Source: Kaistella sp. (GTDB lineage: Bacteria; Bacteroidota; Bacteroidia; Flavobacteriales; Weeksellaceae). Taken from it: a DNA stretch of 64,000 nt. Within the stretch, counting starts at the first letter, position 1; every line of letters begins with the position of its first letter. The notes under the pieces were generated by a model. That model ran no database searches. It had not been told where the DNA came from and saw only the letters and a list, made by a program, of their open reading frames with translations. Positions 1 to 64,000 of this stretch are shown here, in pieces. The position numbers and the translations under genes were made by a program. The stretch is from the NCBI GenBank assembly GCA_047637995.1, contig JBLJBP010000055.1, forward strand, positions 8,235-72,234. Reading direction: 5' to 3'.

Positions 1-718
1 CAATTTTTTCATTAAATACATCTGCTGCACCAGAAGAAGTTCCTACGGTGACTTGGTATTCAGAAGCTTTAGCCACTTTTGACCATTCTATCTTCACTTG
101 CCCAAAACTGACAGTAGTGCCATTAGCAGGGACAGTGGCAATAACACAATCCGGAACAGAACTGGCATTTTCTTGCAAAATTTTCAAATCATCAAAAAAC
201 ACAGTTCCACTACCTGAAGTTCGTGAGAAGAATGCGCCTACTGCATATTTTTCACCAGAAGCCAAGGCATTTTCTAAAGCTACACCTACTGGAATTTTCC
301 CTTCAAAGTAATCGCAAAAAGCCACCTGATTATCATCAAAAAAACTTTGCGCAAAAGAAGAGACCACCCAATTACCATCTTGAGGGCTATATCTGAATAA
401 AGCAAGATGCAGATCTCCGGAAAGTCCTGTAGATTTTCTAAAATTAATAGACACTTTCACCTCTTGGCCATTACTAAATTGTGGTACCGCTAAATCTTTG
501 AAAGAAATTGCAACACCACCCCTACCAAGTTCAGGAGAAAAATTCTGAGCCCATGATCCTGTTCCACTGCATGCAGACAAGGTAGAAACAGCACCATTGC
601 TACCAAAAGAGATCACACCATCAAACGGTGGTTGTGTATCAAAACTCTGGGTTATATTCCATTGTGCATAAGAAAAAAAGCTTTGTACAAGGAAAAAAAC
701 CAATAATATATTTTTCAT
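1..718 (-). CDS. Secreted protein, N-terminal part (gene continues past the left window edge); likely T9SS-type surface protein
   Basis: Absent from the ORF track because it runs off the edge. The reverse-strand ATG at 716-718 opens MKNILLVFFLVQSFFSYAQ (signal peptide) and the frame stays open to position 1. The visible end PDCVIATVPANGTTVSFGQVKIEWSKV resembles the FN3-like segment of the 3367..4920 protein. Confidence 0.7.
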   Translation of the reverse strand, partial: MKNILLVFFLVQSFFSYAQWNITQSFDTQPPFDGVISFGSNGAVSTLSACSGTGSWAQNFSPELGRGGVAISFKDLAVPQFSNGQEVKVSINFRKSTGLSGDLHLALFRYSPQDGNWVVSSFAQSFFDDNQVAFCDYFEGKIPVGVALENALASGEKYAVGAFFSRTSGSGTVFFDDLKILQENASSVPDCVIATVPANGTTVSFGQVKIEWSKVAKASEYQVTVGTSSGAADVFNEKI

Positions 719-997
719 TTATAAACGAATTATTTTAAATCGGATGCAAATGTAGAAAAATATCTACACTCTAAAAACTATTCATGATAAATATCAAAAA
801 GAACCGGAAAGAAAAGATGAACAATCTGCATTAATGAAAATTTTTCAGTAATCAGAAAACATTCATTAAAAACAGCAAACAATGATCAGTAGTAGAAAAC
901 CAGAAGAAAGATACTATTCTAAACCGCATAAAATAATGATTTAGAAAACATTCACTTTCTTTTTTTATAGCTATATTCGCACAAAATTTTTTTGTTG

Positions 998-2173
998 ATG
1001 TTCAAGAAACTTCTTTTTCCCATAGTCTTCTTCTGTGCAACAGTGTTCCACGCTCAGGAAGGTATTAGTTTTCAAAATAGTTCATTTAAAGATCTACTTG
1101 CCAAAGCCAAAGCTGAAAAAAAATTGGTATTTCTCGATGCGTATGCATCTTGGTGTGCGCCATGTAAGCTGATGGAAAAAAACGTCTTTACGAAACCTGC
1201 TGTAAAATCTTATTATGACAGCAACTTCATCAATGCCAGATTTGATATGGAAAAAGGTGAAGGAAGAGAGATTGCCCAAAAATATGGCATCAGATCTTAT
1301 CCCAGCTTTTTATTCCTAAACGGCGATGGAGAAGTGGTTTTAAAAAATTACGGTTATATGGAAGAGCAAGACTTTCTTACCATAGCCAAAGAAGCCAATA
1401 CGCCTAAGATGAAATCTGGAAGCTACAAAGAACTCTTTGATAAAGGCGAGAAAGACCCGGATTTTCTACTTAATATGATGAGAACTTTCGTAGAAACCGA
1501 TTACGATTTGGCTAAAAAAGTCTCTGAACGCTATTTTCAAGTGAAAAAAAATGACCCATTAACCAGAGATGACCTTGGGCTTCTACTCTATTTTTTGAAA
1601 TCTCCTGAAGATGCTAATTATTCTGTTTTTGTTGCAAAAAAGCAAGAAATAGAAAAACTAATGTCGCCAGAAACCTATGTGCAGTTTGATGCTAATATTA
1701 AAATATCTAAGATCTTAGAAAAAGCACTGGATCTGAAAACCGGAAATATTGATGATGCCTATTTCTTTCAGAATGCCATCCCGCTGATTGGTAAAGAAAA
1801 TGCAGAGACCGCACTTAACAGGACAAAAGTACTCTACTATCCTACTGTAGGAAAATATGATTTATTTGAAAAAGCTGCGCTGAGCTACTATAAAAATTCA
1901 GAAAATTTTTCAGCTGAAGAATTATTGAAAAGCGCATGGCTTATCAGCCAACATAGCACCAACCAAGCCAGCTTGAAGAAAGCAGAAGAATGGGCAGAAA
2001 AATCAGTGATGGGTAGCGAAAGTCCAGAAAACACTTATATTCTGGCGCTGCTCTACTCCAAAACAGGCAATAAAGAAAGTGCAAAAACCTATGCAGAAAT
2101 TTCACGCAACTTATCTGTTGTTCAAGGAAAAGATGCCTCATTGGCCAATCAGCTTTTAGAAACTTTAAAGTAA
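998..2173 (+). CDS. Thioredoxin-fold protein with signal peptide and long helical C-terminal extension
   Basis: ORF 992..2173, with the ATG at 998 preferred over the upstream TTG codons. N-terminus MFKKLLFPIVFFCATVFHAQ. Redox motif WCAPC. Confidence 0.75.
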   Translation: MFKKLLFPIVFFCATVFHAQEGISFQNSSFKDLLAKAKAEKKLVFLDAYASWCAPCKLMEKNVFTKPAVKSYYDSNFINARFDMEKGEGREIAQKYGIRSYPSFLFLNGDGEVVLKNYGYMEEQDFLTIAKEANTPKMKSGSYKELFDKGEKDPDFLLNMMRTFVETDYDLAKKVSERYFQVKKNDPLTRDDLGLLLYFLKSPEDANYSVFVAKKQEIEKLMSPETYVQFDANIKISKILEKALDLKTGNIDDAYFFQNAIPLIGKENAETALNRTKVLYYPTVGKYDLFEKAALSYYKNSENFSAEELLKSAWLISQHSTNQASLKKAEEWAEKSVMGSESPENTYILALLYSKTGNKESAKTYAEISRNLSVVQGKDASLANQLLETLK

Positions 2174-2182
2174 AACCTCCAG

Positions 2183-2800
2183 GTGAGAAAAAACATTATT
2201 CTACTACTATTGCTGTTAGGCATTTCTGCACAGTCACAGCAAAAAGATTCTGGCACTTCCAGACAAGTATATTTAAAAGCCAATGCGCTATTCTTGCCAG
2301 TTGGGATCATCAACGCAGGCGCTGAATTTCAGGTTGGCAAGAAAATGACGCTGCAACCAGAAATTTTTGTTTCACCTTGGAAATCTTTTTCAGGAAAATA
2401 CTTTCAGGTGTATATGGCAGGGATGGATGCCCGATATTATTTTGATGAAGCATTTAACCATTGGTATGTTGGTGCCAATATTTCTTTCACACGCTTCATC
2501 ATGCAAAAATGGAATTATTGGCATGATGGTCCTTTTCAGTATGAGCCAGACTCCCCAATCTATACTACATCAGACTTATACCAAGACGGTTACAGCATTA
2601 TCATAGGAGCGGTAGTTGGATATCAATTTAAAATAGCTGAAAACTGGAATATGGATTTGTATGTAGGAGCAGGATCTTCCCAAAGTGAATACAAAGGCTA
2701 CCATAAAGTTTTGGGCGTACGCTATGACTCAGACCCCAACCGCAGCGGCGAGTTCATACCCTATAAAGGAGGTGTAATGATTTCTTATAAACTACGATAA
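2183..2800 (+). CDS. Outer-membrane beta-barrel protein (DUF3575-like)
   Basis: GTG start, signal peptide MRKNIILLLLLLGISAQSQ, alternating aromatic/hydrophobic strands, C-terminal ISYKLR. Sits 10 nt after the upstream gene. Confidence 0.55.
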   Translation: MRKNIILLLLLLGISAQSQQKDSGTSRQVYLKANALFLPVGIINAGAEFQVGKKMTLQPEIFVSPWKSFSGKYFQVYMAGMDARYYFDEAFNHWYVGANISFTRFIMQKWNYWHDGPFQYEPDSPIYTTSDLYQDGYSIIIGAVVGYQFKIAENWNMDLYVGAGSSQSEYKGYHKVLGVRYDSDPNRSGEFIPYKGGVMISYKLR

Positions 2801-3003
2801 TGAATATACGGAGCAAAAAATACGCAGTAGTAGCATTGGCTACTTTCATTATATTATTTCTAATGAACTATCTGGGAAATACCAGCCCAGATAAAATAGA
2901 AAACGCACTGATGACCGCAGTTGCAGGTGTAATAGGGCTTACTATTGGAATGTGGTTTGTGCACAGGAATTCAAAAGATGATACCCACCACGATTTTGAC
3001 TAG
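2800..3003 (+). CDS. Small membrane protein (two hydrophobic helices)
   Basis: The ATG overlaps the stop of the previous gene (TAATG). Hydrophobic segments YAVVALATFIILFLMNYLG and LMTAVAGVIGLTIGMWFV. Confidence 0.45.
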   Translation: MNIRSKKYAVVALATFIILFLMNYLGNTSPDKIENALMTAVAGVIGLTIGMWFVHRNSKDDTHHDFD

Positions 3004-3366
3004 CACTACTGTTTCAGTTTAATTTTAAGGCTATTCTTTTATATAAAGCTGAAAATCACCCTCAAAACTTAGCCTATACTGGCTTTCACTTTCTAAGAAC
3101 CTACAGATTCTTTCATTAAGTCTAACTCCGTTTGTTGGTTGACAAAAAAATAATCTCATTTTTCTTCTAAAAAAACATGAGCGGTTTTTTCATGCATAAA
3201 AACAACGCAATACCCTTTGAACAAAGTATTTCTCAAAGACCCAAACCACTTATGATAATCACAAAAAAAATCAAAATCTAACAAACTCTACGCAAATTTA
3301 CGTATAAATGTTTGCGAATTTGATTTTATTTTATACCTTAGTGCAAACCAAAAATTACACCTTTTT

Positions 3367-4920
3367 ATGAAAAAACTTCTACTCTCTGCTTTCATAGCAG
3401 TAGTTCCTTTTTTAGGGAAAGCACAAGTCTTCCAAGAAGATTTTGACGGTAACGGACCGGGCATTGCAGCTTGGACGACAATCAATGACAACAACACTCC
3501 AAATGTGAATGTAGCTTTCATCAGCAATGCATGGAACCGTATCGACAGACTAGGAGCCAATGGTAACTTCGGTGGCCCAGCTGGGAATTATGCAGCGATG
3601 AGTACCTCTTGGTTTACCCCTGCTGGTACCGCTGACCGATGGCTTATCTCCCCAAGCATCACTTTACCTGCAAATCCAGCAGCATTGAAATGGGATGCAA
3701 AAGCACAAGACCCTGAATTTCCTGATGGATACAAAGTAATGCTCTCTACAAACGGAGGCGCCACAAAAGCTGATTTTGATGTGGAACTATTTTCAACAAC
3801 CGGAGAAGACGCAGCCTGGAAATCAAGAGAAGCTAATTTAGCAGCGTATGCCAACACCAGTATAAGAATTGCCTTCGTAGAAAATTCTACAGATATGTTT
3901 ATGATTCTTGTGGACAACGTAAAAGTAGAAGCAGCACCAACCGCTCCACCGAATTGTGCTACGCTTACATCTCCTACCAATGCACAAACCAATGTAGATT
4001 ACTATAGCGTACCATTAACATGGACCGCACCAACTAGTGGTCCAGCGCCAACAAGCTATGACCTCTACATGGATACCAATGCCAATCCTACAACGCTAGT
4101 GACCAATACTGCTTTATTAACCTACACTGCAACTAACTTGCTTGCAAACACTACTTACTATTGGAAAGCAGTTCCTAAAAATGTAGTAGGCCCTGCAACT
4201 GGTTGTCAGACCTTTTCATTCACTACAGGAGCAGCAGCATATTGCCCAGCAGGAGCTACAAGCACCAGTTTTGAAAAGATAGGAAATGTAACTTTCTCTA
4301 ACATCAACAACAACAGTACTTCTACCGCTGGCTACGAAGATTTCACCGCAGTAATTGGAAACGTTGTTAAAGGACAGTCTTATCCGTTTACTGCTACAGC
4401 ATTAGCAAGTTCTTATGATTCAGACCAAGTAATTGTTTGGATTGATTTCAATCAGGATAAAACCTTTAGCAATGATGAGCAAGTTCTAATTACTAGTGCA
4501 TCTAAATCTCCTTGGGAAGGTACTATAACAATTCCTACTACTGCACTTTCCGGAGACACTAGAATGAGAGTAAGAATGCATGATTCATCACTTGGAGGAA
4601 ATGCTACTCCTTGTGGTACTTCAAGCTTTGGACAGGTAGAAGACTACACAGTAAATATTTCTACACTTGCCACCAATGAAGCTTCTAAAGCCTCAGTGAA
4701 AGGATACCCTAACCCAGTGAAAGATGTATATAACATTGAAGCTCAAGGCAAAATAAAATCTGTGAAAGTATTTGATGCTTCTGGCAAACAAATTCTTACT
4801 CATGGTGCTAATGCTTCAAAATCTCAGATAGATTTCAGCAGAATGACCAAAGGAGTCTATATAGTTTCTGTAGAATTAGAAGATGGAAAATCTACTGCTA
4901 CTAAAGTTACTAAACAATAA
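3367..4920 (+). CDS. T9SS-secreted surface protein (N-terminal MAM/choice-of-anchor-like domain, FN3-like, GEVED domain, Por C-terminal sorting domain)
   Basis: Signal peptide MKKLLLSAFIAVVPFLGKAQ. GQVEDYTVNI (GEVED-type motif). C-terminus VKGYPNPVKDVYNIEAQGKIKSVKVFDASGKQ...GVYIVSVELEDGKSTATKVTKQ is typical of type A T9SS CTDs. Confidence 0.8.
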   Translation: MKKLLLSAFIAVVPFLGKAQVFQEDFDGNGPGIAAWTTINDNNTPNVNVAFISNAWNRIDRLGANGNFGGPAGNYAAMSTSWFTPAGTADRWLISPSITLPANPAALKWDAKAQDPEFPDGYKVMLSTNGGATKADFDVELFSTTGEDAAWKSREANLAAYANTSIRIAFVENSTDMFMILVDNVKVEAAPTAPPNCATLTSPTNAQTNVDYYSVPLTWTAPTSGPAPTSYDLYMDTNANPTTLVTNTALLTYTATNLLANTTYYWKAVPKNVVGPATGCQTFSFTTGAAAYCPAGATSTSFEKIGNVTFSNINNNSTSTAGYEDFTAVIGNVVKGQSYPFTATALASSYDSDQVIVWIDFNQDKTFSNDEQVLITSASKSPWEGTITIPTTALSGDTRMRVRMHDSSLGGNATPCGTSSFGQVEDYTVNISTLATNEASKASVKGYPNPVKDVYNIEAQGKIKSVKVFDASGKQILTHGANASKSQIDFSRMTKGVYIVSVELEDGKSTATKVTKQ

Positions 4921-4948
4921 TCTCTTTAATTTTTAATTAATTTTTTTT

Positions 4949-4977
4949 AGAGTCTGCAGCAATGCAGACTCTTTTTG
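4949..4977 (+). terminator. Rho-independent terminator after 3367..4920
   Basis: Perfect 10-bp stem agagtctgca/tgcagactct with loop gcaa, followed by a T-run. Confidence 0.8.
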
Positions 4978-5053
4978 TTTGCAACACTTTTCAAGATTTC
5001 CTCAGAAAAAACCAAATGAAACACCCCAATTTTCAGTAGCAGTGAAAAACCGT

Positions 5054-5061
5054 TATCTTTG
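5054..5061 (+). promoter_or_regulatory. Bacteroidota -7 promoter box candidate (TATCTTTG) for dusB
   Basis: Matches TAnnTTTG. Its final G lies 4 nt before the ATG at 5066, which implies a leaderless or near-leaderless transcript. No clear -33 TTG was seen. Confidence 0.3.
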
Positions 5062-5065
5062 CAGC

Positions 5066-6061
5066 ATGATAAAAATCGGGAATATTACTTTGCCAGAGTT
5101 TCCACTTTTGTTGGCACCTATGGAAGACGTTTCGGATCCACCATTCAGAAAACTCTGCAAAATGCATGGCGCAGATCTCATGTATTCTGAATTTATTTCT
5201 TCAGAAGGGCTCATTCGAGATGCGATGAAAAGTAGAAAGAAATTAGATATTTTTGACTATGAAAGGCCTGTAGGTATTCAGATTTTTGGCGGTGATGAAG
5301 AAGCCATGGCACTTTCTGCCAAAATAGTAGAAACAGTGAACCCTGATTTAGTAGATATCAATTTCGGATGTCCTGTGAAGAAAGTGGTTTGCAAAGGTGC
5401 AGGCGCAGGAGTTTTAAAAGATATTGATCTGATGATTAGGCTCACCAAAGCAGTAGTGCAATCTACCCATCTTCCCGTTACAGTGAAAACCCGCTTGGGC
5501 TGGGATATACCGAGCATCAACATCATGGAAGTAGCAGAACGTTTGCAAGAAACGGGCATCAAAGCGCTTACCATCCATGCCAGAACGCGCGCCCAAATGT
5601 ATAAAGGAGAGGCAGACTGGGACTATATTTCAAAAGTAAAAAACAACCCCAATATTGAGATCCCAATTTTTGGTAATGGCGATATCGACAGTCCAGAGAA
5701 GGCGTTAGCATATAGAGAAAAGTATGATTGCGATGGGATGATGATTGGCCGTGGCGCCATCGGCTACCCATGGATTTTCAATGAAATAAAACATTTTTTC
5801 AAAACAGGAGAACTATTGCCACCGCCTACCATCACTGATCGTTTGGAAGCAGTGAAACAGCACGCAGAATACAGCGCAGAATGGAAAGGTGAACGATTGG
5901 GGTTAATAGAAATGCGCCAACACTACAGCAATTATTTTAGAGGAATACCGCATTTTAAAGAATTTCGGAAGAGATTTTTAGAAATCTTTACCTTAGCAGA
6001 AATGGATGAGCTGATAGCAGAAGCCGCCACTTTCTATAAAGATTTTGCGTTTCAAGATTAA
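5066..6061 (+). CDS. dusB: tRNA-dihydrouridine synthase B
   Basis: ORF 4979..6061, with the internal ATG at 5066 (MIKIGNITLPEFPLLLAPMEDVSDPPFR) preferred. Dus motifs DINFGCP, VKTRLGWD and HARTR. Confidence 0.85.
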   Translation: MIKIGNITLPEFPLLLAPMEDVSDPPFRKLCKMHGADLMYSEFISSEGLIRDAMKSRKKLDIFDYERPVGIQIFGGDEEAMALSAKIVETVNPDLVDINFGCPVKKVVCKGAGAGVLKDIDLMIRLTKAVVQSTHLPVTVKTRLGWDIPSINIMEVAERLQETGIKALTIHARTRAQMYKGEADWDYISKVKNNPNIEIPIFGNGDIDSPEKALAYREKYDCDGMMIGRGAIGYPWIFNEIKHFFKTGELLPPPTITDRLEAVKQHAEYSAEWKGERLGLIEMRQHYSNYFRGIPHFKEFRKRFLEIFTLAEMDELIAEAATFYKDFAFQD

Positions 6062-6075
6062 ACGGCATTTGTTTT

Positions 6076-6160
6076 AGCCGTGATTGCAGCGGCTACCCCA
6101 CAGCAGGCGTTGGCCAAAGCTCGGCGCGAGGAGTAATAGCGGAAAGCGCGAAATAGCTCC
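6076..6160. other. GC-rich palindrome-containing intergenic element
   Basis: Conspicuously GC-rich within an AT-rich spacer. Contains the stem tagccg-N9-cggcta (6075-6095) and the palindrome ttggccaa. No ORF. Confidence 0.4.
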
Positions 6161-6217
6161 TAAAAAAAACTGGTAACAATTTGCCAAAAAACCACACTAA
6201 TTCTATAAACTTTTTCT

Positions 6218-7129
6218 ATGCTGAAAGCAGAACACGTGACCAAAACCTATGATGCCGGCAGAAAGCTTGCACTTTCAGATTTTTCAATAGATGTTCCAAA
6301 AGCCAGTATCTATGGACTTTTAGGTCCTAATGGCGCAGGAAAAACCACCTTTATCAGAATTATCAATCAGATCACTCAGGCAGATTCTGGTTCAGTGTTC
6401 ATAGATGATGTAGCCCTAAACCCTGAACATATTCGGCAGATTGGCTATATGCCAGAAGAGCGCGGTTTGTATAAAAACATGACGGTAGGCGACCAGATTT
6501 TGTACTTTGGTGAGCTGAAAGGAATGCGCAAAAATGATGCGCTGGCTCAGGCAAAATATTGGTTTGAACAATTACAGATAGACCAGTGGTGGAAAAAGAA
6601 ACTCAGTGAACTTTCTAAAGGTATGGCGCAGAAAATACAGTTTGTAGTAACGGTGCTGCACCGCCCAAAACTGCTGATTTTAGATGAGCCTTTTTCTGGT
6701 TTTGACCCTGTGAATGCCAACTTGATTAAGGACCAAATTCTGAATTTACGAAACAATGGCACCACCATCATCCTCTCTACACACCGTATGGAAAGTGTAG
6801 AAGAAATGTGTGATTATGTAGCGCTGATAGATAAATCTAAAAAAATATTAGACGGAAAAGTGTTTGATGTGCGTGAAAAGTTCAAGAAAAATATTTTCAG
6901 TATTACCCTTCAAGATGTGAGTGATGAAAGTTTTAGCAATTTCAGCGCTAAGTACCCAATTGAGAATTACCGCACTGATAATCAGCTTCTTTCTTTTGAC
7001 CTGAAAAATGAGGGCAACCAAAATTTTCTTTTAGAAGAATTGATGAAGTTGGGGAAAATTCGTTCGTTTGATGAAAAAATCCCGAGTATGAATGAGGTAT
7101 TCATCAATGCTGTAGGTAGCGACCATTAA
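6218..7129 (+). CDS. ABC transporter ATP-binding protein (NatA-like)
   Basis: Walker A GPNGAGKTT, signature LSKGMAQK, Walker B LLILDEPFSG. Confidence 0.9.
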   Translation: MLKAEHVTKTYDAGRKLALSDFSIDVPKASIYGLLGPNGAGKTTFIRIINQITQADSGSVFIDDVALNPEHIRQIGYMPEERGLYKNMTVGDQILYFGELKGMRKNDALAQAKYWFEQLQIDQWWKKKLSELSKGMAQKIQFVVTVLHRPKLLILDEPFSGFDPVNANLIKDQILNLRNNGTTIILSTHRMESVEEMCDYVALIDKSKKILDGKVFDVREKFKKNIFSITLQDVSDESFSNFSAKYPIENYRTDNQLLSFDLKNEGNQNFLLEELMKLGKIRSFDEKIPSMNEVFINAVGSDH

Positions 7130-7156
7130 ACTTAAAAAAACAACATTTCATTTTCT

Positions 7157-8473
7157 ATGAAAAATATTATCCTCATTACGCAAAGAGAATATCTGACCCA
7201 AGTAAAGAAAAAATCTTTTATCATTCTTACTTTGCTTGCGCCACTATTGATGGTAGGTTTCGGTGCGCTGATTGCTTTTATGTTTAAAGCCAATGAAAGT
7301 TCCAGCACTTTTAATGTGGTAGATAAAAGCGGAATTTTCGCTCAGAAAATGCACAGTGACAAGAGCGTAAAATATGTTTTTGTACCGGCACAAAACGAAA
7401 AAGCCCTAACCGCTACTTTGAAAGAGATGGATGGCATTGAGGGTTTACTCATCATCCCTGAACTGAAAGATCATAATTTTGATGCATTGCAAGACAACAC
7501 TCAGCTTTTGCTGAACAAAAAAATTGGACTAGACACGAAAGTTCGGATCACCACAGATTTGGCAAAAATCATTAAAGAAGAAAAAATTAAAACCTTAGGG
7601 ATTTCTGCACAGCAGCTTCAAGATTTAGACAAAAATTTCAGACTAAAAACCACCAATGTGGCAGACAACAAGTCGGATTCCGATTTAGATTTTGGGGTAA
7701 AATCTGGACTGAGCATGGTTTTAATGTATGCTGTTTTCATGTTCATCATCATCTACGGTGTTCGGGTGATGCGCAGTGTGCTGGAGGAGAAAAATAATCG
7801 TGTGGTAGAAATCATCATCTCTTCTGTGAAACCTTTTGAGCTGATGATGGGGAAAATATTGGGGGTAACCTTTGTGGCACTCACCCAGTTTTGTATTTGG
7901 ATTACGATGACGGTGATCGGTGCGCTTTTTCTGAATGCCGGTTTTTCTACGGTAAAAACCCCAATTCCTGGTGCAGGTGCAGAATCTGCGGAGATGCTTC
8001 AGAAATTTGATTTTAAACAAACCGCTTCTGAGATTTCTCATATTCTTTTGGATATGAATTTCCCACTAATCATCTTGGTTTTTATCATCTTTTTTCTTTT
8101 GGGTTATATTTTCTACAGTTCTATGTATGCCGCAATAGGCTCTGCGGTGGATAATGAAACCGAGACCCAGCAGTTTACCTTATTCGCCATCATTCCATTA
8201 ATGCTGGGCATGTATGGAAGTTTCACCATTATGAACAATCCCGAGGGACCTCTTGGTTTCTGGCTATCTATTATTCCGTTTACTTCACCCGTGGCGATGA
8301 TTGCGAGAATACCGTTTGGCGTTCCTGTTTGGCAGATTTTGCTTTCGGTGGTTTTGCTCCTCGTTTCTACACTTGCCATGATTTATGTAGCTGCAAAAAT
8401 CTACCGTGTAGGTATTTTAATGTATGGCAACAAGGCCAGTGCTAAGGAACTTTGGAAGTGGATTAGAAGTTAG
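7157..8473 (+). CDS. ABC-2 family transporter permease (NatB-like)
   Basis: One N-terminal TM helix, a large extracytoplasmic loop, then 5 C-terminal TM helices. Lies directly downstream of the ATPase. Confidence 0.8.
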   Translation: MKNIILITQREYLTQVKKKSFIILTLLAPLLMVGFGALIAFMFKANESSSTFNVVDKSGIFAQKMHSDKSVKYVFVPAQNEKALTATLKEMDGIEGLLIIPELKDHNFDALQDNTQLLLNKKIGLDTKVRITTDLAKIIKEEKIKTLGISAQQLQDLDKNFRLKTTNVADNKSDSDLDFGVKSGLSMVLMYAVFMFIIIYGVRVMRSVLEEKNNRVVEIIISSVKPFELMMGKILGVTFVALTQFCIWITMTVIGALFLNAGFSTVKTPIPGAGAESAEMLQKFDFKQTASEISHILLDMNFPLIILVFIIFFLLGYIFYSSMYAAIGSAVDNETETQQFTLFAIIPLMLGMYGSFTIMNNPEGPLGFWLSIIPFTSPVAMIARIPFGVPVWQILLSVVLLLVSTLAMIYVAAKIYRVGILMYGNKASAKELWKWIRS

Positions 8474-8520
8474 AGATTAAACATAAATCCTCGATTGAAT
8501 AATTTCTTTAAAGAACACAC

Positions 8521-8557
8521 AACCTCTGAGGTTTTCAAAACGTCTGAGGTTTTTTTT
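8521..8557 (+). terminator. Possible terminator after the ABC-2 permease
   Basis: aacctc/gaggtt complementary arms, duplicated tctgaggtttt, ending in a T8 run. The structure is ambiguous. Confidence 0.35.
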
Positions 8558-8700
8558 GATGGTTACACGCTGAAAAAAAAACAAAAAAACAGATAAGAAT
8601 AGGAGCGGTTATTCAATTTAAATAATTCGATAAGATTTAAACAGGCTCTTAGACTTAATCCCATCAAACACTCTTCGTATTTTTTTAATGAATCTTCATA

Positions 8701-8730
8701 GAAAAACCCTGAAACCAAAAGGTTCCAGGG
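8701..8730 (-). terminator. Rho-independent terminator of 8764..9723
   Basis: On the minus strand: ccctggaacc-tttt-ggtttcaggg (one mismatch) followed by ttttt. Confidence 0.7.
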
Positions 8731-8763
8731 CTAACATGAATAATTCAAAAAAAACTGTGAAAA

Positions 8764-9723
8764 TTACTCTTTCACAATGCGGGCAGCTTTGATGACATCA
8801 CCACCTTTTACTTTGATCAGGTAGGCGCCTTTTTGAAGATCTTTTATATTGTAAGAATCGGCTACATTAAATGTTTTCACCAATTTACCACTCATATCAT
8901 AGAGTTCTATGATATTGGATTTTGCACGTGCATCATCAGGTAAAACTATTTTAAAAGATTCTTTGGTAGGGTTAGGATACACCACCATTCTGCTATCCAT
9001 CTGACGGGTTTCTGTGGTACCAAGTGCAGTTACGGTATAAGTAATCACAAAAGGAAGTGCCTGATAATTAGTACCTCCTGCTGGGTCTGATACCGGCTGC
9101 CAAGCAGAACCTGTATATTGAATCGAATTAGAATTAGGTGCAGCTATCTGACCAGGAATTGTAACTGCTGGGAAAAATGCAGATCCTCCATTGGTAACAA
9201 CAGAAGAGACATTCACCCAATAAGTACCTGGCATAAGTTCTTTTGCCACATTACCTTTTAATCTCCAGATAGGTCTTGTGGTACCTGGTGTACTTACACT
9301 GGATTCAAATATTCTGTACATAGCTGCGGAAGTAGAGCTCGCCATTACATTGGTGGATAAATCACCGTGAATTACCGTGCCACCAGCTCCTGGCTTACCA
9401 GAATACAACTGCACATATAGTGTTGTAAAAGGATTGCTCGTCATACCGGTTTGGTAGCCAAAAAACTCAATAGAACTTAGCGTCCATTTTTCTGTAGCTG
9501 GTACCTCGAAATCATCAGCTAAGGAATAAGCTGAACCACTAACTACAGAGGCTGTAGAGCCTGCAGTAACGTTTCCTAACTGCACCTCACTCCAGGTATA
9601 ACCTGTTGGTGCGGTAGCTCCATTGTTTGCCGTAGCTCCTGTGCTAAGCGGCCCGTTGGAGTAGCTTTGCGCAAAAACAGCAACACTAAGTGCCATCATT
9701 GCAAGAGATAATTTTCTTTTCAT
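8764..9723 (-). CDS. T9SS-secreted protein with Por C-terminal sorting domain
   Basis: Signal peptide MKRKLSLAMMALSVAVFAQ. C-terminus VVYPNPTKESFKIVLPDD...ELYDMSGKLV...GAYLIKVKGGDVIKAARIVKE. Confidence 0.75.
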   Translation of the reverse strand: MKRKLSLAMMALSVAVFAQSYSNGPLSTGATANNGATAPTGYTWSEVQLGNVTAGSTASVVSGSAYSLADDFEVPATEKWTLSSIEFFGYQTGMTSNPFTTLYVQLYSGKPGAGGTVIHGDLSTNVMASSTSAAMYRIFESSVSTPGTTRPIWRLKGNVAKELMPGTYWVNVSSVVTNGGSAFFPAVTIPGQIAAPNSNSIQYTGSAWQPVSDPAGGTNYQALPFVITYTVTALGTTETRQMDSRMVVYPNPTKESFKIVLPDDARAKSNIIELYDMSGKLVKTFNVADSYNIKDLQKGAYLIKVKGGDVIKAARIVKE

Positions 9724-9952
9724 AATTAAATTTTTAAAAGGTTAAAAAAAAGTTTTGTGATTTTATTAGGTTAAAATTAAACAATTTTTAAATAACTCAG
9801 CAAATTATTTTTAATAAAAAAAATAACTATACGTTTCTTTATGAAATCAATTACATTTTTAGATTTAATGATACTATTGAGAAATTAGATCAATAAAAAA
9901 AAGCAATTCCCAAATACTGGAAATTGCCCAAAGAAAAAATATCTTATCAATG

Positions 9953-10615
9953 CTATTCAAATATATAGCTGATTCCAACGCTTAATACTTGCTCAGATTT
10001 CTTTTTGCTGATGTTAGGATCAGAGCCGTTTTCGTGCATTAGGTTTTTGTAGGTATTGCTTAAACCAAAATCATAGCGTGCCACGATTTCCATCTGACGT
10101 TTGTAGGAGAAGCCTATGCCAACGCCAAGGGCAAAATTAAAACTTGCTGCTTTTCCATTGACACCCGTAGCTGGATCTCCTTCTACAGTATATTTTTGCG
10201 GAGCATCTGTTATGTTCTGGCTAATAAGAAAATTAAATTTCGGACCAGCTAAAGCAAAAAATTCAGTTTCTGCTTCAGAGAAATACCCTTTAAAATAAAC
10301 CGGTACACTGATGTAGTTATTTGCATACTTCGCATCATATCCGGGAAAACCTTTTGCATTTTTATCTTTTCCGCTTTCTCCTGCTTGTAGGTATTCTACT
10401 TCTGGCTGAATGTAGAACTGATCATTACTGTCCACAGGAATCAATGCAATCAGGCCGCCATAAAACCCATAAAGAGGGCCAGAAGGATTGTGTGCATTGC
10501 TAACTCTGGAATAGGTGCCGCCCGCGGTGAGGCCATAGCGTGTGCTTCTAAAATCTATTTGAGCTGATAGTAGTGAAGCCAGGCACAAAGTTGCGCAGAT
10601 AAATAGTTTATTCAT
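9953..10615 (-). CDS. Outer-membrane beta-barrel (porin-family/OmpA-beta-barrel-like) protein
   Basis: Signal peptide MNKLFICATLCLASLLSAQ, alternating beta-strand pattern, terminal LSVGISYIFE with a C-terminal aromatic residue. Confidence 0.7.
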   Translation of the reverse strand: MNKLFICATLCLASLLSAQIDFRSTRYGLTAGGTYSRVSNAHNPSGPLYGFYGGLIALIPVDSNDQFYIQPEVEYLQAGESGKDKNAKGFPGYDAKYANNYISVPVYFKGYFSEAETEFFALAGPKFNFLISQNITDAPQKYTVEGDPATGVNGKAASFNFALGVGIGFSYKRQMEIVARYDFGLSNTYKNLMHENGSDPNISKKKSEQVLSVGISYIFE

Positions 10616-10713
10616 ATTGTGTTTTTTAATTTTTTAAAGTTGTGCTGATGAACAAAGATAGCAAAATTCAAAAATGTTTAATTAGTGAATTGATAAAAAT
10701 AGCAACATAAAAG

Positions 10714-10748
10714 TGTTTAAATAAAAACGCTCCTTTTCAGAAGCGTTT
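10714..10748 (-). terminator. Rho-independent terminator of sucD
   Basis: On the minus strand: aaacgct-N10-agcgttt (perfect 7 bp) running into tttttattt. Confidence 0.55.
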
Positions 10749-10826
10749 CCATTATTTATAAATTTTCAGATGTGTTGGCGCTGTACACGCTAAGTGTGAA
10801 ATACCATTTCAAAATGAAAATTGTTT

Positions 10827-11699
10827 TTATCCTAATATTTTCGCTACTGTACTACCGATATCAGCAGGAGAATCTACTACGGTAATTCCATTTTCGCGCA
10901 TGATGGCCATTTTTGCTTGTGCGGTATCTTCTGCACCTCCTACGATAGCTCCGGCATGTCCCATAGTTCTTCCTTTAGGAGCAGTTTGTCCAGCGATGAA
11001 ACCCACAACAGGTTTTTTAGAACCGCTTTCTTTGTACCATCTTGCAGCTTCAGCTTCTAATGAGCCACCGATCTCACCAATCATTACCACCGCCTCAGTT
11101 TCAGGATCATTGATGAAAAGTTCCAAAGCTTCCTTAGTGGTAGTCCCGATGATTGGGTCTCCACCGATACCGATAGCAGTAGAAACGCCGTAACCTGCTC
11201 TCACTACCTGATCTGCAGCTTCATAGGTTAATGTACCAGATTTAGAAACAATACCTACTTTTCCTTTTTTGAAAACAAAACCTGGCATAATCCCTATTTT
11301 TGCTTCATCAGAAGTGATGATTCCTGGGCAGTTAGGCCCGATGAGGCGACAATCTCTTTCAGCAATATAAGCTTTCACTTTCACCATATCTTCTACAGGA
11401 ATACCTTCAGTGATGCACACGATTACTTTGATGCCCGCGTCTGCAGCTTCCATGATAGCATCTGCAGCGAATGCAGGAGGTACGAAAATAATGGATACAT
11501 TGGCACCGGCTTTTTCCACAGCGTCAGCTACGGTATTGAAGACCGGTTTTCCAAGGTGCTCAGAGCCACCTTTTCCTGGAGTAACACCTCCTACTACGTT
11601 AGTGCCGTAGTCTATCATTTGTCCGGCATGGAAAGTTCCTTCATTTCCGGTAAATCCTTGAACGATTACTTTAGAATCTTTGTTTACTAATACTGACAT
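10827..11699 (-). CDS. sucD: Succinate--CoA ligase (ADP-forming) subunit alpha
   Basis: [20 protein letters not shown], and GHAGAI containing the phosphohistidine. Confidence 0.95.
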
Positions 11700-11739
11700 T
11701 GTATGTATAAAATTTGTTTATATTCTGTAAGAAGTTTTG

Positions 11740-11747
11740 CAAATTTA
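11740..11747 (-). promoter_or_regulatory. -7 promoter box candidate (TAAATTTG) for sucD
   Basis: Matches TAnnTTTG about 40 nt upstream of the ATG. The nearest upstream TTG is at non-ideal spacing (15 nt). Confidence 0.3.
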
Positions 11748-12018
11748 GTGAAAATTCAGGGGCAAAAAAAAGTTTTTGCATTGGCAAAAAGACATTTATC
11801 AAATAAAGTGCAATTTAAGGAAGTTCCATTTTAGCCCTATCTGAAAAATAGTCTTCTAAATGGATAAAAAAATCTCTCCATCTGACCTGAATCTTATGTG
11901 AAGATTTGGGCATTTTTCTTTCATTTACCCTTGGAAAAAAAGCGCTTTATTTTATTTTATTTTCAATATTTCCTATCCCGCCAATCTTCGTCGAACTTCG
12001 CAGTTCAGACTCCAGGCT

Positions 12019-12921
12019 CTACTTCAAATTTTTCAGTTTCACTTCTTTCCTTAGGTACTGTTTAAATTCTTCTGCAATAGGGCCGAAATACGTTCCTTTT
12101 TTCAAGTCGCGGTTTACGCCACATTTTGCAAGAAGCACCGTGCCAGATTCTATGCGAACTCCAGATGCCATGCCTACTTGTCCCCAGATGGTGACCTGGT
12201 CTTCAATCACACAGCAGCCTGCAATACCGGTTTGGGAAGCAATTAAAACTTTTTTCCCAATAATAGTATCATGCCCAATCTGTATCTGATTATCCAAAAC
12301 CGAACCTTCACCGATGATGGTAGAGGCAGTAACACCTCTGTCTATGGTGCAGCCATTTCCTATTTCCACATTATTCTCTATCACCACATTTCCCACTGAA
12401 ATCAGCCGATCAAAATTTCCATTGAGTTTTCTGTAGTAAAAAGCATCGCCCCCCAAAACGGTATTGGCCTGAATGATCACGTTGTCTCCTATCACAGTGC
12501 GGTCTCCCACAACTACATTTGGAAATATGATGCAATTTTCCCCTATCTGCACGTCATTGCCAATAACTGCTGAAGGATGAATGTGCGTTCCTGCTCCTAC
12601 TTGCAAATCGTGGAGTTCTTCAGCGAAATTATAAATTTTTGTAAAATGCGTATTGATTTTATTAAAATCACGAAAAGGATCCTCAGAAACCAAAAGCGCT
12701 TTTCCTTCTGGGCACGCCACTTCTTTGTCTATCAAGATAATGGTTGCTGCTGAGTTCAGCGCTTTGTCATAATATTTTGGATGGTTCACAAAAACTATTT
12801 CACCGGGCTGCACCATGTGGATTTCATTGGTACCAAGAACCGGGAAATTCTCATCACCAATACTTTTTGCACCGATGATTTCTGCAATTGCTTTTAGTGT
12901 TTGTGGTTTATTGAATGTCAT
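12019..12921 (-). CDS. lpxD: UDP-3-O-acylglucosamine N-acyltransferase, second paralog
   Basis: ORF 12019..12951 starts at TTG, so the ATG at 12921 ([19 protein letters not shown]) is preferred. LpxD-type N-terminal domain followed by left-handed hexapeptide repeats. Confidence 0.8.
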
Positions 12922-13025
12922 TTGTACTGCTTTAAAAAGTGAAAATCTCAAATATCAAGTTGAAAAAGTTTTACTTGAGATTTGAGATTTATAATATTAG
13001 AAATCGTTTAGAAAATGAGTCAGAA

Positions 13026-13589
13026 TTATTTTACTCTTTCAAGATAAGACCCATCTTCAGTGTTTACTTTAATCTTGTCACCTGCTTCTATAAAAAGCGG
13101 AACCATCACTCTTGCTCCAGTTTCTACGATGGCATTTTTCAGTGCATTGGTTGCGGTATTTCCTTTCACACCTGGATCTGCTTCTATCACATCTAAATAC
13201 ACTGTTGGCGGAATTTCTGCTGCCAATGGGCTTTCATCTGCTTCTTTCAAAATGATAGTCACCTCTTCTCCGGCTTTCATAAACTGTGCATTTTCTATCA
13301 TTTCCTTGTTCAGGTAGATCTGTGAAAAATCATCATTATTCATAAAATGGAATCCGTTTTCATCGTCATAGAGGTATTGAAACTTTCTGGTGATTACTTT
13401 CACTTCATCTATTTTATGTCCCGCAGAGAAGGTATTTTCTAACACTTTACCATTGGTCACAGATTTCATTTTTGTTCTCACAAACGCAGGTCCTTTTCCT
13501 GGTTTCACGTGTAAGAACTCTATGATTTTAAAGATGTCATTGCTAAATTCTATGCAGAGTCCTTTTTTAATATCGTTACTTGTTGCCAT
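13026..13589 (-). CDS. efp: Elongation factor P
   Basis: MATSNDIKKG...KPGKGPAFVRTKMKS. Length 187 aa. Confidence 0.95.
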   Translation of the reverse strand: MATSNDIKKGLCIEFSNDIFKIIEFLHVKPGKGPAFVRTKMKSVTNGKVLENTFSAGHKIDEVKVITRKFQYLYDDENGFHFMNNDDFSQIYLNKEMIENAQFMKAGEEVTIILKEADESPLAAEIPPTVYLDVIEADPGVKGNTATNALKNAIVETGARVMVPLFIEAGDKIKVNTEDGSYLERVK

Positions 13590-13650
13590 TTATTTTTATT
13601 GAGTTTATTTTCTTTATTGTTTTTAATATTTTGTTTTTTGATGAGGGTTT

Positions 13651-14439
13651 TTATTCTTTCCCAGTGCCATACCCTTTCACAATACCTCTAGGAGAATTTT
13701 TAATGAACTCTAAAATTTCATCTCGTTCTGCGGTTGGCAGCATTTCTTTTTCAATATAATTAGAAGCTTGTGAAACGTTCATTTTCATTTGAAAAATAGC
13801 GCGGTATATTTTCTGGATTTCAAAAATTTTGTCATTGGTAAAGCCTCGTCTTCTTAAACCCACAGAGTTGATGCCTGCATAAGTCATTGGCTCTCTTGCT
13901 ACCTTCACATAAGGCGGAATATCTTTTCTTACTAATGTTCCACCGGAAATCATTACATGTTTACCGATTTTTCCAAACTGATGCACAGCAGAGAGGCCGC
14001 CCATCACGGTATAGTCACCAATTTCTACATGTCCTGCGATGCCACAACCATTAACGATGATGACGTGATTTCCCAAAACACAATCGTGGGCGATATGTGA
14101 AGTTGCCATTATCAGGCAGTCTTTTCCTATTTTGGTATATCCTAACGCTTTTGTCCCACGGTTTACGGTGACACATTCTCTGATGGTAGTGCCATCACCG
14201 ATGATCACTTTGGTATCTTCTCCATCAAATTTCAAATCTTGGGGAATTGCAGAAATCACTGTACCCGGAAAGATGCGGCAGTTTTTCCCGATTCTTGCTC
14301 CATCCATAATGGTGACATTAGAGCCAATCCAGGTGCCTTCACCTATTTCCACATCACCAGCAATTGTGGTGAAGGGTTCTACAATCACATTTTTACTGAT
14401 CTTTGCACGTTTATCTACGGCTGCGAGTTGATGTATCAT
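13651..14439 (-). CDS. lpxA: Acyl-ACP--UDP-N-acetylglucosamine O-acyltransferase
   Basis: Hexapeptide-repeat N-terminal domain plus helical C-terminal domain. The start overlaps the lpxC-fabZ stop (TAATG). Confidence 0.9.
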   Translation of the reverse strand: MIHQLAAVDKRAKISKNVIVEPFTTIAGDVEIGEGTWIGSNVTIMDGARIGKNCRIFPGTVISAIPQDLKFDGEDTKVIIGDGTTIRECVTVNRGTKALGYTKIGKDCLIMATSHIAHDCVLGNHVIIVNGCGIAGHVEIGDYTVMGGLSAVHQFGKIGKHVMISGGTLVRKDIPPYVKVAREPMTYAGINSVGLRRRGFTNDKIFEIQKIYRAIFQMKMNVSQASNYIEKEMLPTAERDEILEFIKNSPRGIVKGYGTGKE

Positions 14440-15836
14440 TAGTCTGGCTTATTTTTAGCAACCTGAGCCATTAGTTCAGCTTCTACCACTACACTATCAC
14501 CTACATAACCAAAGCCTTGCATGTGCACAATACCACGTCTGATAGGTGTGATAAGTTCTATTTTGAAAACCATAGTATCACCTGGAACTACTTTTTTCTT
14601 AAACTTCACTTTATCCATTTTAATGAAATAGGTAGAATAATTTTCAGGATCTGGCACTGAAGCCAGCACTAAAATTCCACCGGTTTGTGCCAAAGCTTCT
14701 ACTTGCAAAACGCCTGGCATCACTGGTTCTTTGGGGAAATGCCCTACAAAGAACGGCTCATTCATGGTGACATTTTTCAAACCTACTACATGAGAATCTG
14801 ATAATTCTAATATTTTATCGATGAGCAAGAAAGGAGGTCTGTGCGGCATGAGTTTCATTATGCCATTAATATCAAAAACCGGTTCTTTATTGATGTCGAT
14901 GTCAGGAACATTTTTCTTTTTCTGAAGTTTCCACTGCCTATTTAGTTTTTTTGCAAATTGGGTATTCACAAAATGTCCGGGTTTATTGGCAATTACTTTT
15001 CCCTTAATTTTCACACCGGTTAATGCCAAATCTCCGATGACATCTAGTAATTTATGTCTGGCAGCTTCATTGGGAAAGTTCAGCGTGAGATTGTCTAAAA
15101 TACCATTAGGGCGAATGGCTACATTTTCTTTACCAAAAGCTTTTTTCAGTTTTTCTGCTGTTTCTGGTGTCAGTTCTTTATCTACATAAACAATGGCATT
15201 AGAAATATCGCCACCTTTGATGAGGCCTGCATCTAAAAGCATTTCTAATTCATGCAGGAAGCTAAAAGTTCTGGCAGATGCTATTTCTTCTTTAAACTCA
15301 GAAATATCTCTTAGGGTAGCGTTTTGGGTTCCCAGCACTTTGGTGCCGAAATCTACCATGGTGGTTACTTCATAGGTATCAGAAGGGATGATGGTGATTT
15401 CAGAGCCTGTGGCAGGATCTACATAGTTGAGGACTTCTTTCACCACAAGGTATTCTCTTGCAGCGTTTTGTTCTACCACACCTACACTTTCTATGGCTTC
15501 TACAAAAAACCATGAAGAACCATCTAAAATTGGTGGTTCGGCGCTGTTCATTTCTAAGAATGCATTATCTACATCACAACCTACCAATGCGGCAAGTAAA
15601 TGCTCGCAGGTGTGTATTCTCACGCCAAGTTTTTCTAATGTGGTTCCACGTTCGGTGGTGGTTACATAATTGACATCGGCTTCCACCTGAGGATGTCCTT
15701 CCAGGTCTGTTCTCACGAAAACAAAACCTGTATTTTCTTTAGCTGGTTTGATGGTTAGCACCACTTCTCGGCCCGTATGAAGCCCTATTCCTGAAAGAGT
15801 AACTTCTTCCTTCAGTGTTTTTTGCTTATCACTCAT
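14439..15836 (-). CDS. lpxC: Bifunctional UDP-3-O-acyl-GlcNAc deacetylase / 3-hydroxyacyl-ACP dehydratase (LpxC-FabZ fusion)
   Basis: The N-terminal half carries LpxC motifs ([17 protein letters not shown]). The C-terminal half is a FabZ hotdog fold ([15 protein letters not shown]). Confidence 0.95.
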
Positions 15837-16860
15837 TATTTTTGTCCTTAGTACCGTGTTCTAAATTACTTAGCCTTTTCACGATTTCTGTAAAATTTCT
15901 GAAATGCACATAGTTTCTTCGGTATTCTCCAGCGTTGATTGCGGGAGAACCGTATAATATTTCACCATCAGTAGCGCTGGAGTTCACCCCACTTTGCGCT
16001 TGTATTTTTACTTGATTTCCTATTTTAATGTGACCTACAATACCTACTTGCCCACCTATCTGGTTCCAATCACCAATCACAGTAGAGCCTGCAATACCCG
16101 CTTGTGCTGCGATCACATTATTCTCACCAATTTTCACATTGTGTGCAATCTGGATGAGATTATCTATTTTAGAACCTTTACCAATGATGGTAGAGCCGAT
16201 AGTTCCACGGTCTATACTACAGTTAGAGCCTATTTCTACATGGTCTCCTAAAACCACATTTCCTAATTGCGGGATCTTTTGGTAACCATCTTTTGTCACC
16301 TGAAAGCCAAAACCATCTGAACCGATCACGGTATTGGAATGAATAATACAATTGTCGCCAATTACGCAAAAATCATAAATTCTCACTCCACTATAAATCA
16401 CACAGTTTTTACCGATTTTCACATTTTTACCGATATATACATGAGGATATATCTGGGAACCATCACCAATTTTCACTTTTTCTGAAACACAAGTGAAAGC
16501 GCCAACATACACATTTTCACCCACTTTAGAAGTTTCATGAAAAACTGCACCTTGTTCTATGCCGCTTTTTTTGGCCTGCATTTCATTGTACAAGTTCATT
16601 AAAATTTGAAAAGAAAGATAGGCATCTTTCACTGCGATAATGGTTTTATCGTACTTTTCTGAAGTGAGTAAATCTTCTGAAACTATCAGTACGGAGCATT
16701 TGCTGGAACTGATATACGGGGCAAAACGTTCTTGCGCCACAAAAGACAAATGTCCTGCCTCACCGCTCTCAATAGGTGAAACACCCGTGATAGCAGCATT
16801 TTGGTCGCCGATTATTTTTCCGTCAATAAAACTCGCTATCTGAGAGGCTGTAAATTCCAT
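15829..16860 (-). CDS. lpxD: UDP-3-O-acylglucosamine N-acyltransferase
   Basis: ORF 15829..16869 starts at TTG, so the ATG at 16860 ([15 protein letters not shown]) is preferred. Long hexapeptide-repeat region. Overlaps lpxC-fabZ by 8 nt. Confidence 0.9.
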
Positions 16861-16916
16861 ATCGTGCAAAGATAAGAATTTCCGAAATATTGCAATTTTT
16901 TACAATAAAAAAAGAT

Positions 16917-18128
16917 TTAGATTTCTCTGGGACTAATTAAAATATACTTGGTATTGCGCTCTGTGATGCAGGCAGAGAGTATCTGATTTTCAGATTTTTC
17001 TAAAGCAACCTTTTCATTATTCTTATGCAAAAGCACAATGGGCTGTTGATGATGATTGTAGGGAAGCAAGCTTCTGGAAATCTCTTCTACTAATTCTTCG
17101 CCATTGCTAATTCTAAAATACGCATTGGTTTTAGCGATTTTTTCCTGAACAAAATCTAGTGAAAATGGTTTTGAAGAAATAATGGTTTTTGGCAGATTTC
17201 TTTCTACCACAGATTTGCACAAATAAGAAAGCAAGAAATCTTCGTTTTTAGCCCAAGTTTTCATGGCTTGCATAAAATCATTATCATCTAATTCTGTAAA
17301 CCTCAGCACATCTTCATCTGTAGCATTCTGAAAATGATTTTTTTTCAGGAAATATTGCAGGTTTTCTGAGGCGCGCAACTGATGTCCTTCACTGCTCAAA
17401 GTTTTTGCACGTTGCAGAATTTTCACCAAAAGATTCTCAGAGAGCACAGCGGTTTTGTGGTAATAAACTTGCCAATACATAAACATTCTAGCGGTGAGAA
17501 AATTTTCAATAGAATAGATCCCTTTTGCATCTACCACTAACTCATCATCACAAACATTCATCATGGAAATAATTCTTTGCGTGTTGATATTTCCCTCTGA
17601 AACCCCGGTATAGAAACTATCTCTTTTTAAATAATCTAATCGATCTACATCTAACTGTGAAGAAATCAACTGATTAAAAAACTTTCTATGGTATTTTCCT
17701 TGAAACATCTCAATAGCTGTTGTTAGCTCACCATTAAACTGAGCATTCATCTGTTGCATAAAGAGCAAAGAAAGTTTCTCATGATGCCAATCGTCCATCA
17801 GCATGTTTTCTAATGCATGGGAAAAAGGCCCATGTCCTACATCATGCAACAAAATAGCGAGCATAGCAGATTTTTCTTCTTCTTTACTTATTTCTACTCC
17901 TTTTGTTTTTAATGTTTCTAATGCGGTAAGCATCAGATGCATCGCACCTAAAGCATGATGAAAGCGGGTATGTGTGGCGCCAGGGAAAACTAAATTTAGC
18001 AAACCGGTTTGAGAAATCCTGCGCAATCTTTGGAAATAAGGATGCTCTATGACATCATAAATTATTTCAGACGGAATCTTTATAAACCCGTGAACGGGAT
18101 CGTTGATTATTTTTAGTTTGTTGGTCAT
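16917..18128 (-). CDS. HD-domain phosphohydrolase (SAMHD1/dNTPase-like family)
   Basis: THTRFHHALGAMHL, LHDVGHGPFSH, DVDRLDYLKRDS. Confidence 0.8.
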   Translation of the reverse strand: MTNKLKIINDPVHGFIKIPSEIIYDVIEHPYFQRLRRISQTGLLNLVFPGATHTRFHHALGAMHLMLTALETLKTKGVEISKEEEKSAMLAILLHDVGHGPFSHALENMLMDDWHHEKLSLLFMQQMNAQFNGELTTAIEMFQGKYHRKFFNQLISSQLDVDRLDYLKRDSFYTGVSEGNINTQRIISMMNVCDDELVVDAKGIYSIENFLTARMFMYWQVYYHKTAVLSENLLVKILQRAKTLSSEGHQLRASENLQYFLKKNHFQNATDEDVLRFTELDDNDFMQAMKTWAKNEDFLLSYLCKSVVERNLPKTIISSKPFSLDFVQEKIAKTNAYFRISNGEELVEEISRSLLPYNHHQQPIVLLHKNNEKVALEKSENQILSACITERNTKYILISPREI

Positions 18129-18145
18129 AAGCTTAAATCCAGCTA

Positions 18146-18153
18146 CAAAAATA
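18146..18153 (-). promoter_or_regulatory. -7 promoter box candidate (TATTTTTG) for the HD/lpx operon
   Basis: Matches TAnnTTTG 17 nt upstream of the ATG at 18128. Confidence 0.3.
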
Positions 18154-18296
18154 CTTATAAATAGACAAAATGAGCGAAAACAAGTAGTGCATTATTTGAA
18201 GTTTGAATGCAAACAAAACCAGCGAACACCGATGTATTAACTGAAAATTAACTAATCAGCGTTTAGTTCTTGGCAAAAGTTAAGAAACATTGGTTG

Positions 18297-18304
18297 TATT
18301 TTTG
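18297..18304 (+). promoter_or_regulatory. -7 promoter box candidate (TATTTTTG) for porX
   Basis: Matches TAnnTTTG 36 nt upstream of the ATG at 18341. Confidence 0.3.
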
Positions 18305-18340
18305 CTGCAATAGTGAACAGAAAAATTACACCTTATATAT

Positions 18341-19882
18341 ATGACAAAATTAATATGGATAGATGATGAAGTAGATTTGCTGAAACCGCACATCGTATTT
18401 CTGGAAAATAAAGGCTATGAAGTAGATCCGGTGAACAACGTCAATGAAGCGCTGGAAATGATAGAAAAAGAAAAATATTCTTTGGCTTTATTAGATGAAA
18501 ATATGCCCGGAATCTCTGGCTTAGAAGCCATTCCTATGATTAAAAACATAGATTCTGCAATAAAAATAATCATGGTCACCAAAAATGAAGAAGAGCAGAT
18601 TATGGAGCAAGCCATCGGGTCACAAATTGCAGACTACATCCTGAAACCCGTGAACCCCAACCAGGTTTTGCTTTCTCTGAAAAAAAATCTACAAGAAGAA
18701 ACCTTGGTAGAGCAAAAAACCATTTTAGAATATCAGCAAGAATTTAGAAATCTTTCTTTAGAACTTTCTTACCTGAAAACCTACCAAGACTGGGCAGAAT
18801 ATTACAAGAAAATCTTGAACTGGGAAATAAAATTCGACAAAGTTTTTGATAATGAATTTGCAGATCTTTTGCAATCTCAGAAAGAAGAAGCCAATATTCA
18901 GTTTTCTAAATTCATAGAGAAAAACTATGAAGACTGGTTGCATTCTAATGACAAACCGATGATGAGTCATACCCTTTTCAAAGACAAAGTGAAATCTGAG
19001 GTAGAAAAAGAGAAAGTCCTGCTACTGATGATAGACAATTTGCGCTACGATCAATGGAAAGTAATAGAGCCACTCTTCACAAAATTCTATAGAAAGACCT
19101 CCGAAGATTACTATTTCAGCATTTTGCCTACCGCAACACAATACGCCAGAAACTCTTTCTTTGCTGGACTTTTGCCATCTGAAATTGAAAAAAGATTTCC
19201 ACAATATTGGTTTAATGACAATGAGGAAGGAAACAAAAATGAGTATGAACGCGATTTTCTTGAAGATCAAATGAAACGTCTTGGCCTTTCTTCGAAAAGC
19301 ATGAAATACCTGAAAATCTTAAATTCTGATTTTGAAAGGAAGATTTTAGATGATTTTAACCAGCACAAAAACAATGATCTTTTAGTGATTGTCTATAACT
19401 TCATCGATATTCTCTCGCATGCAAAAACAGACAATCATATTGTAGATCAATTGATTCGTGACGACAAAACCTTCAGATCTCTTACTTTTAATTGGTTTGA
19501 GAACTCATCATTATTAAAAATCATTAAACAAGCTGCTGAAAGCGGTTTTAAGTTGGTGATCACCACAGACCACGGCACAATTTACGTGAAAAAACCGAGC
19601 AAAGTGGTGGGAGACAGAGAAACATCTACCAACATCAGATATAAAACAGGCCGAAGCTTAACCTACGAAAACAGTGATGTTTGGGCGGTAACCAATCCTG
19701 AAAAGTTGTTTTTACCAAAAGGAAATCTTAGCTCAAAGTATATTTTTGCAAAAAACAATATCTTTTTGGCTTACCCGAAAAACTACAATCATTTTGTGAA
19801 TTATTATAAAGAAACCTACCAGCATGGTGGCATTTCCTTAGAAGAAATCATCATCCCGATTAGCATATTAGAACCCAAATAG
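18341..19882 (+). CDS. porX: PorX-type response regulator (CheY receiver + PglZ/alkaline-phosphatase-superfamily domain)
   Basis: N-terminal receiver (KLIWIDDE...LLDENMPGISG...KP). C-terminal PglZ-like domain (LLMIDNLRYDQW, TTDHGT). Length 513 aa. Confidence 0.8.
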   Translation: MTKLIWIDDEVDLLKPHIVFLENKGYEVDPVNNVNEALEMIEKEKYSLALLDENMPGISGLEAIPMIKNIDSAIKIIMVTKNEEEQIMEQAIGSQIADYILKPVNPNQVLLSLKKNLQEETLVEQKTILEYQQEFRNLSLELSYLKTYQDWAEYYKKILNWEIKFDKVFDNEFADLLQSQKEEANIQFSKFIEKNYEDWLHSNDKPMMSHTLFKDKVKSEVEKEKVLLLMIDNLRYDQWKVIEPLFTKFYRKTSEDYYFSILPTATQYARNSFFAGLLPSEIEKRFPQYWFNDNEEGNKNEYERDFLEDQMKRLGLSSKSMKYLKILNSDFERKILDDFNQHKNNDLLVIVYNFIDILSHAKTDNHIVDQLIRDDKTFRSLTFNWFENSSLLKIIKQAAESGFKLVITTDHGTIYVKKPSKVVGDRETSTNIRYKTGRSLTYENSDVWAVTNPEKLFLPKGNLSSKYIFAKNNIFLAYPKNYNHFVNYYKETYQHGGISLEEIIIPISILEPK

Positions 19883-19915
19883 TTTTTTCATAGTTTATTT
19901 AATTTGGGTTCGGCG

Positions 19916-19951
19916 GCGGAAAAAATCAAATTGATTTTTTCCGCTTTTTTT
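19916..19951 (+). terminator. Rho-independent terminator of porX
   Basis: Perfect 13-bp stem gcggaaaaaatca/tgattttttccgc with a 3-nt loop, followed by T7. Confidence 0.85.
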
Positions 19952-19988
19952 ATAGTTGATTACAGTTGTATTGCAGTAGTTTTATTGA

Positions 19989-19996
19989 TACTTTTG
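19989..19996 (+). promoter_or_regulatory. Promoter candidate for xth (-7 box TACTTTTG; -33 TTG at 19966-19968)
   Basis: TAnnTTTG match with a TTG 20 nt upstream. The ATG lies 14 nt downstream. Confidence 0.45.
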
Positions 19997-20010
19997 GAAA
20001 AAATTAATCC

Positions 20011-20775
20011 ATGAAAATCATATCCTACAATGTCAACGGAATTAGAGCAGCATTTACAAAAGACTTTCTGGGCTGGCTAAAAAGTGCCAATCCTGATGTA
20101 ATTTGCATACAAGAAAGCAAAGCGGGAAATGACCAGATAGATATTGAAAGTTTAAAACAACTGGGCTACCACAGCTTTTGGCACAGTGCAGAAAAGAAAG
20201 GTTATTCTGGTGTAGGTATTGCTTCTAAAAAAGCACCACTGAATGTAGAATATGGTTGTGGTATAGAACACTATGACAATGAAGGAAGAATCATCAGAGC
20301 AGATTTTGAAGATTTCTCTATAATTTCTGTTTATGTGCCTTCTGCTTCTAATATTGACAGACTTCAGTTTAAATTAGATTTTTGCGAAGATTTTTTAGAA
20401 TATATTAAGAACCTAAAAAAGACTATTCCTAATTTAATAGTTTCAGGAGACTACAATATCTGTCATCAAGCCATAGACATTCACAATCCCGTTGGTTTAA
20501 AAAACACCTCAGGATTTTTACCAATTGAAAGAGAATGGTTCAGCAGATTCTTAGATGAATGTGATTTGTTAGATAGCTTTAGAGTCTTCAATCAAGAGCC
20601 AGAGCAGTATTCATGGTGGAGTTACAGACAAGGTGCCAGACAGAAAAACAAAGGTTGGCGTTTAGACTATCATTTGGTTTCCATGTCATTAGCAAAAAGA
20701 TTAGAGCGAGCTGCTATTTTGAAAGAGGCGTTTCACTCTGATCATTGCCCGGTACTGGTGGAGTTATTGCCTTAA
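20011..20775 (+). CDS. xth: Exodeoxyribonuclease III
   Basis: MKIISYNVNGIRA, QESK, SGDYNI, WSYR, and SDHCPV at the C-terminus. Confidence 0.9.
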   Translation: MKIISYNVNGIRAAFTKDFLGWLKSANPDVICIQESKAGNDQIDIESLKQLGYHSFWHSAEKKGYSGVGIASKKAPLNVEYGCGIEHYDNEGRIIRADFEDFSIISVYVPSASNIDRLQFKLDFCEDFLEYIKNLKKTIPNLIVSGDYNICHQAIDIHNPVGLKNTSGFLPIEREWFSRFLDECDLLDSFRVFNQEPEQYSWWSYRQGARQKNKGWRLDYHLVSMSLAKRLERAAILKEAFHSDHCPVLVELLP

Positions 20776-21039
20776 ACATCGTTTAAAACTCAAGAAAACC
20801 CTCATAATAAATTGGCAGCATTTCATTACTAATATTGAAATTACTGAAAAGTTTTCAAGCAATTAATCGTTTTAAAAAATAAAATTATTTATCTTTATGA
20901 TTGCAAAATAAACATAAAACAAAACCAATTTATAGAGAAGTACAATTTATAATGGTTCTATAGTTTTTAATTTGTTAGTTTGCAAAAGCAGTGAAGCGGT
21001 AGAAAAACCTGTATTCATCAACATTAAAAAAAAGAAAAA

Positions 21040-21507
21040 ATGGGAAAGAGAAAAACGGTGGGCATCACGTTCAGTTGTTTTGATTTGCTTCATGCGGGTC
21101 ATGTGCAAATGCTGGAAGAGGCAAAATCTCAATGTGATTATCTGATGGTAGGCCTGCAAACTGATCCTACGATAGACAGACCTGAAAAGAACAAACCCAC
21201 GCAAAGCATTGTAGAGCGCTATACGCAATTGAGAAGCTGCAAATTTGTTGATGAAATCATTCCTTATGATACCGAGAAAGATTTAGAAGATATTTTAAAA
21301 CTCTACAAAATAGATGTAAGAATTTTGGGAGTAGAATACCGCGACAAAGATTTTACAGGAAAACAATATTGTGAAGACAATGGAATAACCCTGTATTACA
21401 ATGATAGAGACCATAGATTTTCAAGCACCAATTTACGAAAAGAAGTCCACAGGAGCGAAGATTCAAAGCTTAAACTAAAAACCAACAGCGTTCCTAAGTT
21501 AAATTGA
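21040..21507 (+). CDS. Cytidylyltransferase-family protein (glycerol-3-phosphate cytidylyltransferase TagD-like)
   Basis: GITFSCFDLLHAGH (HxGH nucleotidyltransferase motif). Length 155 aa. Confidence 0.75.
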   Translation: MGKRKTVGITFSCFDLLHAGHVQMLEEAKSQCDYLMVGLQTDPTIDRPEKNKPTQSIVERYTQLRSCKFVDEIIPYDTEKDLEDILKLYKIDVRILGVEYRDKDFTGKQYCEDNGITLYYNDRDHRFSSTNLRKEVHRSEDSKLKLKTNSVPKLN

Positions 21508-21530
21508 ACCTCGAATCAATTAGCAAAAAA

Positions 21531-21561
21531 AGCCGGTTCCAAATTTTTTGGAACCGGCTTT
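21531..21561. terminator. Bidirectional terminator between convergent genes
   Basis: Perfect 13-bp stem agccggttccaaa/tttggaaccggct with loop ttt. An A-run upstream gives a T-run for the minus-strand rlpA-like gene. Confidence 0.8.
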
Positions 21562-21581
21562 ACAATAACTAAAAATAGTTT

Positions 21582-21962
21582 TTAATCGTTGTAATCAATG
21601 ATTTCATATTCTATCGGCATAGTACCTCTGGCGGTGTTTCCTATGGCTGCAAAAGCTGCTTTAGAAAGATCCAGCGCTCTGGAAGAATGAAAAGGACCGC
21701 GGTCATTCACTTCCACTACTACACTTTTTCCGGTTCTCAGATTGGTCACTTTAAGAAGTGTACCAAAAGGAAGAACTCTGTTTGCGGCGGTGAACTTTGA
21801 ATTGCTAAAAATCTCTCCGCTCGCTGTTTTTCTACCATTAAACTTATCGTGGTAGAACGATGCAAAACTTGTTTTGGCATCTTCGGTTTTATTTATACTA
21901 AATGAAAATAAACCGAAAGTTGAAATCATCATGATGACTAGGAGAATACCTCTTTGAATCAT
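21582..21962 (-). CDS. RlpA-like septal ring lytic transglycosylase (DPBB domain) protein
   Basis: ORF 21582..22028, with the internal ATG at 21962 (MIQRGILLVIMMISTFGLFSF signal) preferred. Motifs GRKTASGE and LKVTNLRTGKSVVVEVNDRGPF. Confidence 0.75.
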   Translation of the reverse strand: MIQRGILLVIMMISTFGLFSFSINKTEDAKTSFASFYHDKFNGRKTASGEIFSNSKFTAANRVLPFGTLLKVTNLRTGKSVVVEVNDRGPFHSSRALDLSKAAFAAIGNTARGTMPIEYEIIDYND

Positions 21963-22216
21963 TTTGAATTGTTTTTTTGGGTTTTGACTCTGCAAATTTA
22001 TCCCGAAAAACTTTTTTGCAACACTCAACTAGTTAAACTCCGTTAAAGAACTGTTAATATTTTCTTAACTACTCCTCTCGCTTCGCTGATACTGCTGCTT
22101 GACAAAGGTTCTTAAATTATGTTAAAAAACACTCTTAAATGTTAACTTTATTAACTAATTATTACATAACACCATTAGACCACAAGACCTAAACAATTGA
22201 CAACCAATTATCTAGC

Positions 22217-22248
22217 ATAAAAAATCACCTCTAAATTTTAGAAGTGAT
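22217..22248 (-). terminator. Rho-independent terminator of rimO
   Basis: On the minus strand: atcacttcta-aaat-ttagaggtgat (one G-U pair) followed by tttttat. Confidence 0.6.
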
Positions 22249-22282
22249 TATTAGGTCTATTTTTTTTCAAAAACTTCCTTCT

Positions 22283-23587
22283 TTATGGAACTATTTCGCC
22301 ATAAAGATCAAATTCTGAGGCTGAACTTATTTTGACATTAGCAAAACTTCCAATAGAAATGTAGGTATTTTCTGCTGGCACTAAAACGGTGTTGTCAACA
22401 TCAGGCGAATCATATTCTGTTCTACCCACGAAATAGTTTCCTTCTTTTCTATCAAAAATACAATTGAAAGTTTTCCCTATTTTCAATTGGTTTTTATCCC
22501 AAGAAATCTGGGCTTGTAGCTCCATAATCTCTTCTACCCTTTTCTCTTTCACTTCCTGAGGCACATCATCTTCTAAGACAAACGCGGTGGTATTTTCTTC
22601 ATGAGAATAGGTAAAACATCCCAATCTATCGAATTTTTGCTGCGCAACCCATTCTTTCATTTCCTGAAATTTCTCTTCAGTTTCTCCTGGAAAACCTACA
22701 ATTAAAGTAGTTCTGATTGCCATATCTGGAACTTGGGTTCTAAACTTATCTAGAAGTGCATTGGTTTTCTCATGCGAAGTTCCGCGTTTCATGGCTTTGA
22801 GAATATCAGAATTGATATGCTGCAAAGGAATATCGATATAGTTACAAACTTTGGGTTCCTTTTTAATGATCTCTAAAACATCTTCCGGAAAACCAGTTGG
22901 GAACGCATAATGCAGTCGAATCCACTCGATTCCTTCTACTTTCACCAATTTCAAAAGCAAATCTCCTAAAGCTCTTTTTTTGTAAAGATCTAATCCATAG
23001 TAGGTTAAATCTTGCGCAATCAGGATCAATTCTTTCACACCTTTTTTCGCGAGTTTTTCAGCTTCAATTACTAAATTCTCAATAGGAGTAGAAATGTTTT
23101 TACCGCGCATTAAAGGAATTGCACAAAAAGAACACGGTCTATCGCAACCTTCAGAAATTTTCAGGTATGCGTAATGTTTTGGGGTAGTGGTCAGTCTTTC
23201 GCCCACCAATTCATGTTTGTAATCAGCTCCCAAATGCTTAAGCAAAATCGGTAGATCTCTGGTACCGAAATACTGATCCACATCAGGGATTTCACGCACC
23301 AAATCTGGTTTGTATCTTTCAGAAAGACAGCCGGTAACGAAAACCTTCTCTACCTCGCCACGATTTTTAGCCTCTACAAATTCTAAAATAGTATTGATAG
23401 ATTCTTCTTTTGCATTGTCTATAAAACCACAAGTATTGATCACCACGATGTCTCCTTTGTCCTCATGAACCACTTCTTTTCCATTGGCTTCTAACTGACC
23501 CATTAAAACTTCTGAATCATAGACATTTTTGGAGCAACCTAAAGTTACAATATTGATTTTCTTTTTTCCTACTGATTTCGTGCGCAT
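22283..23587 (-). CDS. rimO: Ribosomal protein S12 methylthiotransferase
   Basis: MTTase N-terminal domain (INIVTLGCSKN), radical SAM motif CDRPCSFCAIP, C-terminal TRAM domain. Confidence 0.9.
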   Translation of the reverse strand: MRTKSVGKKKINIVTLGCSKNVYDSEVLMGQLEANGKEVVHEDKGDIVVINTCGFIDNAKEESINTILEFVEAKNRGEVEKVFVTGCLSERYKPDLVREIPDVDQYFGTRDLPILLKHLGADYKHELVGERLTTTPKHYAYLKISEGCDRPCSFCAIPLMRGKNISTPIENLVIEAEKLAKKGVKELILIAQDLTYYGLDLYKKRALGDLLLKLVKVEGIEWIRLHYAFPTGFPEDVLEIIKKEPKVCNYIDIPLQHINSDILKAMKRGTSHEKTNALLDKFRTQVPDMAIRTTLIVGFPGETEEKFQEMKEWVAQQKFDRLGCFTYSHEENTTAFVLEDDVPQEVKEKRVEEIMELQAQISWDKNQLKIGKTFNCIFDRKEGNYFVGRTEYDSPDVDNTVLVPAENTYISIGSFANVKISSASEFDLYGEIVP

Positions 23588-23606
23588 TATAAAAAAAATT
23601 TGGGCG

Positions 23607-23614
23607 CAAAGGTA
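23607..23614 (-). promoter_or_regulatory. -7 promoter box candidate (TACCTTTG) for rimO
   Basis: Matches TAnnTTTG 19 nt upstream of the ATG at 23587. Confidence 0.3.
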
Positions 23615-23680
23615 GTGATATAATTGCAGAATACTTGAAGATTAGGTTCTAAAACTTCAGCAATTATGTGTTTAAATGGC

Positions 23681-23708
23681 AGTCTGGAGTCCGTAGTCCG
23701 AGGTCGGG
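23681..23708. repeat. Degenerate heptamer tandem repeat (AGTCCGN x4)
   Basis: Units agtctgg agtccgt agtccga ggtcggg. Confidence 0.7.
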
Positions 23709-23715
23709 AGTATTT

Positions 23716-23744
23716 GAGTGATTGAGTGATTGGGTGATGGATTG
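23716..23744. repeat. Octamer tandem repeat (GAGTGATT family)
   Basis: Units gagtgatt gagtgatt gggtgatg gattg. The same unit family recurs at 28848..28901. Confidence 0.75.
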
Positions 23745-23790
23745 CGTTTGTCCGTCCGCAGAAGTCTTTTCAGCCCAGTACACCGCCCGC

Positions 23791-23881
23791 ATCTCGCATC
23801 TCGGATCTCGGTTCTCGGCTCTCGGTTCTCGGCTCTCGGATCTCGGCTCTCCGCTCTCGGCTCTCAGTTCTCAGCTCTCGG
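23791..23881. repeat. Heptamer tandem repeat, 13 units of NTCTCGG
   Basis: Units atctcgc atctcgg atctcgg ttctcgg ctctcgg ttctcgg ctctcgg atctcgg ctctccg ctctcgg ctctcag ttctcag ctctcgg, covering exactly 91 bp. GC-rich relative to its surroundings. Confidence 0.9.
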
Positions 23882-23958
23882 AAAAAACACAGAATACCAT
23901 GTATTTATCAAAATATACAATTAACTTTACAATTCAAACCCAAAAAAAACCATAGAAA

Positions 23959-24408
23959 ATGAAAAGAAAACCTTTATTACTAATGACTACCGCAATGGTA
24001 TTTTCATTGCTAATGTCTTGTGATGCTATGATTCCCACTAATGATCCTTACAATCAAGGTAGCAGCTACCCTAGCCCTGGCCCTGCAAGTATAGGAGAAA
24101 ATTTCAGTGGGAACTATACCAACCAAGGAGATCCTAACCGCGCAAGCACTTTCACACTCAACCTTTCACAATCTGGAAACCATATTTCTGGTACCGCAAG
24201 AAATAGTACCGGCGATGGCGATGATTCTGGTTTGCTTTCTGTAGATGGTTACATCGATGGTGATGTAGCTAATATCCAGTTTTTTGACCAAAGAGGAAAC
24301 ATGATTGCAAATGGAGTTTTGAGCCATAATGACGGTGCTTATAGCTTTATTCAAAACTCAAGCTCTACCATTATCCCAGCAGAATCTTACCTTTATAGAG
24401 GAAGATAA
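23959..24408 (+). CDS. Lipoprotein carrying one copy of an uncharacterised ~100-aa domain
   Basis: Signal peptide and lipobox-like LLMSC. The domain FSGNYTNQGD...LLSVDGYIDGDVANIQFFDQRGN...SYLYRGR is shared with 25044..25775. Confidence 0.6.
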   Translation: MKRKPLLLMTTAMVFSLLMSCDAMIPTNDPYNQGSSYPSPGPASIGENFSGNYTNQGDPNRASTFTLNLSQSGNHISGTARNSTGDGDDSGLLSVDGYIDGDVANIQFFDQRGNMIANGVLSHNDGAYSFIQNSSSTIIPAESYLYRGR

Positions 24409-24454
24409 TGCGATGATTGCGCTTAAAAATTAATTCAACTAAAAAACAAAACAA

Positions 24455-25033
24455 ATGAAAAAAATATTTCTATACTCAGTTCTACTCCTTGCATTTGTGC
24501 AGTGCAAAAAAGCAGAACAAAGCCCTGAAAATAATGCCGTAAAAACAGATTCTTCAGCAACAAAAAGTACTGAAGCCTTAGAAAATGGATTTATTGCTGT
24601 GGGTGATAGCGTAGAGATTCCAAAATTTCGCTTAGAAGTAAATCTTTCTGATGATGCCGTGAAAAAACTAAACGACAAGAAAGAGAGCTTCATCGTGAGT
24701 TTCTATTTCTATGGTCTGCCAAAAGATTCTGCACAACTCACAGAGGTTGCTAAAAAGAATTTAGATATAACAGGCATAAGGCTACTAAAAAAAGACACTG
24801 AAATCAGAGATGTGAAACAAACCAACGAAATAGATTTCAGCGGTTTGAAAATTCCGAAAAATCTTTATGATGCCCTCGCAGATAAATCCGTTTCCATCAA
24901 TATTAATATTTTCAGCGGTCGCCGTGCTTTTGAAGACAATATTTTGGATATGGAATTTTATGATGGCCCATTCAATGACATTACCAAACATTCAGGATTT
25001 ATCAACCTCAACGGAAAACTTCTTCAACCTTAA
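24455..25033 (+). CDS. Lipoprotein, unknown function
   Basis: MKKIFLYSVLLLAFVQC (lipobox-like). No recognisable motif. Confidence 0.6.
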   Translation: MKKIFLYSVLLLAFVQCKKAEQSPENNAVKTDSSATKSTEALENGFIAVGDSVEIPKFRLEVNLSDDAVKKLNDKKESFIVSFYFYGLPKDSAQLTEVAKKNLDITGIRLLKKDTEIRDVKQTNEIDFSGLKIPKNLYDALADKSVSININIFSGRRAFEDNILDMEFYDGPFNDITKHSGFINLNGKLLQP

Positions 25034-25043
25034 AAAAAAGACG

Positions 25044-25775
25044 ATGAATAAAACAACACAATTATTAGGAAAAACAATGGCAGTGGCACTTTTAGGAATT
25101 TCTTTGGCACAAGCCCAAACCTACACCGGGAAATTCTCTAGTGAAGGAGACATTACAGCAAAAGGAATTATGACCATGGAACTCACCCAAACCAAAGCAA
25201 AAGTAGATGGTGTGGCTACCTACAAATCTTTTGACAATTCTGTAGATGCAGGTTTGCTTTCAGTGAATGGCTATGTGAAAGATGGTACCGCCTACGTCAG
25301 ATTGCGAGACCAACGCGGTGGAACGGTAGCAGATGGCGATATTCATTTCCAAGGAAACTCCATGATTCATTTCACCCAAAGCACTGCCAGCAGCTCTGTA
25401 CCGAAATCTGCATACCTCTATTCTGAAAAAGCGGCGAAACCTGCAGCAGCAGCACCCGTGAACAATTCTTATTTCACCGGAAATTATTCTAATGAAGGAG
25501 ATACTACCTCCAAAGGAATTCTCTCTTTTGAGATGAAGCAAACCGGGACAAAATTAGAAGGAACTGCAAAATACACCGCATTCGATAATTCCGTAGATAC
25601 AGGAATAATTTCTGTGAACGGCTATACCAAAGATGGCGTAGGCTATGTGAGATTTAGAGATTCAAATGGAAATACTTTGGCTGATGGCACTCTGAAAAAA
25701 TCAGGAACCAACACCGTTTTTGATCAGACCACCAATTCTACTTGGCTCCCCAAAAAAGCGTTTCTATACCGATAA
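25044..25775 (+). CDS. Secreted protein with two tandem copies of the same ~100-aa domain
   Basis: ORF 24867..25775 overlaps the previous gene, so the ATG at 25044 (MNKTTQLLGKTMAVALLGISLAQAQ signal) is preferred. Internal repeats YTGKFSSEGD...LLSVNGYVKDGTAYVRLRDQRGG...AYLYSEK and FTGNYSNEGD...IISVNGYTKDGVGYVRFRDSNGN...AFLYR. Confidence 0.65.
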   Translation: MNKTTQLLGKTMAVALLGISLAQAQTYTGKFSSEGDITAKGIMTMELTQTKAKVDGVATYKSFDNSVDAGLLSVNGYVKDGTAYVRLRDQRGGTVADGDIHFQGNSMIHFTQSTASSSVPKSAYLYSEKAAKPAAAAPVNNSYFTGNYSNEGDTTSKGILSFEMKQTGTKLEGTAKYTAFDNSVDTGIISVNGYTKDGVGYVRFRDSNGNTLADGTLKKSGTNTVFDQTTNSTWLPKKAFLYR

Positions 25776-25785
25776 AAAAGGCCCT

Positions 25786-25820
25786 AAAAAAACTGTTTGA
25801 TGTGTCAGACAGTTTTTTTT
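25786..25820. terminator. Bidirectional terminator between convergent 25044..25775 and rfbA
   Basis: Stem aactgtttga/tcagacagtt (one G-U pair) with loop tgtg, flanked by an A-run upstream and T8 downstream. Confidence 0.8.
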
Positions 25821-25824
25821 AGTT

Positions 25825-26685
25825 TTAATCTATAAGTTTTCTGAGATAATCTCCGTATCCGCTTTTGCCATATTTTGTAGCGGAAACCAAGAGCTGTTCC
25901 CTATCGATGAAACCTTTGCTGTATGCAATTTCTTCAATGCATGAAATTTTAAAACCTTGTCTTTTTTCCAGCACTTTCACAAACTCAGAAGCATCGTGCA
26001 GAGAGTCAAAAGTTCCGGTGTCTAGCCAAGCGGTTCCTCGGCTCATGACGCCCACTTCTAACTGACCTTTTTCCAGATAAATTTTGTTAATATCTGTGAT
26101 TTCTAATTCCCCTCTTGGCGATGGTTTCAGATTTTTGGCATATTCTACCACAGAATTATCGTAGAAATAGAGTCCTGGCACAGCAAAATTAGATTTTGGT
26201 TCAGAAGGTTTTTCTTCAATGGAGATTGCTTTTTTATCAGCATCAAATTCTACCACGCCGTATCTTTCAGGATCAGTAACTTGATAGGCGAAAACACAGC
26301 CACCTTTAACATTGGTTTTACTTTCCAGAAGTTGCTGTAAACCTGAGCCATAAAAAATATTATCGCCCAAAACCAGCGCCACAGCATCATCACCGATGAA
26401 ATCTTCTCCTAAGATGAAAGCTTGTGCTAAACCATCTGGACTTGGCTGCACTTTATATTCAAATCTGCAACCAATTTGTGAGCCATCACCTAGTAGTTTT
26501 TTAAACGCATCTACATCATGAGGAGTAGTGATAATAAGGATTTCTCTGATCCCTGCAAGCAGTAAAGTAGAAAGAGGATAGTAAATCATGGGTTTGTCAT
26601 AAACTGGCATGAGTTGTTTGCTTACTGCGATGGTCAGAGGATAAAGTCTGGTTCCGGAACCTCCGGCGAGGATTATTCCTTTCAT
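25825..26685 (-). CDS. rfbA: Glucose-1-phosphate thymidylyltransferase
   Basis: [35 protein letters not shown]. Length 286 aa. Confidence 0.95.
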
Positions 26686-26719
26686 TGTTTTGAGGTTAAT
26701 TGTTCTTTAGTCATCCTTG

Positions 26720-26727
26720 CAAAAGTA
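26720..26727 (-). promoter_or_regulatory. -7 promoter box candidate (TACTTTTG) for rfbA
   Basis: Matches TAnnTTTG 34 nt upstream of the ATG at 26685, inside the ORF6N-rfbA spacer. Confidence 0.3.
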
Positions 26728-26761
26728 GTGTTTTCATTTTTTGTTTTATCTTAAAAGCCCT

Positions 26762-27640
26762 CTATATTATTGCAATTTCTTTATCATTTCCTCTGCATTC
26801 AGCGAAATTTTTGAAAAATGCAAACCATTTTTTTCCCAAGTCTTTCAAAGAAGCGCCGATGAGATAGATTTCTTGTCTATCGATAATCAAAAAACGGTCG
26901 TGAGTTTTTGCAAATTCCTTCACTTCTATTTTATCATATTGGGCATTGAATTTCTGAATGTCTAAATAAAATTGCTTGGAAATCTTTTGCGTATATATTT
27001 CAGCAGTTACATTTTTGCTACGTTTTAAAAGCAAAGTCAATACAGTTTCATCTACAAAATTATCTATTAAAATAATAGATGATTTTGCTGATTTTATTAA
27101 ATCTGTTACAAAAATCCAAGCATCGAAAATTTGCCCATCATAGAAAATCCCTTGTTGTGGAGAAGGGTTTAATTCTAACGCTTTAAAAATTTTTTCAAAT
27201 TTTTGGTCAGTATCCAATTGTTTCGACTCTACTTTCTCTAAGCGAGAAAAAAGAACTTGATTGTTTTGCAAAAGTTTGCGCATTGACACAAAAGCATTGA
27301 TGATCTGGATGCTGACTTTTACAGCGGGGCTACTTCGTGAAACAGCGGAAAGCATCGCAACACCTTGCTCTGTAAAAACGTAGGGATTGCTTGAAGAATA
27401 TTTTAGCGTTTCAAAGCGTTCGCAATTTGCGACCAGTTCATTTTTTTCGTCATCATTAAGCTGAAATCGAAAAGCTTCGGGAAATCGTTCAATATTCCTT
27501 TTCACTTGCTCATTCAGTCTTTTTACTTCCACTTCATATAATTCTGCCAAGTCTCTATCAATCATCACTTGAAACCCTTGAATTGTAAAAATTCTGTTCT
27601 CAATTTGCGTTTGTGATAGATTGTTTTCCTTGTTCATCAT
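26762..27640 (-). CDS. ORF6N (KilA-N-like) DNA-binding domain fused to a Nuc/PLD-like C-terminal domain
   Basis: N-terminus IFTIQGFQVMIDRDLAELYEVEVKRLNEQVKRNIERFPEAFRFQL (ORF6N pattern). C-terminus SAKSSIILIDNFVD...THDRFLIIDRQEIYLIGASLKDLG resembles the Nuc-type HxK(x)4D(x)6GSxN signature with K replaced by R. Confidence 0.7.
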   Translation of the reverse strand: MMNKENNLSQTQIENRIFTIQGFQVMIDRDLAELYEVEVKRLNEQVKRNIERFPEAFRFQLNDDEKNELVANCERFETLKYSSSNPYVFTEQGVAMLSAVSRSSPAVKVSIQIINAFVSMRKLLQNNQVLFSRLEKVESKQLDTDQKFEKIFKALELNPSPQQGIFYDGQIFDAWIFVTDLIKSAKSSIILIDNFVDETVLTLLLKRSKNVTAEIYTQKISKQFYLDIQKFNAQYDKIEVKEFAKTHDRFLIIDRQEIYLIGASLKDLGKKWFAFFKNFAECRGNDKEIAII

Positions 27641-27644
27641 TACA

Positions 27645-27652
27645 CAAAAATA
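27645..27652 (-). promoter_or_regulatory. -7 promoter box candidate (TATTTTTG) for the ORF6N gene
   Basis: Matches TAnnTTTG. The final G is 4 nt from the ATG at 27640, the same leaderless geometry as dusB. Confidence 0.3.
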
Positions 27653-27764
27653 ACAGTTTTTCTATTTCTATTTTCATAAAAATTCTGAAATCAATTACAG
27701 TGCAAATAAATATGTATTAAATCTATTAAAATTATGAAAATTACATCTCAAACTAATACTTCAA

Positions 27765-28844
27765 TTATTCATACTGCTTGCTATAGTATTTCTGGTAATC
27801 TCCTGAAGTTACATGGTCTAGCCATTCTTTGTTTTCTAGGAACCAATCTATTGTTTCAGAAAGTCCTTCTTCGAAGGTTACGCTGGGTTTCCAGCCCAGA
27901 TCTTCTGCGAGTTTTGTAGCATCGATGGCGTAGCGTTTGTCATGCCCTGGTCTGTCTTTCACAAAGGTGATGAGTTTTTCAGAAAAGCCCTGAGGTTTTC
28001 CAGTTTTCTCATCCACTTGTTTGATGAGCTCTTTCACCAAATTGATATTCTGCCACTCATTCCAACCACCGATGTTATAGGTTTTCCCGGTTTTTGCTTC
28101 ATGGAAAATCTGGAAGATTGCTTTGGCATGATCTATTACATACAGCCAATCTCTGGTGTACTTTCCATCACCATAAATAGGCAAAGGTTTTTCATTCAGG
28201 ATATTATGAATACATAATGGAATTAGTTTTTCCGGAAAGTGATTAGGTCCATAATTATTAGAGCAATTAGAAATAATAAAGGGCATTCCGTAGGTATTTC
28301 CATAGGCTCTCACCAAATGATCAGATGCTGCTTTCGATGCAGAATAAGGGGATTTCGGATCGTAAGAAGTTTCTTCAGTAAAGAATCCAGTTTCGCCCAA
28401 AGCGCCATAAACCTCATCAGTAGAAACATGGTAGAAGAGGTTGGTTCTGGTTTCATCTGGGAAATTTCCATGTTGATGATCGGGGTTTAGAGTCCAGAAC
28501 TCTTTAGCTAAATTCAGCAAATTGGCAGTTCCGTTTACATTGGTATTGATGAATGCATTGGGATCTGTAATGCTTCTATCCACATGAGATTCTGCGGCGA
28601 GATGCACCACTGCATCGGGTTTATATTTTTCAAAAACCTTTTGAAGTTCTTCGGGTTTTGTGATGTCTGCTTTCTCGAAAACGTAGTTAGGTTCGTTTTC
28701 AATATCTTTTAAATTTTCAAGATTTCCGGCGTAAGTTAAAGCATCGAGGTTGATAATTTTAGTTTGCGGAAGATTTTTCACAAATTCGCGTACAACGTGA
28801 GATCCTATGAATCCGGCACCGCCGGTTATAATGATAGCGTTCAT
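27765..28844 (-). CDS. rfbB: dTDP-glucose 4,6-dehydratase
   Basis: ITGGAGFIGSH, STDEVYG, YSASKAASDHL. Length 359 aa. Confidence 0.95.
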   Translation of the reverse strand: MNAIIITGGAGFIGSHVVREFVKNLPQTKIINLDALTYAGNLENLKDIENEPNYVFEKADITKPEELQKVFEKYKPDAVVHLAAESHVDRSITDPNAFINTNVNGTANLLNLAKEFWTLNPDHQHGNFPDETRTNLFYHVSTDEVYGALGETGFFTEETSYDPKSPYSASKAASDHLVRAYGNTYGMPFIISNCSNNYGPNHFPEKLIPLCIHNILNEKPLPIYGDGKYTRDWLYVIDHAKAIFQIFHEAKTGKTYNIGGWNEWQNINLVKELIKQVDEKTGKPQGFSEKLITFVKDRPGHDKRYAIDATKLAEDLGWKPSVTFEEGLSETIDWFLENKEWLDHVTSGDYQKYYSKQYE

Positions 28845-28847
28845 TTT

Positions 28848-28901
28848 GAGTGATTGAGTGGATTGAGTGATTGACCAATTGAGTGGGTTAAGTGATTGAT
28901 G
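28848..28901. repeat. GAGTGATT-family octamer/nonamer repeat filling the rfbC-rfbB spacer
   Basis: Units gagtgatt gagtggatt gagtgatt gaccaatt gagtgggtt aagtgatt gatg. Occupies essentially the whole 60-nt intergenic spacer. Confidence 0.75.
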
Positions 28902-28904
28902 TTT

Positions 28905-29450
28905 TTAGAAATTATTTTCTTTAAAAGAAGGTAGCTGCTGATCTTTTTCGGATAATTGCACAACATCTTCGGGTAATTTCCAGTCGATATTCAAATCTTT
29001 ATCGTTATAAATCACGCTTCCTTCGGCATTTTTGTTATAAAAATTATCGCATTTGTAAGAAAAAATTGCCGTTTCACTTAAAACAGAGAAACCATGTCCG
29101 AAACCTCTAGGAACATACAATTGCAGTTTATTTTCTGGTGTTAATTCAACACCAAACCATTGACCGAAAGTTGGTGAATCTTTTCTTAAATCCACGGCAA
29201 CATCCCAGACTTTACCTTCCAAGCATGAAACGAGTTTTGCCTGTACATGTTCACCTTTTTGCAGATGAACACCACGAAGAACGCCATAGGAAGATTTTGA
29301 GATATTGTCTTGCACGAAATGGCCATTCATTCCTGTTAATTCTTCAAATTTCTGCTCGTTAAATTTTTCATAAAAATAGCCACGTTCGTCTTCGAAAATG
29401 GTGGGTTCTATGATGTAGCAATCTTTGAGTGGGGTTTTACGGATTTTCAT
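28905..29450 (-). CDS. rfbC: dTDP-4-dehydrorhamnose 3,5-epimerase
   Basis: Cupin fold with FEDERGYFYE, RGVHLQ, VWDVAVDLR and PRGFGHGF. Length 181 aa. Confidence 0.95.
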   Translation of the reverse strand: MKIRKTPLKDCYIIEPTIFEDERGYFYEKFNEQKFEELTGMNGHFVQDNISKSSYGVLRGVHLQKGEHVQAKLVSCLEGKVWDVAVDLRKDSPTFGQWFGVELTPENKLQLYVPRGFGHGFSVLSETAIFSYKCDNFYNKNAEGSVIYNDKDLNIDWKLPEDVVQLSEKDQQLPSFKENNF

Positions 29451-29460
29451 TAAAAAAGTA

Positions 29461-30456
29461 TTAAGAAACGATGATTTGCTTTTTAATTTTGTACTTCACA
29501 ATTATATAGCAGACCACGGTAGGTAGCAAAACTACTAAAAATATCATTGAATCTGAAAGAGATGTATTGATGATAAAAAGATTAATTAAAAATTGCAAAC
29601 AAGCGTAAAGGGAGCTAACATACAATTGGGGAATTTTCAATTCATTTGCCAACAGTTGATAAAGATGGCGCCGGTGCGCTTTGAATATGTTTTCTTTTAG
29701 TTTCAGCCGCTCAATAATTGTTAGAATTGTTTCAGTGCCGTAGATTGCTAAGAAGAGTATCCATTTAATTTGATTGGTTTTCAGTATTAGCAGCGCAATA
29801 AGTGCGATGATCCAAAATGCCATACCCATACTCCCCACATCTCCCAGAAAACATTTTGCTTTTGTTCTAAAGTTGAAAAACAGAAAAACTATTGTAGCAA
29901 TGATGGGGAAAATAATAAAATCTATTTGAGAAAAATCTATGATATACTGGTTTACAAACCAGAGAGAACCGAGAACAACAAGGCTATACAACCCTGACAT
30001 TCCATTAATACCATCCATAAAATTGTAAGCGTTGAGAATACCGATAATTAGAATATAAAAAACTGGTAAAACCCACCAATCTAGCAGTTGAAAAGCATTA
30101 ACAAAACAAAGCAATAAAGTAACTGCTAGGAAATGAAACACCAATCTCACCTTGCTAGACAAGTCTAAGATGTCATCTAAAAAACTAATAATGCAAATGG
30201 TGAGAAGACCAGCACCAAAAATCAGAAAATTTGGTTGGTTCAGGTAGTTTAAGGACAATTGATATTGTTTAAAACAAAATACATAAAAAATAAAAAACAT
30301 AAAAGCCACAGGAAAAACGATCCCTCCTCCTCTAATTGTGATTTCACTGTGTGCACTTCTATGGTTGGGTTTATCTATAATATTATATTTGGCGGCAATT
30401 TTAAAATATACCAGCATTATCATAAATAAAGTACCAGTCAGAATGATATACTCCAT
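29461..30456 (-). CDS. Initiating polyprenyl-phosphate HexNAc-1-phosphate transferase (MraY/WecA/WbpL family, GT4)
   Basis: About 10 TM helices. Motifs DKPNHRSAH, FLDDILDL, NAYNFMDGINGM. Confidence 0.85.
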   Translation of the reverse strand: MEYIILTGTLFMIMLVYFKIAAKYNIIDKPNHRSAHSEITIRGGGIVFPVAFMFFIFYVFCFKQYQLSLNYLNQPNFLIFGAGLLTICIISFLDDILDLSSKVRLVFHFLAVTLLLCFVNAFQLLDWWVLPVFYILIIGILNAYNFMDGINGMSGLYSLVVLGSLWFVNQYIIDFSQIDFIIFPIIATIVFLFFNFRTKAKCFLGDVGSMGMAFWIIALIALLILKTNQIKWILFLAIYGTETILTIIERLKLKENIFKAHRRHLYQLLANELKIPQLYVSSLYACLQFLINLFIINTSLSDSMIFLVVLLPTVVCYIIVKYKIKKQIIVS

Positions 30457-31349
30457 TATTTTTTAAAACTTTTGAGGGTTTTTATTAGACCTTCTTCTAC
30501 AGAACAAGGAAATTTTTCTATTCCTAATTCTTTTTTAATTTTATTGTTGGAAACTACATAGTTTTCGGTAAGTTTTTTCAGTCTTTCGCTATTCAGTGGA
30601 AGTTTCAACACATCTCCCACTTTGGCAACCGCAGTGATTATAGAAGAAGGAACCCTGATTAGTATTTCTTTTTTATTGATGGATCTTGCAATATACTGAA
30701 TTAATTCATTTGTAGATACCGGATTGTCATCAGCAACATTATAAACACCTGAGTTTATAGCATCCTCATTTATCATCTTGGTTATTAAGTAATTCAGATT
30801 GTCAACACTTAAAAAAGAGCGTTTATTTTTAAATTCTGCAAGGGGCCAAGGCAGTCCTGTCTGCACTATATTAAATAGCAAGTTTAGGTTTCCTTTGTTA
30901 CCAGGGCCGTGAATCATACAAGGTCTTATGATAAATAATCTTTTTCCAGATGGCAATCTTTTTGAAAGCAAATAACGTTCAGCTTCAAGTTTAGATTTGC
31001 CATACGGCGTTAATGGGTGGGGATCCTGATCTTCAGTCAAAATTCCGGAAACCGTGTCTGCAACAGCTTTTACTGATGAGAAATAAAAAAAATCTTTACA
31101 ATTGGAACTGATAAACTGATCAAAAACCTGAGCTGTAAGTTCACTATTAATCCGGTAATATTCTAAATCTTCGGTAGTATTTTCAGTATCATGGGCTTTG
31201 CCAGCAAGGTGTATGAATACGTCTGCATCGATGGGAAAATTCCATTGATTTCTTAGCGAAAGACCATCAACTGTGAAGCCCTCATCTATAAAATGAGCAC
31301 TTAAATTAGTACCAACAAAACCGGAACTCCCGGAAATTACAATTTTCAT
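30456..31349 (-). CDS. NAD-dependent sugar epimerase/dehydratase (WbjF-like)
   Basis: SGSSGFVGTNL Rossmann motif and YGKSKLEAE catalytic YxxxK. Positioned between the WbuB-like GT and the WbpL-like transferase. Confidence 0.8.
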   Translation of the reverse strand: MKIVISGSSGFVGTNLSAHFIDEGFTVDGLSLRNQWNFPIDADVFIHLAGKAHDTENTTEDLEYYRINSELTAQVFDQFISSNCKDFFYFSSVKAVADTVSGILTEDQDPHPLTPYGKSKLEAERYLLSKRLPSGKRLFIIRPCMIHGPGNKGNLNLLFNIVQTGLPWPLAEFKNKRSFLSVDNLNYLITKMINEDAINSGVYNVADDNPVSTNELIQYIARSINKKEILIRVPSSIITAVAKVGDVLKLPLNSERLKKLTENYVVSNNKIKKELGIEKFPCSVEEGLIKTLKSFKK

Positions 31350-32558
31350 TTACCTTTTTTTTAGAATGGTTTCCAAATGATCAATACATGCACAGAGCTT
31401 AAAATTCTGCGCAAAATAACGCTTTCCATTTTGTCCAAGAGTTGTTCTGGTCAACTCATCTTGTTGCGCAAAAGTAAGAATTTTGTCAGCCAAAGCTTTA
31501 AAATCTCCTGCGGGCACAGAAAATCCAGCATTTGCATCTTTAATAGTATCTGCCCCTTCGCCATTAATCATTGCGATGATAGGTTTACCTGCGCTCATAT
31601 AAGCCTGAACTTTTGCGGGAACAGTCAAGTTAAAAATAGGATCATCTTTTAATGTCACTAGCATTGCATCTGCTTTGCTGAAGAATGTTGACATAGCTTC
31701 CACTGGAAACCTACCATAAGTCTTTACGGTGGTATGTAATTGATTTGCAGCAATAAACTCTTGCACAAAACTCATTTTCCTGCCATCTCCTATAATAATC
31801 CATTTTATTTCTGGATAATTTTTTAAATATAAGGCAGCATTCATAATACTTTCCATATCCTGGGCTTCGCCCACATTTCCAGCAAACATCACCTTAAATC
31901 CTGATGGTAAATCTGGAATAGTAAAATCTGTTTCTCCATCTGCGATTGAGTCTTCTGCCCAATTTGGGAAATAGACAATTTTATCATCAAAATCACCTTT
32001 TTCTACGATAGATTTTCTAAAACCTTTTGATGTGATAAGGATTTTTGCCGCATTAGAATAAAAGCCAACTACAACTTTTTTAAAATAATTCAGTACCTTT
32101 TTGTTTTTTACACCGCCTGCAATCTCTAAACTCTCTGGCCAGAGATCCATCACCCAAAAATAAACTGGAGTTTTTTGCAATTTACTTAAGAGCAGCGCTG
32201 GATAATACTGGGTGATTGGTGAAGGTTCATGCACAATGATGGCATCATATTTATGAAAAAAACTTCTGAAAAATGCTTTAATTGATGCAAAAAATGCAAA
32301 GCTGTAATAATTTAGAAAAAGCCGTATACCGCCGCCTTTACCTCGTAAAAACAACAATGCGCGAATCACTTTAACACCATTTATTTCTTGTTCTCTATTT
32401 TTAAAAAAGCCATATCCTTTGTAAAGTTTTCCTTCAGGATAATTGGGAAGACCTGTAAGGACTGTGACATCATGTCCTCTTTTTTGCAACTCAAAGGCAA
32501 GATCATTGCTTTTAAAATTTTCCGGAAAAAAATATTGGGTTACAATTAAAATTTTCAT
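31350..32558 (-). CDS. Glycosyltransferase family 4, WbuB/WbjE-like (L-FucNAc transferase type)
   Basis: MKILIVTQYFFPENFKSNDLAFELQKRGHDVTVLTGLPNYPEG is the characteristic WbuB-type N-terminus. Lies directly downstream of fnlC. Confidence 0.8.
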   Translation of the reverse strand: MKILIVTQYFFPENFKSNDLAFELQKRGHDVTVLTGLPNYPEGKLYKGYGFFKNREQEINGVKVIRALLFLRGKGGGIRLFLNYYSFAFFASIKAFFRSFFHKYDAIIVHEPSPITQYYPALLLSKLQKTPVYFWVMDLWPESLEIAGGVKNKKVLNYFKKVVVGFYSNAAKILITSKGFRKSIVEKGDFDDKIVYFPNWAEDSIADGETDFTIPDLPSGFKVMFAGNVGEAQDMESIMNAALYLKNYPEIKWIIIGDGRKMSFVQEFIAANQLHTTVKTYGRFPVEAMSTFFSKADAMLVTLKDDPIFNLTVPAKVQAYMSAGKPIIAMINGEGADTIKDANAGFSVPAGDFKALADKILTFAQQDELTRTTLGQNGKRYFAQNFKLCACIDHLETILKKR

Positions 32559-33691
32559 GCTTTACTCCAAACTACCCGGTTCACATAATCTGTATAACTC
32601 AGAATAATGCGCACTACTTTTTCTGAAACATTGGGCATTGAATAGTCTGCTGGCCTGCGATAGTTGCGCTGCTCGCCTATGTTTTGCTGCTCCAGTTGGG
32701 CTAATCCTTGAAGAATACGGGCTACATTCATACCTACCATCATCACGCTGGCTTCTTCCATAGCTTCTGGCCTTTCGTGAGCATCTCTGATATTCAATGC
32801 GCGGAAATTGAGAATGGAAGATTCTTCTGAAATGGTTCCAGAATCTGATAAAACTGCGTAAGAATGCATTTGCAAAGCATTATAATCATGGAAACCCAAG
32901 GGCTTGAGGAATTGAATTTCTGGTCTAACCTTTACATTTTTTGCATCAATCATATTTCTTGTTCTGGGATGAGTAGAAACGATGATTGGCATTTTATATT
33001 GATCTGCAATTGCATTTAACGAATCTATTAGTCCGCTAAAATTTTTCTCAGAGTTGATGTTTTCTTCTCGATGCGAACTCACCACAAAGTATTTTCCTTT
33101 TTCTAAATTCAAACGAGAAAGCACATCAGATTTTTCTATTTGGGGCAGATAATGGTTCAGAACTTCAAACATTGGCGAACCTGTTTTGATGATTCTATCT
33201 GCCGGGAGCCCCTCTCTCAAAAGGTATTCTCTGGCAATATCACTATAGGTAAGGTTGATATCTGCGGTGTGATCTACAATTTTTCTATTGGTTTCCTCTG
33301 GCACTCTTTGGTCAAAACATCTGTTGCCAGCTTCCATGTGGAAAATTGGGATTTGTCTTTTCTTTGCAGGTATGGCACAAAGACAAGAATTGGTATCGCC
33401 CAGCACCAAAAAAGCGTCTGGTTTTAATTCTTCTAAAAGCGGATCTATTTTTATAAGAATATTCCCTACGGTTTCCGTGGCGGTTTTTCCGGCGGCTTCT
33501 AAGAAATAATCAGGTTTTCTAAGTCCTAAATCTTCGAAGAAAATTTGGTTGAGTTCATAATCATAGTTTTGTCCGGTATGTACTATCACGTGGTCTATTG
33601 CCTCTGACTGGTCTAAAGCAGTTAGCACTTTAGCCAATCTAATAATTTCCGGACGGGTTCCTACAACCGTCATCACCTTTAGTTTCTTCAT
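32555..33691 (-). CDS. fnlC: UDP-N-acetylglucosamine 2-epimerase, non-hydrolysing (FnlC/CapG type)
   Basis: MTVVGTRPEIIRLA, VHTGQNYD, LGDTNS, HMEAGNR. Confidence 0.9.
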   Translation of the reverse strand: MKKLKVMTVVGTRPEIIRLAKVLTALDQSEAIDHVIVHTGQNYDYELNQIFFEDLGLRKPDYFLEAAGKTATETVGNILIKIDPLLEELKPDAFLVLGDTNSCLCAIPAKKRQIPIFHMEAGNRCFDQRVPEETNRKIVDHTADINLTYSDIAREYLLREGLPADRIIKTGSPMFEVLNHYLPQIEKSDVLSRLNLEKGKYFVVSSHREENINSEKNFSGLIDSLNAIADQYKMPIIVSTHPRTRNMIDAKNVKVRPEIQFLKPLGFHDYNALQMHSYAVLSDSGTISEESSILNFRALNIRDAHERPEAMEEASVMMVGMNVARILQGLAQLEQQNIGEQRNYRRPADYSMPNVSEKVVRIILSYTDYVNRVVWSKA

Positions 33692-33708
33692 TATCTTTAA
33701 AATATTTG

Positions 33709-33716
33709 CAAAAATA
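33709..33716 (-). promoter_or_regulatory. -7 promoter box candidate (TATTTTTG) upstream of fnlC
   Basis: Matches TAnnTTTG 17 nt upstream of the ATG at 33691, within the 101-nt fnlB-fnlC spacer. Confidence 0.3.
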
Positions 33717-33792
33717 AGGCTTTTTATGCAATGAAAATCGGCTGCTTTCTTTAAATTTTAATTAATTATTTGCGGTTATCTCCGTCAAACAC

Positions 33793-34911
33793 TTAAACTT
33801 CTACAAAATAAGTATCCGCATCTTCAGGATTGAAGGGTTCATTGATCCAAAAAATGGTGTAAAGCTCTTCTTCACCGATGTTTTTTATGTTGTGGGTGTA
33901 CCAAATTGGCATGTCAACATAAGCGGGTTCGGCGCCATCTAAATAGAAATCTAAAACCTCATCTGTATCTATTTTTCTTAATTGAATTAATGCTTTTCCC
34001 TTAATTACCGCAAAACGCTCAATCTTTCGGGTATGGAAATGGTTTCCTCTGGTGATGCCCGGAACGGTGGTAGAAAACGAGCATTGCCCGCCAATTGCTA
34101 ATCTGATGACTTCTACAAAAGCACCACGCGGATCTGTATGCTGGGTGAATTTTATAGGATAATGATTTTCTACATCAAAATAGCAACGAAATGTATTGAA
34201 AAGTTGGTAGTCAAAAGCGGTTTTCAGTTCGGGTATTTCGCCATTGTCAAAATAAAGCTCCTTGAAGTTTTCAAGTTTTGAAAGCACTTCTGAAACTTTT
34301 ATAGAGGTGGTAAACGGCACGGTAAACTCTTCTCTGGTTTCCTCACTATTTATTTGGTTAATGAATTCCTGCACCAATTCTCCCACGTAAATCAGTTTCA
34401 CATCACCGTCATGATCGATGGATGGCGTTTCTCCGTGGGTGAGTTTATGACAAAAAGTGGCGATGAAGGAATTGTAGTTGGGTTTCCCGAATGGGCCAAA
34501 AACATTGGGAATAATCATACCGCTGAATTTACCACCATTTTCATTTGCCCATTCTGCCAGCAATCTGCGACCATCTTTTTTAGATTTGCCATAGAGATTG
34601 TCTCTCTCCTCTTGTGAGGAAGATGAAAACAAAACATGTGCAGTGGACTTAGTTCTTTCTAAAGCAGAGACCAATTTTTGCACTAAACCCACATTATTTT
34701 TGTAGATCACCTCCGGATCTGGATCTCGGTTCATGGCTGCTAAATGGATGATGACATCACACTGTGACACAAAATGATCTAAGTCTTTTTCGTTTTCAAA
34801 GTATTCTTTGTGAAAATCTACTCTTTCAAATTGCTCGGGATAGAGACCCAAAGTATTATACAAATGACTACCTACAAAGCCTTTTTGGCCGGTGATTCCT
34901 ATTTTTTTCAT
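33793..34911 (-). CDS. fnlB: UDP-2-acetamido-2,6-dideoxy-beta-L-talose 4-dehydrogenase type reductase (FnlB/CapF: SDR N-domain + cupin C-domain)
   Basis: ITGQKGFVGSHL Rossmann motif, YGKSKK, C-terminal cupin RGNHFH. Length 372 aa. Located between fnlA and fnlC. Confidence 0.85.
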   Translation of the reverse strand: MKKIGITGQKGFVGSHLYNTLGLYPEQFERVDFHKEYFENEKDLDHFVSQCDVIIHLAAMNRDPDPEVIYKNNVGLVQKLVSALERTKSTAHVLFSSSSQEERDNLYGKSKKDGRRLLAEWANENGGKFSGMIIPNVFGPFGKPNYNSFIATFCHKLTHGETPSIDHDGDVKLIYVGELVQEFINQINSEETREEFTVPFTTSIKVSEVLSKLENFKELYFDNGEIPELKTAFDYQLFNTFRCYFDVENHYPIKFTQHTDPRGAFVEVIRLAIGGQCSFSTTVPGITRGNHFHTRKIERFAVIKGKALIQLRKIDTDEVLDFYLDGAEPAYVDMPIWYTHNIKNIGEEELYTIFWINEPFNPEDADTYFVEV

Positions 34912-34978
34912 TTTTTAAAGGCTTTTAGCTATTTTAGTTGTTGGCTCCATAAGCCGTAACCAAAACACCCATTCATAA

Positions 34979-35401
34979 TTAAAATTTATTAAAATAATCT
35001 TTATCAAATCTAAATTCATCTTGAACTTCGTTTAATGCATAATCTGCGAGAACCAGCAATTTAGATTTATCTTCTTTAGCCTGAATAAAACTTACAAATC
35101 CTGGTGGAATATGAAGCACATCAAAACTATTTGCAGAAAGATCAAATTCAAACTGGTGAAGGTTTTTCGATGGCATTTGCCAATCATCTATTTTGATTAG
35201 TTTTATGAGAAAAGACCCTTGAGTAGGAACAAACCATCTTTGTTCAATCTGATGACCTTGCCAAGCTCTAATTACCGCAATATCTGCATTTTCAATAGTA
35301 TAAATCCGTTTTACCTGGGAGGCATCAAAATCATTATTAAAGCAGAGAATACCGCGCTGATCTTGGTGGCTGTTTCCTTTTATGAGCGTAGGGTTTATCA
35401 T
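34979..35401 (-). CDS. WxcM/FdtA-like cupin protein (sugar ketoisomerase-like)
   Basis: 140 aa with HQDQRGILCFNN...VKRIYTIEN...RAWQGH...LHIPPGF, a cupin pattern typical of the WxcM C-terminal/FdtA family. Confidence 0.6.
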   Translation of the reverse strand: MINPTLIKGNSHQDQRGILCFNNDFDASQVKRIYTIENADIAVIRAWQGHQIEQRWFVPTQGSFLIKLIKIDDWQMPSKNLHQFEFDLSANSFDVLHIPPGFVSFIQAKEDKSKLLVLADYALNEVQDEFRFDKDYFNKF

Positions 35402-35410
35402 TGAAAAAAA

Positions 35411-36445
35411 TTAAGATGGATATTGCAGAACGTCTTCACCAAAAATTTCCTTTCGAATTAGGGGTAAGGTGGAGATCAATTTTTTTAGACCTTCTACTCC
35501 TTGCTGATGCGTATTGTGTGAGTGGTAATCTTCCACTGCAGAAATATCTTTTTCACCTTCGGAGAAATATTTGGCATAGTTAAGGTCTCTATTGTCCGCC
35601 GGGATTCTATAGAAATCTCCCATATCCTCAGCTTTTAGCATTTCTTCTCTGGTGCAAAGCGTTTCATAGAGTTTTTCGCCGTGACGAGTACCGATAATTT
35701 TCACTTCGGTTTCTTTGCCCGAAAGTTCCATCAGGGCTTTGGCAAGATCGCCAATACTTCCGGCAGGTGCTTTGTTGACGAACAAATCTCCAGGGTTTGC
35801 ATTTTCAAAAGCGAATAAAACAAGATCTACAGCATCTTCCAAAGACATAAAAAACCTAGACATATTGGGATCTGTGATGGTGATGGGTTCCCCTTTTTGA
35901 ATTTGGTCTAAAAACAAAGGAATCACAGAACCTCTGGAAGCCATGACGTTTCCGTATCTTGTGAGGCAAACTACGGTATCCGTAAGATTTCTAGCTTCAG
36001 CTACGGCTACTTTTTCCATCATTGCTTTAGAAATCCCCATGGCATTGATGGGGTAAGCAGCTTTATCTGTTGACAAGCAGATTACTTTCTGGACTTTATT
36101 AGCTGCAGCAGCACGAATTACATTCTGGGTGCCTTCTACATTGGTTTTCACTGCTTGCATTGGGAAAAACTCACAAGATGGAACTTGTTTCAATGCTGCA
36201 GCATGGAAAATATAATCGACACCTCGCGTTGCTGGTTCTACGGAAGAAAAATCTCTAACATCACCGATATAGTATTTTATTTTATCATTTTTATATAGAT
36301 TTCTCATATCATCTTGTTTCTTTTCATCACGAGAAAAGATTCTGATTTCTTTGAAATGATCTGTTGCTAAAAACCGATTGAGAACTGCCGTTCCGAAAGA
36401 GCCGGTACCACCGGTGATGAGTAGGGTTTTATTTTTTATTTGCAT
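35411..36445 (-). CDS. fnlA: UDP-N-acetylglucosamine 4,6-dehydratase/5-epimerase (FnlA/CapE type)
   Basis: ITGGTGSFGTAV, MGISKAMMEK, RYGNVMASRGSVIPLF. Length 344 aa. Confidence 0.9.
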   Translation of the reverse strand: MQIKNKTLLITGGTGSFGTAVLNRFLATDHFKEIRIFSRDEKKQDDMRNLYKNDKIKYYIGDVRDFSSVEPATRGVDYIFHAAALKQVPSCEFFPMQAVKTNVEGTQNVIRAAAANKVQKVICLSTDKAAYPINAMGISKAMMEKVAVAEARNLTDTVVCLTRYGNVMASRGSVIPLFLDQIQKGEPITITDPNMSRFFMSLEDAVDLVLFAFENANPGDLFVNKAPAGSIGDLAKALMELSGKETEVKIIGTRHGEKLYETLCTREEMLKAEDMGDFYRIPADNRDLNYAKYFSEGEKDISAVEDYHSHNTHQQGVEGLKKLISTLPLIRKEIFGEDVLQYPS

Positions 36446-36449
36446 GATT

Positions 36450-36875
36450 CTAATATAAATTTTCTTTTTCAGATTGGACAGGATAATTGATTAGGACTGC
36501 TTTATGTATTCCTTTGAACACGAATAAACTGCCAGCAGCAACACCAATTATTTTATGTTTTTTTGTTACTTTTTCTATATCAGCAAGGGAACCTGCACCA
36601 CCAAGAACCGTTAATGGAAGAGAGGTTCTGCTCCTAATGCCATCGATAAGTTCCATATCAAAACCTTTCATAACACCATCTTGGTCTATTGAATTAATTA
36701 AAATTTCGCCTGCGCCAAATTCTTGCGCTTTCTGGGCGAAGTCAAAAGGCTTGATCCCTTTACCTTTTTTACCATTGTGTGTAAAAACTTGACCGTTTAT
36801 AGGTGCCGGTATGGGTGCTATGAAGAGTACTCTTTTTTTGAATTTCATAGGGCTAGTGCTTTCTTTTAATGACAT
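36450..36875 (-). pseudogene. HisF/WbuZ-like cyclase, C-terminal half-barrel only (N-terminal half missing; ORF intact)
   Basis: 141 aa. FTHNGKKGKGIKPFDFAQKAQEFGAGEILINSIDQDGVMKGFDMELI...LTVLGGAGS aligns by eye to residues ~140-230 of the full-length paralog at 48993..49838. No sequence for strands 1-4 is present. The start ATG overlaps the upstream GT stop (TAATG). Confidence 0.55.
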
Positions 36876-38044
36876 TAAAATAAAGCTAATATTTTTGCAA
36901 TATATTGATCTGCCTGAAAATTTTGCAAGTAATAAGAAATTCCATTTTCAGATTTTTCATGATAAATCTCGGGATTTCTAATCATCTCATTTATTTCATT
37001 TGCTATTTGAACGGGCGAATTGGGTGCGACAAAAATACCATTTTCTAAATTTACCATATCAGGGATCAACCGGTATTTTGTCACAATTGGTACGCAGCCA
37101 TAAGCTATTGCCTCTAAAACAGAGACAGGCTGCCCCTCATTTATATAATAGCTTGGAAGCAGGAAAAAATTTGAATCTGTAAATGCTTTCACTTTATTTT
37201 GCCCATATAATCCTTCGTAGTAGGTGATATTGGTGCTCAATTTATTGTTTTTGATATAATTAAAAAATTGTGTTTTGGCTTGCTCTGCGGAACTGAACTT
37301 TTTATCTTCAACATCTTCCAAAAATTTTCCTGCGAAGATAGCATTTACTTTTCTGCCATCTCTGTTCACCAAAATATTGATTGCTTCTAACACATCCCAA
37401 TATCCTTTGCCCTCTATTAGGTTGCTCAGATAAAGTAAATTGACTGTCAGATTACTAGGTAGATATTTTGAAGTAATAGTTTCACTATCTACATTTTCTG
37501 GCAATCCATTAGGAATTGAGATTACTTTGTTGTTATAATTTTTAAGGAATTTGAAGTGATTTTTGGTATAGTCTCCTTCTACAATGATTTTATCAGTTTT
37601 TTCTAGAGTTGTTCTGATCTTAAATTGCATGCCTAAAGACTGAGCTTCATAAAACTTATTATAATTAGCACCAAATTGGTGGGCAATAATTTTATGTCCT
37701 AACAATTTGCCAATGCTTATAAATATATAGTCTCTTAAAAACCCGTATTTAGACTGTGATGTTGTGATATAGATAGGAGCTTTCCAATTAACAGTTACTA
37801 CGATAAGATATTTAAATATCAATAGAAAATTATCAATTGCCTTGGTTGTACTAAATGCACCAGAAATACGCTTGCTTGCAAAATCACGATCAATAGATTT
37901 TCCAAAATCTACAATAATCGTTTTGATATTTTTTTTATTTAATTCATTCACAAAAAGCTGAAACATCATAGACTGTCCATTCACGAAAGTATTATTTTGG
38001 GTAGTTGCGCCCACCATAATTATTTTATTTACCATATCGCTCAT
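36875..38044 (-). CDS. Glycosyltransferase, GT-B fold (family 1/4)
   Basis: 389 aa. C-terminal region has NEGQPVSVLEAIAYGCVPIV (E-x7-E type motif). Confidence 0.75.
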   Translation of the reverse strand: MSDMVNKIIMVGATTQNNTFVNGQSMMFQLFVNELNKKNIKTIIVDFGKSIDRDFASKRISGAFSTTKAIDNFLLIFKYLIVVTVNWKAPIYITTSQSKYGFLRDYIFISIGKLLGHKIIAHQFGANYNKFYEAQSLGMQFKIRTTLEKTDKIIVEGDYTKNHFKFLKNYNNKVISIPNGLPENVDSETITSKYLPSNLTVNLLYLSNLIEGKGYWDVLEAINILVNRDGRKVNAIFAGKFLEDVEDKKFSSAEQAKTQFFNYIKNNKLSTNITYYEGLYGQNKVKAFTDSNFFLLPSYYINEGQPVSVLEAIAYGCVPIVTKYRLIPDMVNLENGIFVAPNSPVQIANEINEMIRNPEIYHEKSENGISYYLQNFQADQYIAKILALF

Positions 38045-38963
38045 TTTTTATCCATTCCCAAACTTCAAGCAAACCTTGATCTATGATTACATTAGGTTTC
38101 CAGCCTAATTCTTGCTCTATTTTTTTAATATTTAAAACATTGTATGCACAGTCAAAACTTCTGGATTGCTTGGCATTAGTTTTCACTTTCGTAGATGCAG
38201 TTTCACTAATTCTATCTATAATTTCTTTTATAGAAAATGGGATACCACTACCCACATTATAGGTATGGACTTTGGCAAATTGCACAGGTTTTTCTATACA
38301 TTTCAGCACAGCTTCTGCTAGATCATGAACAGAAACAAAATCCCTTATTACCTTGCCATCATTGTAGAGATCAATACTGGTGTCATCTATTAGGGACTTA
38401 AATGCAAAGCCTATAATTCCCTGCGGTTTTTGTAGGTTTTGATATTTGCCATATACATTGGAAGGTCTTAGAATAAAACTTTCAAATGTTGCTTGCTTTG
38501 TAAGGAAATGAATATAGTTTTCAGTTACTAATTTAGACAATCCATATTCTGAGATAGGAGCTTTTGATTGATTTTCATCAATGGGCATATTTTGTTCAGT
38601 ATCGCCATAGACAGTTCCTCCTGAAGAGAGGTAAATGAATTTCTTTAAAGTGTTTATAGCACTATTTTCCAAGAAAGAAATAACTGGTTTAATATTGGTT
38701 TCAAAATCTAATTCTAAGGATGCTTCGTGTGTACCAGGGACTAAAGAACTTGCCAACCAAATAACTACATCAGCATTTTTAGTAGCCTCTAACAACTTTT
38801 TAGTATCTTGAATATCAGCATCTATAGAGGTTATTTCTACAGGAAAGGTGGCGTTTTGAGAATTTCGACCAATCACCGATGTGTTAAAAGCTTTCTTAGC
38901 AAAGAATGCACTTAGATTTTTACCGATAAACCCATGCCCGCCTATAATCGCTATATTTTTCAA
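38025..38963 (-). CDS. NAD-dependent nucleotide-sugar epimerase/dehydratase/reductase
   Basis: IIGGHGFIGKNL Rossmann motif and YGLSKLVTENY (YxxxK). Length 312 aa. Confidence 0.8.
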   Translation of the reverse strand: MKNIAIIGGHGFIGKNLSAFFAKKAFNTSVIGRNSQNATFPVEITSIDADIQDTKKLLEATKNADVVIWLASSLVPGTHEASLELDFETNIKPVISFLENSAINTLKKFIYLSSGGTVYGDTEQNMPIDENQSKAPISEYGLSKLVTENYIHFLTKQATFESFILRPSNVYGKYQNLQKPQGIIGFAFKSLIDDTSIDLYNDGKVIRDFVSVHDLAEAVLKCIEKPVQFAKVHTYNVGSGIPFSIKEIIDRISETASTKVKTNAKQSRSFDCAYNVLNIKKIEQELGWKPNVIIDQGLLEVWEWIKNERYGK

Positions 38964-39041
38964 ATGTCTCTTTTTATTATATTAAAATTAATTGCAGCTA
39001 CCCTTCAAAGTTAAAAAACTACCGATTGATTTATAGATAAC

Positions 39042-40346
39042 TTATTTTACTAAAAGTTCATTACTCGTTTCAATTTTTTTTAAAATATTTGTGTTTTTTA
39101 ATGTTTTAGGTGAAAACAGGAATTTTGAATTATTGATAGAATTGCCCTGATATTCAATAACTTTAAAATCCTGATCTGTTGAATTTCCTGCGATATCAAA
39201 ATTAAAAATATTATTTTCTGTGCTGTTTCTAAGATTGAAAGGCTCCACAACACTTCCCACTGCTCCCATCCAAATTTTAGTATCTACCGTCCCCACATTT
39301 CCTTTAATCGTGGTATCGGTATATTTTGAATAGTTAGAAAGAAAGGCATATTTCACTTGGTCAGCTTTAAACCAAATTTTATTTGATTGATCTTTATTAA
39401 TCAGGGCATTATCTATATCTTTATCTACGGTAAAGTGATAATTGCCACCCACTACTCTTGAAAACGAAATATATTGCTGTGCATTTTTTAAGACTGCATC
39501 TACTTCCATTAGAAATTTTGAATGGGAAGCTACATTTTCACTGGGTACCCCAAAACTCATAGAAAAGCCTTGAAAAGTGCGGTCTGCCTCCATCTGAAGT
39601 TTTATATTGATATTTTCTTTTAATAAATCACTTACTGCAACAGCATCAAATCTAAAACCATAAGCACAGTTTTTCACTTTTATATTCGTAGCGCGCAAAC
39701 TTCCTTTGGTGCTGTTTATATTGGGATCAAATTGTAATGTTAAACCTTTTCCGCCATCAATATAATTGCCTTTATCAATTCCTGGCAAATCATAAATATA
39801 GAGATTGTCCAAGGTAATATTATCAAACCCATTGGTAATAGACACGCCATTGGAGCCTGCATTTTTATTTGAATTTAAACTTGCAGTAATATCAAAATTT
39901 TTGATAATGAGATTTCTAACTAAGTTCAGTTGCAATACATCTGCACCCAATTCAGAGCTTGTTTTCAGCACAGTGCCTCTACCAGCACCAAAAATGGTAA
40001 TAGATTTGCAATCTAATAATTGATCTATGTGAGATTCATCTTGTCTGAATGGAAAATTTCTTGCGCCCACATCATAAATTCCTTTTGGAAAATAAAGGTC
40101 AGATTTTTGTTCGATGCAATATTGAAAAGCTTTTTTAATCTTCAGCCACCGATCATATTTTTGCTCTTCAGACTCAGGAGAAGTAGCAGGATAAACTTGG
40201 AATTGTTGCACATTTACTACAGGATTTTGCCGTGCAGTATTTGTGGATAGAACAGGAGAAACAGCGCCCATCGCATCAATACGAAAAACAGCTTGCACGA
40301 AGAAAAGTGCAAAAACAAAATAATATTTCAATGTTATTTTAGTCAT
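39042..40346 (-). CDS. Secreted right-handed beta-helix (pectate-lyase-fold) protein, unknown function
   Basis: Signal-like N-terminus MTKITLKYYFVFALFFVQAVF. KIKKAFQYCIEQKSDLYFPKGIYDV (Pectate_lyase_3-like start). Repetitive coils such as LIIKNFDITAS...NGVSITNGFDNITLDNLYIYDL. Confidence 0.55.
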   Translation of the reverse strand: MTKITLKYYFVFALFFVQAVFRIDAMGAVSPVLSTNTARQNPVVNVQQFQVYPATSPESEEQKYDRWLKIKKAFQYCIEQKSDLYFPKGIYDVGARNFPFRQDESHIDQLLDCKSITIFGAGRGTVLKTSSELGADVLQLNLVRNLIIKNFDITASLNSNKNAGSNGVSITNGFDNITLDNLYIYDLPGIDKGNYIDGGKGLTLQFDPNINSTKGSLRATNIKVKNCAYGFRFDAVAVSDLLKENINIKLQMEADRTFQGFSMSFGVPSENVASHSKFLMEVDAVLKNAQQYISFSRVVGGNYHFTVDKDIDNALINKDQSNKIWFKADQVKYAFLSNYSKYTDTTIKGNVGTVDTKIWMGAVGSVVEPFNLRNSTENNIFNFDIAGNSTDQDFKVIEYQGNSINNSKFLFSPKTLKNTNILKKIETSNELLVK

Positions 40347-40362
40347 CTGGTGTAGCGTAAAG

Positions 40363-41547
40363 TTAAATAGAACTAATTAATTTTCCTACTTGTTTTGTAT
40401 AGTTTTTTTCATTTAGAACAAATGCCTTCCCCTTTTGCCCAAATTCTTGCAATTCCTCATTTTTTTTAGCAAGGCAAAATTCTATTTGCACTTTAATTCC
40501 TAAAACAGATTCATCTTCTATAAAATAAAATTTATCTTGGTAGTCTTCAGGGATTCCCAATAACCTTGTTGTGAGCACCGGTGTACCAGATGCCAAATAT
40601 TCCATTAATTTTGATGGGAATGAAAACTTGGTGAACTCTTCATGGCTGAATCTCGGATTGATTAATAGCGTAGCTTTTTTTTGGTAGTCTAAAATTTCTT
40701 GATTGGCAAGGTTTCCGAAGAATTTTATTCGTGAATCTTCTTTGGCAGCAGTTTGTATATATGCCACCATATCTCCTGAGCCAAACAACCACATTTCGTA
40801 ATCTCCTTTTACTTCTCTAAAAGCATCAACAAGATTTTTAATCCCAAATTTCTCAAATAAGGCACCGGAATACATCACTGCTGTAGGAAAACTTTTCTCG
40901 GTACGCACTTCTTCTTGCGCCTTGAAATCTGTAAATCCTTCGATGACGGTATATGGTTTATTGGGGAAAACTTCTGCCATATACTTGGTGATAAAAACAT
41001 AGTAATCTATGACAGAATGGAGCAAATCAGAAAGCTTAATATAGAGCGGAACAAATATTTTTTTCAGCCAGCCGCCAGTATCTGAATAAGAAAAACTATG
41101 TGCAGGCAAGTCTGGCACAAATGACACAAATTTTGCCAGACCCAACCATCTAATTGGAAGTGCAGCAAATAAGAAAGGAAGATACAAAGAAGTGAAAACT
41201 ACTGTTTTTGGATGCTTTCTGTTTCTAAAACACCAACTAAAAAGAACGAGCATTAAGTCTACCGCTATGGTAAATTGCTTGATGAAAATAATATTGAGAA
41301 ATTTCAAATAATAGTTTCCATTTATTCTGCGTTTGGTCCATGCTAAAGTTTTGCATTGTGGATACATTCCCAGTGGGGCCAGATAAATATTTTCAGTATC
41401 ATCGGGAAGATTTTCTTCAAAACCTAAACTTATTAACCTAGTATATTTCACTGCTGCCACAGATATTTTAGCATCATCTGTAGATAGCATATTGTATTTC
41501 TGAATTAAATCATCTTGTAAAGCAATTCCGACAATTAAAAATTTCAT
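40363..41547 (-). CDS. Glycosyltransferase family 1/4
   Basis: 394 aa. FSFPSKLMEYLASGTPVL (E-x7-E region). Confidence 0.75.
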   Translation of the reverse strand: MKFLIVGIALQDDLIQKYNMLSTDDAKISVAAVKYTRLISLGFEENLPDDTENIYLAPLGMYPQCKTLAWTKRRINGNYYLKFLNIIFIKQFTIAVDLMLVLFSWCFRNRKHPKTVVFTSLYLPFLFAALPIRWLGLAKFVSFVPDLPAHSFSYSDTGGWLKKIFVPLYIKLSDLLHSVIDYYVFITKYMAEVFPNKPYTVIEGFTDFKAQEEVRTEKSFPTAVMYSGALFEKFGIKNLVDAFREVKGDYEMWLFGSGDMVAYIQTAAKEDSRIKFFGNLANQEILDYQKKATLLINPRFSHEEFTKFSFPSKLMEYLASGTPVLTTRLLGIPEDYQDKFYFIEDESVLGIKVQIEFCLAKKNEELQEFGQKGKAFVLNEKNYTKQVGKLISSI

Positions 41548-42794
41548 CTATTGATTTTTAGTTTCAGATAGATCCAAAGAGGAATCCACAATATAAAAGC
41601 AATCATCAGCCCTCCTACCTGACTATAGAATATAGACATCAGTGGGATCTGTACCAATAGTACGATCAAGAAGAGGTTTTGTAGCTCTATTTTATGATTC
41701 TTGGGTCTCATTCTCTTAACCACCATGAAATATAGTAAGCAAAAAACAATACTACCAAAAATGCCATAATCATAGACAGAATATGCAGTGAACCCATTGA
41801 AGCTATAAGAATAGTGGCGGGGCCACAGTTTTTGTCTATATTTCATTCTTTCAAAAGTCTGCATAGGAGTAGAGGTGAACGCCAATACGCTCTCAAAGGA
41901 TAAATTCCCAGCAAAACCTTCGTCTCTGTAGAGTTGCAATACTTCATATCCATTAAAAAATGCTTGCGAGGTATAGTCTAGATATCCATACAAAACAGGA
42001 TCTTGAGTAATAGCTTGTGTAGGGATTTGTTTAGAGTATATTTTCGATCGTGCCGAATCTTGTTCAAAACGCTGCTGAGAAATATTCACAAAATAAGCTG
42101 CACCTGCTAAGGCAATGAATAAAAGTAGCATGCGCAGGATCCTTTTAAATTTTGGTGATAGAGAACCATAAAATAAAATAAGAAAAGATATATAAAGCAA
42201 TGCATATTGCACTACTACAGCTCTAGAAAAAAATGTAAGCCCATAGAGCACGATAGTTAGAGATAAAACAAAGCAAATGAAGGCCAGCCAAGTTTTCTTT
42301 TTTTGAAGGTAGTAAAAATGTAAGGGTAAAATAAAATAAGAAAAGTAATAAAATACAATTGCAAAATTGAAGAATATTGGTGGAAAAGGAAGTTTGCTGT
42401 AATAAAAATCTACCGAAACCCCTTCTGAGTACTTAAACTCATTGATATCTTCTACCAAAGTTTGCACAGTGATTGCAGCAAATAAAAACACCACAAAAAC
42501 GATGGAGTTAATACCAATTAGGAAGTAGGTGATCGTTTTTAATTTTTTGGGGTCTATGTCTCCAATTTCGGAAATTTTGTAGTAATGTCTCCAAGGTAAG
42601 ATAATAAGGGACAGCAGAAGCATCATCATAAAAATCCAGCCAAAATCGCTAGTGCTTTCTATATTCATTTCTCTACCAAGGAAAAAAGTCCCGCCTAAAG
42701 AAATGAGCTGCACTAAAACCAGAAAAAGAGCCAACGATTTGTTTTTTAACAACAGTAGGAAAAGTGCAAAAAAATAGACGAGCAATATTGTCAT
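41544..42794 (-). CDS. wzy: O-antigen/capsule repeat-unit polymerase (Wzy-like)
   Basis: 416 aa with about 10 TM helices, one larger loop, very AT-rich codon usage and no soluble-domain motifs. Assigned by position among the GTs and wzx. Confidence 0.6.
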   Translation of the reverse strand: MTILLVYFFALFLLLLKNKSLALFLVLVQLISLGGTFFLGREMNIESTSDFGWIFMMMLLLSLIILPWRHYYKISEIGDIDPKKLKTITYFLIGINSIVFVVFLFAAITVQTLVEDINEFKYSEGVSVDFYYSKLPFPPIFFNFAIVFYYFSYFILPLHFYYLQKKKTWLAFICFVLSLTIVLYGLTFFSRAVVVQYALLYISFLILFYGSLSPKFKRILRMLLLFIALAGAAYFVNISQQRFEQDSARSKIYSKQIPTQAITQDPVLYGYLDYTSQAFFNGYEVLQLYRDEGFAGNLSFESVLAFTSTPMQTFERMKYRQKLWPRHYSYSFNGFTAYSVYDYGIFGSIVFCLLYFMVVKRMRPKNHKIELQNLFLIVLLVQIPLMSIFYSQVGGLMIAFILWIPLWIYLKLKINR

Positions 42795-42808
42795 TTACAT
42801 TAAATTTA

Positions 42809-44146
42809 TTAGGTCAGCACTTTCACAAGTTCTTCGTGAGTCTCTATGAGGATATTTTTTTTATTTCTAAGAAGAGGAAAAGACATCTCAACCCCCGGCA
42901 AATTTAGCAGAATAACTTTACAATCAAAAGCCGAAGCTTCAAAAAGTGCAGAAGAATATACCCCTAATACATATTTTGACTTTTTCAGCAAGACATACAT
43001 GGACTCTTCATTATTGATTAATTTAATATTTGAAGCGTTTGCAAACAGCTCTTGGAACTGCGCTATTACTTCTTCATTTTCGGCAGGATGCATTTTATAG
43101 AAGATCGTGAACTTTTCAAGTGACGAAGTATTTTCAGCTATAAAATTCATCATTTCCTTAGATCCGTAAGGCTGAGAAACTACTAAGAGCGTGCGCTCTC
43201 CAGTGGGAAGATTTTCTAATTTTTTCACCCATTTGTCAATATGTTCATTTTTCATGGGCTTTATATTGTGCGAAGGTAGTGGCAGTTTGCCAAAAAACAT
43301 TTCTACATTGTCCCAAATATAAAAAACATCAGGGAAATATTCTAACGAGTTTTCAGGGGTAAATGGGAAATTTGAGATTACGTCTTTATCGCTCATCAAG
43401 CCATGTTGCAGCTCATTAACCAAGATTTTATTTTTCTTAGCTGCATCAATCAGCGCAGGTTTATCACACGAATTTGTGAGATATATTTCTTTAGGTTTTT
43501 TCAGCTTAAAAAGTAAATAGTAGAGCCCAAATTCTGCTTTAAACTTTTTTATCTCTGTACTGAAAATACTCACAAGGTTGATTTTTACGCCAAATAATGT
43601 TGAAAGTTCTCCTGCAATCTGCGAAATTATTTGGGTATCTTTTTCAGAAAATCTGGTTTTTATAAATTTTTGTTTCAGTTGCGAAAATATAAAAATAAAA
43701 TCTAAATGTTTAATCTTGATGCTTCTTTTAAACATGGGTAAATCTAGATTATAATTTGTTTCGTAGCGAGTAAAAGAAACTTTTTTCTGTTCTAAGAATT
43801 GGGCAATATATTCTGTATAGATATCGATATAAGCATCTTCATCACGGTATTTTCTACCGCTTTCTATGATGAGTGCATTTTTTTGGGAGCAATCTAAGAA
43901 GGGGTTAAAAAACAGACAGTTTATAAATAATCTGTGCAGAATATTGGTGATTTTTTTTGGAAAAGTTTTAGTGTTAGGTTGTGCATTTCCGGGAATAGTG
44001 GCATCTACAATATGCAGAAAGATTGTGATTCTTGCGATTTGCCAAGGAAATACACCATTTATATTTAAGGAAAGTAGCTGGTGCTTATTTTCAAATTCCA
44101 AAAATTTTTGGGTAATTTCTGGGTAGGTGAATGGTGTGGAGTTCAT
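42809..44146 (-). CDS. Uncharacterised GT-B-like protein; candidate CMP-nonulosonate (legionaminic acid) transferase
   Basis: 445 aa. FYKMHPAE (H353-P354) followed 45 residues later by GVYSSALFEA (S398-S399, E403). This arrangement resembles the HP and SS CMP-binding motifs of bacterial sialyl/Kdo transferases. Confidence 0.4.
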   Translation of the reverse strand: MNSTPFTYPEITQKFLEFENKHQLLSLNINGVFPWQIARITIFLHIVDATIPGNAQPNTKTFPKKITNILHRLFINCLFFNPFLDCSQKNALIIESGRKYRDEDAYIDIYTEYIAQFLEQKKVSFTRYETNYNLDLPMFKRSIKIKHLDFIFIFSQLKQKFIKTRFSEKDTQIISQIAGELSTLFGVKINLVSIFSTEIKKFKAEFGLYYLLFKLKKPKEIYLTNSCDKPALIDAAKKNKILVNELQHGLMSDKDVISNFPFTPENSLEYFPDVFYIWDNVEMFFGKLPLPSHNIKPMKNEHIDKWVKKLENLPTGERTLLVVSQPYGSKEMMNFIAENTSSLEKFTIFYKMHPAENEEVIAQFQELFANASNIKLINNEESMYVLLKKSKYVLGVYSSALFEASAFDCKVILLNLPGVEMSFPLLRNKKNILIETHEELVKVLT

Positions 44147-44147
44147 C

Positions 44148-44657
44148 TTAGATTATAGTTTTAAACCTGAGTAGCTTGGCTGGTACCCCTCCCACAATAG
44201 CGAAAGCAGGCACATCCTTAGACACAACTGAATTTGCACCAATTATGCTATTATTACCTATAATAACTCCAGGTGAAATCACAACATTTGCACCAATCCA
44301 CACCGCATCTCCAATAATTATATCACCAATTTTTGGCAATATTTCTGCTTCATTATTATAATCGGCATCAACAATAGAAGATTGTGTCCATATATTAAAA
44401 CATGGTCCTATTTTGCAATTCTTACCTATTTTAATATTGCTATTTTCGGCTGCTTGTAAGATAGAAAACCTCCCAATGTAGGAGTTTTCATTTATGATAA
44501 TATTTCCTTCCCCATACATAAGAATATTATTTCCATTAAATATAAAAGTAGGATGTATGTCATATTTTGAACGATAAGTACTATATGCGTTTTGTTGCGC
44601 TATATCTAGTAAATAAAAGAAAAACTTACCTATAATTTTACTCAATAATTTTTTCAT
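44148..44657 (-). CDS. Hexapeptide-repeat sugar O-acetyltransferase
   Basis: Left-handed beta-helix repeats IGDAVWIGANVVISPGVIIGNNSIIGANSVVSKDVP. Length 169 aa. Confidence 0.8.
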   Translation of the reverse strand: MKKLLSKIIGKFFFYLLDIAQQNAYSTYRSKYDIHPTFIFNGNNILMYGEGNIIINENSYIGRFSILQAAENSNIKIGKNCKIGPCFNIWTQSSIVDADYNNEAEILPKIGDIIIGDAVWIGANVVISPGVIIGNNSIIGANSVVSKDVPAFAIVGGVPAKLLRFKTII

Positions 44658-45912
44658 AATTTTTTGTATGTGTTGCTTTATACGATAAGATTACTGCACT
44701 AAAGAGATTAAGAATATTAGCAAACAAGACACCTAATGCAACACCTACTATTTTATTTGTAAAGGCATGCACCCCCAGATAGGTTGAACCAATGATAATA
44801 ATTGTATAAAAAATTTGATAACTGTACATGTACTTCCAGCTCTTCATGCTCCACAAAATATTAACACCAATTACAGACCCTTTAACCATTCCTGCTATAA
44901 GAAGTATTTGAAGAACTTGTGTGCTTGCAGAATACTTTGGGAAAAATTGTTCTACTAAACTTGGAATCAAAAAATAGCCGATTATTACTAAAGGAGCCTG
45001 AATTAGCAATAAAACAAAAGTAATTTTTTTCATATAATGCCATAGCAAAAGCTTATCATTAAGTTTAGCATATGAATAGGTCATCTTAGGATATACATAA
45101 CTAGCTATAGATGAACTAAATAGCATGAATAGATTAAGGGAATATAATCCAAAAGTATAAAGACCGACCTGATCCAGATTTGTATATTTAATCAGCCAAA
45201 CTTTGTCTATAGTATTTACAGCAGAATCCATTAGAACGAGTACAAAAATAGGAAAGCCTACTTTTAAAATACTGCTAAACAATTTACCGTCCCAATAAAA
45301 CTTTGTTTTAATTGGTCTGAAAATATGGAGTAATATTACAAAAAACAATAAAGTGATTACTGCTTTCATAATCATACCATAGTAGGTAAAATAAATGACC
45401 AGAACTATCGAACATACATTGAATATAGCTTCATAGAACTGAAGTTTGGATAATTTTGTAAAGGAATTATTAGACCTATAAGTGGACATAAGGTAGGTTT
45501 GGTAAAATGTAAGAATTACAATACAAGTAATTCCCAAAATACCATATCGTAGCTTTTGGCTGTCACTAGGAAATACATAGAATAAAACTATTCCCGCAAT
45601 TAATACGAGGATAGATATTGCTAGTGTAAATGTTTTTGTGACAGCTGCTAATTTTTCAGCCTTTTTGTTGTCTCCCTTTCCATAGGCAAATGGCAACTCT
45701 AAACTTAGCCCATTTATAACACCACCTTGAATAAACACAGAATAAGTTAAAGCTAATGATAACGAACTCCATAAACCCAAATCTTCTGGAGACACATATT
45801 TGGCAATAATAAAGCCCACCAACATTGTAGCAAATGCTTTAATGATGGAACTAGATGAGTAGAGTACTGCTGTTTTATACTTATAAATCTGTTTACTTAT
45901 TCTTTCAATCAT
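44638..45912 (-). CDS. wzx: Polysaccharide repeat-unit flippase (Wzx, MOP superfamily)
   Basis: 424 aa, about 12 TM helices, typical polysaccharide-biosynthesis-protein N-terminus. Confidence 0.7.
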   Translation of the reverse strand: MIERISKQIYKYKTAVLYSSSSIIKAFATMLVGFIIAKYVSPEDLGLWSSLSLALTYSVFIQGGVINGLSLELPFAYGKGDNKKAEKLAAVTKTFTLAISILVLIAGIVLFYVFPSDSQKLRYGILGITCIVILTFYQTYLMSTYRSNNSFTKLSKLQFYEAIFNVCSIVLVIYFTYYGMIMKAVITLLFFVILLHIFRPIKTKFYWDGKLFSSILKVGFPIFVLVLMDSAVNTIDKVWLIKYTNLDQVGLYTFGLYSLNLFMLFSSSIASYVYPKMTYSYAKLNDKLLLWHYMKKITFVLLLIQAPLVIIGYFLIPSLVEQFFPKYSASTQVLQILLIAGMVKGSVIGVNILWSMKSWKYMYSYQIFYTIIIIGSTYLGVHAFTNKIVGVALGVLFANILNLFSAVILSYKATHTKNYEKIIE

Positions 45913-45915
45913 CGA

Positions 45916-47016
45916 TTAGTTTTTCAGAACCCATCGTTCTAGTTGATCTTTTTCAAATAGATCTGGATTGTATAATGGCTCTATAATTTTCCAAAATTCT
46001 TTTTCTGAATAGTTTAGAAATTCACAAAAATCTCTTACGGCCAGAGGGTCTAAAGCATGATCATGTTTTTTTACCAACTCAAATGCTTCTTCACGTGATA
46101 GCAAGCCATATCTTACCATTCTTGCAGCATAATCTGTAGCGGAGGCATGACCAAATTTGGGATATTTCATCCAAGAATGCACTAAATAGGCGCGGGTATC
46201 TATTTGGTCAAAATTTTCTATATGGTGCGTTCTATTCCACTCATGTGTCAAATCATGGAAGCCATGTTTTTTGGCAATTTCATAGTTTTTGAAACTGTTC
46301 CATTCTACGAAATAGCTCAGGTAGATGGGTTCTAAAGTAGCAATTTCTTCGGCTGTTGGTGGTTCAAAGAAATTGAGATCTTTGCGGCTCACCCCATTCT
46401 CTAATAATTCTTCGGTAGGAATACCTGCTCCTACTCCGTTATTGATTTGATCTTTTGCTGAATAGGTTTCTACAGCATTGTCTCCGCCATATTCATAGGC
46501 AACATTTTCCCCGTAAATGAGTAGTGGAGTATTAAATTTCACTGCCATGTGAAGCGGGTACGTATAGATATAGCGATCTACAAAATAAGTAGGTTTGCCA
46601 TATTTTTTAAAGGTGTAATTCATTGCGGCTTTTTGCGCTCTGATATTGGGTTTCATACTTATAATATCGCAACCGAAAGATTCTGAGATATTTTTCAAAT
46701 TGTGCATACCTGCATTTGTCATCGGGAAATTATCTTCTACCGTCACCAATAAAGGATTCATACCCAGCACTTCTTTAAACATATACACTTGGTAGTGACT
46801 GTCTTTTCCGCCGCTTACTGCAATCATGCAATCGTAACCATTTTCTCCGTTTCTTCCCCTGTGTTTGTCGCAAAGGGTTTTCAGCTCTTCAAACCTTTGT
46901 GGATAATTTGTTTGCTTTCTTCTTTCAAAAGATTGGCATGCAGAACATACGCCATGTTCGTTAAAAGAAATTCCTGGTCTAGTATCTGGCATTACGCAAA
47001 TTGAACAATATTTCAT
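45916..47016 (-). CDS. N-acetyl sugar amidotransferase (WbuX/WbpG/PseA family), paralog 1
   Basis: N-terminal Zn-ribbon CSIC...CSAC and PP-loop AVSGGKDSHYQ. Length 366 aa. Confidence 0.85.
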   Translation of the reverse strand: MKYCSICVMPDTRPGISFNEHGVCSACQSFERRKQTNYPQRFEELKTLCDKHRGRNGENGYDCMIAVSGGKDSHYQVYMFKEVLGMNPLLVTVEDNFPMTNAGMHNLKNISESFGCDIISMKPNIRAQKAAMNYTFKKYGKPTYFVDRYIYTYPLHMAVKFNTPLLIYGENVAYEYGGDNAVETYSAKDQINNGVGAGIPTEELLENGVSRKDLNFFEPPTAEEIATLEPIYLSYFVEWNSFKNYEIAKKHGFHDLTHEWNRTHHIENFDQIDTRAYLVHSWMKYPKFGHASATDYAARMVRYGLLSREEAFELVKKHDHALDPLAVRDFCEFLNYSEKEFWKIIEPLYNPDLFEKDQLERWVLKN

Positions 47017-47105
47017 TTTAGTCTTGTTTTATGAATGTTTTTTTCGAAAGTTTAAAATTTTGGTTAATTGTTGTATTTTGATATTGTGCTACTACTAAAT
47101 CTTTT

Positions 47106-48338
47106 TTAGTCATCTAAACCAGTTTTTGCGACATTGTGTCTAAGCTTCCATTGCCCTTCTTGATCTTTACCCCAAAGGTGCGGTGATCTAAATTGGTCAC
47201 AAAGTTGGTGAAAATATTCAGGTTCCATGTCTATATACTTCATAATTTCATCAAAGTACCGGTCTGGGAACTCCCCATCAAATCTATTGACCAATGCTAC
47301 ACCTTCCTCACGAGTAAGATGTCTATTTCTAATTTCTTGTGCGGCATCATAGCTAGCCCTTCCGATTCCAAATTTAATAAAAGTGGTATAGAAGTGCAGA
47401 TCATCGATCTTGTCATCAATCCCGCTGTACTTGCTAAAAGTGCCTTGTGTTCTATGTGGTCTTGCTTTGAAGCCTGTATTTTCTACCGCATAATAATACA
47501 CTTCTTGTGGCGTCCACTTGAGATAGTAGCCCAAATAATGCACCTCTATATTTGCCCGCTCCAGGTCTTCTAACTTAGGTGGAAGATAAGACATAAGATC
47601 ACTTAAGCGCACATCATATTTTTCTACGAGTTCTTTCACAGAAACGCCTGCTAAAAAGACCTCATCTAAATGCTCAAAACTATAGTAAGATTTATCACGA
47701 AGTGACGAAGTATTATCTGCCAATGGATTTCCATATTCTGCTTCGTTTTCTCCGTAGAATATTAGATTAATTCCGTGTTGAGCAGCAATCTTTGGGGCAA
47801 GGTTTTTTTGTCCTAAGATAAAGGTCTGGAAAGGATGTAAAAGGTTTTCAATAGAAAGTTTTGTCAGCAGCTTCATGACTTTCCCATTTCTATAGAAGGA
47901 GATATTATCAAAACCGCTATCTAACCAGTTTCTCCAGTTTTTCAAGCCATAGTCTGTGTACAAAATTGGGGGCCAAGTGACGGTAAGCGGATTCATTCCG
48001 TATTTGTACTTTAAAACATGCGCTTGGTAGGCACTGTCTTTTCCGCCGCTTCCTGGCACAAGACAGTCATAAGAGCCATCGTTTTTTCTATGTTTGTCTA
48101 AAAGTTTTACCAGTTCTTCTTCACGCATTCCCCAGTCTATACCATCTTTGATTTCTGCAGTTCGGCATGCATCACAAACGCCATGCTCATCAAAATTCAT
48201 GGTTGTTTTTTTACTTTCAATGGTGTGTTTAAATTCTACCGCAGAGGTAGGTCTTTGGTTAGACATTACACACTTGGTGCAAAATTTCACTTCCTGTGGC
48301 AGGCCATAGTATGCCTCGAGGTTATTATTTTCTGACAT
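47106..48338 (-). CDS. N-acetyl sugar amidotransferase (WbuX/WbpG/PseA family), paralog 2
   Basis: N-terminal Zn-ribbon CTKC...CDAC and PP-loop VPGSGGKDSAYQ. Length 410 aa. Clearly divergent from paralog 1. Confidence 0.85.
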   Translation of the reverse strand: MSENNNLEAYYGLPQEVKFCTKCVMSNQRPTSAVEFKHTIESKKTTMNFDEHGVCDACRTAEIKDGIDWGMREEELVKLLDKHRKNDGSYDCLVPGSGGKDSAYQAHVLKYKYGMNPLTVTWPPILYTDYGLKNWRNWLDSGFDNISFYRNGKVMKLLTKLSIENLLHPFQTFILGQKNLAPKIAAQHGINLIFYGENEAEYGNPLADNTSSLRDKSYYSFEHLDEVFLAGVSVKELVEKYDVRLSDLMSYLPPKLEDLERANIEVHYLGYYLKWTPQEVYYYAVENTGFKARPHRTQGTFSKYSGIDDKIDDLHFYTTFIKFGIGRASYDAAQEIRNRHLTREEGVALVNRFDGEFPDRYFDEIMKYIDMEPEYFHQLCDQFRSPHLWGKDQEGQWKLRHNVAKTGLDD

Positions 48339-48986
48339 TTAAAGGAGATTATTAGTTTGAGCCCAATTTTTATAAATAGATAGTCCTTTTGCTGCACTTT
48401 TTTCTGGATGAAATTGGGTAGCAAAAATACTTTTGTATGCTACGGCAGAGCAAAATTCTATCCCGTCATAATTTGTTAAAGTTAAAATACAAGAATCATT
48501 TTCTGGCTTCACAAAATAGGAATGGATAAAATACATAAAATCATTTTCTTCTAACTCTACAAGTGGCGTATTCTCCCAGTTTTGCTGTGCTGCATAGATT
48601 TTGTTCCAAGAGATGTGTGGTACTTTCACCACTTTCCCATTGAGGTCTGCAGGGAATTTTCTAATGACACCCGGTATGAGATTTAATCCTTTTCCGGCGC
48701 CAAACTCTTCACTTTCAGAAAACAGCATCTGCTGGCCTAAACAGATTCCGAACAAAGGGGTATCATTTGCAATTTTTTCTTTAATTGCGGTTTCTAAATC
48801 TAAGTGTCGCAGGTTGCTCATCCCCTCATTGAAAGCGCCTACACCTGGCAATACCAGTGCATCTGCATTGATAATATCTACGCGTTCTGAACTGACAATA
48901 GCGTTCATGCCCACGGTATCACATGCTTGTTTCACGCTAAACAAATTTCCTAATTTGTAATCGATGATTACTACTTTCTTTTTCAT
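48339..48986 (-). CDS. hisH: Imidazole glycerol phosphate synthase-type glutaminase subunit (WbuY-like)
   Basis: Class I glutamine amidotransferase with LPGVGAF, GICLGQQ (catalytic Cys) and QFHPEKS. Confidence 0.9.
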   Translation of the reverse strand: MKKKVVIIDYKLGNLFSVKQACDTVGMNAIVSSERVDIINADALVLPGVGAFNEGMSNLRHLDLETAIKEKIANDTPLFGICLGQQMLFSESEEFGAGKGLNLIPGVIRKFPADLNGKVVKVPHISWNKIYAAQQNWENTPLVELEENDFMYFIHSYFVKPENDSCILTLTNYDGIEFCSAVAYKSIFATQFHPEKSAAKGLSIYKNWAQTNNLL

Positions 48987-48992
48987 AATCTT

Positions 48993-49838
48993 TTAAAATC
49001 TACATGCTATCTGGTTTGCCAATAGTTCTTTTTTCACTTCTGAAATGCTGCAAGGCTCGAAGGTATGGAAATTTCTTTTTTGTTTTAAAAACTCTACATT
49101 TCCTTCTAGGTCAGAACCTTTGGTTTCATTTTCTTTTATATAATCATAGTGCAGAATTGAAGAGATCATTGCGGCTTGTGCCTTTCCATTTTTCAATATT
49201 TCTGCAACATGTTTTTTATTGCCTGCCCCTCCGTGCACGATCACTGGTATATTAACAAGACTGCTTATTTTGGTAACCAACTCATCATCAAAACCCTGGC
49301 CTGTACCTTCTCTATCTACAGAGGTAATAACTATTTCGCCTGCACCTAATTCATTGACTTTTTGTGCCCATTCAAATACGTCTATCCCGGTATATTCTCT
49401 CCCGTTATCTGTATAGGCAAGGTATTTCCCATCTTGTTCTTTAATTGCTTCTATAGCTACCACAATGGTGGAAGAGCCAAACATTCTGGAAGCATCCTTG
49501 ATGAGTTGTGGGTTTTTGATCGCTGCTGTATTGAGGCAAACTTTATCTGCCCCTACTCTCAACACTTCCTTAATATCTGAAATAGACCGGAGGCCACCAC
49601 CTACTGTGATGGGGATAAATATTTTTTTTACTGTTTCTGAGATGATGTCATGTAGGCTATTTCTTTCGTATAAAGATGCTACCACATCCATAAACATCAG
49701 TTCATCTGCACCTTGTTCATAATAGTATTTTGCAAAATCTGAGGGTTTCCCTAAAACCCTTAAACCTTCTAGATGAATTCCTTTCACCAAATTGGGACCC
49801 TTTATATCTAAGCGGGGGATTATTCTTACTGTATTCAT
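48993..49838 (-). CDS. hisF: Imidazole glycerol phosphate synthase-type cyclase subunit (WbuZ-like)
   Basis: RIIPRLDIKG, TVGGGLRS, ELGAGEIVITSVDREGT, VHGGAG. Has a long C-terminal extension (281 aa). Confidence 0.9.
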   Translation of the reverse strand: MNTVRIIPRLDIKGPNLVKGIHLEGLRVLGKPSDFAKYYYEQGADELMFMDVVASLYERNSLHDIISETVKKIFIPITVGGGLRSISDIKEVLRVGADKVCLNTAAIKNPQLIKDASRMFGSSTIVVAIEAIKEQDGKYLAYTDNGREYTGIDVFEWAQKVNELGAGEIVITSVDREGTGQGFDDELVTKISSLVNIPVIVHGGAGNKKHVAEILKNGKAQAAMISSILHYDYIKENETKGSDLEGNVEFLKQKRNFHTFEPCSISEVKKELLANQIACRF

Positions 49839-49847
49839 AGTTTAGTT

Positions 49848-50597
49848 TTAGATTGCGGTCCATCCTCCATCTACCATTAGGTTGTGTCCTGTGATAAATG
49901 AAGCATCATCTGAGAGCAGAAAAGAAATAGCAGGTGCCATTTCTTGAGGGTTCCCTAATCTTTTTAGCGGAGATTTCTCACTGTATTTTTTGATGAAAGA
50001 TGGATGCTGATTTTTTTCGTCTAATACGCCACCTGGTGACACACAATTTACCCTGATGTTATATTTTCCGTTATAGGACGCTAAATACCTAGAGAAATTG
50101 ATGACACCCCCTTTGATGGCTGCGTATGCTGCGGGAGAAGTTCCGCCATATTCTTCGTAGAGGGTAAAATCATTGCCTACTACTCCATAGATGGATGCAA
50201 TATTTACGATAGAACCAGAATTTTGTTCTTTCATGATTTCTATTGTTTTCTGACAAATTAAGAATACTGCATTGAGTTGCATATCTATATTTTCAACCCA
50301 AGATTCATACGGAATATCTTCAAATTTGGCGCCCCAGTCTGCAGTTCTGGGGTAAGCCAGATTTACCAAGCCGTCTATTCTTCCATATTTTTCAAAAACT
50401 GTTTGCAAAAGCTCTTCAATAGCTTTGGGCTGGGTGATATCGTAGTTTAAAAATAATGCTGCTTCAGAATCGAATGTGTTCAGATCTACAGCAATTACTT
50501 TTGCGCCGCAGGCTGCTAAATGTTTTAGAGATGCTCTACCGATGAGCCCACCTGCTCCGGTAAGAATGATGACTTTATTTTCTAATCCTGCATACAT
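49848..50597 (-). CDS. Short-chain dehydrogenase/reductase (PtmA-like)
   Basis: LTGAGGLIGRA, NIASIYG, YAAIKGG (YxxxK). Length 249 aa. Confidence 0.8.
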   Translation of the reverse strand: MYAGLENKVIILTGAGGLIGRASLKHLAACGAKVIAVDLNTFDSEAALFLNYDITQPKAIEELLQTVFEKYGRIDGLVNLAYPRTADWGAKFEDIPYESWVENIDMQLNAVFLICQKTIEIMKEQNSGSIVNIASIYGVVGNDFTLYEEYGGTSPAAYAAIKGGVINFSRYLASYNGKYNIRVNCVSPGGVLDEKNQHPSFIKKYSEKSPLKRLGNPQEMAPAISFLLSDDASFITGHNLMVDGGWTAI

Positions 50598-51499
50598 AGT
50601 CCTAAAATAGTATTTGCGTCAGTGATCGTGTTAAATGTCTTTTTATCCCTGACAATCTTTTCTATAAAAAATCTCATTTGTTCCGTATAGGTTTCAAGAA
50701 TTTTTTGCGAAGATGCAAATATACATTTACTTTCAAATTCTATAGTATTTTTTAGAAGATTAACAAGGTAGGTTCCACTATCTGTCACAATTTCCATTGT
50801 TCTTTTGCTATCTTTCCGATAATAATTTAATACAATAGAAACCTGAAAATCAGGGTAGCTCCAAAGATAATTAGCGTAATCTATTGCAGATATTTGTAAT
50901 GAAGAAACGCTAGAAAAAAAAGATCTTGTGGCACCGGGCGGACCAAAAAGCCAATAAACATAGTCTAACTCATGAATTAAATCTATATGGACGCCGCCGC
51001 CCATTTCTTTGTTTGCACTATATATTGTTCTGAAGTCTGTTCGAGGTCTCCAATCTGGGAGAAAGGAGCCACAATAGACATTTACTTCATTAATTCTTTT
51101 ATGTGCAATCAGGGTTTTTATTTCTTTGATTGCGTCTAAAAACCTGAGGTTACATGCAATGTAAGTAGGGATTTTCTGGTTTTCTATTTCTGCAACCAGT
51201 TGTTGTGTTTCTTCAGTTATTTCTGAAAAAAGAGGTTTTTCTATGAAAAGTGGTTTATTATATTTCGCTAATGTTCTGATGGAGTTGAAGTGTTCTGATG
51301 TAGGGTTGGATATTATCACAAAATCTATACTCTGCATATCTATTTCAGAGAGGCTGAGACAACTGATGGTGCTCTCTACTTCATTTATACTGCCTTTCCC
51401 GCTGCGCAACGCATAAATTTTTGCTTGCGCATCAATTTCCAAAATTGCTGAAATATGTTTTTTTGCAATGGAACCTAGTCCTACTATGAGCACATTCAT
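50582..51499 (-). CDS. Gfo/Idh/MocA-family oxidoreductase (PtmF-like)
   Basis: MNVLIVGLGSIAKKH Rossmann N-terminus and EKP motif (LFIEKPL). Length 305 aa. Confidence 0.75.
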   Translation of the reverse strand: MNVLIVGLGSIAKKHISAILEIDAQAKIYALRSGKGSINEVESTISCLSLSEIDMQSIDFVIISNPTSEHFNSIRTLAKYNKPLFIEKPLFSEITEETQQLVAEIENQKIPTYIACNLRFLDAIKEIKTLIAHKRINEVNVYCGSFLPDWRPRTDFRTIYSANKEMGGGVHIDLIHELDYVYWLFGPPGATRSFFSSVSSLQISAIDYANYLWSYPDFQVSIVLNYYRKDSKRTMEIVTDSGTYLVNLLKNTIEFESKCIFASSQKILETYTEQMRFFIEKIVRDKKTFNTITDANTILGLCMQD

Positions 51500-51504
51500 T
51501 TCAC

Positions 51505-52233
51505 CTAATATTTAAAATCAAAATCCAGTTTTTTATTTTCAATTAAGTAAGACATCAGTTCGAAATCAATCTGATGGTCTAAATCAAAACACAAGTGTGG
51601 TACTTCATAAACAATACTTTTATCTGTGATAACAGTTTTATACTTCTGTTCAAAAAATTGTTTTTTGAAAATATAAAACGAAGCATTCATATCATATACC
51701 CGAGGTGCAGATTGACGCGTAAGAAACTCTCCTTTTTTGCAAAGCGCTACAAAACCGTCAGGCGTTTCTTCCACCATATTGAAATAGGGATTTCTATTTG
51801 CTGGGCTTACTGAAAATAAATTAAGCGCTGCACTGTTTCCAAATAGAATGTTAATAGAATTTCCTAAATCTTGGGCAGTTCTCAGCGGTGAAGTCACATC
51901 TAAATCTATCACAAAATCATAGGTAACGTTGTTTTTTGCTTCGGCAAATCTGTAAACATCTTCTATGGCATCTAATTTTCCGGCGGTATCACTGGCCAAA
52001 AATTCTGGTCTGGTATAAGACAAATCCACATTTTGAATAGCTAAAGCTGCAACAACATTTTTAATTTGGGCTGAATCTGTGGACAAAAACACATCTAAAT
52101 CATATTTTTGGCTAAGCTCTAAAGCCACCTCTAAAGAGTAAGAAATGAGCGGCTTGCCCCTGATTTCCTTTATGTTCTTACCAGGAACTCCTTTAGAACC
52201 TCCTCTTGCACAGATTGTTATAAGGCCTTTCAT
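51505..52233 (-). CDS. legF: CMP-nonulosonate synthetase (acylneuraminate cytidylyltransferase family; LegF/PtmB-like)
   Basis: ICARGGSKGVPGKNIKEIRGKPLISYS. Length 242 aa. Confidence 0.8.
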   Translation of the reverse strand: MKGLITICARGGSKGVPGKNIKEIRGKPLISYSLEVALELSQKYDLDVFLSTDSAQIKNVVAALAIQNVDLSYTRPEFLASDTAGKLDAIEDVYRFAEAKNNVTYDFVIDLDVTSPLRTAQDLGNSINILFGNSAALNLFSVSPANRNPYFNMVEETPDGFVALCKKGEFLTRQSAPRVYDMNASFYIFKKQFFEQKYKTVITDKSIVYEVPHLCFDLDHQIDFELMSYLIENKKLDFDFKY

Positions 52234-52237
52234 TTTA

Positions 52238-53290
52238 CTAAAGTTTTATGTGTTTGATGTCTTCCTGGGCTTTCTTGTAATCTTCATGTTTGCCAATATC
52301 TAACCAATATCCATTAATAGGATAGGTAATGAGTTTTAAATTCATTTCTAAAACTTTTTCCATTAGATCTGTGATGTCATAAAATTCATCGTGGGGAATC
52401 ATTCTTAGCAATTTCTTGTTCATAATATAAATTCCCGCATTAGAATAATAGGTATATCTCGGCTTTTCTTTAAGAGATTTTACCTCGGCGCCATTTTCAC
52501 CTATTTCTAGAACCGCGTAGGGCACATCCACATGATAAGATGTGGTAGCTACTGCCATATCTGCATTAGAATCCTGATAGGTTTTGAAGAAATCTGAAAA
52601 ATCTATATTGGTAAGCAAATCACTATTCATCACAATAATGTCTTCATTTTCAAAATCCGGCACCAGCAATACAGACCCAATAGTACCTAAAGGTTTTTCT
52701 TCTTTTACATATCTGATATCTACATCTTTTTGTGTGCCATCACCAAAATAATCTTCTAACTGCTCTCCTAGATAGTTGATGCTTAAATTTATTTTTTTAA
52801 TACCGAAATTAATTAATCTATCTATGTTGTACTCTATTATAGGTTTTTCTCCTACTTTCAGAAGGGGTTTGGGGGTCTTATCAGTTAGTGGTCTCAATCT
52901 TTTTCCTTCGCCACCCGCCATCAGCACTGCATCTGCTGGAATCAGGCTAGTACGAAAATTGAAATCTAAAATATCTACGATCACCAAATCCTCATCAACA
53001 ATAGGAATTATTTTTATTAAATCATTTCTAAATTTGTCTAATTGTTTAAGATCATATTGATTTAATTTAATATAAATTGGGTTAGGCTGTACAAAACTCA
53101 GAAGCTGATCTTCAAAGCCAAGTCCCTTGATGAAACCTCTGCGTAAGTCTCCATCTGTGAGCGATCCTAAGAGTTTTCGGTTTTCATCTACCACAAATAG
53201 TATAGAAGATGGTGCTATTTCGTCTAATTTAATGAGTGCATCGCGCACTGTTTTTCCGTGGTAAATGATGTGCTTTTCAACAATGTTCAT
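52238..53290 (-). CDS. ptmE: CBS-domain nucleotidyltransferase (PtmE/LgaF-like sugar-1-phosphate nucleotidyltransferase)
   Basis: N-terminal CBS pair (LGSLTDGDLRR), then MAGGEGKRLRPLTDKTPKPLL. Length 350 aa. Confidence 0.8.
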   Translation of the reverse strand: MNIVEKHIIYHGKTVRDALIKLDEIAPSSILFVVDENRKLLGSLTDGDLRRGFIKGLGFEDQLLSFVQPNPIYIKLNQYDLKQLDKFRNDLIKIIPIVDEDLVIVDILDFNFRTSLIPADAVLMAGGEGKRLRPLTDKTPKPLLKVGEKPIIEYNIDRLINFGIKKINLSINYLGEQLEDYFGDGTQKDVDIRYVKEEKPLGTIGSVLLVPDFENEDIIVMNSDLLTNIDFSDFFKTYQDSNADMAVATTSYHVDVPYAVLEIGENGAEVKSLKEKPRYTYYSNAGIYIMNKKLLRMIPHDEFYDITDLMEKVLEMNLKLITYPINGYWLDIGKHEDYKKAQEDIKHIKL

Positions 53291-54441
53291 GGCAAATTAT
53301 AAAAAGTCTTTATGGAAGATATATTTTCATTTTCCATTATTTTGTTTAATATGATTTTGGAGGCACCTAGATTATCATACGGATTCTCCAGTGACACCAG
53401 TTTATTCTGAAATTCTTGATCTTTCAGCTTTTCAAAGGCTGCTGCAATTTCATACTCGGAATTGCCGGTGTTGATAACGCTTTCTGCCTGGATTCTTCCT
53501 TTTTGTCTGTCACCGATATTTATGGTGGCTGTATTTAGAGATGGTGCTTCCACTATACCACTTGAGCTATTTCCTACAATGGCATCACAAACTTTAACCA
53601 TTGACAAAAATCTCAATGTTCCCAATGAGCTATACGCTTTTCCTAATTCCGGATATTTATTAACAAAATCGTCAATCATTTGATTGATGATTCTGCCGTC
53701 TGTATCCGCATTTGCTTTGGTAAATATAAAGAAACTATCTTTTTGAGTACGGACTACATTGAGCAGATTTTGAAATTGCTGCGCAGATGAAATGCTCCCT
53801 AAGGTTTCTGGATGAAAAGTAATCTGATAATTGTATTTTTTAAATTGAATATTAAGATCTTCTTGCAATTGGTCTTTGGTAAGAAGTGTGAGTTCACGTA
53901 TATTATCTAAGCCAATAGCCCCAACATTGTAAACATTTTCAGGACTTTCTCCCAACTGAATTACGCGTTTTCTATAGGCTTCAGTAGAAGTAAAATGCAA
54001 ATGACTAAGTTTAGTAATGGCGTGTCTTATTGCATCATCATAAGCACCTTCAGTGATTTCTCCTCCGTGCAAATGTGCGATAGGAATTTTAAAAATTGTA
54101 GCTGCCGACACAATAGCAAGCATTTCATATCGATCTCCTAATATCACAATAAGATCTGGGCTTAGTCTGGAAAAAACATCTGCTAAATTGATCATTGCCA
54201 AACCCATTGTTTTGCAGACACTTGCAGAAGTATCAGAAGACAATAGTATTTCAACTTTTTCATTGATGGGAAAACCATCATCAAGAATGGATTTGTAGGT
54301 AAGACCAAACTCAGGGGACAGGTGTGCGCCTGTAGCGATGATCTGCAGTTCTAATTGTTCCGAATCTTTTATTAACTGCATCAAAGGTTTAAGCAGACCA
54401 TATTCTGCGCGCGTTGCAGTGATGACACAAATCTTCCTCAT
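53287..54441 (-). CDS. legG: NDP-sugar hydrolysing 2-epimerase (NeuC/LegG type)
   Basis: MRKICVITATRAEYGLLKPL, LGDRYE, HLHGGE. Length 384 aa. Confidence 0.85.
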   Translation of the reverse strand: MRKICVITATRAEYGLLKPLMQLIKDSEQLELQIIATGAHLSPEFGLTYKSILDDGFPINEKVEILLSSDTSASVCKTMGLAMINLADVFSRLSPDLIVILGDRYEMLAIVSAATIFKIPIAHLHGGEITEGAYDDAIRHAITKLSHLHFTSTEAYRKRVIQLGESPENVYNVGAIGLDNIRELTLLTKDQLQEDLNIQFKKYNYQITFHPETLGSISSAQQFQNLLNVVRTQKDSFFIFTKANADTDGRIINQMIDDFVNKYPELGKAYSSLGTLRFLSMVKVCDAIVGNSSSGIVEAPSLNTATINIGDRQKGRIQAESVINTGNSEYEIAAAFEKLKDQEFQNKLVSLENPYDNLGASKIILNKIMENENISSIKTFYNLP

Positions 54442-55448
54442 AGCACTATCAAATCATCTTGTGAAAAATCTCTTTTTGCTTGATTACCTAAAACAAGATC
54501 CCAATTCATTGGAGAAATGCCGGTTCCTGGTCTTTTTACAGCTAAATTGTCTTCAGAGAATACCGTTCCTTTTTCAATATCTTTCTTTGCTACAATACTT
54601 TTCCGTGCGATTTCTATATTTTTCATTTCAGAAGCGCTTGGTTTTTTAATTCCATCACCAGAAATGGCTTGTTCAATATTTCGAATAGCAGCTACCATCT
54701 TTTTTAGTTCAGAAGGATCTAAAGAGGCGGCATGATCTGGCCCTTCCATCGTTTTGTCTAACGTGAAATGTTTTTCAATTATGGCTGCACCTAATGCAAC
54801 AGCCGCTACTGGAACTTCAATACCTAAAGTATGATCTGAATAACCTACTGCAGTACCGAATTTTTGCTGAATCGTTAGCATTGCCTTCAGGTTTACATCA
54901 GCCATTGGTGTAGGATATTCTGTATTGCAGTGAAGAATAGTAATATCTTCTTTTGTTTTATTTTCTTGTAAAAAAACGTGTATTGCTGCTTCAATATCTT
55001 CCATAGTACACATTCCGGTGGAGAGAATTACTTTGCTGAAAAGCTGGGCTGCTTTCCTTAGGTAAGGCAAATTAGTAATTTCCCCGGATGGAATTTTCAC
55101 CATATCTAAGCCTATTTCTTTGAGGTATGCTAAAGATTCTAAATCAAATGCAGTTGAAAAGAATTGAATATTTTTTAGTTTACAGTAGTCTGTTAGTTTC
55201 TGATGATCCTGATGAGAAAGTTCTAATTTCTGAAGCATCTCTAACTGTGTATCTTCTGAATTTCCGGTATTTTTAATTTGGTAGTCCGCTTTTTTGGCTG
55301 ATTTAGAAACTAAACTTTCTGCTTTGAAGGTTTGAAATTTCACATAATCTACGCCTGCTTCCACAGCGGCATCTATCAGCATAAAGGCATTTTCTAAACT
55401 CCCGTTATGGTTCACACCTGCTTCAGCAATAATTTCAACTTTTGTCAT
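54438..55448 (-). CDS. legI: Nonulosonic acid synthase (NeuB/LegI type)
   Basis: IIAEAGVNHNGS, KFQT, and a C-terminal SAF domain. Length 336 aa. Confidence 0.85.
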   Translation of the reverse strand: MTKVEIIAEAGVNHNGSLENAFMLIDAAVEAGVDYVKFQTFKAESLVSKSAKKADYQIKNTGNSEDTQLEMLQKLELSHQDHQKLTDYCKLKNIQFFSTAFDLESLAYLKEIGLDMVKIPSGEITNLPYLRKAAQLFSKVILSTGMCTMEDIEAAIHVFLQENKTKEDITILHCNTEYPTPMADVNLKAMLTIQQKFGTAVGYSDHTLGIEVPVAAVALGAAIIEKHFTLDKTMEGPDHAASLDPSELKKMVAAIRNIEQAISGDGIKKPSASEMKNIEIARKSIVAKKDIEKGTVFSEDNLAVKRPGTGISPMNWDLVLGNQAKRDFSQDDLIVL

Positions 55449-56074
55449 TTAATAAGTTTTTGTGCGGGATTTCCCACCCAGATTTCATTTTCAGGAATGT
55501 CTTTCAGTACTACACTACCAGCTCCTATGATGACGTTCCTACCTATAGATGTTCCTTGTTTGATGAAAGAGTTACCACCTACAAAAGAATTTTCGCCTAC
55601 CGTTACATTTCCTGCTAAAACAGCACCTGGTCCTATATGAACTCCATTTTCAATACTGCATTCATGCTCGATAATACTTGCGGTATTGATGATGCAATTA
55701 TTTGCAATCTGCACAAAAGCATTTATCGCAACATTAGCACCTATGAAATTTCCTACACCAAATTTCGTATAATTACTTAAAACTGAAGCAGGATGAATAA
55801 TATTTAACAATTTCTTATTTTTCTGCAAAATCAGTTGAGCGACTTTCTGCCGGATTGCGTTGTCTCCTATTCCCAGAATATAGGCATCTGCAATATTCCA
55901 GTTAAAAGCATCACTACCTTCGTCTCCTAGGTACTGAAGGTCAAAGGGATTATTTGGAGCTTGTTCTTTTTCGCAATAAAAGTTCGTGTGCAGTCCCATA
56001 AGTTTTGCTGCATCTAAAACAACAAAAGAATGGCCAGAGTAGCCAATAATTGCTATGTTAGATTTATCTGGCAC
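55445..56074 (-). CDS. legH: Amino-sugar N-acetyltransferase (PglD/NeuD/LegH type)
   Basis: N-terminal IAIIGYSGHSFVVLDAA plus C-terminal hexapeptide repeats. Length 209 aa. Confidence 0.8.
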   Translation of the reverse strand: MPDKSNIAIIGYSGHSFVVLDAAKLMGLHTNFYCEKEQAPNNPFDLQYLGDEGSDAFNWNIADAYILGIGDNAIRQKVAQLILQKNKKLLNIIHPASVLSNYTKFGVGNFIGANVAINAFVQIANNCIINTASIIEHECSIENGVHIGPGAVLAGNVTVGENSFVGGNSFIKQGTSIGRNVIIGAGSVVLKDIPENEIWVGNPAQKLIK

Positions 56075-57206
56075 TGCTGGGTATGTTTACAATTCGTTCT
56101 TCTAAGAACTCTGCATTTTTTTGTGCATCGCGTTGGCAAGAGGCATACATAGGGAGTCTGTACATGAGCGTCCAGATTGGCCTCGTCATTACTGCATTAT
56201 CATTAGTAGCCTTGAGAAAGGCATCTCTTTCTGCTCTATTTTCAAGTTCTATGCACATTAGCCAGTAGTTTGCTTTAGTTTCTGGTGTTTCCTGCCGAAA
56301 TTTTATTCCTACACCAGAGAAAAAGCTGGCATATTTTTCTGCTAATATTCTTTTGTCTGCTAAAAACTCGGTTAAGGTTTCTAACTGTGCGCAGACTAAA
56401 GCTGCATTTAGGTTTGGCATTCTAAAATTATAGCCTATTTCATCATGAAAGAACTCATAGGGATGTGGTCTTTTAGCAGTAGTAGTAAGGTATTTAGCTC
56501 TAGTACCCAATTGCAACTCATTGGTGATTATAGCGCCTCCCCCGCCACTGGTTACCACTTTATTTCCATTAAAGGAAAAACCTGATATCAGCCCAACTGT
56601 TCCGGTATGCTTTCCTTTATAGTAACTTCCCAAAGATTCTGCAGCGTCTTCCACTAAAGGTATTTGCCAATTTTCACAAATGCACATTAATTCATCTAGA
56701 TGCGCAGGAAAGCCGAAAGTATGCATGGGCATGCAAGCGGCAATACGTTTTCCGGTAGCTTTATTGTAGCAACCATTTTCTCTTAGCTCACCAAATTCTT
56801 CTAAAAATTCTTCTAAAGCTTTCGGAGAAAGCCCCATTGTATCTAAATCTACATCGATAAAAACTGGAACTGCCCTATTGTAGGAAATAGCATTAGCAGT
56901 TGCAATGAAAGTAAGGGCTTGTGTGATAACCTCGTCTCCATCTTTTACTCCAGCTAACTGAAGGGCTATTTGCAAAGATGCAGAACCGTTAACCACTGCT
57001 ACTGCTTTCTGTGCACCAGTAAACTGCTGCATCATGCTTTCAAACTGATCTACAAAAGCGCCAACAGAAGATACAAAAGTAGAATCTATGGTTTCTAACA
57101 GATATTTCTTTTCATTACCCCTAAATCTAGGCTCATGCAGAGGAATGAATTTTTCTGTGTTATAATGGTCTCTAACAAACTTGACCATCTGCTGAGTATA
57201 ATCCAT
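56064..57206 (-). CDS. legC: DegT/DnrJ/EryC1-family PLP aminotransferase (LegC type)
   Basis: DAAESLGS, and FSFNGNKVVTSGGGGAI containing the PLP lysine. Length 380 aa. Confidence 0.85.
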   Translation of the reverse strand: MDYTQQMVKFVRDHYNTEKFIPLHEPRFRGNEKKYLLETIDSTFVSSVGAFVDQFESMMQQFTGAQKAVAVVNGSASLQIALQLAGVKDGDEVITQALTFIATANAISYNRAVPVFIDVDLDTMGLSPKALEEFLEEFGELRENGCYNKATGKRIAACMPMHTFGFPAHLDELMCICENWQIPLVEDAAESLGSYYKGKHTGTVGLISGFSFNGNKVVTSGGGGAIITNELQLGTRAKYLTTTAKRPHPYEFFHDEIGYNFRMPNLNAALVCAQLETLTEFLADKRILAEKYASFFSGVGIKFRQETPETKANYWLMCIELENRAERDAFLKATNDNAVMTRPIWTLMYRLPMYASCQRDAQKNAEFLEERIVNIPSSAR

Positions 57207-57208
57207 AC

Positions 57209-58396
57209 TTACATTTTTGAGTCTAAATATTTGCCGGTTTCTTTATGTCCAAAGTTAGGAATCATTTTGTGAAATAGCGTTACTATTTCTTCTTTGCTCC
57301 AGTTTCTGCTTGCTTTCAAGGTATCTATAGTTTCTTCAAAAAGCTGAAGTTTATCCTGCTCTATTTTAAGGCTATTTTTTATCACTCCAAAATTTTCAAA
57401 CCTATCCATATCTAAGATTTCATTGTCAGTATAGAACTCTTCAAAATCTTTTTCGCCGGTAGTATCGCTTTCTGTGAAAAGACATGGCCATTTTCCCTGT
57501 TTGGATAACGCATCTACTTTTTGCCGAGCTTCTTCTTCATTTTGGCAGAGATAAGGCTCATATCCTATTTCTTGGAGGAATTTTACTGCGATTTCTGCAA
57601 ATGTGATTAGGTGCAGGCTTTCACTGAGTTTAGGAAAAAAAATGTCTCTATTCTCGCCAAAGATACAAGACATTAAACACAACTCTCCTGATTCTTTAGG
57701 AATCACAAAATACCGTTTGATATCGTTGGGTGCTACTATTGGCTGTCTTTTCTCAATTCTTTTATTAAAACCATGTAGTAGTGACCCGTCTGAGAACGCT
57801 ACATTAGCAAATCGTGCGGTAGAAATACTAATTTCACTGCTTTTTCTCATTAGAAACATCTCCATTATTCTTTTAGAAGCTCCCATCATATTGACAGGGT
57901 TGGCTGCTTTATCCGTGGAGACACAAAAATATTTCTTAACTCCTTTATCAATGGATTGTTGCAATGTTTTATCTGTATTAAAAATGTTCACATTAATCAT
58001 TCGCATTAATGTATAGGGATCTTTTTCACTACGGACATGCTTCAATGCCGAGAGATTGAGAACATAGTCATATTGCCCGTCTGCTTCCCAGAAAACATCA
58101 TATTCTAAAGAACCTATATCTAATGCAAAGGTTCTAAAATCTCCATCTATATAGCCGTATGAACTACGAATATCGCGCACCAGCTCTACCATATTGTTTT
58201 CACTAATATCTACAACATGCAGTTTTTTCGGATTTCGTTTAAATAGTTCTTTGGTAGTTGCAGCACCTATGGAACCGGCCCCACCTATTACTAAGAATGC
58301 ACTATTTGCAACAATTTCTTGTAAATTATTTTCATGCTTGAAAATATCTGCTTCAAACAATTCTTCTGTTCTCCCTATCAAACCAAGAATATTCAT
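57209..58396 (-). CDS. legB: Soluble CapD-family NDP-HexNAc 4,6-dehydratase (LegB/LgaA-like)
   Basis: VIGGAGSIGAATT, MGASKRIME. 395 aa with no TM region. Confidence 0.75.
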   Translation of the reverse strand: MNILGLIGRTEELFEADIFKHENNLQEIVANSAFLVIGGAGSIGAATTKELFKRNPKKLHVVDISENNMVELVRDIRSSYGYIDGDFRTFALDIGSLEYDVFWEADGQYDYVLNLSALKHVRSEKDPYTLMRMINVNIFNTDKTLQQSIDKGVKKYFCVSTDKAANPVNMMGASKRIMEMFLMRKSSEISISTARFANVAFSDGSLLHGFNKRIEKRQPIVAPNDIKRYFVIPKESGELCLMSCIFGENRDIFFPKLSESLHLITFAEIAVKFLQEIGYEPYLCQNEEEARQKVDALSKQGKWPCLFTESDTTGEKDFEEFYTDNEILDMDRFENFGVIKNSLKIEQDKLQLFEETIDTLKASRNWSKEEIVTLFHKMIPNFGHKETGKYLDSKM

Positions 58397-58405
58397 GAGA
58401 AAAGA

Positions 58406-60760
58406 TTAAAATCTATCTTTTAGTTTTTGAAAAAACGTTTTTTCAGTTGCTCCGTAGCCATAGCCATACTTATTGCCATAGCCCAAGTCTTCTTTGGTTA
58501 CATCATTTAAGACAAAACCAACATTCTTTATTTTATTGCCCTCAATCTGGTGATTAGCAAAATCTATCAAGGTAGTTTCAGAAACTTTTGATCTCACTAC
58601 ATACACCGTTACATCAGCTAAATCTGAGAATAAGAATGAATCTGTAACTAACATTAGCGGTGCTGTATCTAATATCACATAATCATACTCCTTTTGAAGT
58701 TGCAAAATGAGATTTTCATACCTTCCGTTTGCAAGAAGTTCTACTGGATTTGGTGGGATACTTCCTGAATAGATGATATCACAATTTGCACTGAAAGTTG
58801 ACTGATGAATAATATCTTTAACGTCAGTAGTTTCATCATATAAATACTCAGATAGCCCATTGGCAGTCTTTTTTGTAGGGTCATATCTTTGTAACTGCGG
58901 ATTTCTGATATCTGACCCTATCACTATTACTTTCTTATTGGTATTTGCCAAGGTAAGCGCCAGATTGATAGAAATAAAGGTCTTTCCTTCGCCTTTTACA
59001 GTAGAGGTAACAAATACTATTTTCCCACCAGATATTTTAGGAAGCATAAAATTCATATTGGTAGTTAGTATTCTGAATGCTTCTGATACCGGTGACAAAT
59101 CATTTTGCTGCACTACATCATTATCACTTCTTTCTAATTTAGGTATTTCTGCAATGATGGCAGTCTGCGACCTGTTTTCAATATCTTTTTTAGTTCTAAT
59201 TTTGTTATTTAACAATTGTTTTAGGTAGATAATGCCAAAAGGAATGCTCAGACCTATAACCGATAAGACGAATAAAACGATCATTTTCTTGGGTGAAACT
59301 GGCTTTTCTGAGCCGTATGCTGCATCAAGAATCCTGGCTTTAGGTGCAGTGATAGCCAAAGCTATAGCGGTTTCTTCTCTTTTCTGAAGGAGTAGCAAAT
59401 ACAAGCTTTCTTTTATTTGTTGCTGTCTATCAATGCCTCTAAACATTTTTTCTAATGCAGGGATTTTAGAAATCTTACCTGCTACTTTACTTTGCTCTTG
59501 CAGCAACTGGTTTCTGCTTAAGAGTAGGGCATCTTTATTTTTTGCAAGCCCATCTGAAATAGAAGATCTTAAAATATTAATTCGTTTGGTAAGGTCCATT
59601 ACCAACGGGTTTTGTGGCGTTGCATTGTCTAACAACTGATTTCGCTCTAAAACCAATTCATTATAAGCTGTGATTGCAGCACCAGCAGCAGTGTTTCCTC
59701 CTGCAATATTAGAAGGTAGGGTCTGGTTGCTACCTTGCCTAGATAAATACGAGATCAGATCATTAGTGAGCTGCAGTTCTGTTTCTATATCTATTAATCT
59801 AGTATTTGAACTGTTCACAGCATTGAGACTTAGTGAGGCCTCAGCTGTTATATCTGTAATTTTATTTTGAACTTTAAACTGCTCTTTCTGGCCTTCAACT
59901 TGTCCTAATTCATCAGCAATCAGTGCAATTCTCTCATCAATAAAATCTTTGGTTTTCATTGACTCTGAGTTTTTATCCTTAATCGCATCCATATTATAAA
60001 CATCAACAAGTTTATTAAGGATTGCTTTTGCTTTATCTACATTTGGATAGTTCATAGAGAGCCCTATCACGGTTGCTTCTTTTTCCACAAGCTTCACATC
60101 AAGCATCTTCTGAATGTCATTAACCGCTTTTTCTTTTGGGAGATATACAAAATTGAGTTCCTCTAATTCCTCTTCTTTATTACTAACAAACGCCGGGTTT
60201 TTTAGGATAATGATGTTGGCATAAGGCAAACTAATCGTTTTATTAAAACTAGTGTTTATGGGAGCTTTAAAATTATCTGATGTCAATACAAGTGCTTCAC
60301 CTTTTATCGTAAAAAACACTGGAAGAACAGGATTCTTAAAATCCTTCTCATTTACTACTTTGATGACTACTGGTGAAGTTTGTGCAAAGAGTTCTTTCTC
60401 CTTCATTCCATCTTTCGCGTAAACTGATGTTTGCAAACCAAGTTCTGTCACAACGTCTGTCATCAATTTTTTGGTCTTTAAAACTTCTATCTCATTGTCT
60501 ATACTGTTAGTACCCATTGCATTGAGACCAGAGAGGTCTGAAAGCATCCCGAAATCACTTGAAGATCTTTTGGCATCTTTTATTAAGATGGTAGATTTTA
60601 TATTGTAAACTGAAACAGTTCTTTTAAAATAAAAAAAAGCTAATGCTACAGCTAAAATAAAAGAAAGCACAAACCAAAACCATTTTCGTAAATAGGGTTG
60701 TATTATTTCAAGAAGTGTTTGTTCAGGTTTATTATCCACAATAGAAGAGTTCTGACTCAT
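58406..60760 (-). CDS. wzc: Polysaccharide co-polymerase / tyrosine autokinase (Wzc)
   Basis: Two TM segments flank a large coiled periplasmic domain. Walker A STVKGEGKTF, ILDTAP, C-terminal Tyr cluster GYGNKYGYGYG. Confidence 0.9.
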   Translation of the reverse strand: MSQNSSIVDNKPEQTLLEIIQPYLRKWFWFVLSFILAVALAFFYFKRTVSVYNIKSTILIKDAKRSSSDFGMLSDLSGLNAMGTNSIDNEIEVLKTKKLMTDVVTELGLQTSVYAKDGMKEKELFAQTSPVVIKVVNEKDFKNPVLPVFFTIKGEALVLTSDNFKAPINTSFNKTISLPYANIIILKNPAFVSNKEEELEELNFVYLPKEKAVNDIQKMLDVKLVEKEATVIGLSMNYPNVDKAKAILNKLVDVYNMDAIKDKNSESMKTKDFIDERIALIADELGQVEGQKEQFKVQNKITDITAEASLSLNAVNSSNTRLIDIETELQLTNDLISYLSRQGSNQTLPSNIAGGNTAAGAAITAYNELVLERNQLLDNATPQNPLVMDLTKRINILRSSISDGLAKNKDALLLSRNQLLQEQSKVAGKISKIPALEKMFRGIDRQQQIKESLYLLLLQKREETAIALAITAPKARILDAAYGSEKPVSPKKMIVLFVLSVIGLSIPFGIIYLKQLLNNKIRTKKDIENRSQTAIIAEIPKLERSDNDVVQQNDLSPVSEAFRILTTNMNFMLPKISGGKIVFVTSTVKGEGKTFISINLALTLANTNKKVIVIGSDIRNPQLQRYDPTKKTANGLSEYLYDETTDVKDIIHQSTFSANCDIIYSGSIPPNPVELLANGRYENLILQLQKEYDYVILDTAPLMLVTDSFLFSDLADVTVYVVRSKVSETTLIDFANHQIEGNKIKNVGFVLNDVTKEDLGYGNKYGYGYGATEKTFFQKLKDRF

Positions 60761-60768
60761 TTAGAATA

Positions 60769-61575
60769 TTATTTTTTGAAAACTAGGGCTAAAATTGTTA
60801 CTACAATACCTGCCACGGAAATATAAATTGGCATATTGGGATCTAAACGCGAGGTTTTATCTCTGGTCTGGTTACCACCTACATAGATCACATCACCTTG
60901 CTTCACTTGAAAATAAGGCGAATTGAAAAATTGGGCATCTTTTAAATCTATTCTATGTTTGGTAATTGTACCATTTTCATTTCTTACCAGCAAGATATCG
61001 TCTCTTTTGCCATACATGGTGAGATCTCCGGCCAAAGCTATAGCTCCTAATAATGTGGTTTGTCCATCTGCAACAGTATATTGCCCGGGTCTTGCTACCT
61101 CACCTAAAACTGTTACTTTATAATTAGTAATCTTTATATTTACGCTAGGATTCAAGATATATTTGCTCAGTTTGTTGCGCAGCTCATCCTTTAACGCTAC
61201 TAACGTTTTTCCATTGGTATCTAAAACACCTAAAACAGGAAAATCTATTTGTCCCTGAGAATCAACAATGTACATAGGCCCTTTTTCGCTAATTTGCCCT
61301 TCCAATGGTGTATTACCTCCTGGTGATGAAGACTGTGAAATTTCAGATGAAGAGTAATTCTGGTTGAAAGGTTTTACCACTGCCATGTCTTTTGCAGTGA
61401 TTAAAATCATCAGCTGATCTCCTTTCTGAATAGTAGAAGTGGTATTTTGTAATGCTGCTTGTGTGGCTATCTGTTCCACATTTTGCATATAATTGAGTTC
61501 GCTTGCTTTTTCTTTTATTTTGCAGGATGCTATTAGAAGTAAACCTGCCATCCAAAGGAATATCTTTCTCTTCAT
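60769..61575 (-). CDS. wza: Polysaccharide export outer-membrane protein (Wza family)
   Basis: Lipoprotein signal LLIASC, Poly_export and SLBB motifs (VTVLGEVARPGQYTV). Confidence 0.85.
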   Translation of the reverse strand: MKRKIFLWMAGLLLIASCKIKEKASELNYMQNVEQIATQAALQNTTSTIQKGDQLMILITAKDMAVVKPFNQNYSSSEISQSSSPGGNTPLEGQISEKGPMYIVDSQGQIDFPVLGVLDTNGKTLVALKDELRNKLSKYILNPSVNIKITNYKVTVLGEVARPGQYTVADGQTTLLGAIALAGDLTMYGKRDDILLVRNENGTITKHRIDLKDAQFFNSPYFQVKQGDVIYVGGNQTRDKTSRLDPNMPIYISVAGIVVTILALVFKK

Positions 61576-61602
61576 TTTAATCTTTTAAAAAATAGAATTT
61601 TG

Positions 61603-61610
61603 CAAATATA
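61603..61610 (-). promoter_or_regulatory. Promoter candidate for wza-wzc and downstream genes (-7 box TATATTTG; -33 TTG 19 nt upstream)
   Basis: TAnnTTTG match 27 nt upstream of the ATG at 61575, with a TTG at consensus spacing. Lies in the only long (212 nt) spacer of the locus. Confidence 0.45.
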
Positions 61611-61787
61611 CAATTCTTAATCGCTTTTGCAAGTTGTAGATTTTGTCTTGTTATGAAATATTATGACATAATCTCAGTTTATTGCGCAATATAAATAAAT
61701 AATCTTAAATCAATGAGAACATCCATTAATAATCCTGAAAAAAATTGTCTTATGAATTTTATTGCCTCTCCTGCCCAGATTTCTGAA

Positions 61788-63728
61788 CTATTTGTCTAAC
61801 GCTTCGTAGATGGAATTATTGCTCTTGAACTCAGGTACTATTTCTTTCAGCAATTGTACCACTTCTACTTTCTCCCCACGAAGTGCTGCCTTAATGATCT
61901 TATTGCTAAAATCATCTATCGCATCATAGGTCATATTCGGGTCTTTAGAGATCAGTATCTTTTCGTGGTGGGTAGGCAGCGTGGTAGCATCATCACTCAG
62001 CAGTTCTTCATACAGCTTTTCACCTGGCCGCAAACCGGTATAGACGATGTTGATATCTACATTGGGTTCTAAACCTGAAAGTTTAATCATGCGCTCTGCA
62101 AGATCCTGAATCTTCACGGGCTCGCCCATATCAAACACGAAAATCTCTCCGCCATTGCCCATCACGCCTGCTTCTAATACTAAATCACACGCTTCGGGAA
62201 TGGTCATAAAATACCGAACGATGTCTGGATGGGTGATGGTTACAGGACCACCATTTTCTATCTGTCTCTTAAAATGTGGTATCACAGATCCATTAGAACC
62301 CAACACATTTCCGAATCTGGTAGTGATGAATTTTGTACGATTGCTTTCTGAATTTTGCAATGCCTGCACAAAAAGTTCGGCAGCACGTTTGGAGGCGCCC
62401 ATCACATTGGTAGGTTTCACGGCCTTGTCTGTAGAGACCATTACAAACCTGTTCACATTATATTTAGAGGCTAATGAGGCCAAATTTTTGGTCCCTAAAA
62501 TATTTACCAAAATGGCTTCATGCGGATTTTCCTCTATCAATGGAACGTGCTTGTAGGCCGCAGCATGATAGACCATCGCAAACTGGTATTTCTGGAACAG
62601 CGGTTCTATTCTGTGCCTGTTTGAAATATCGCCCAAAATAAACTTAAAGGCAATGGCTGGAAACGAGTTGCGCAACTCCATTTCAATCTCATAAAGCGGG
62701 GTTTCTGCCTGATCTAAAATCACAATCAGTGCTGGCTCAAACTGGGCTACCTGGCGCACAATCTCGCTTCCTATAGAACCTGCACCTCCGGTAATCAGGA
62801 CGGTTTGGTTAAAATGTCTGCGTTTGATGTCTTCGTTTCCTATTCTAATGGGTTTCCTATTGAGCAAATCTTCAATCTGCAAGGTTTTTATAGAATTTTC
62901 CTGATCGCTGTTTCTAAGGATATGGAGTGAAGGTGCTTTGAAAATCTGCAAATCTTTCTCTAAGAAAAGATTCACCCACTGGTTCATTTCATCTTTGGCA
63001 ATGGTTTCCTGAATGAGCAAAACACCATCTATCAGCAAATCATCTTTGGTGCTGTGTTTTAGTTTTTCTTTGGTATAAATAGGTTTTCCTAGCAGATGGG
63101 CACGGCGTGAATCATGTCTTTGGGTGAGGAAACCCACCACATAATATGGCAGATTAGAATTGTCTAATATGGTTCTGGCTGTGGTCACTGAAGCTTCATC
63201 TATCCCTAAAACCAAGATTCTCTTCCGCATCGTGCTTCTTCTGAAATCTCTGGCGATGGCAAAAAATTCTTTCACGAAAAGCCTGAAGAGAAACAGCATC
63301 ATAAACGAGGAAGCAAAAAACAAGACCAGAAACGGCACAGACATATAAATCATCCTTTCACCGGTGCTGAAATAGTAGCTTGCACTGATGATGCCTACGA
63401 TGATGGTAGTACTAAAGGTGCAGAGAAAAAGTTTAAAAAGATCGATAAAAGTAGAATGCCTGATGATGCCGGCGTAGGTACGAAACGCGAACATCATTAA
63501 AACACTGATGCCTAAAATCATCAAGAAAACTTTGTTTCCGTGGGGGAAAACGAGGTTAGAACTGAAGCTCAGTTTTTCTATCAGATATTTTGAGAAATAT
63601 ACTGAACATGCTATAAAGAACACATCGATAATCAGAATTACCCAGCGTGGCAGATAGCGCACATCGCCTAGATTCATCAGATTGTCACCGCTGTAGATTT
63701 TCTTTCTTATACTCTTTCGCAAACTCAT
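61788..63728 (-). CDS. Membrane-anchored CapD/WbpM/PglF-family UDP-HexNAc 4,6-dehydratase
   Basis: Four N-terminal TM helices, ITGGAGSIGSEI, MGASKRAAE. Length 646 aa. Confidence 0.85.
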   Translation of the reverse strand: MSLRKSIRKKIYSGDNLMNLGDVRYLPRWVILIIDVFFIACSVYFSKYLIEKLSFSSNLVFPHGNKVFLMILGISVLMMFAFRTYAGIIRHSTFIDLFKLFLCTFSTTIIVGIISASYYFSTGERMIYMSVPFLVLFFASSFMMLFLFRLFVKEFFAIARDFRRSTMRKRILVLGIDEASVTTARTILDNSNLPYYVVGFLTQRHDSRRAHLLGKPIYTKEKLKHSTKDDLLIDGVLLIQETIAKDEMNQWVNLFLEKDLQIFKAPSLHILRNSDQENSIKTLQIEDLLNRKPIRIGNEDIKRRHFNQTVLITGGAGSIGSEIVRQVAQFEPALIVILDQAETPLYEIEMELRNSFPAIAFKFILGDISNRHRIEPLFQKYQFAMVYHAAAYKHVPLIEENPHEAILVNILGTKNLASLASKYNVNRFVMVSTDKAVKPTNVMGASKRAAELFVQALQNSESNRTKFITTRFGNVLGSNGSVIPHFKRQIENGGPVTITHPDIVRYFMTIPEACDLVLEAGVMGNGGEIFVFDMGEPVKIQDLAERMIKLSGLEPNVDINIVYTGLRPGEKLYEELLSDDATTLPTHHEKILISKDPNMTYDAIDDFSNKIIKAALRGEKVEVVQLLKEIVPEFKSNNSIYEALDK

Positions 63729-63789
63729 GCTTTATTTAATCTCTAAAAATACCGGCGGTCTGCACTCGGCACTATTGTTTTGTCTTACA

Positions 63790-63797
63790 CAAAAGTA
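63790..63797 (-). promoter_or_regulatory. Promoter candidate for the WbpM-like gene (-7 box TACTTTTG; -33 TTG 19 nt upstream)
   Basis: TAnnTTTG match with a TTG at consensus spacing, between the DegT stop and the ATG at 63728. Confidence 0.4.
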
Positions 63798-63815
63798 AAC
63801 ATTATTCTTTATGCA

Positions 63816-64000
63816 TCAATGTTTAGCTGCAAATAATATGGAATTGAGCGCATCGGCTATTCTAACCTTCTCTTCATCAGACAGATTAGATCCTGAAGGC
63901 AAACAAATACCGTTATTGAAAAGAGATTCGGCAACATTTGTCCCAAAATACGGATACTGCTTGAAAATGGGTTGCAAGTGCATGGGTTTCCAGATCGGCC
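63816..64000 (-). CDS. DegT/DnrJ/EryC1-family aminotransferase, C-terminal end (gene starts beyond the right window edge)
   Basis: The reverse-strand frame reads PIWKPMHLQPIFKQYPYFGTNVAESLFNNGICLPSGSNLSDEEKVRIADALNSILFAAKH then stop. This C-terminus is typical of sugar aminotransferases. Confidence 0.75.
   Translation of the reverse strand, partial: PIWKPMHLQPIFKQYPYFGTNVAESLFNNGICLPSGSNLSDEEKVRIADALNSILFAAKH

Follow-up and report, generated by a model that had tools for sequence, protein, structure and literature searches.

A probable Wzx/Wzy-dependent surface-polysaccharide locus of ordinary kind in Kaistella sp., with a predicted legionaminic-type sugar

Which surface glycan is encoded by a run of 37 genes on one strand of a Kaistella sp. 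contig, and is that glycan as unusual as its gene content first suggested? The run occupies the last 38 kb of the 64,000-nucleotide stretch that we analysed (the window), and an initial annotation had taken it for a polysaccharide locus with a probably novel product. We found the locus to be real but ordinary in kind. From its gene content, the region is very probably one Wzx/Wzy-dependent surface-polysaccharide locus, for a capsule or an O-antigen, with a predicted legionaminic-type sugar in the repeat unit. Genes were assigned with NCBIfam and Pfam models scored against their curated cutoffs, and these searches backed every gene class named in the initial annotation, with FnlA, FnlB, the cytidylyltransferase, the ElaC/PtmA-like SDR and WbuZ all falling below the NCBIfam equivalog cutoffs.

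The ORF listing of the window gives 36 complete consecutive ORFs on the minus strand (25825-63728; all genes discussed below lie on this strand), which, counted with the 3′ part of a DegT gene (63816-64000), make up a single packed block of 37 genes, so that the co-directional run stands as described. The intergenic gaps are mostly shorter than 20 bp or replaced by overlaps, the widest being the 212 bp between wbpM and wza, and the plus-strand ORFs that reach 90 aa within the block are all 91-137 aa long and antisense inside longer minus-strand genes with family matches. That all 37 are polysaccharide genes holds for most of them, but not for 26762-27640, which is no polysaccharide gene, or for 36450-36875, a gene fragment. 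On its 3′ side the locus does end at 25825: a terminator-like bidirectional hairpin (25786-25819), with a perfect 15-bp stem between A7 and T7 runs, marks this end and stands between rfbA and a convergent plus-strand ORF. On its 5′ side the locus does not stop at 64000. About 2.2 kb more of the locus, with PglD-like and PglC-like genes upstream of DegT, lies beyond the window, which thus holds ~38 of ~40.5 kb.

The final 185 bases of the window encode the C-terminal end of a DegT/PglE-like aminotransferase. The gene is complete (369 aa) in L086, a contig from the same sample that matches the window at 100% identity across 59266-64000, and its product scores 368 bits with the NCBIfam LegC-family model, under the cutoff of 420. 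It is followed by a WbpM/PglF-like membrane UDP-GlcNAc 4,6-dehydratase (61788-63728, 646 aa), with four hydrophobic segments N-terminally and PseB and FnlA models covering its C-terminal half. L085, with a locus that differs downstream, encodes the same protein (100% identity), and wbpM closes a conserved 5′ block (PglC-like, PglD-like, DegT, WbpM). Because nucleotide identity between the window and L085 collapses from 0.99-1.00 to 0.55-0.68 within ~61.75-61.5 kb, the variable cassette starts at the wbpM-wza spacer (61576-61787), its upstream edge. The exchangeable cassette is wza through rfbA, and its GC3 is 0.30 versus 0.35 in the flanking genes (p = 4e-4).

Export and assembly are represented by one Wza/Wzc pair, one wzx and one wzy candidate. 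The Wza-like outer-membrane export protein (60769-61575, 268 aa) matches the EpsY, EpsE and Wza models below their cutoffs and carries the Pfam Poly_export and SLBB domains; the Wzc-like chain-length regulator and tyrosine autokinase (58406-60760, 784 aa) scores 141 bits with TIGR01007 (cutoff 108) and ends in a Tyr-rich tail, YGNKYGYGYG. The Wzx flippase (44638-45912, 424 aa) has eight hydrophobic segments and reaches 26.8 bits with Pfam Polysacc_synt_3 (cutoff 23). The Wzy candidate (41544-42794, 416 aa) has at least nine such segments, scores 34.9 bits with TIGR04370, just under the cutoff of 40, and has relatives named O-antigen polymerases by NCBI. Counting against the overall reading, family searches found neither a Wzb-type phosphatase nor a WaaL ligase within the window. 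A signal-anchored right-handed beta-helix protein (39042-40346, 434 aa), without family match in NCBIfam or Pfam, may serve as a lyase or hydrolase of the polymer: its AlphaFold model (pLDDT 91.7) has as top Foldseek matches the RbmB VPS lyase and phage capsule depolymerases, and its homologues lie on the same contigs as those of the Wzy candidate.

The legionaminic-type assignment is carried by a module of nine genes (49848-58396). It opens with a soluble NDP-GlcNAc 4,6-dehydratase in the LgaA/LegB role (57209-58396, 395 aa; Pfam Polysacc_synt_2, E 1e-42), 78% identical to the enzyme heading the seven-gene Leg-type set of E. coli NT1F31, a set that matches the seven-gene core of the module. 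Then come a LegC-family aminotransferase (56064-57206; TIGR04181, 542 bits, cutoff 420), a NeuD/PglD-family N-acetyltransferase in the LegH role (55445-56074; TIGR03570, 196 bits, cutoff 161), a NeuB-type synthase in the LegI role (54438-55448; TIGR03569, 501 bits, cutoff 400, against just 290 bits for the PseI model) and a NeuC-type hydrolysing 2-epimerase in the LegG role (53287-54441; TIGR03568, 473 bits, cutoff 236). A protein in the PtmE/LgaF role (52238-53290) joins a KpsF-type CBS domain, N-terminally, to a sugar-1-phosphate nucleotidyltransferase (models at residues 120-345), and the CMP-nonulosonate synthetase in the ElaB/LegF role (51505-52233) matches the PseF model at 88 bits, below cutoff, with 6IFD as best solved structure.

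The two remaining genes of the module bear on the exact sugar. They encode an ElaA-like Gfo/Idh/MocA oxidoreductase (50582-51499), with inositol-dehydrogenase-family matches and confined to some of the Leg loci, and an ElaC/PtmA-like short-chain dehydrogenase (49848-50597; PRK09186, 234 bits, cutoff 255), whose best solved structure, 6UH2, was the model used in solving ElaC (PMC13656337). Identity of the cytidylyltransferase to its counterparts reaches 46-58% in just those six loci that have the Gfo and SDR genes as well, and is 28-42% in the other 58. Since this trio resembles the A. baumannii ElaABC in its composition (PMC13656337), the module may yield an 8-epimer instead of legionaminic acid as such.

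The candidate nonulosonate transferase is a GT38-like protein (42809-44146, 445 aa) with a Pfam A-2_8-polyST match at residues 297-407 (36.7 bits, cutoff 23.3) and weak matches to BFO_1060 and TIGR04396; a PDB sequence search gave no match. Its gene is adjoined, here as in L035 and L003, by that of a hexapeptide-repeat O-acetyltransferase (44148-44657, 169 aa), a call that the maltose/galactoside O-acetyltransferase, WbbJ and WcaF models bear out.

Which sugar is amidinated? The two amidotransferases with HisH and HisF that had been annotated are indeed present, both of the N-acetyl-sugar type: WbuX410 (47106-48338; TIGR03573, 348 bits, cutoff 203) and WbuX366 (45916-47016; 355 bits), both with a PP-loop (SGGKDS in WbuX410), next to a HisH/WbuY-like glutamine amidotransferase subunit (48339-48986; TIGR01855, 202 bits, cutoff 105) and an intact HisF/WbuZ-like subunit (48993-49838; TIGR03572, 269.5 bits, cutoff 299.7; TIGR00735, 269 bits). 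Both intact wbuX genes adjoin the nonulosonate module, an arrangement that recurs in other loci. Orthologues of WbuX410, 69-90% identical across many phyla, occur in HisH/HisF and Leg-gene neighbourhoods: among the 46 loci with full flanks all have HisH and HisF beside it, 42 a NeuB-type and 44 a NeuC-type gene. Those of WbuX366 directly follow WbuX410 in L035, L059 and L062, and the Leg module in L089. Because neither protein is close to the WbuX of E. coli O145 (23-25% identity to either), the nonulosonate is predicted as their substrate from gene neighbourhood only.

The initial annotation had also allowed for FucNAm in the repeat unit, which now appears unlikely. What looked like a third "HisF" (36450-36875) was rejected as a full gene; it is a truncated AglZ/HisF2 (wbuZ) remnant, of which the C-terminal ~110 residues alone are HisF2-like (aligning to 139-247 of the 248 profile positions). 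It shares 44.5% identity with the C-terminal part of O145 WbuZ and 75% with the intact HisF2 of L089. In L089, the closest syntenic relative, wbuX-hisH-hisF2 is intact upstream of fnlA, whereas the window keeps just the 3′ hisF2 stub. With the fnl-linked amidotransferase set deleted here, we predict that the fucosamine is N-acetylated, not amidinated.

The fnlABC assignment itself holds. FnlA, a UDP-GlcNAc 4,6-dehydratase/5-epimerase (35411-36445; TIGR04130, 542 bits, cutoff 730), and the non-hydrolysing 2-epimerase FnlC (32555-33691; TIGR00236, 248 bits, cutoff 210) are 69.8% and 69.5% identical to the O145 enzymes. The FnlB/WbjC-like 4-reductase (33793-34911) aligns end to end with NF047837 (255 bits, cutoff 500) and is 33% identical to O145 WbjC. 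Between fnlA and fnlB lies a small cupin-like protein (34979-35401, 140 aa; FdtA/WxcM_C, 21.5 bits, cutoff 23), with homologues in the equivalent position in L007 (44.7% identical) and L089 (60%). A WcaI/WbuB/WbjE-like GT4 (31350-32558; NF007640, 132 bits, below cutoff) is the candidate L-FucNAc transferase; O145 WbuB occupies the same place after fnlC, yet is just 22% identical.

For the dTDP-6-deoxy-L-hexose pathway, RfbA/RmlA, the last gene of the locus (25825-26685; TIGR01207, 486 bits, cutoff 361), RfbB/RmlB (27765-28844; TIGR01181, 449 bits, cutoff 365) and RfbC/RmlC (28905-29450; TIGR01221, 235 bits, cutoff 156) are clear, but the pathway is incomplete in the window because family searches found no rfbD/rmlD anywhere in it. 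In F. psychrophilum, rmlC and rmlD lie elsewhere on the chromosome, outside the O-antigen locus (PMC6519341). Within the rfb genes sits a passenger (26762-27640) encoding an ORF6N-domain protein (Pfam ORF6N, 105 bits). It was rejected as a glycan gene on this domain, a full-length PADLOC match (PDLC04869, E 4.9e-118) and matches to PHROG anti-repressor families, and is a candidate phage-defence gene (PDC-S05) outside glycan synthesis.

Also against the overall reading, two initiating transferases are linked to the locus, the PglC-like one outside the window and a WbpL/WecA-family polyprenyl-phosphate HexNAc-1-phosphate transferase inside it (29461-30456; Pfam Glycos_transf_4, 75.8 bits, cutoff 27; nine hydrophobic segments). 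The adjoining SDR (30456-31349, 297 aa; Pfam Epimerase, 74 bits; weak PDB matches only) is, from its position beside the WbpL-like gene, a candidate 4-reductase making UDP-D-QuiNAc or UDP-D-FucNAc from the WbpM product. Besides this polytopic initiator the window holds four further glycosyltransferases, the remaining two being GT4 proteins of 394 aa (40363-41547; Pfam Glycos_transf_1) and 389 aa (36875-38044) recognised by GT4-family matches. A GalE-like nucleotide-sugar 4-epimerase (38025-38963, 312 aa) scores 135 bits with the GalE model, below cutoff, and best matches UDP-glucose 4-epimerases in the PDB. Pairings of transferases with sugars are positional guesses.

How might these products work together? 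WbpM would make UDP-4-keto-6-deoxy-GlcNAc, to be converted to UDP-D-QuiNAc or UDP-D-FucNAc by the 297-aa SDR, or to a bacillosamine-type sugar by DegT and PglD, and the WbpL-like enzyme (or the PglC-like one) would place the first sugar on undecaprenyl phosphate. L-FucNAc from FnlABC would be added by the WbuB/WbjE-like GT4, while the two other GT4s would attach L-rhamnose (RfbABC, with the rmlD gene located elsewhere) and a further sugar, perhaps from the GalE-like epimerase. The GT38-like enzyme would add the CMP-activated legionaminic-type nonulosonate, probably C8-epimerised by the Gfo and SDR pair, given an acetamidino group by WbuX410 and/or WbuX366 with ammonia from HisH/HisF, and possibly O-acetylated by the neighbouring acetyltransferase. 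Wzx would flip the resulting unit of roughly five sugars, Wzy would polymerise it, and Wzc and Wza would export the polymer, which the secreted beta-helix protein may trim.

Is such a glycan novel? The structural novelty proposed earlier was overstated. Gene-by-gene and synteny comparison with related genomes speaks against it: colinearity with both L089 and L035 extends over ~20 kb and takes in wzx, GT38, wzy, GT4 and fnl, and closely related cassettes are already present in other sequenced Bacteroidota. An unpublished exact structure is to be expected for nearly any newly read polysaccharide locus. Every sugar type here has previously been described in Flavobacteriia. The F. psychrophilum O-antigen consists of L-Rha, L-FucNAc and Qui2NAc4NR (PMC6519341), while F. 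columnare has L-FucNAm, and Flexibacter (now Tenacibaculum) maritimus and Cellulophaga contain nonulosonic acids (PMC3210612). The chemotype is likewise known, in the units of nonulosonate, L-FucNAc(Am) and HexNAc of E. coli O145 and A. baumannii K49 (PMC7685785, PMC13656337). E. coli O145 also shares the fnlA-fnlB-fnlC-GT4 order with the window, and its wbuX-hisH-hisF2 set stands directly upstream of fnlA.

The initial annotation had counted about 37 co-directional minus-strand genes between 25825 and 64000, and this count is correct. The ORF listing of the window gives 36 complete minus-strand ORFs in succession (25825-63728), and the last 185 bases (63816-64000), read on the same strand, encode the C-terminus of a DegT-type aminotransferase (...PIWKPMHLQPIF...GICLPSGSNL...). 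This partial gene is completed on L086, an overlapping contig from the same sequencing run, which is 100% identical to 59266-64000 and holds the entire 369-aa degT gene. Spacers within the block are mostly shorter than 20 bp, or are replaced by overlaps, and the plus-strand ORFs within it are short and antisense to family-matched genes. At the 3′ end, between rfbA and a convergent ORF, lies a perfect hairpin with a 15-bp stem and A7/T7 flanks (25786-25819), which looks like a bidirectional terminator between convergent genes. Inside the block we counted 63 sigma-70 promoters vs 67.6 in shuffled sequence, with a scan that does not cover Bacteroidota promoters, and terminators were not in excess (14 vs 12.6). 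The GC content of the window is about 0.36. The gene table drawn from family searches (NCBIfam, Pfam) shows that the original gene list was essentially right, apart from the corrections discussed below; all genes of the block named hereafter are on the minus strand, and scores are given against the corresponding cutoffs.

On L086, the region upstream of the window carries a T9SS cargo gene, an 83-aa ORF and then the PglC-like, PglD-like (TIGR03570, 215 bits vs 161), DegT and WbpM genes. PglF-, PglE-, PglD- and PglC-like genes therefore stand in a row, WbpM (61788-63728, a WbpM/PglF-like dehydratase by family matches) and the 3′ end of degT being in the window and the rest on L086. A contig from another sample, L085 (logan DRR618978_2399), carries the pglC-to-wbpM block at positions 3044-8602 with 99-100% nucleotide identity, the stretch from DegT through WbpM being 99-100% identical to the window itself. 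From about 61.6 kb onward the identity drops to 55-68%; wza and wzc are divergent (52% and 55% amino-acid identity) and are followed by unrelated wzx, EpsG and GT2 genes. This drop places the start of the exchangeable serotype cassette at the wbpM|wza spacer. The L085 cassette also encodes a beta-helix (PF12708-like) protein. At the other end of the cassette, DRR618978 gave no exact matches to the flanking proteins; exact protein copies occur only in Logan contigs of SRR27295041, save for WbpM, which is also in DRR618978. GC3 is lower in the cassette genes (0.30) than in the flanking genes (0.35; p = 4e-4).

Gene-by-gene comparison does not favour the novelty initially claimed for the locus, as colinear cassettes are present in two syntenic relatives. 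In L089, a 146-kb metagenome scaffold (ENA ERZ28616528), colinearity with the window extends from legH to fnlB (43-90% amino-acid identity, with one divergent GT4 at 28.5%), and in L035 from legC to fnlB (31-77%). The latter (JBLMYS010000111.1) bears an Acidobacteriota MAG label and shares 20 kb of synteny with the window; the label is doubtful because its GC content, 0.34-0.40, is window-like, which suggests a mis-binned Bacteroidota contig or a recent transfer. Flavobacterium sp. MC2016-06 (L003) has a GT38-like gene together with the O-acetyltransferase, hisF-hisH-wbuX410 and the Leg core. Homologues of the Wzy candidate and of the 434-aa protein described below appear on contigs of equal length, the NCBI records among which bear the names Chryseobacterium aahli, Soonwooa purpurea and Sphingobacterium luzhongxinii; those of the 434-aa protein also occur, without the Wzy candidate, in Kaistella and Elizabethkingia.

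Export and assembly proteins were identified as follows. Wza (60769-61575) has Poly_export and SLBB domains in the precomputed Pfam matches, NCBIfam equivalogs being below cutoffs; Wzc (58406-60760) passes TIGR01007 (141 vs 108) and has a Tyr-rich tail; Wzx (44638-45912) matches Pfam Polysacc_synt_3 (26.8 bits vs 23) and has 8 hydrophobic segments. The Wzy candidate (41544-42794), with at least 9 hydrophobic segments, scores under the TIGR04370 cutoff (34.9 bits vs 40), and its relatives are named O-antigen polymerase by NCBI. Family matches place GT4 transferases at 40363-41547 and 36875-38044 and a WcaI/WbuB-like GT4 at 31350-32558, and a 297-aa SDR was found with Pfam. The GT38-like protein (42809-44146) matches PF07388 at 36.7 bits vs 23.3, over just positions 188-306 of the 316 in the profile, and has no useful PDB or NCBIfam match. 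Its gene adjoins that of a hexapeptide O-acetyltransferase (44148-44657, family matches) in the window, in L035 and in L003. The pair resembles a polysialyltransferase with its NeuO-type O-acetyltransferase.

In the route that we propose, one polytopic initiator and four glycosyltransferases would build a unit of about five sugars. The primer would be a D-QuiNAc/FucNAc-type or bacillosamine-type sugar; L-FucNAc, L-Rha and one further sugar are predicted to join it, the fifth being a legionaminic-type acid, amidinated and possibly 8-epimerised and O-acetylated. The unit would then be flipped by Wzx and polymerised by Wzy, with Wzc and Wza serving for export.

As to the initiator, a WbpL/WecA-family transferase is encoded in the block (29461-30456; Pfam Glycos_transf_4, 75.8 bits vs 27; 9 hydrophobic segments) and a PglC-like one (Bac_transf) just outside the window, on L086. 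Since both are present, it is conceivable, though we consider it unlikely, that the block holds parts of two glycans, a PglC-initiated bacillosamine-based glycan and a WbpL-initiated capsule made by the wza-to-rfbA cassette; pglC-pglD-degT-wbpM could then serve, for example, the primer of an LPS O-antigen or a general protein O-glycan. The two initiating transferases belong to different superfamilies, the pglC-to-wbpM genes are 99-100% identical in two samples with unrelated downstream cassettes, and the F. psychrophilum O-antigen uses a PglC homologue (PMC6519341). However, the 40 kb contain a single wzx and a single wzy candidate, and a second flippase, ligase or oligosaccharyltransferase was not seen there. 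Moreover, WbpM must also feed 4-keto sugar to the SDR/WbpL branch, which couples the two blocks metabolically. We thus retain a single Wzy-dependent polymer as the preferred reading.

The nonulosonate module occupies the region downstream of wzc, and all the early steps were identified: a Polysacc_synt_2 4,6-dehydratase (57209-58396; Pfam, E 1e-42), which shares 78% identity with its counterpart in the Leg-type cluster of E. coli NT1F31, a LegC-family aminotransferase (56064-57206; TIGR04181, 542 bits vs 420), a NeuD-family N-acetyltransferase (55445-56074; TIGR03570, 196 bits vs 161), a NeuC-type hydrolysing 2-epimerase (53287-54441; TIGR03568, 473 bits vs 236) and a NeuB-type synthase (54438-55448; TIGR03569, 501 bits vs 400). 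On the synthase the PseI model scores just 290 against the 501 of TIGR03569, and family searches found no PseG-like or PseH-like gene in the block. A CBS and nucleotidyltransferase protein (52238-53290, family matches) comes next. The cytidylyltransferase (51505-52233) scores 88 bits vs 206 with the PseF model; it clearly belongs to the family of CMP-nonulosonate synthetases, its nonulosonate specificity being putative.

This last gene is followed by a 305-aa Gfo/Idh/MocA oxidoreductase (50582-51499) and a 249-aa SDR (49848-50597; NCBIfam PtmA model, 154 bits vs 350), both recognized by family matches. In A. baumannii KL49, 8-epi-Leg5Ac7Ac is made through lgaABCDEF together with ElaA (Gfo/Idh/MocA), ElaB (cytidylyltransferase) and ElaC (SDR) (PMC13656337, PMC9676051), and the same three families are adjacent in the window, after six core Leg genes. 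The best solved structures for our SDR and cytidylyltransferase, 6UH2 and 6IFD (the latter at E 2e-20), are the models with which ElaC and ElaB were solved (PMC13656337). Of 64 loci, six also carry the Gfo and SDR genes, and in these the cytidylyltransferase is 46-58% identical to that of the window; in the remaining 58 the figure is 28-42%. E. coli NT1F31 has a seven-gene Leg-type set from which the Gfo and SDR pair is absent, and the trio gave no match when E. coli genomes were searched at the DNA level. The shared families and structural templates, and the co-variation in identity, support the view that the three genes form a functional cassette, and suggest that its product could be an 8-epimer.

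Could this module decorate proteins, as the terminal Pse/Leg of Tannerella forsythia O-glycans does, or the LPS core, rather than the polymer? General O-glycosylation systems exist in Bacteroidota, some with a terminal nonulosonate (PMC4030854, PMC11632369), and a weak match links the GT38-like protein to the BFO_1060 family of glycosyltransferases. Against this, the module lies together with its candidate transferase between wzc on one side and wzx/wzy on the other, keeps its colinearity with wzx, wzy and the GT4 genes in both L089 and L035, and falls inside the exchangeable cassette, so that we find such a role very improbable and keep the polymer as the predicted destination of the sugar.

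The amidotransferase genes called for a correction of the initial annotation, which had allowed FucNAm in the unit. The O-antigen of E. coli O145 contains Neu5Ac, L-FucNAm and GlcNAc (PMC7685785), and its genes run wbuX-hisH-AglZ/HisF2-fnlA-wbjC-wecB-GT4. At the exact wbuZ position of this order, the window has a 141-aa ORF (36450-36875) which covers just positions 139-247 of the 248-position AglZ/HisF2 profile. This fragment shares 44.5% identity with the C-terminal end of O145 WbuZ, a value that is only 33% for the intact HisF at 48993-49838. In L089, the closest syntenic relative found, intact WbuX (395 aa), HisH (204 aa) and HisF2 (252 aa) genes precede fnlA; the L089 FnlA is 90% identical to that of the window and the C-terminus of its HisF2 75% identical to the fragment. 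No remnants of an fnl-linked wbuX or hisH were found in the window, where just the C-terminal hisF2 stub lies upstream of fnlA. Since the set is reduced to this stub here and is intact in L089 and O145, it has been deleted in the window lineage, and L-FucNAc is the better prediction over L-FucNAm.

Two intact amidotransferases remain, WbuX410 (47106-48338; 410 aa; TIGR03573, 348 bits vs 203) and WbuX366 (45916-47016; 366 aa; 355 bits vs 203), both with the SGGKDS motif, together with HisH (48339-48986; 202 bits vs 105) and HisF (48993-49838), which falls slightly below the HisF/WbuZ cutoff (269.5 bits vs 299.7). A genome scan with WbuX410 retrieved 80 loci at 69-90% identity, in Bacteroidota, Planctomycetota, Elusimicrobia, Verrucomicrobiota, Patescibacteria and other phyla, the best match being a Flavobacterium isolate, Flavobacterium sp. 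MC2016-06. Such conservation is unusually strong for a polysaccharide-locus gene and suggests a wide horizontal spread of the hisF-hisH-wbuX trio. HisH and HisF adjoin WbuX410 in all 46 loci with full 10-kb flanks, and a NeuB-type gene is present in 42 of these, a NeuC-type gene in 44 and a cytidylyltransferase in 44; these counts mark hisF-hisH-wbuX410 as an add-on of legionaminic-type modules. Orthologues of WbuX366 directly follow WbuX410 in three loci (L035, L059 and L062) and directly follow the nonulosonate module in L089, and no fnl genes were found in the fetched regions of L059 and L062. Both proteins are only 23-25% identical to O145 WbuX. By inference, the two would act on the nonulosonate or have its pathway in common. 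A role of WbuX366 as the FucNAm enzyme was not retained as the preferred reading: its identity to O145 WbuX is 23%, and it accompanies the nonulosonate module even in loci where fnl genes were not found nearby. That the tandem proteins, with one HisH/HisF pair, would add a pair of amidino groups to a single 8-epi-legionaminic-type sugar, or would each amidinate a different sugar, is a decidedly doubtful extension. If true, it would mean a nonulosonate derivative not yet described, and hisF-hisH-wbuX410 would be a cross-phylum mobile add-on that displaced, in the window lineage, an older fnl-linked wbuX-hisH-hisF2 set.

FnlA (35411-36445), FnlB (33793-34911) and FnlC (32555-33691) were each recognized by family match; they are encoded in this order, then a GT4, and are 69.8%, 33% and 69.5% identical, respectively, to their E. 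coli O145 counterparts. As FnlA and FnlB do not reach the equivalog cutoffs of NCBIfam, the product may instead be a variant of the L-QuiNAc or L-PneNAc kind. A 140-aa cupin-like protein has a weak Pfam match, and no useful PDB or NCBIfam match. The dTDP-6-deoxy-L-hexose pathway read from rfbABC holds for its first part only: RfbA (25825-26685), RfbB (27765-28844) and RfbC (28905-29450) pass the NCBIfam cutoffs for RmlA, RmlB and RmlC, and family searches found no RmlD anywhere in the 64-kb window. The 312-aa SDR (38025-38963) was rejected as a replacement, being GalE-like by family and PDB matches. F. psychrophilum likewise has its rmlC and rmlD away from the O-antigen locus (PMC6519341).

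The 434-aa protein, which has no family match, carries a hydrophobic anchor at its N-terminus, and its high-confidence model (pLDDT 91.7) is a right-handed beta-helix. The best fold matches, all with low TM-scores, are the V. cholerae VPS lyase RbmB, phage capsule depolymerases and glycoside hydrolases, and distant relatives carry PF12708; from this fold, the protein may trim or modify the polymer. The initial annotation had assigned the whole block to the glycan, yet a 292-aa ORF6N protein (26762-27640; Pfam and PADLOC) between rfbA and rfbB matches PDC-S05, a candidate defence family of PADLOC, over its full length (E 4.9e-118), has an N-terminus akin to ORF6N/phage anti-repressor domains, and is a defence-type passenger inside a phage-receptor locus. 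The truncated hisF2, the missing rmlD and this foreign gene might point to a locus in decay, with its polymer no longer completed, but this reading is hardly credible, as the other 35 genes are all full-length against family profiles and tightly packed with translational overlaps, the intact HisH/HisF pair compensates for the loss of hisF2, and an rmlD elsewhere has precedent (PMC6519341).

Several features outside the block were also recorded. Directly 3′ of the locus, three successive plus-strand ORFs (23959-25775; 149, 192 and 243 aa) have no match in precomputed Pfam, NCBIfam or PADLOC, and the 192-aa ORF alone has one weak PHROGs match. Genes for lipid A (lpxD, lpxC/fabZ, lpxA region) are clustered at about 12-17 kb. 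The response regulator encoded at 18341-19882 (plus strand) is PorX-like and contains a PglZ domain, and two T9SS type A sorting-domain proteins are encoded at 3367-4920 (plus) and 8764-9723 (minus). A Flavo-1 RNA (Rfam RF01705; 6072-6157, plus), with 42.3 bits for a gathering score of 42, is flanked by dusB and an ABC ATPase gene. The Flavo-1 RNA, the T9SS cargo and PorX-like genes, the GC content and the best WbuX410 match together indicate a genome of the Flavobacteriia, probably Flavobacterium.

As for structural novelty, the exact structure may be unpublished, which is true of most newly read loci, but the sugar types and the chemotype have already been described. Units combining a nonulosonate, L-FucNAc(Am) and a HexNAc are found in E. 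coli O145 and A. baumannii K49, and F. columnare is known to contain L-FucNAm, Flexibacter maritimus a nonulosonic acid and Cellulophaga Pse (PMC3210612). We found no report in the literature of a legionaminic-acid polysaccharide structure from a Flavobacterium. In flavobacteria, which include several fish pathogens, it is the surface-polysaccharide loci that determine serotype, susceptibility to phages and the specificity of vaccines. The present one leaves the current understanding of such loci unchanged; it documents a legionaminic-type module inside a flavobacterial capsule/O-antigen cassette and the replacement of one amidotransferase set by another, and lets the swap point be placed at the wbpM|wza spacer. 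The GT38-like putative nonulosonate transferase, the two amidotransferases and the Ela-like epimerase pair are candidates for glyco-engineering.

The K49 unit of A. baumannii consists of L-FucNAc, D-GlcNAc and 8eLeg5Ac7Ac, and KL49 carries lgaABCDEF with elaABC, fnlABC, gtr, qnr, itrB and gdr (PMC13656337, PMC9676051). Like the window, it combines Wza/Wzc export and Wzx/Wzy with a WbpM/Gdr dehydratase, a six-gene Leg core followed by the cytidylyltransferase, Gfo/Idh/MocA and SDR trio, and fnlABC, a GT4, an SDR reductase gene and a WbpL/ItrB-type initiator in turn. The order of the trio differs (cytidylyltransferase, Gfo, SDR in the window), and the likeness to ElaA and ElaC is one of family. 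The window has in addition two WbuX with HisH/HisF, rfbABC, two more GT4, the GalE-like epimerase, the beta-helix protein and the GT38-like transferase.

E. coli O145 (L083) shares the succession of nonulosonate genes, wzx, wzy and, in O145, a putative sialyltransferase, as well as the fnlA-fnlB-fnlC-GT4 order. It makes Neu5Ac, without dehydratase or aminotransferase steps, has no Wza/Wzc, and keeps wbuX-hisH-hisF2 directly upstream of fnlA, whereas the window has lost the fnl-linked wbuX and hisH and retains hisF2 in truncated form only.

The O-polysaccharide of F. psychrophilum, which probably belongs to the genus of the window, is built of L-Rha, L-FucNAc and D-Qui2NAc4NR (PMC6519341). Its rml genes are split between the locus and elsewhere on the chromosome, as would be the case here, and it shares the three fnl genes, pglE/pglF, a PglC-like initiator, WbuA/WbuB-like glycosyltransferases and wzx/wzy; its serotypes differ through exchange of cassette and wzy, much like the cassette exchange seen here. 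In contrast, it has no nonulosonate module and no amidotransferases, carries acyl-chain genes for the R group, and has a trisaccharide unit vs the approximately five sugars predicted for the window.

L089 and L035 share with the window the legH/legC end of the nonulosonate module, the Ela-like trio, WbuX366, wzx, the GT38-like gene, wzy, a GT4, fnlA and fnlB. L089 also has the beta-helix protein but is without hisF-hisH-wbuX410 and keeps the intact wbuX-hisH-hisF2 before fnlA; L035 has both wbuX410 and wbuX366 and is without the beta-helix, epimerase and GT389 genes.

The Leg pathways of Campylobacter jejuni and Legionella pneumophila run through a dehydratase, an aminotransferase, an N-acetyltransferase, a hydrolysing 2-epimerase, a synthase and a cytidylyltransferase, and the L. 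pneumophila O-antigen is Leg5Am7Ac. Papers on these pathways are cited in PMC8208679. The window follows the same enzyme logic, with a PtmE-like nucleotidyltransferase and a nonulosonate that is predicted to be amidinated. It differs in its dehydratase, which is of the Polysacc_synt_2 type and not of the TIGR04180 LegB type, and in the destination predicted for the sugar, a Wzy-dependent heteropolymer instead of flagellin or a homopolymer.

Follow-up and report, generated by a model that had tools for sequence, protein, structure and literature searches.

The window, a 64,000-nucleotide stretch of Kaistella sp. DNA (GCA_047637995.1 JBLJBP010000055.1:8235-72234), carries two different N-acetyl sugar amidotransferase genes, A and B, beside a single hisH/hisF pair at positions 45916–49838. 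Our preferred reading, to which we give a probability of roughly 0.5, is that they form two independent modules for the amidination of legionaminic acid (Leg), which would yield the same product, with HisH/HisF serving B alone. The family and clade membership of both proteins, the neighbourhood statistics, the homology breakpoints and the intactness of the conserved residues were observed directly. The pairing of A with B is uncommon; each part on its own is already known.

Gene layout of the locus

Positions 45916–49838 are filled by four intact minus-strand ORFs, transcribed in the order hisF-like (48993–49838, 281 aa), hisH (48339–48986, 215 aa), amidotransferase B (47106–48338, 410 aa) and amidotransferase A (45916–47016, 366 aa). 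The first three are packed 0–9 bp apart, with 6 bp between hisF and hisH and 0 bp between hisH and B, the hisH stop codon abutting the B start codon. A follows only after a spacer of 89 bp (47017–47105, minus strand), the junction of the two modules. No terminator-like site was found in this spacer, and A and B are probably co-transcribed. An earlier reading of the DNA, made from the sequence only, had placed the amidotransferases upstream of the glutaminase/cyclase pair; on the minus strand they lie downstream of it. Its count of two intact, strongly diverged amidotransferases (366 and 410 aa) and one complete HisH/HisF pair was confirmed by the ORFs, TIGR03573 and tblastn. A tblastn search of the whole window revealed no third amidotransferase and no second complete hisH/hisF, and the sole other match was a HisF-type C-terminal remnant at 36462–36791.

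Upstream on the same strand lies the Leg pathway block (49848–58396), recognised from its ORFs and, for its last two genes, from Pfam/NCBIfam matches. It comprises legB, legC, a PglD-like N-acetyltransferase gene, neuB, neuC, ptmE, a CMP-transferase gene (ptmB/legF), a ptmF-like GFO oxidoreductase gene and a ptmA-like SDR gene, and its gene order matches that of the Leg blocks in the related loci L005, L006, L008 and L168, with 55–85% protein identity. The whole is a surface-polysaccharide locus of the Wzx/Wzy type that holds both known kinds of Leg acetamidino-forming enzyme.

Family membership and intactness of A and B

Against TIGR03573 (NCBIfam; WbuX, N-acetyl sugar amidotransferase; cut-off 203.2 bits), A scored 355.2 bits (E 4.5e-106, profile positions 1–344 of 344) and B 348.1 bits (E 6.3e-104, positions 1–343 of 344). 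The NASAT motifs have been defined as a tetracysteine zinc motif (CxxC...CxxC) and a PP-loop (SGGxDS) (PMC10607449). In A, the two CxxC pairs are C4, C7, C24 and C27 and the SGGKDS PP-loop is at residues 68–73; in B, they are C20, C23, C55 and C58, with SGGKDS at 97–102. The translations thus bear out the Zn-ribbon and PP-loop that had been noted in both paralogs. Essentially all family-conserved columns are also kept in both, and the loss of catalytic residues from one paralog, considered in the sequence-only reading, was not seen. The A copies of loci with both genes keep 141–143 of 143 conserved columns, and B keeps 116/116 both in the window and in L012.

A and B share 30% identity over their full length. 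They are deep paralogs, each within a tight clade, and represent two old and widespread lineages, not local duplicates. An AlphaFold model of A, of moderate quality (pLDDT 66.5), had PDB 8WEX as its top Foldseek match (E 4e-16, TM 0.75/0.72). For B, the 8WEX fold is supported by a direct sequence match (E 5e-160).

Amidotransferase A and PtmG of Campylobacter jejuni

The PtmG sequence was obtained by translating the Cj1324 mRNA printed in supplement 3 of PMC8687705. It is 57% identical to A over the full length (370 columns, 447 bits) and 27.6% identical to B (124 bits), and its identity to other A-type proteins is 60–65%. In the tree, none but A-type sequences fall within the smallest clade that unites A with PtmG. 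PtmG is a divergent member of the clade, with changes in 13 of the 140 A-family conserved columns and the other 127 kept; A and its Kaistella jeonii counterpart are 86% identical. Mutant work credits PtmG with converting CMP-Leg5Ac7Ac to CMP-Leg5Am7Ac, and the literature basis for this conversion is in Campylobacter only (PMC3766260; PMC5378307).

The A gene stands at the end of the Leg block after hisF-hisH-B in the window, directly after ptmA in L005–L008, and between ptmE and ptmF in Aliarcobacter and Campylobacter mucosalis. A is most likely a stand-alone enzyme of the PtmG (Cj1324, LegA) type, for which we infer both the substrate and the independence from HisH/HisF. Like PtmG, it is encoded in a ptm-type Leg block with no hisH/hisF immediately adjoining. 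However, PtmG acts on Leg for flagellin O-glycosylation, whereas A lies within a Wzx/Wzy polysaccharide locus, and the ptmH methyltransferase gene is missing there.

The C. jejuni flagellar glycosylation island is a further parallel, having one hisH/hisF pair and two diverged amidotransferases of the family, PseA and PtmG (both named in PMC5378307), each linked to a nonulosonic acid. Its enzymes are encoded several kb apart and serve two sugars (Pse and Leg), whereas the window has a Leg pathway only and adjacent genes. We take the C. jejuni hisH/hisF pair to adjoin pseA and to lie a few kb from ptmG, so A-type enzymes might draw on a distant or housekeeping HisH/HisF.

Amidotransferase B, LpNASAT of Legionella and the HisH/HisF pair

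B is about 65% identical to L. pneumophila LpNASAT (PDB 8WEX) over residues 5–404, and the two fall into one clade. The A/B alignment has a 15-residue gap opposite B residues 31–45, an extra stretch between the CxxC pairs. Among the family members aligned in the 8WEX paper, such a stretch of about 15 residues occurs in LpNASAT only (PMC10607449). By these comparisons, B is of the Legionella (LpNASAT/ORF28) type, and like LpNASAT it is encoded in a Leg locus. Leg5Am7Ac is a residue of the L. pneumophila O-antigen, and the Legionella LPS cluster is described as having one ptmG homolog, ORF28 (PMC3766260), whereas the window adds a PtmG-type gene 89 bp 3' of B. The HisH protein of the window scored 201.9 bits against TIGR01855 (cut-off 105.4) and also matched Pfam GATase. 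Its translation contains the GICLG cysteine and an HPE motif, which we take to be parts of the catalytic triad, and it is predicted to be a HisH-type class I glutaminase.

The HisF-like protein matched Pfam His_biosynth with 217 bits and fell just under the cut-offs of two equivalogs, TIGR03572 WbuZ (269.5 against 299.7) and TIGR00735 hisF (269.1 against 294.55); with NF038364 it scored 202 bits, below the cut-off of 310. R5, E46, K99 and E168 are invariant in 59/59 B-linked HisF homologs, and all but one of the 59 have Glu at position 130. These features point to a separate B-linked subfamily, and the protein is most likely the ammonia-channel subunit, a predicted partner of B. The Legionella HisF gene, lpg0749, presumably lies in the LPS cluster, judging from its locus tag. 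P. aeruginosa O5 WbpG with HisH2/HisF2 and M. maripaludis AglX/AglY/AglZ likewise combine an amidotransferase with HisH/HisF paralogs to form an acetamidino sugar, but act on ManNAc3NAcA-type sugars (for the role of WbpG, see PMC10607449). Of the characterised amidotransferases, the tree covered WbuX, 8WEX and PtmG.

The L-FucNAc arm and the WbuZ remnant

The window also carries L-FucNAc genes, namely fnlA, a cupin ORF, fnlB and fnlC (32555–36445, minus strand), with 70% identity between FnlA and its E. coli O145 counterpart. On the same strand, 4 bp upstream of fnlA, a 141-aa ORF (36450–36875) represents the C-terminal remnant of a WbuZ/AglZ-HisF2-type gene. It covers profile positions 139–247 of 248 of NF038364 (the AglZ/HisF2 NCBIfam family) and is 44.5% identical to the C-terminus of E. 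coli O145 WbuZ. At the same site, K. jeonii has a hisH remnant and a frameshifted wbuZ. The order agrees with that of the O145 cluster, wbuX-hisH-wbuZ-fnlA-fnlB-fnlC-GT4, the remnant and fnlA-fnlB-fnlC standing exactly in the O145 position. WbuX/WbuY/WbuZ belong to the same enzyme family and share the three-component logic of hisF-hisH-B, but of the window's own WbuXYZ-type module only 110 WbuZ residues are left.

With A, E. coli O145 WbuX shares 23% identity (73.6 bits), and with B 25% (46.6 bits, a partial match); its place in the tree is beside a third type and not within the A or B clade. The phylogeny joined A with PtmG and B with Legionella 8WEX, and put neither in the WbuX lineage. This distance, the best 80 loci of each type, in which fnl was never near B and near A only together with Leg genes, and the separate WbuZ-type remnant of the fnl arm do not support A or B as a WbuX-type enzyme with L-FucNAc as its substrate.

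Neighbourhoods of A and B in other genomes

We took a census of the best 80 A loci and the best 80 B loci. Both samples are biased, being the top hits only, with at least 584 candidates for one census and at least 575 for the other. Among the best 80 B loci, 41 of the 53 with enough flank had hisF and hisH directly upstream of B in the same orientation, and neuB was present in 23 of the 27 long ones; neither a true A gene nor fnlA was found near B in any of the 80. Thus, hisF-hisH-B behaves as a fixed unit. Among the best 80 A loci, from 80 species, only four had B. Of the 52 long A loci in this census, hisH/hisF was within 10 kb in two and absent in 50. As B is usually accompanied by HisH/HisF and A almost never, the pair most probably supplies B, and A would act on its own. 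The loci with two HisHF-linked amidotransferases (L134, L149, L156 and L159) have two hisH/hisF pairs.

The long A loci of the best-80 census also bear on the sugar. neuB was present in 31 of the 52 and fnl in six, always together with Leg genes, so that Leg genes without fnl occurred in 25 and fnl without Leg genes in none. Leg genes were absent within 10 kb in 21 of the 52, mostly from Oscillospiraceae, and the acceptor of A may not be Leg everywhere.

Homology breakpoints between the two modules

The window combines what its close relatives have singly, either ptmA-A or ptmA-hisF-hisH-B, and the homology breakpoints are sharp. L008, L006 and L007, which have A only, match the window collinearly as far as 49841–49849 and again from 47019–47030; with the B-only relatives L168, L169, L170 and L086, collinearity extends to 47104–47107. 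The closest B relatives (93–95% identity) have no A gene, and the closest A relatives (83–86% identity) have no hisF-hisH-B. The order hisF-hisH-B-A is also found in the Acidobacteriota MAG L012, which has fnlABC in the same locus, about 7 kb upstream of the pair, and hisH-B-A is found in the Verrucomicrobiota MAG L030. Both types are present in Aliarcobacter butzleri and Gemmiger as well. The A+B pairing is thus rare yet recurrent.

A proposed pair of routes to one modification

According to the preferred reading, the GDP-linked (ptm-type) pathway would supply the locus with CMP-legionaminic acid, and both known acetamido-to-acetamidino solutions for Leg would sit at the end of the Leg block. 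In the first module (hisF-hisH-B), HisH would hydrolyse glutamine and the HisF-like barrel would hand on the ammonia; B would use ATP and its PP-loop to activate the acetamido carbonyl, with release of AMP and PPi, and the oxygen would be displaced by ammonia. The second module (A, of the PtmG clade) may carry out this reaction with no glutaminase of its own, probably drawing on free ammonia. HisH/HisF would then be owned by B and not shared, A and B would not be subunits of one enzyme, and neither would be the L-FucNAc enzyme. We infer the substrates and the regiochemistry, and the product of both A and B is most likely CMP-Leg5Am7Ac. Each lineage is linked to Leg5Am7Ac in its model organism, Campylobacter for A and Legionella for B. 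A and B would represent two routes to one modification that differ in their nitrogen source and were united in a cassette-like swap at the 3' terminus of the Leg genes. If they were redundant, decay of one would be expected, yet the order is kept in L012 and L030, and both genes are also kept in A. butzleri and Gemmiger, which hints at non-redundant roles.

Such roles might consist in complementary amidination, with A and B each modifying its own acetamido group. N5 and N7 of Leg could be one such pair of targets, Leg and an N-acetyl sugar other than L-FucNAc another, and the glycan would then contain two acetamidino groups. The dual amidination of the sequence-only reading stands as a possibility in this form, which we hold to be conceivable but doubtful. 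A and B are intact under purifying selection in A+B loci, hisF-hisH-B-A recurs across distant phyla at 69–77% identity, and two amidotransferases per Leg locus are recurrent, since L134, L149 and L159 are Leg loci joining B to a third type. However, the tie of both lineages to one product makes it the less economical account, we found no mention of Leg5Am7Am or Leg5Ac7Am in the literature searched, and the combination is rare in the best-80 censuses (4/80 A loci, 0/80 B loci). That one gene is a dispensable passenger not yet decayed, left by recent recombination of a B-type Leg block with an A-type downstream block, seems unlikely. The breakpoints fall exactly at the B stop codon and just upstream of the A start, the closest relatives have one module or the other, and the WbuZ remnant demonstrates gene decay in the locus, but neither A nor B has lost conserved residues. 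Moreover, L012 has the same four-gene order and similar downstream genes at only 57–77% identity, indicating that the combination can persist for long.

The model first proposed, in which one paralog converts L-FucNAc to L-FucNAm, the other acts on Leg and a single HisH/HisF supplies the ammonia, is slightly less probable still. The presence of fnlABC is in its favour, a take-over by A is conceivable after loss of the WbuXYZ-type module, and L012 combines the pair with fnlABC. Its L-FucNAc arm is contradicted by the distance of WbuX from both clades, by the clade of Leg-specific PtmG that contains A, and by the best-80 censuses, in which B was never seen with fnl, nor A with fnl alone; a shared ammonia supply fits poorly with A loci that normally lack HisH/HisF, with the fixed hisF-hisH-B unit and with the two pairs of the double systems. 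Least probable by far is an obligate heteromer of A and B, which had also been suggested. In its favour are the adjacency and probable co-transcription of the genes and the dimer seen in LpNASAT crystals (PMC10607449), but about 95–100% of the sampled loci have one type and lack the other, and the 8WEX authors point out that the family does not conserve the residues of the dimer interface (PMC10607449).

Downstream of A, a 445-aa protein with a polysialyltransferase-family domain (42809–44146, minus strand; PF07388, 36.7 bits) has counterparts in K. jeonii (60%) and in the A+B locus L012 (39%), and is a candidate transferase for the (modified) Leg residue.

Two diverged amidotransferases beside one HisH/HisF pair

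Four intact ORFs on the minus strand constitute the unit. In transcription order, they encode a HisF-like protein of 281 aa (49838-48993), a HisH of 215 aa (48986-48339), amidotransferase B of 410 aa (48338-47106), and amidotransferase A of 366 aa (47016-45916). The gaps among hisF, hisH, and B were 0-9 bp, and A followed B after a spacer of 89 bp. Both amidotransferases matched TIGR03573 (N-acetyl sugar amidotransferase, "WbuX") over its whole length, with 355 bits for A and 348 bits for B (NCBIfam cut-off, 203 bits). Each contained two CxxC pairs and the SGGKDS PP-loop, and their mutual identity was 30%. HisH passed TIGR01855, and the HisF-like protein was a clear His_biosynth barrel that scored just under the equivalog cut-offs of WbuZ, HisF, and AglZ/HisF2. 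No further amidotransferase and no complete hisH or hisF were found elsewhere in the 64 kb window. Because the ORFs were intact, the family matches full-length, and no other copies present in the window, the sequence-only reading was correct in describing two diverged amidotransferases with one HisH/HisF pair; it had placed them upstream of the pair, and they are actually downstream of hisF-hisH in transcription order. A promoter and terminator scan of 44000-51000 gave a signal no higher than background. The AlphaFold model of A, of moderate confidence (pLDDT 66.5; shallow alignment of 11 sequences), served for a fold-level match only.

The unit forms the end of a complete legionaminic acid (Leg) block (58396-49848), which is preceded by wza/wzc and comprises legB, legC, a PglD-like acetyltransferase, neuB, neuC, ptmE, a CMP-transferase, a ptmF-like oxidoreductase, and a ptmA-like SDR. 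Downstream of A were wzx with an acetyltransferase, a 445 aa protein, wzy with glycosyltransferases, the L-FucNAc genes fnlA-fnlB-fnlC, a WecA-type initiating transferase, and rml genes. The 445 aa protein (42809-44146, minus strand) has a polysialyltransferase-family domain (PF07388) and is conserved in Kaistella jeonii (60%) and in the Acidobacteriota locus L012 (39%). It is a likely candidate for the transferase of the Leg residue.

Lineages of the two amidotransferases

Relatives of A with 66-86% identity occurred in at least 584 species of many phyla, and B had relatives in Flavobacteriia (89-95% identity) and in other groups (53-77%). The amidotransferase ORFs of 85 loci centred on A scored approximately 540-680 bits against A and 90-160 bits against B, or the reverse, and none was intermediate. 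Two tight clades, A and B, were obtained in a neighbour-joining tree. By sequence, A and B are members of two old lineages and not the products of a local duplication.

The C. jejuni PtmG sequence, a 373 aa translation of the Cj1324 mRNA in supplement 3 of PMC8687705, fell inside the A clade. Its identity was 57% with A across the whole protein, 60-65% with other A-type proteins, and only 27.6% with B; it kept 127 of the 140 conserved columns of the A family. B shared approximately 65% identity with LpNASAT of Legionella pneumophila (PDB 8WEX) and, like it, had additional residues between the two cysteine pairs that bind zinc, a stretch that according to the authors of that structure is absent from other aligned family members, including two Campylobacter proteins (PMC10607449). 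The 8WEX authors also list two neighbouring proteins of Vibrio vulnificus (WP_011149293 and WP_011149294). By these identities and the clade placement of PtmG and 8WEX, A belongs to the PtmG type and B to the Legionella type. Of the homologs proposed for a phylogeny in the sequence-only reading, the tree covered WbuX, placed outside both clades, and the Legionella enzyme 8WEX, placed in the B clade, and it leaves out PseA, WbpG, and LfnA, as well as AglX. When an Aliarcobacter A protein was used as the query, Campylobacter mucosalis was the sole Campylobacter among the best 120 matches. Neither gene had a blastn match in 5,426 complete genomes, which were searched for an E. coli serogroup whose O-antigen structure is known. 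The plasmid collection contained diverse family members, some records with two copies, none of them characterised.

The named Legionella HisF gene is lpg0749, a locus tag that presumably puts it in the same LPS cluster as ORF28, the gene of LpNASAT. PtmG is credited with converting CMP-Leg5Ac7Ac to CMP-Leg5Am7Ac (PMC3766260; PMC5378307), and ORF28 of the Legionella LPS cluster is described as a PtmG homolog in a bacterium with Leg5Am7Ac in its O-antigen (PMC3766260). By the product of PtmG and the presence of ORF28 in a Leg5Am7Ac-bearing Legionella, both lineages are tied to a single change, the 5-acetamidino group on Leg. Acetamidino groups neutralise the negative charge of nonulosonic acids, and C. 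jejuni ptmG mutants show that they affect the charge of the surface, its antigenicity, and colonisation of the host. No enzyme assay of the N-acetyl sugar amidotransferase family was found in the literature searched, and its one structural paper calls the family little characterised (PMC10607449).

HisH and HisF accompany the Legionella type

For a census, ORFs were scored against the window proteins in two sets of 80 loci, one of metagenome loci around B and one of species loci around A, each the best 80 hits of a larger set with flanks of up to 10 kb. Among B loci with enough flank, 41 of 53 had hisF and hisH directly upstream on the same strand, and neuB was present in 23 of the 27 B loci of at least 15 kb. 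A true A gene was found in none of the 80 B loci, and neither was fnlA. B occurred in four of the 80 A loci. Only two of the 52 long A loci had a hisH/hisF pair, and both also contained B; neuB was present in 31 of the 52, and 21, mostly from Oscillospiraceae, had no Leg genes nearby. All six A loci with fnl genes also had Leg genes. Four metagenome Leg loci carried a B-type gene together with a second HisHF-linked amidotransferase, which was of a third type in L134, L149, and L159 (23-29% identical to A) and a divergent B in L156; these loci had two hisH/hisF pairs, one for each enzyme.

Based on this census, the simplest reading is that B would have HisH/HisF as its own partner, and that A would work without one. 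A may use free ammonia, by analogy with the ammonia- versus glutamine-dependent forms of other PP-loop amidotransferases. Sharing of the pair by both enzymes, as the sequence-only reading had suggested, was rejected on gene neighbourhood, because A loci mostly lacked the pair and loci with two HisHF-linked enzymes had two pairs. Its other suggestion, a heteromeric enzyme, was rejected on the same census as an obligate A-B complex.

R5, E46, K99, and E168, which we take to be the ammonia gate residues of Thermotoga HisF, were invariant in the B-linked HisF subfamily (59/59 sequences). Residue 130 of the HisF-like protein (48993-49838, minus strand) was Glu, as in 58 of 59 B-linked homologs, and is Asp in E. 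coli WbuZ. In the histidine-pathway HisF, this position is presumably the catalytic Asp of the cyclase site, and the Glu may mark a loss of cyclase chemistry.

Origin and persistence of the pairing

In the loci with the closest relatives of A (K. jeonii L006, L007, Myroides L008), A directly followed ptmA, and collinearity with the window extended to 49841-49849 and resumed at 47019-47030. The loci with the closest relatives of B (L168 and L170 at 95%, L169 and L086 at 93%) had hisF-hisH-B and then no A, and their homology stopped at 47104-47107, the stop codon of B. These breakpoints in A-only and B-only relatives indicate that hisF-hisH-B is a 2.8 kb cassette, which some loci have directly after ptmA and others lack. 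As a rule, a locus has either A or the cassette at this position. The 385 aa gene after B in L168 and L170, considered as a hidden amidotransferase, resembled neither A nor B, nor any of the reference proteins.

Both types also occurred together elsewhere. The Acidobacteriota MAG locus L012 had the order ptmA-hisF-hisH-B-A and, behind it, wzx, acetyltransferase, transferase, and wzy genes like those of the window plus fnlABC; a Verrucomicrobiota MAG had hisH-B-A, and Aliarcobacter butzleri (L001, L002) and Gemmiger had both types within one locus. A kept 141-143 of the 143 family-conserved columns in A+B loci, and B kept all 116 in the window and L012. Neither gene shows decay, and the loss of conserved catalytic residues that the sequence-only reading had considered for one paralog was not observed. 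The A+B arrangement is real, intact, and rather rare, occurring in approximately 5% of A loci and in no B locus of the 80 sampled. Both of its modules were known before, and normally one stands in for the other.

L-FucNAc is an unlikely substrate

In E. coli O145, the FucNAm reference, the gene order is wbuX-hisH-wbuZ-fnlA-fnlB-fnlC. Its WbuX was 23% identical to A and 25% identical to B. In the window, a 141 aa ORF (36875-36450, minus strand; homology at 36462-36791) ended 4 bp before fnlA. Its last ~110 residues are the C-terminal remnant of a WbuZ/AglZ-HisF2-type protein, matching profile positions 139-247 of 248 with 44.5% identity to O145 WbuZ, and its first ~28 residues had no HisF homology. 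At the same place, K. jeonii (L006, 19327-20305) had a hisH remnant and a frameshifted wbuZ without wbuX, an earlier stage of the same wbuZ decay. The remnants in both genomes indicate that a WbuXYZ-type module of its own formerly served the FucNAc arm in this lineage and has since been lost. Considering the position of WbuX outside both clades, this lost module, and the linkage statistics, L-FucNAc is unlikely to be a substrate of A or B. Of the two substrates named in the sequence-only reading, Leg gained support from the PtmG and Legionella lineage ties, whereas L-FucNAc was disfavoured by the low identity to WbuX and by the fnl linkage. Two amidotransferases beside fnl genes should not be annotated as FucNAm enzymes unless the lineage is checked.

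Competing readings of the pairing

At a probability of roughly 0.5, we favour the reading that A and B are two routes to the same Leg5Am7Ac that differ in nitrogen source; it joins the shared tie to the 5-acetamidino group with the uneven distribution of HisH/HisF. That the two enzymes modify different acetamido groups is unlikely. Their joint preservation in distant phyla is consistent with it, but both lineages point to one and the same group, and no report of Leg5Am7Am (doubly amidinated Leg) or Leg5Ac7Am was found in the literature searched. It is doubtful that A and B were kept because they amidinate different nitrogens, giving Leg5Am7Am, or Leg5Am and a second acetamidino sugar. If this were true, glutaminase-coupled and glutaminase-free family members would be naturally paired, and a Leg5Am7Am residue would no longer have the net negative charge that nonulosonic acids carry.

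The cassette breakpoints would also suit one copy being a passenger of recombination, which is improbable given the intact conserved columns of both genes. FucNAm formation with a shared HisH/HisF pair accords with the fnl genes in the locus, but the lineage and census results make it very improbable. An obligate heteromer, suggested by the adjacency of A and B, is hardly credible beside so many loci with one type alone.

The comparison yields the useful result that the Leg-linked enzymes form two separate lineages: the PtmG type almost never has a dedicated HisH/HisF, and the Legionella type almost always does. A strain with A beside B is a natural system for asking whether the PtmG type uses free ammonia, whether HisH/HisF serves the Legionella type only, and whether both have the same regiochemistry.

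Other observations

Oscillospiraceae loci (L023, L032-L037, L059, L085, and others) contained A-type genes at 66-72% identity whose 10 kb flanks lacked nonulosonic acid genes, and some of these A-type genes adjoined GT2 glycosyltransferases and an ABC transporter. An Akkermansia metagenome contig (L003, 10001-12511) had two tandem A-type genes, both of 367 aa, ahead of Leg genes; the related genome L004 has one.

A 434 aa protein of the polysaccharide locus (39042-40346, minus strand) had a predicted signal-like N-terminus, no confident Pfam match, and 73% identity to a K. jeonii protein. Sphingobacterium L005 had a pectate-lyase-fold protein in a similar position. Between rmlA (25825-26685) and an rmlB-like dehydratase gene (27765-28844) lay a 292 aa ORF6N-domain (Rha-like regulator) gene (26762-27640, minus strand), which looks like a mobile-element or defence-associated insertion within the dTDP-rhamnose genes.

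Follow-up and report, generated by a model that had tools for sequence, protein, structure and literature searches.

Which nonulosonic acid is made by a run of nine biosynthetic genes in Kaistella sp. (Weeksellaceae, Flavobacteriales), and what do the two oxidoreductase genes at its end contribute to the product? In the window, by which we mean the whole stretch of 64,000 nt that was analysed, positions 49848 to 58396 are filled exactly by nine open reading frames on the minus strand (Table 1). Their junctions are gaps of 2–5 nt or overlaps of 4–16 nt, as expected of a single translationally coupled operon, which they would thus form. Profile searches agree one for one, in identical order, with the nine enzymes listed in the initial annotation, and the family assignments lie above curated cut-offs for LegC, NeuD, NeuB and NeuC. 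The identical nine genes occur in identical order in Elizabethkingia meningoseptica and Flavobacterium notoginsengisoli; Capnocytophaga ochracea and Olivibacter keep the nine-gene order, but their acetyltransferase is divergent or missing. Judged from sequence, the cassette is real and conserved, and a chance arrangement is excluded. The block was first taken to end at 49848, whereas the functional unit runs on: four acetamidino-forming genes come next.

Table 1. Cassette genes and downstream genes, with positions in the window
Feature	Position	Strand	Assignment
NDP-GlcNAc 4,6-dehydratase, Elg1/Lea1/LgaA type, 395 aa	57209..58396	-	PF02719 (Polysacc_synt_2)
LegC-family 4-aminotransferase, 380 aa	56064..57206	-	TIGR04181, 542 bits (cut-off 420)
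N-acetyltransferase, NeuD/PglD type, LegH role, 209 aa, GTG start	55445..56074	-	TIGR03570, 196 bits (cut-off 161); PglD_N and hexapeptide repeats
Nonulosonate synthase, NeuB/LegI type, 336 aa	54438..55448	-	TIGR03569, 501 bits (cut-off 400)
Hydrolysing NDP-sugar 2-epimerase, NeuC/LegG type, 384 aa	53287..54441	-	TIGR03568, 473 bits (cut-off 236)
CBS and sugar-1-phosphate nucleotidyltransferase, PtmE/LgaF/Elg6 type, 350 aa	52238..53290	-	PF00483 (NTP_transferase) and weak CBS
CMP-nonulosonate synthetase, type travelling with Gfo and SDR (ElaB position), 242 aa	51505..52233	-	PF02348 (CTP_transf_3)
Gfo/Idh/MocA oxidoreductase, distant ElaA/PtmF/WeiH family member, 305 aa	50582..51499	-	PF01408 and PF22725
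SDR, distant ElaC/PtmA family member, 249 aa; 16-nt overlap with Gfo gene	49848..50597	-	adh_short_C2
HisF/WbuZ-like cyclase subunit, acetamidino formation	48993..49838	-	WbuZ model, 269.5 bits (cut-off 299.7); HisF model, 269 bits
HisH-like glutaminase subunit	48339..48986	-	TIGR01855, 202 bits (cut-off 105)
N-acetyl sugar amidotransferase a, WbuX family, 410 aa	47106..48338	-	TIGR03573, 348 bits (cut-off 203)
N-acetyl sugar amidotransferase b, WbuX family, 366 aa	45916..47016	-	TIGR03573, 355 bits (cut-off 203)
Wzx-type flippase	44638..45912	-	PF13440; syntenic in E. meningoseptica
Candidate nonulosonate transferase	42809..44146	-	PF07388, polysialyltransferase-like, 36.7 bits (cut-off 23.3)
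Wzy-type repeat-unit polymerase	41544..42794	-	TIGR04370, 34.9 bits (slightly under cut-off 40)

By family assignment and relatedness, the nine genes make a CMP-activated sugar of the legionaminic acid (Leg) family. The type had been called legionaminic rather than pseudaminic (Pse) or Neu5Ac, and this holds: there are a LegC-family aminotransferase and a NeuC-type 2-epimerase and no PseG, and the best characterised relatives are Leg or 8-epi-legionaminic acid (8eLeg) genes (Elg/Lea; 47–78% identity for the core proteins), not Pse or Neu5Ac genes. They come from loci of known product chemistry in E. coli O161, O61 and O108, Aliivibrio fischeri ES114 and Acinetobacter. Identities of 34–78% to Elg/Lea proteins (dehydratase, aminotransferase, synthase, 2-epimerase, nucleotidyltransferase) or to the CMP-synthetase of 8eLeg loci hold for six of the nine proteins. 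The dehydratase is 74–78% identical to those of E. coli O61, O108 and O161 and A. fischeri ES114, and matches PDB 3pvz, annotated as a UDP-GlcNAc 4,6-dehydratase (E = 2.6e-210). The aminotransferase (54–57% identical to Elg2/Lea2) has 7b0m, then perosamine synthetases, then 1o61 as its nearest solved structures, and the synthase is 49–55% identical to Elg4/Lea4. The best PDB match of the 2-epimerase (47–49% identical to NeuC of E. coli O61/O108 and A. fischeri ES114) is 5xvs/5zlr, a hydrolysing GDP/UDP-N,N'-diacetylbacillosamine 2-epimerase (E = 9e-101; 5xvs is the A. baumannii enzyme). The nucleotidyltransferase is 34–36% identical to E. coli Elg6/Lea6 and A. fischeri VF_0145, and the acetyltransferase only 25–30% identical to its counterparts.

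8eLeg5Ac7Ac is found in E. coli O61 and O108, and Leg5Ac7Ala in O161 (PMC7685785, PMC3628348); the O-antigen of A. fischeri ES114 has 8eLeg (PMC7940393). The O61, O108-like and ES114 loci contain Gfo and SDR genes; the O161 locus lacks both. In A. baumannii, lgaABCDEFG leads to Leg and lgaABCDEF with elaABC to 8eLeg, and the capsule requires the ela genes. C8 epimerisation by ElaA and ElaC of A. baumannii is a published proposal (PMC13656337), their activity being deduced from genetics, crystal structures and docking only. The initial annotation had offered 8-epimerisation as an alternative role for the two trailing oxidoreductases; it matches this proposal, and of the readings it is the one that we now consider likelier.

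The three tail proteins (Gfo, SDR, synthetase) are only 26–37% identical to their counterparts in proteobacterial 8eLeg producers, the Gfo enzyme 26–32% to the E. coli O61/O108 and A. fischeri homologues. The SDR scores 234 bits on PRK09186, a Vibrio/E. coli-type model, missing the cut-off of 255, and does still worse on the PtmA model for Campylobacter, reaching 154 bits against a cut-off of 350. In alignments, the catalytic residues of ElaA and ElaC and most contact residues predicted by docking are kept. K88, H176, W150, R151, L174, L118 and Y271 of the Gfo enzyme correspond to K91, H181, W155, R156, L179, L120 and Y282 of ElaA (PMC13656337), and S135, Y137, Y147, P155, Y158, K162, Q197, F201 and Y205 of the SDR to S145, Y147, Y157, P165, Y168, K172, Q205, F209 and Y213 of ElaC, with equal loop length in the two SDRs.

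We compared metagenomic Bacteroidota cassettes with a PtmE-like gene 66–81% identical to that of the window. The CMP-synthetase of the window type (49–73% identity) occurs in all eight cassettes with Gfo and SDR genes, while those without the pair all carry the other synthetase type, only 29–38% identical to the window's. The core from dehydratase to PtmE (D-to-E) is otherwise common to both kinds; because it is constant while synthetase, Gfo and SDR swap together, the tail is an exchangeable module acting at product level, outside precursor supply. Since the tail matches elaB-elaA-elaC in composition and order, keeps the ElaA/ElaC residues and swaps as a unit, we lean, by sequence and analogy, towards CMP-8-epi-legionaminic acid over plain Leg.

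Downstream, the HisF/WbuZ-like protein and WbuX paralogue a are 49–70% and 59–74% identical, respectively, to cassette neighbours in the same five loci (L060, L064, L078, L086, L121); paralogue a is 25% identical to the fnl-linked WbuX of E. coli O145. Paralogue b is 81% identical to the C. ochracea gene immediately after the SDR and 71% identical to a gene within the Stutzerimonas stutzeri and Marinobacter cassettes. Both paralogues fall in clades adjoining nonulosonate cassettes without nearby fnl genes, and by gene content one HisH/HisF pair serves the two. The candidate transferase matches a BFO_1060-family glycosyltransferase model weakly; a structure search found no solved relative of it.

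The product is thus probably, from sequence and by analogy, an 8-epimer bearing an acetamidino group. In the proposed pathway, the dehydratase would convert NDP-GlcNAc, with GDP (an early suggestion) or UDP as possible carrier, to the 4-keto-6-deoxy sugar, the LegC-type enzyme would introduce an equatorial 4-amino group and the NeuD/PglD-type enzyme would acetylate it. The NeuC-type enzyme would remove the nucleotide and invert C2, and NeuB would condense the sugar with PEP to 5,7-diacetamido-legionaminic acid, which the cytidylyltransferase would activate, presumably before epimerisation. The final three genes would act together like Acinetobacter ElaB-ElaA-ElaC: the Gfo enzyme would oxidise the C8 hydroxyl and the SDR reduce the ketone from the opposite face, giving the 8-epimer. 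HisF/HisH and WbuX may then convert at least one N-acetyl group, at a presumptive position, to acetamidino.

Less probably, the product is an acetamidino derivative of legionaminic acid proper (D-glycero-D-galacto), with Gfo and SDR doing whatever PtmF/PtmA do in Campylobacter (perhaps supplying precursor or catalysing some side reaction) and leaving C8 uninverted. Campylobacter has ptmE-ptmF-legF-ptmA, yet reportedly makes D-glycero-D-galacto Leg, as work of McNally in 2007 and Schoenhofen in 2009 is said to have found. The Plesiomonas paper assigns PtmA to the first (GDP-GlcNAc) pathway segment, and the window's tail proteins are distant from those of proven 8eLeg producers. Against this, near-identical D-C-H-I-G-E cores exist with and without Gfo and SDR, so that the pair is dispensable for precursor supply; its presence tracks the 8-epimer in all defined within-species pairs (E. 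coli O161 versus O61/O108; A. baumannii lgaG versus elaABC), and the predicted substrate-contact residues are mostly retained.

A different isomer or derivative as the tail's product (4-epi, 7-epi of the acinetaminic type, keto- or amino-modified, or an undescribed doubly amidinated nonulosonate) seems rather improbable. The Bacteroidota Gfo and SDR do form a separate lineage (best outside match 26–37%), two cassette-linked WbuX paralogues share a single HisH/HisF pair, and in three loci (L093, L103, L112) an SDR 71–73% identical to the window's is partnered by a class-III aminotransferase, with no Gfo enzyme, so this SDR lineage is not bound to one reaction. However, acinetaminic modules require four aci genes of different make-up, the residue conservation favours the regiochemistry of ElaA/ElaC, and the 4-epi product, another early suggestion, is unlikely, since isolates with 4eLeg were reported without Leg genes (PMC5595891).

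Pse or Neu5Ac is effectively refuted as product: the NeuB equivalog model carries the name N-acetylneuraminate synthase, and the best solved NeuB relative is the pseudaminic acid synthase 8h2c (E = 9e-58), though only because the structure set contained no LegI, but PseG and PseH are absent, the PseC (184 bits for the aminotransferase), PseI (290 bits for the synthase, versus 501 on TIGR03569) and PseB models stay far under their cut-offs, the dehydratase, aminotransferase and acetyltransferase would be superfluous for Neu5Ac, and the window proteins have their orthologues in Leg/8eLeg loci.

Returning to the favoured 8-epimer, the likeness to Acinetobacter noted initially stands for the tail: A. 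baumannii KL49 (lgaABCDEF and elaB-elaA-elaC; 8eLeg5Ac7Ac capsule) has the nine enzyme types of the window and the same tail order (CMP-synthetase, Gfo/Idh/MocA, SDR), and in A. baumannii the tail, like the window-type tail, replaces a lone CMP-synthetase as a unit. The locus likewise holds fnlABC, a WbpV-like gene and a WbpL-like initiating transferase. The likeness does not extend to the middle gene order, the window has four extra acetamidino genes, and the tail identity of 26–37% was measured on E. coli O61 and A. fischeri as proxies. All nine functions also occur in the E. coli O61/O108 elg cluster and A. fischeri ES114 VF_0140-0148 (8eLeg; dehydratase 75–78%, LegC 54–57%, NeuB 49–51%, NeuC 47–49% identical), where, unlike in the window, the order is Gfo, CMP-synthetase, SDR and the acetyltransferase follows NeuB. 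This proteobacterial cassette, D-C-G-I-(H)-E-O-F-S, was found in ~70 of 80 species among the matches listed.

The near-match to Campylobacter jejuni/coli legI-legG-ptmE-ptmF-legF-ptmA (Leg5Am7Ac on flagellin, GDP-linked route), also noted initially, survives for the same six enzyme types, their nearly identical order and nearby WbuX/PseA-family amidotransferase genes. It fails for dehydratase, SDR and tail order in a comparison by PtmA model, gene length and gene order: Campylobacter LegB is short (972 bp gene), whereas the 395-aa Polysacc_synt_2 dehydratase is of the Vibrio, E. coli and Acinetobacter type. C. coli PtmF is nearer to the Vibrio/E. coli type than the window's Gfo enzyme, given its reported 46% identity to the Plesiomonas homologue; with Leg as the reported Campylobacter product, this speaks against the 8-epimer. 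Within the Bacteroidota, the Leg locus of Tannerella forsythia FDC 92A2/UB4 (biochemically GDP-linked) has PtmE, LegG, LegI and LegF homologues and a BFO_1060-family protein as candidate transferase, the family weakly matched in the window. Its LegB, 62% identical to that of Campylobacter, is thus of the other dehydratase type, and the seven NulO genes in Table I of the paper on that locus include no Gfo or SDR homologue.

The target is flagellin in Campylobacter and the glycan is protein-linked in T. forsythia; in the window the target is a polysaccharide. Cassettes of this kind are widespread and already described, and the nine genes here provide the sugar-nucleotide portion of a capsule or O-antigen locus of Wzx/Wzy-dependent type that covers ~25.8–63.7 kb of the window.

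Nine minus-strand ORFs exactly cover the interval from 49848 to 58396, and the gene order proposed for it in the initial annotation was recovered gene for gene with Pfam and NCBIfam models (table below). Successive genes are separated by gaps of 2–5 nt or overlap by 4–16 nt, which implies that they form one translationally coupled operon segment. The GC content of the nine genes (0.35–0.38) is the same as that of the flanks; composition, compared with these flanks, shows nothing that would suggest a recent horizontal transfer.

Features of the Kaistella sp. polysaccharide locus and its surroundings. The last column gives amino acid identity to the counterparts in the E. coli O161, O61 and O108(-like) loci and in Aliivibrio fischeri ES114; letters in brackets are used for gene orders in the text.
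Feature	Position	Strand	Length (aa)	Domain or model match	Identity
Dehydratase (D)	gene 1 of operon	minus	395	Polysacc_synt_2 (PF02719)	74–78%
Aminotransferase, LegC (C)	gene 2	minus	380	LegC family TIGR04181, 542 bits (cut-off 420)	54–57%
Acetyltransferase (H)	gene 3	minus	209	NeuD/PglB/VioB model, 196 bits (cut-off 161)	
Synthase, NeuB (I)	gene 4	minus	336	NeuB TIGR03569, 501 bits (cut-off 400)	49–55%
Hydrolysing 2-epimerase, NeuC (G)	gene 5	minus	384	NeuC TIGR03568, 473 bits (cut-off 236)	47–52%
PtmE-like nucleotidyltransferase (E)	gene 6	minus	350	CBS and NTP_transferase domains	34–36%
CMP-synthetase (F)	51505–52233	minus	242	CTP_transf_3 (PF02348) cytidylyltransferase	
Gfo/Idh/MocA oxidoreductase (O)	50582–51499	minus	305	Pfam/NCBIfam	
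SDR (S)	49848–50597	minus	249	Pfam/NCBIfam	
HisF-like, directly after SDR	48993–49838	minus		WbuZ model, 269.5 bits (cut-off 299.7); HisF model, 269 bits (cut-off 294.6)	
HisH	48339–48986	minus		202 bits (cut-off 105)	
WbuX paralogue a	47106–48338	minus		348 bits (curated cut-off 203)	
WbuX paralogue b	45916–47016	minus		355 bits (curated cut-off 203)	
WbuZ-half ORF, directly upstream of fnlA	36450–36875	minus	141	AglZ/HisF2 (WbuZ), model positions 139–247 of 248	
ORF between fnlA and fnlB	34979–35401	minus	140	weak cupin match (FdtA/WxcM C-terminal)	
rmlB	27765–28844				
Phage regulatory gene	26762–27640	minus		ORF6N/Rha type	
rmlA	25825–26685				
RimO	22283–23587				

Judged by sequence, the cassette is a legionaminic acid (Leg)-family pathway and not one for pseudaminic acid (Pse) or Neu5Ac. 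The aminotransferase, accepted by the LegC family model, reaches 184 bits on the PseC model (cut-off 423), and the scores on the PseB, PseC and PseI models are all far under their cut-offs; the profile search found neither PseG nor PseH among the nine proteins. The NeuC-type enzyme has its best PDB match in 5xvs (E=9e-101), the A. baumannii GDP/UDP-N,N'-diacetylbacillosamine hydrolysing 2-epimerase, and the dehydratase matches 3pvz (E=2.6e-210). Searching complete E. coli genomes at the DNA level identified homologous O-antigen loci: L002 and L003, in which the flippase is labelled by PGAP as O161 family and O61 family, respectively, and L004, which is probably the O108 locus. We compared these, together with the A. 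fischeri ES114 locus (L017), with the cassette. E. coli O61 and O108 contain 8eLeg5Ac7Ac, where 8eLeg is the 8-epimer of Leg, and O161 contains Leg5Ac7Ala (PMC7685785, PMC3628348), while 8-epi-legionaminic acid is present in the ES114 O-antigen (PMC7940393). Since the sugar chemistry of these homologues is known, the cassette can be assigned to the same family; its nearest chemically defined relatives are Leg and 8eLeg loci, not Pse or Neu5Ac loci, in agreement with the initial annotation.

The Campylobacter-like reading did not hold for the dehydratase and ptmA parts. The C. jejuni legB gene (972 bp) is of a short type, from which the long PF02719 enzyme is set apart by size and type, and the SDR scores 154 bits on the Campylobacter PtmA model NF050062 (cut-off 350). 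On NF006619/PRK09186, the SDR reaches 233.6 bits, also under the cut-off (255), and the proteins from E. coli O61, ES114 and C. ochracea obtain 350–387 bits. From these scores, the SDR appears to be a distant relative of both types, somewhat nearer PRK09186. Its best solved relative, PDB 6uh2 (36% identical), is equally distant from all lineages. Nearly all compared loci have a PtmE-like gene together with the cassette; in the two Legionella loci (L058 and L066), the Gfo, CMP-synthetase and SDR genes come after NeuB and NeuC, and neither the long dehydratase nor a PtmE-like gene occurs within 10 kb. The best models and structures for the nucleotidyltransferase itself are a mix of guanylyl-, uridylyl- and thymidylyltransferases. 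Among solved structures, the LegC-type enzyme is nearest to 7b0m, followed by perosamine synthetases, which come ahead of 1o61. Perosamine synthetases use GDP-sugars, and this kinship is only a hint of a GDP-linked sugar as the substrate of the LegC-type enzyme. PtmE of C. jejuni is specific for GTP, and the LegB homologue of T. forsythia takes only GDP-GlcNAc (PMC5378307), although the latter enzyme belongs to the short Campylobacter type, unlike the dehydratase found here.

Within the family, we lean towards the 8-epimer as the predicted product. In A. baumannii, lgaABCDEFG leads to Leg5Ac7Ac, and lgaABCDEF with elaABC leads to 8eLeg5Ac7Ac (PMC9676051). The order in KL49 is elaB (CMP-synthetase), elaA (Gfo/Idh/MocA) and elaC (SDR); the loss of any one of the three abolishes the capsule, and from crystal structures and docking, ElaA was proposed to oxidise the C8-OH of CMP-Leg and ElaC to reduce the ketone from the opposite face (PMC13656337). 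The last three genes of the cassette share this composition and order, directly after the PtmE-like gene. With the proteins of E. coli O61 and A. fischeri as proxies for transferring the Ela residue numbering, the Gfo protein keeps K88 and H176 (catalytic K91 and H181 in ElaA), as well as W150, R151, L174, L118 and Y271 (ElaA W155, R156, L179, L120 and Y282), which include residues of the predicted N-acetyl pocket; of the other ElaA residues, I148 has become C and M281 is missing. The SDR (residues 135–205) keeps S145, Y147, Y157, P165, Y168, K172, Q205, F209 and Y213 of ElaC and has a long V150–P165 loop of equal length, with Y97, M164 and I156 replaced by W, S and L, respectively. No ElaA, ElaB or ElaC entries were among the PDB matches of the Gfo, CMP-synthetase and SDR proteins or of the E. 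coli O61 Gfo.

That the cassette makes plain Leg is possible, if doubtful. The Gfo, SDR and synthetase are only 26–37% identical to their counterparts in proven 8eLeg producers. Moreover, Campylobacter is reported to make Leg proper, and its PtmF appears to be nearer the Vibrio/E. coli type than our Gfo is, since an identity of 46% between C. coli PtmF and the Plesiomonas homologue has been reported.

The E. coli O61 and O108-like loci and ES114 carry Gfo, CMP-synthetase and SDR genes, while the O161 locus carries the CMP-synthetase only. In L004 (NZ_CP034784.1, E. coli ECZP248), the 8eLeg genes are closely followed by fnlABC, and the SDR is annotated as two overlapping pieces (18825–19130 and 19073–19588), which suggests a frameshift. 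A genome scan with the Gfo alignment returned 561 relatives; the gene order was surveyed for the best 80 of these, each of them nearer to E. coli O61 than the Campylobacter (PtmF/PtmA) or Acinetobacter (ElaA/ElaC) sequences would be. About 70 of these 80 species have the proteobacterial order D-C-G-I-(H)-E-O-F-S, and five Bacteroidota loci have the order D-C-(H)-I-G-E-F-O-S. A metagenome scan with the PtmE-like protein as the query yielded further Bacteroidota-type cassettes with a D-C-(H)-I-G-E core (PtmE-like proteins 46–81% identical). Where Gfo and SDR are present, the CMP-synthetase is of the window type in all eight cases (49–73% identical); where they are absent, the synthetase is always a different one (29–38% identical to ours), and two sampled examples are 41–47% identical to those of E. 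coli O161 and of locus L001. Identity itself does not link our synthetase to the proteobacterial ElaB type (33–36%, against 32% to the O161 type); the link comes from co-occurrence alone. By such comparisons, a lone synthetase and the synthetase, Gfo and SDR set replace each other as a block, in the manner of lgaG and elaBAC, and this swapping is shared by Bacteroidota, Acinetobacter and E. coli.

Other variants of the cassette were also found. In L093 (8047–10849), L103 (8052–10821) and L112, the same core is followed by a different CMP-synthetase, a class-III aminotransferase and an SDR 71–73% identical to ours, with no Gfo gene; such a variant might place a further amino group on the nonulosonate. 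L092, L095, L097 and L099 have an extra gene between the PtmE-like and CMP-synthetase genes (Acyl_transf_3, hexapeptide transferase or BNR/sialidase-like), which the window does not have.

Whether or not Gfo and SDR are present, the core does not change, so the pair is dispensable for precursor supply. This speaks against placing PtmA in the "first segment", as the Campylobacter scheme does in the account of PMC4481668, and favours an action of the pair on the finished sugar. Because the synthetase is always swapped along with the pair, a variant of the published order is suggested, in which epimerisation might occur first, on free Leg, followed by activation by an 8eLeg-specific synthetase. 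The distance of the three proteins, the SDR score under the cut-off, the Campylobacter case and the basis of the Ela assignments in genetics, crystal structures and docking set the weights that we give: the 8-epimer is slightly more likely than not, Leg itself comes out as considerably less probable, and a product other than these two is decidedly unlikely.

The nine genes sit within a long co-directional polysaccharide locus. Upstream lie genes for a PglF/WbpM-like protein, Wza and Wzc. Those downstream specify the HisF-like protein, HisH, two WbuX amidotransferases, Wzx and a hexapeptide acyltransferase, followed by a polysialyltransferase/BFO_1060-like protein, Wzy, GT4 enzymes, FnlABC, an epimerase/reductase resembling WbpV, an initiating transferase resembling WbpL and the Rml proteins. 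The PDB search found no solved relative of the polysialyltransferase/BFO_1060-like protein, the candidate nonulosonate transferase. At the end of the locus, the rml set is split by the phage regulatory gene between rmlB and rmlA; for the 140-aa ORF between fnlA and fnlB, no homologue occurs in any compared locus. RimO is 86–91% identical to the Halpernia, Riemerella, Bergeyella, Chryseobacterium and Epilithonimonas proteins, and for the Gfo protein the closest relative reaches just 69% identity; together these values place the window in a Weeksellaceae (Flavobacteriales) lineage. Elizabethkingia meningoseptica (GCA_053902405.2) has the same genes in the same order over the part of the locus that runs from Wza as far as the first GT4, and the nine genes are 59–82% identical.

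The two WbuX paralogues share 30% identity. For paralogue b, identity is 81% to the gene right after the SDR in C. ochracea and 71% to an in-cassette gene of Stutzerimonas stutzeri and Marinobacter. Paralogue a, HisF and HisH are 59–74% identical to genes adjoining cassettes without fnlBC (in 7–10 kb of examined flanks), one of which has no Gfo or SDR. In contrast, the FucNAm-type WbuX of E. coli O145, encoded in wbuX-hisH-wbuZ-fnlABC, is just 23–25% identical to either paralogue. Given this distance and their cassette-linked relatives, both paralogues look directed at the nonulosonate, which likely bears at least one acetamidino group. The 141-aa ORF, a C-terminal half of WbuZ 44.5% identical to the O145 protein, occupies the position that WbuZ has before fnlA in O145 and probably remains from an L-FucNAm module that has been lost. 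In Marinomonas piezotolerans (L040, 15527–19408), hisH-hisF is followed by two divergent WbuX paralogues beside a nonulosonate cassette, so the two-paralogue arrangement recurs independently in a gammaproteobacterium. It is unlikely that the sugar is an undescribed nonulosonate, either Leg or 8eLeg with acetamidino groups at both N5 and N7 or the product of a Gfo/SDR lineage that sets a stereocentre other than C8. The former idea arises from two cassette-linked WbuX paralogues on one HisH/HisF pair, where the fnl-linked FucNAm-type set is only a relic; we know of no such sugar with two acetamidino groups.

Nonulosonic acids mimic host sialic acids and set serotype, phage receptors and immune recognition. 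Both the window lineage and E. meningoseptica possess a full Leg/8eLeg-type locus, whose composition equals that of A. baumannii K49 (8eLeg, L-FucNAc, GlcNAc or QuiNAc). The cassette is a further member of a well-known and very widespread kind, and the exchangeable synthetase-Gfo-SDR unit is a more useful outcome than the window itself. Epimerisation before activation, if true, would account for the synthetase being swapped too.
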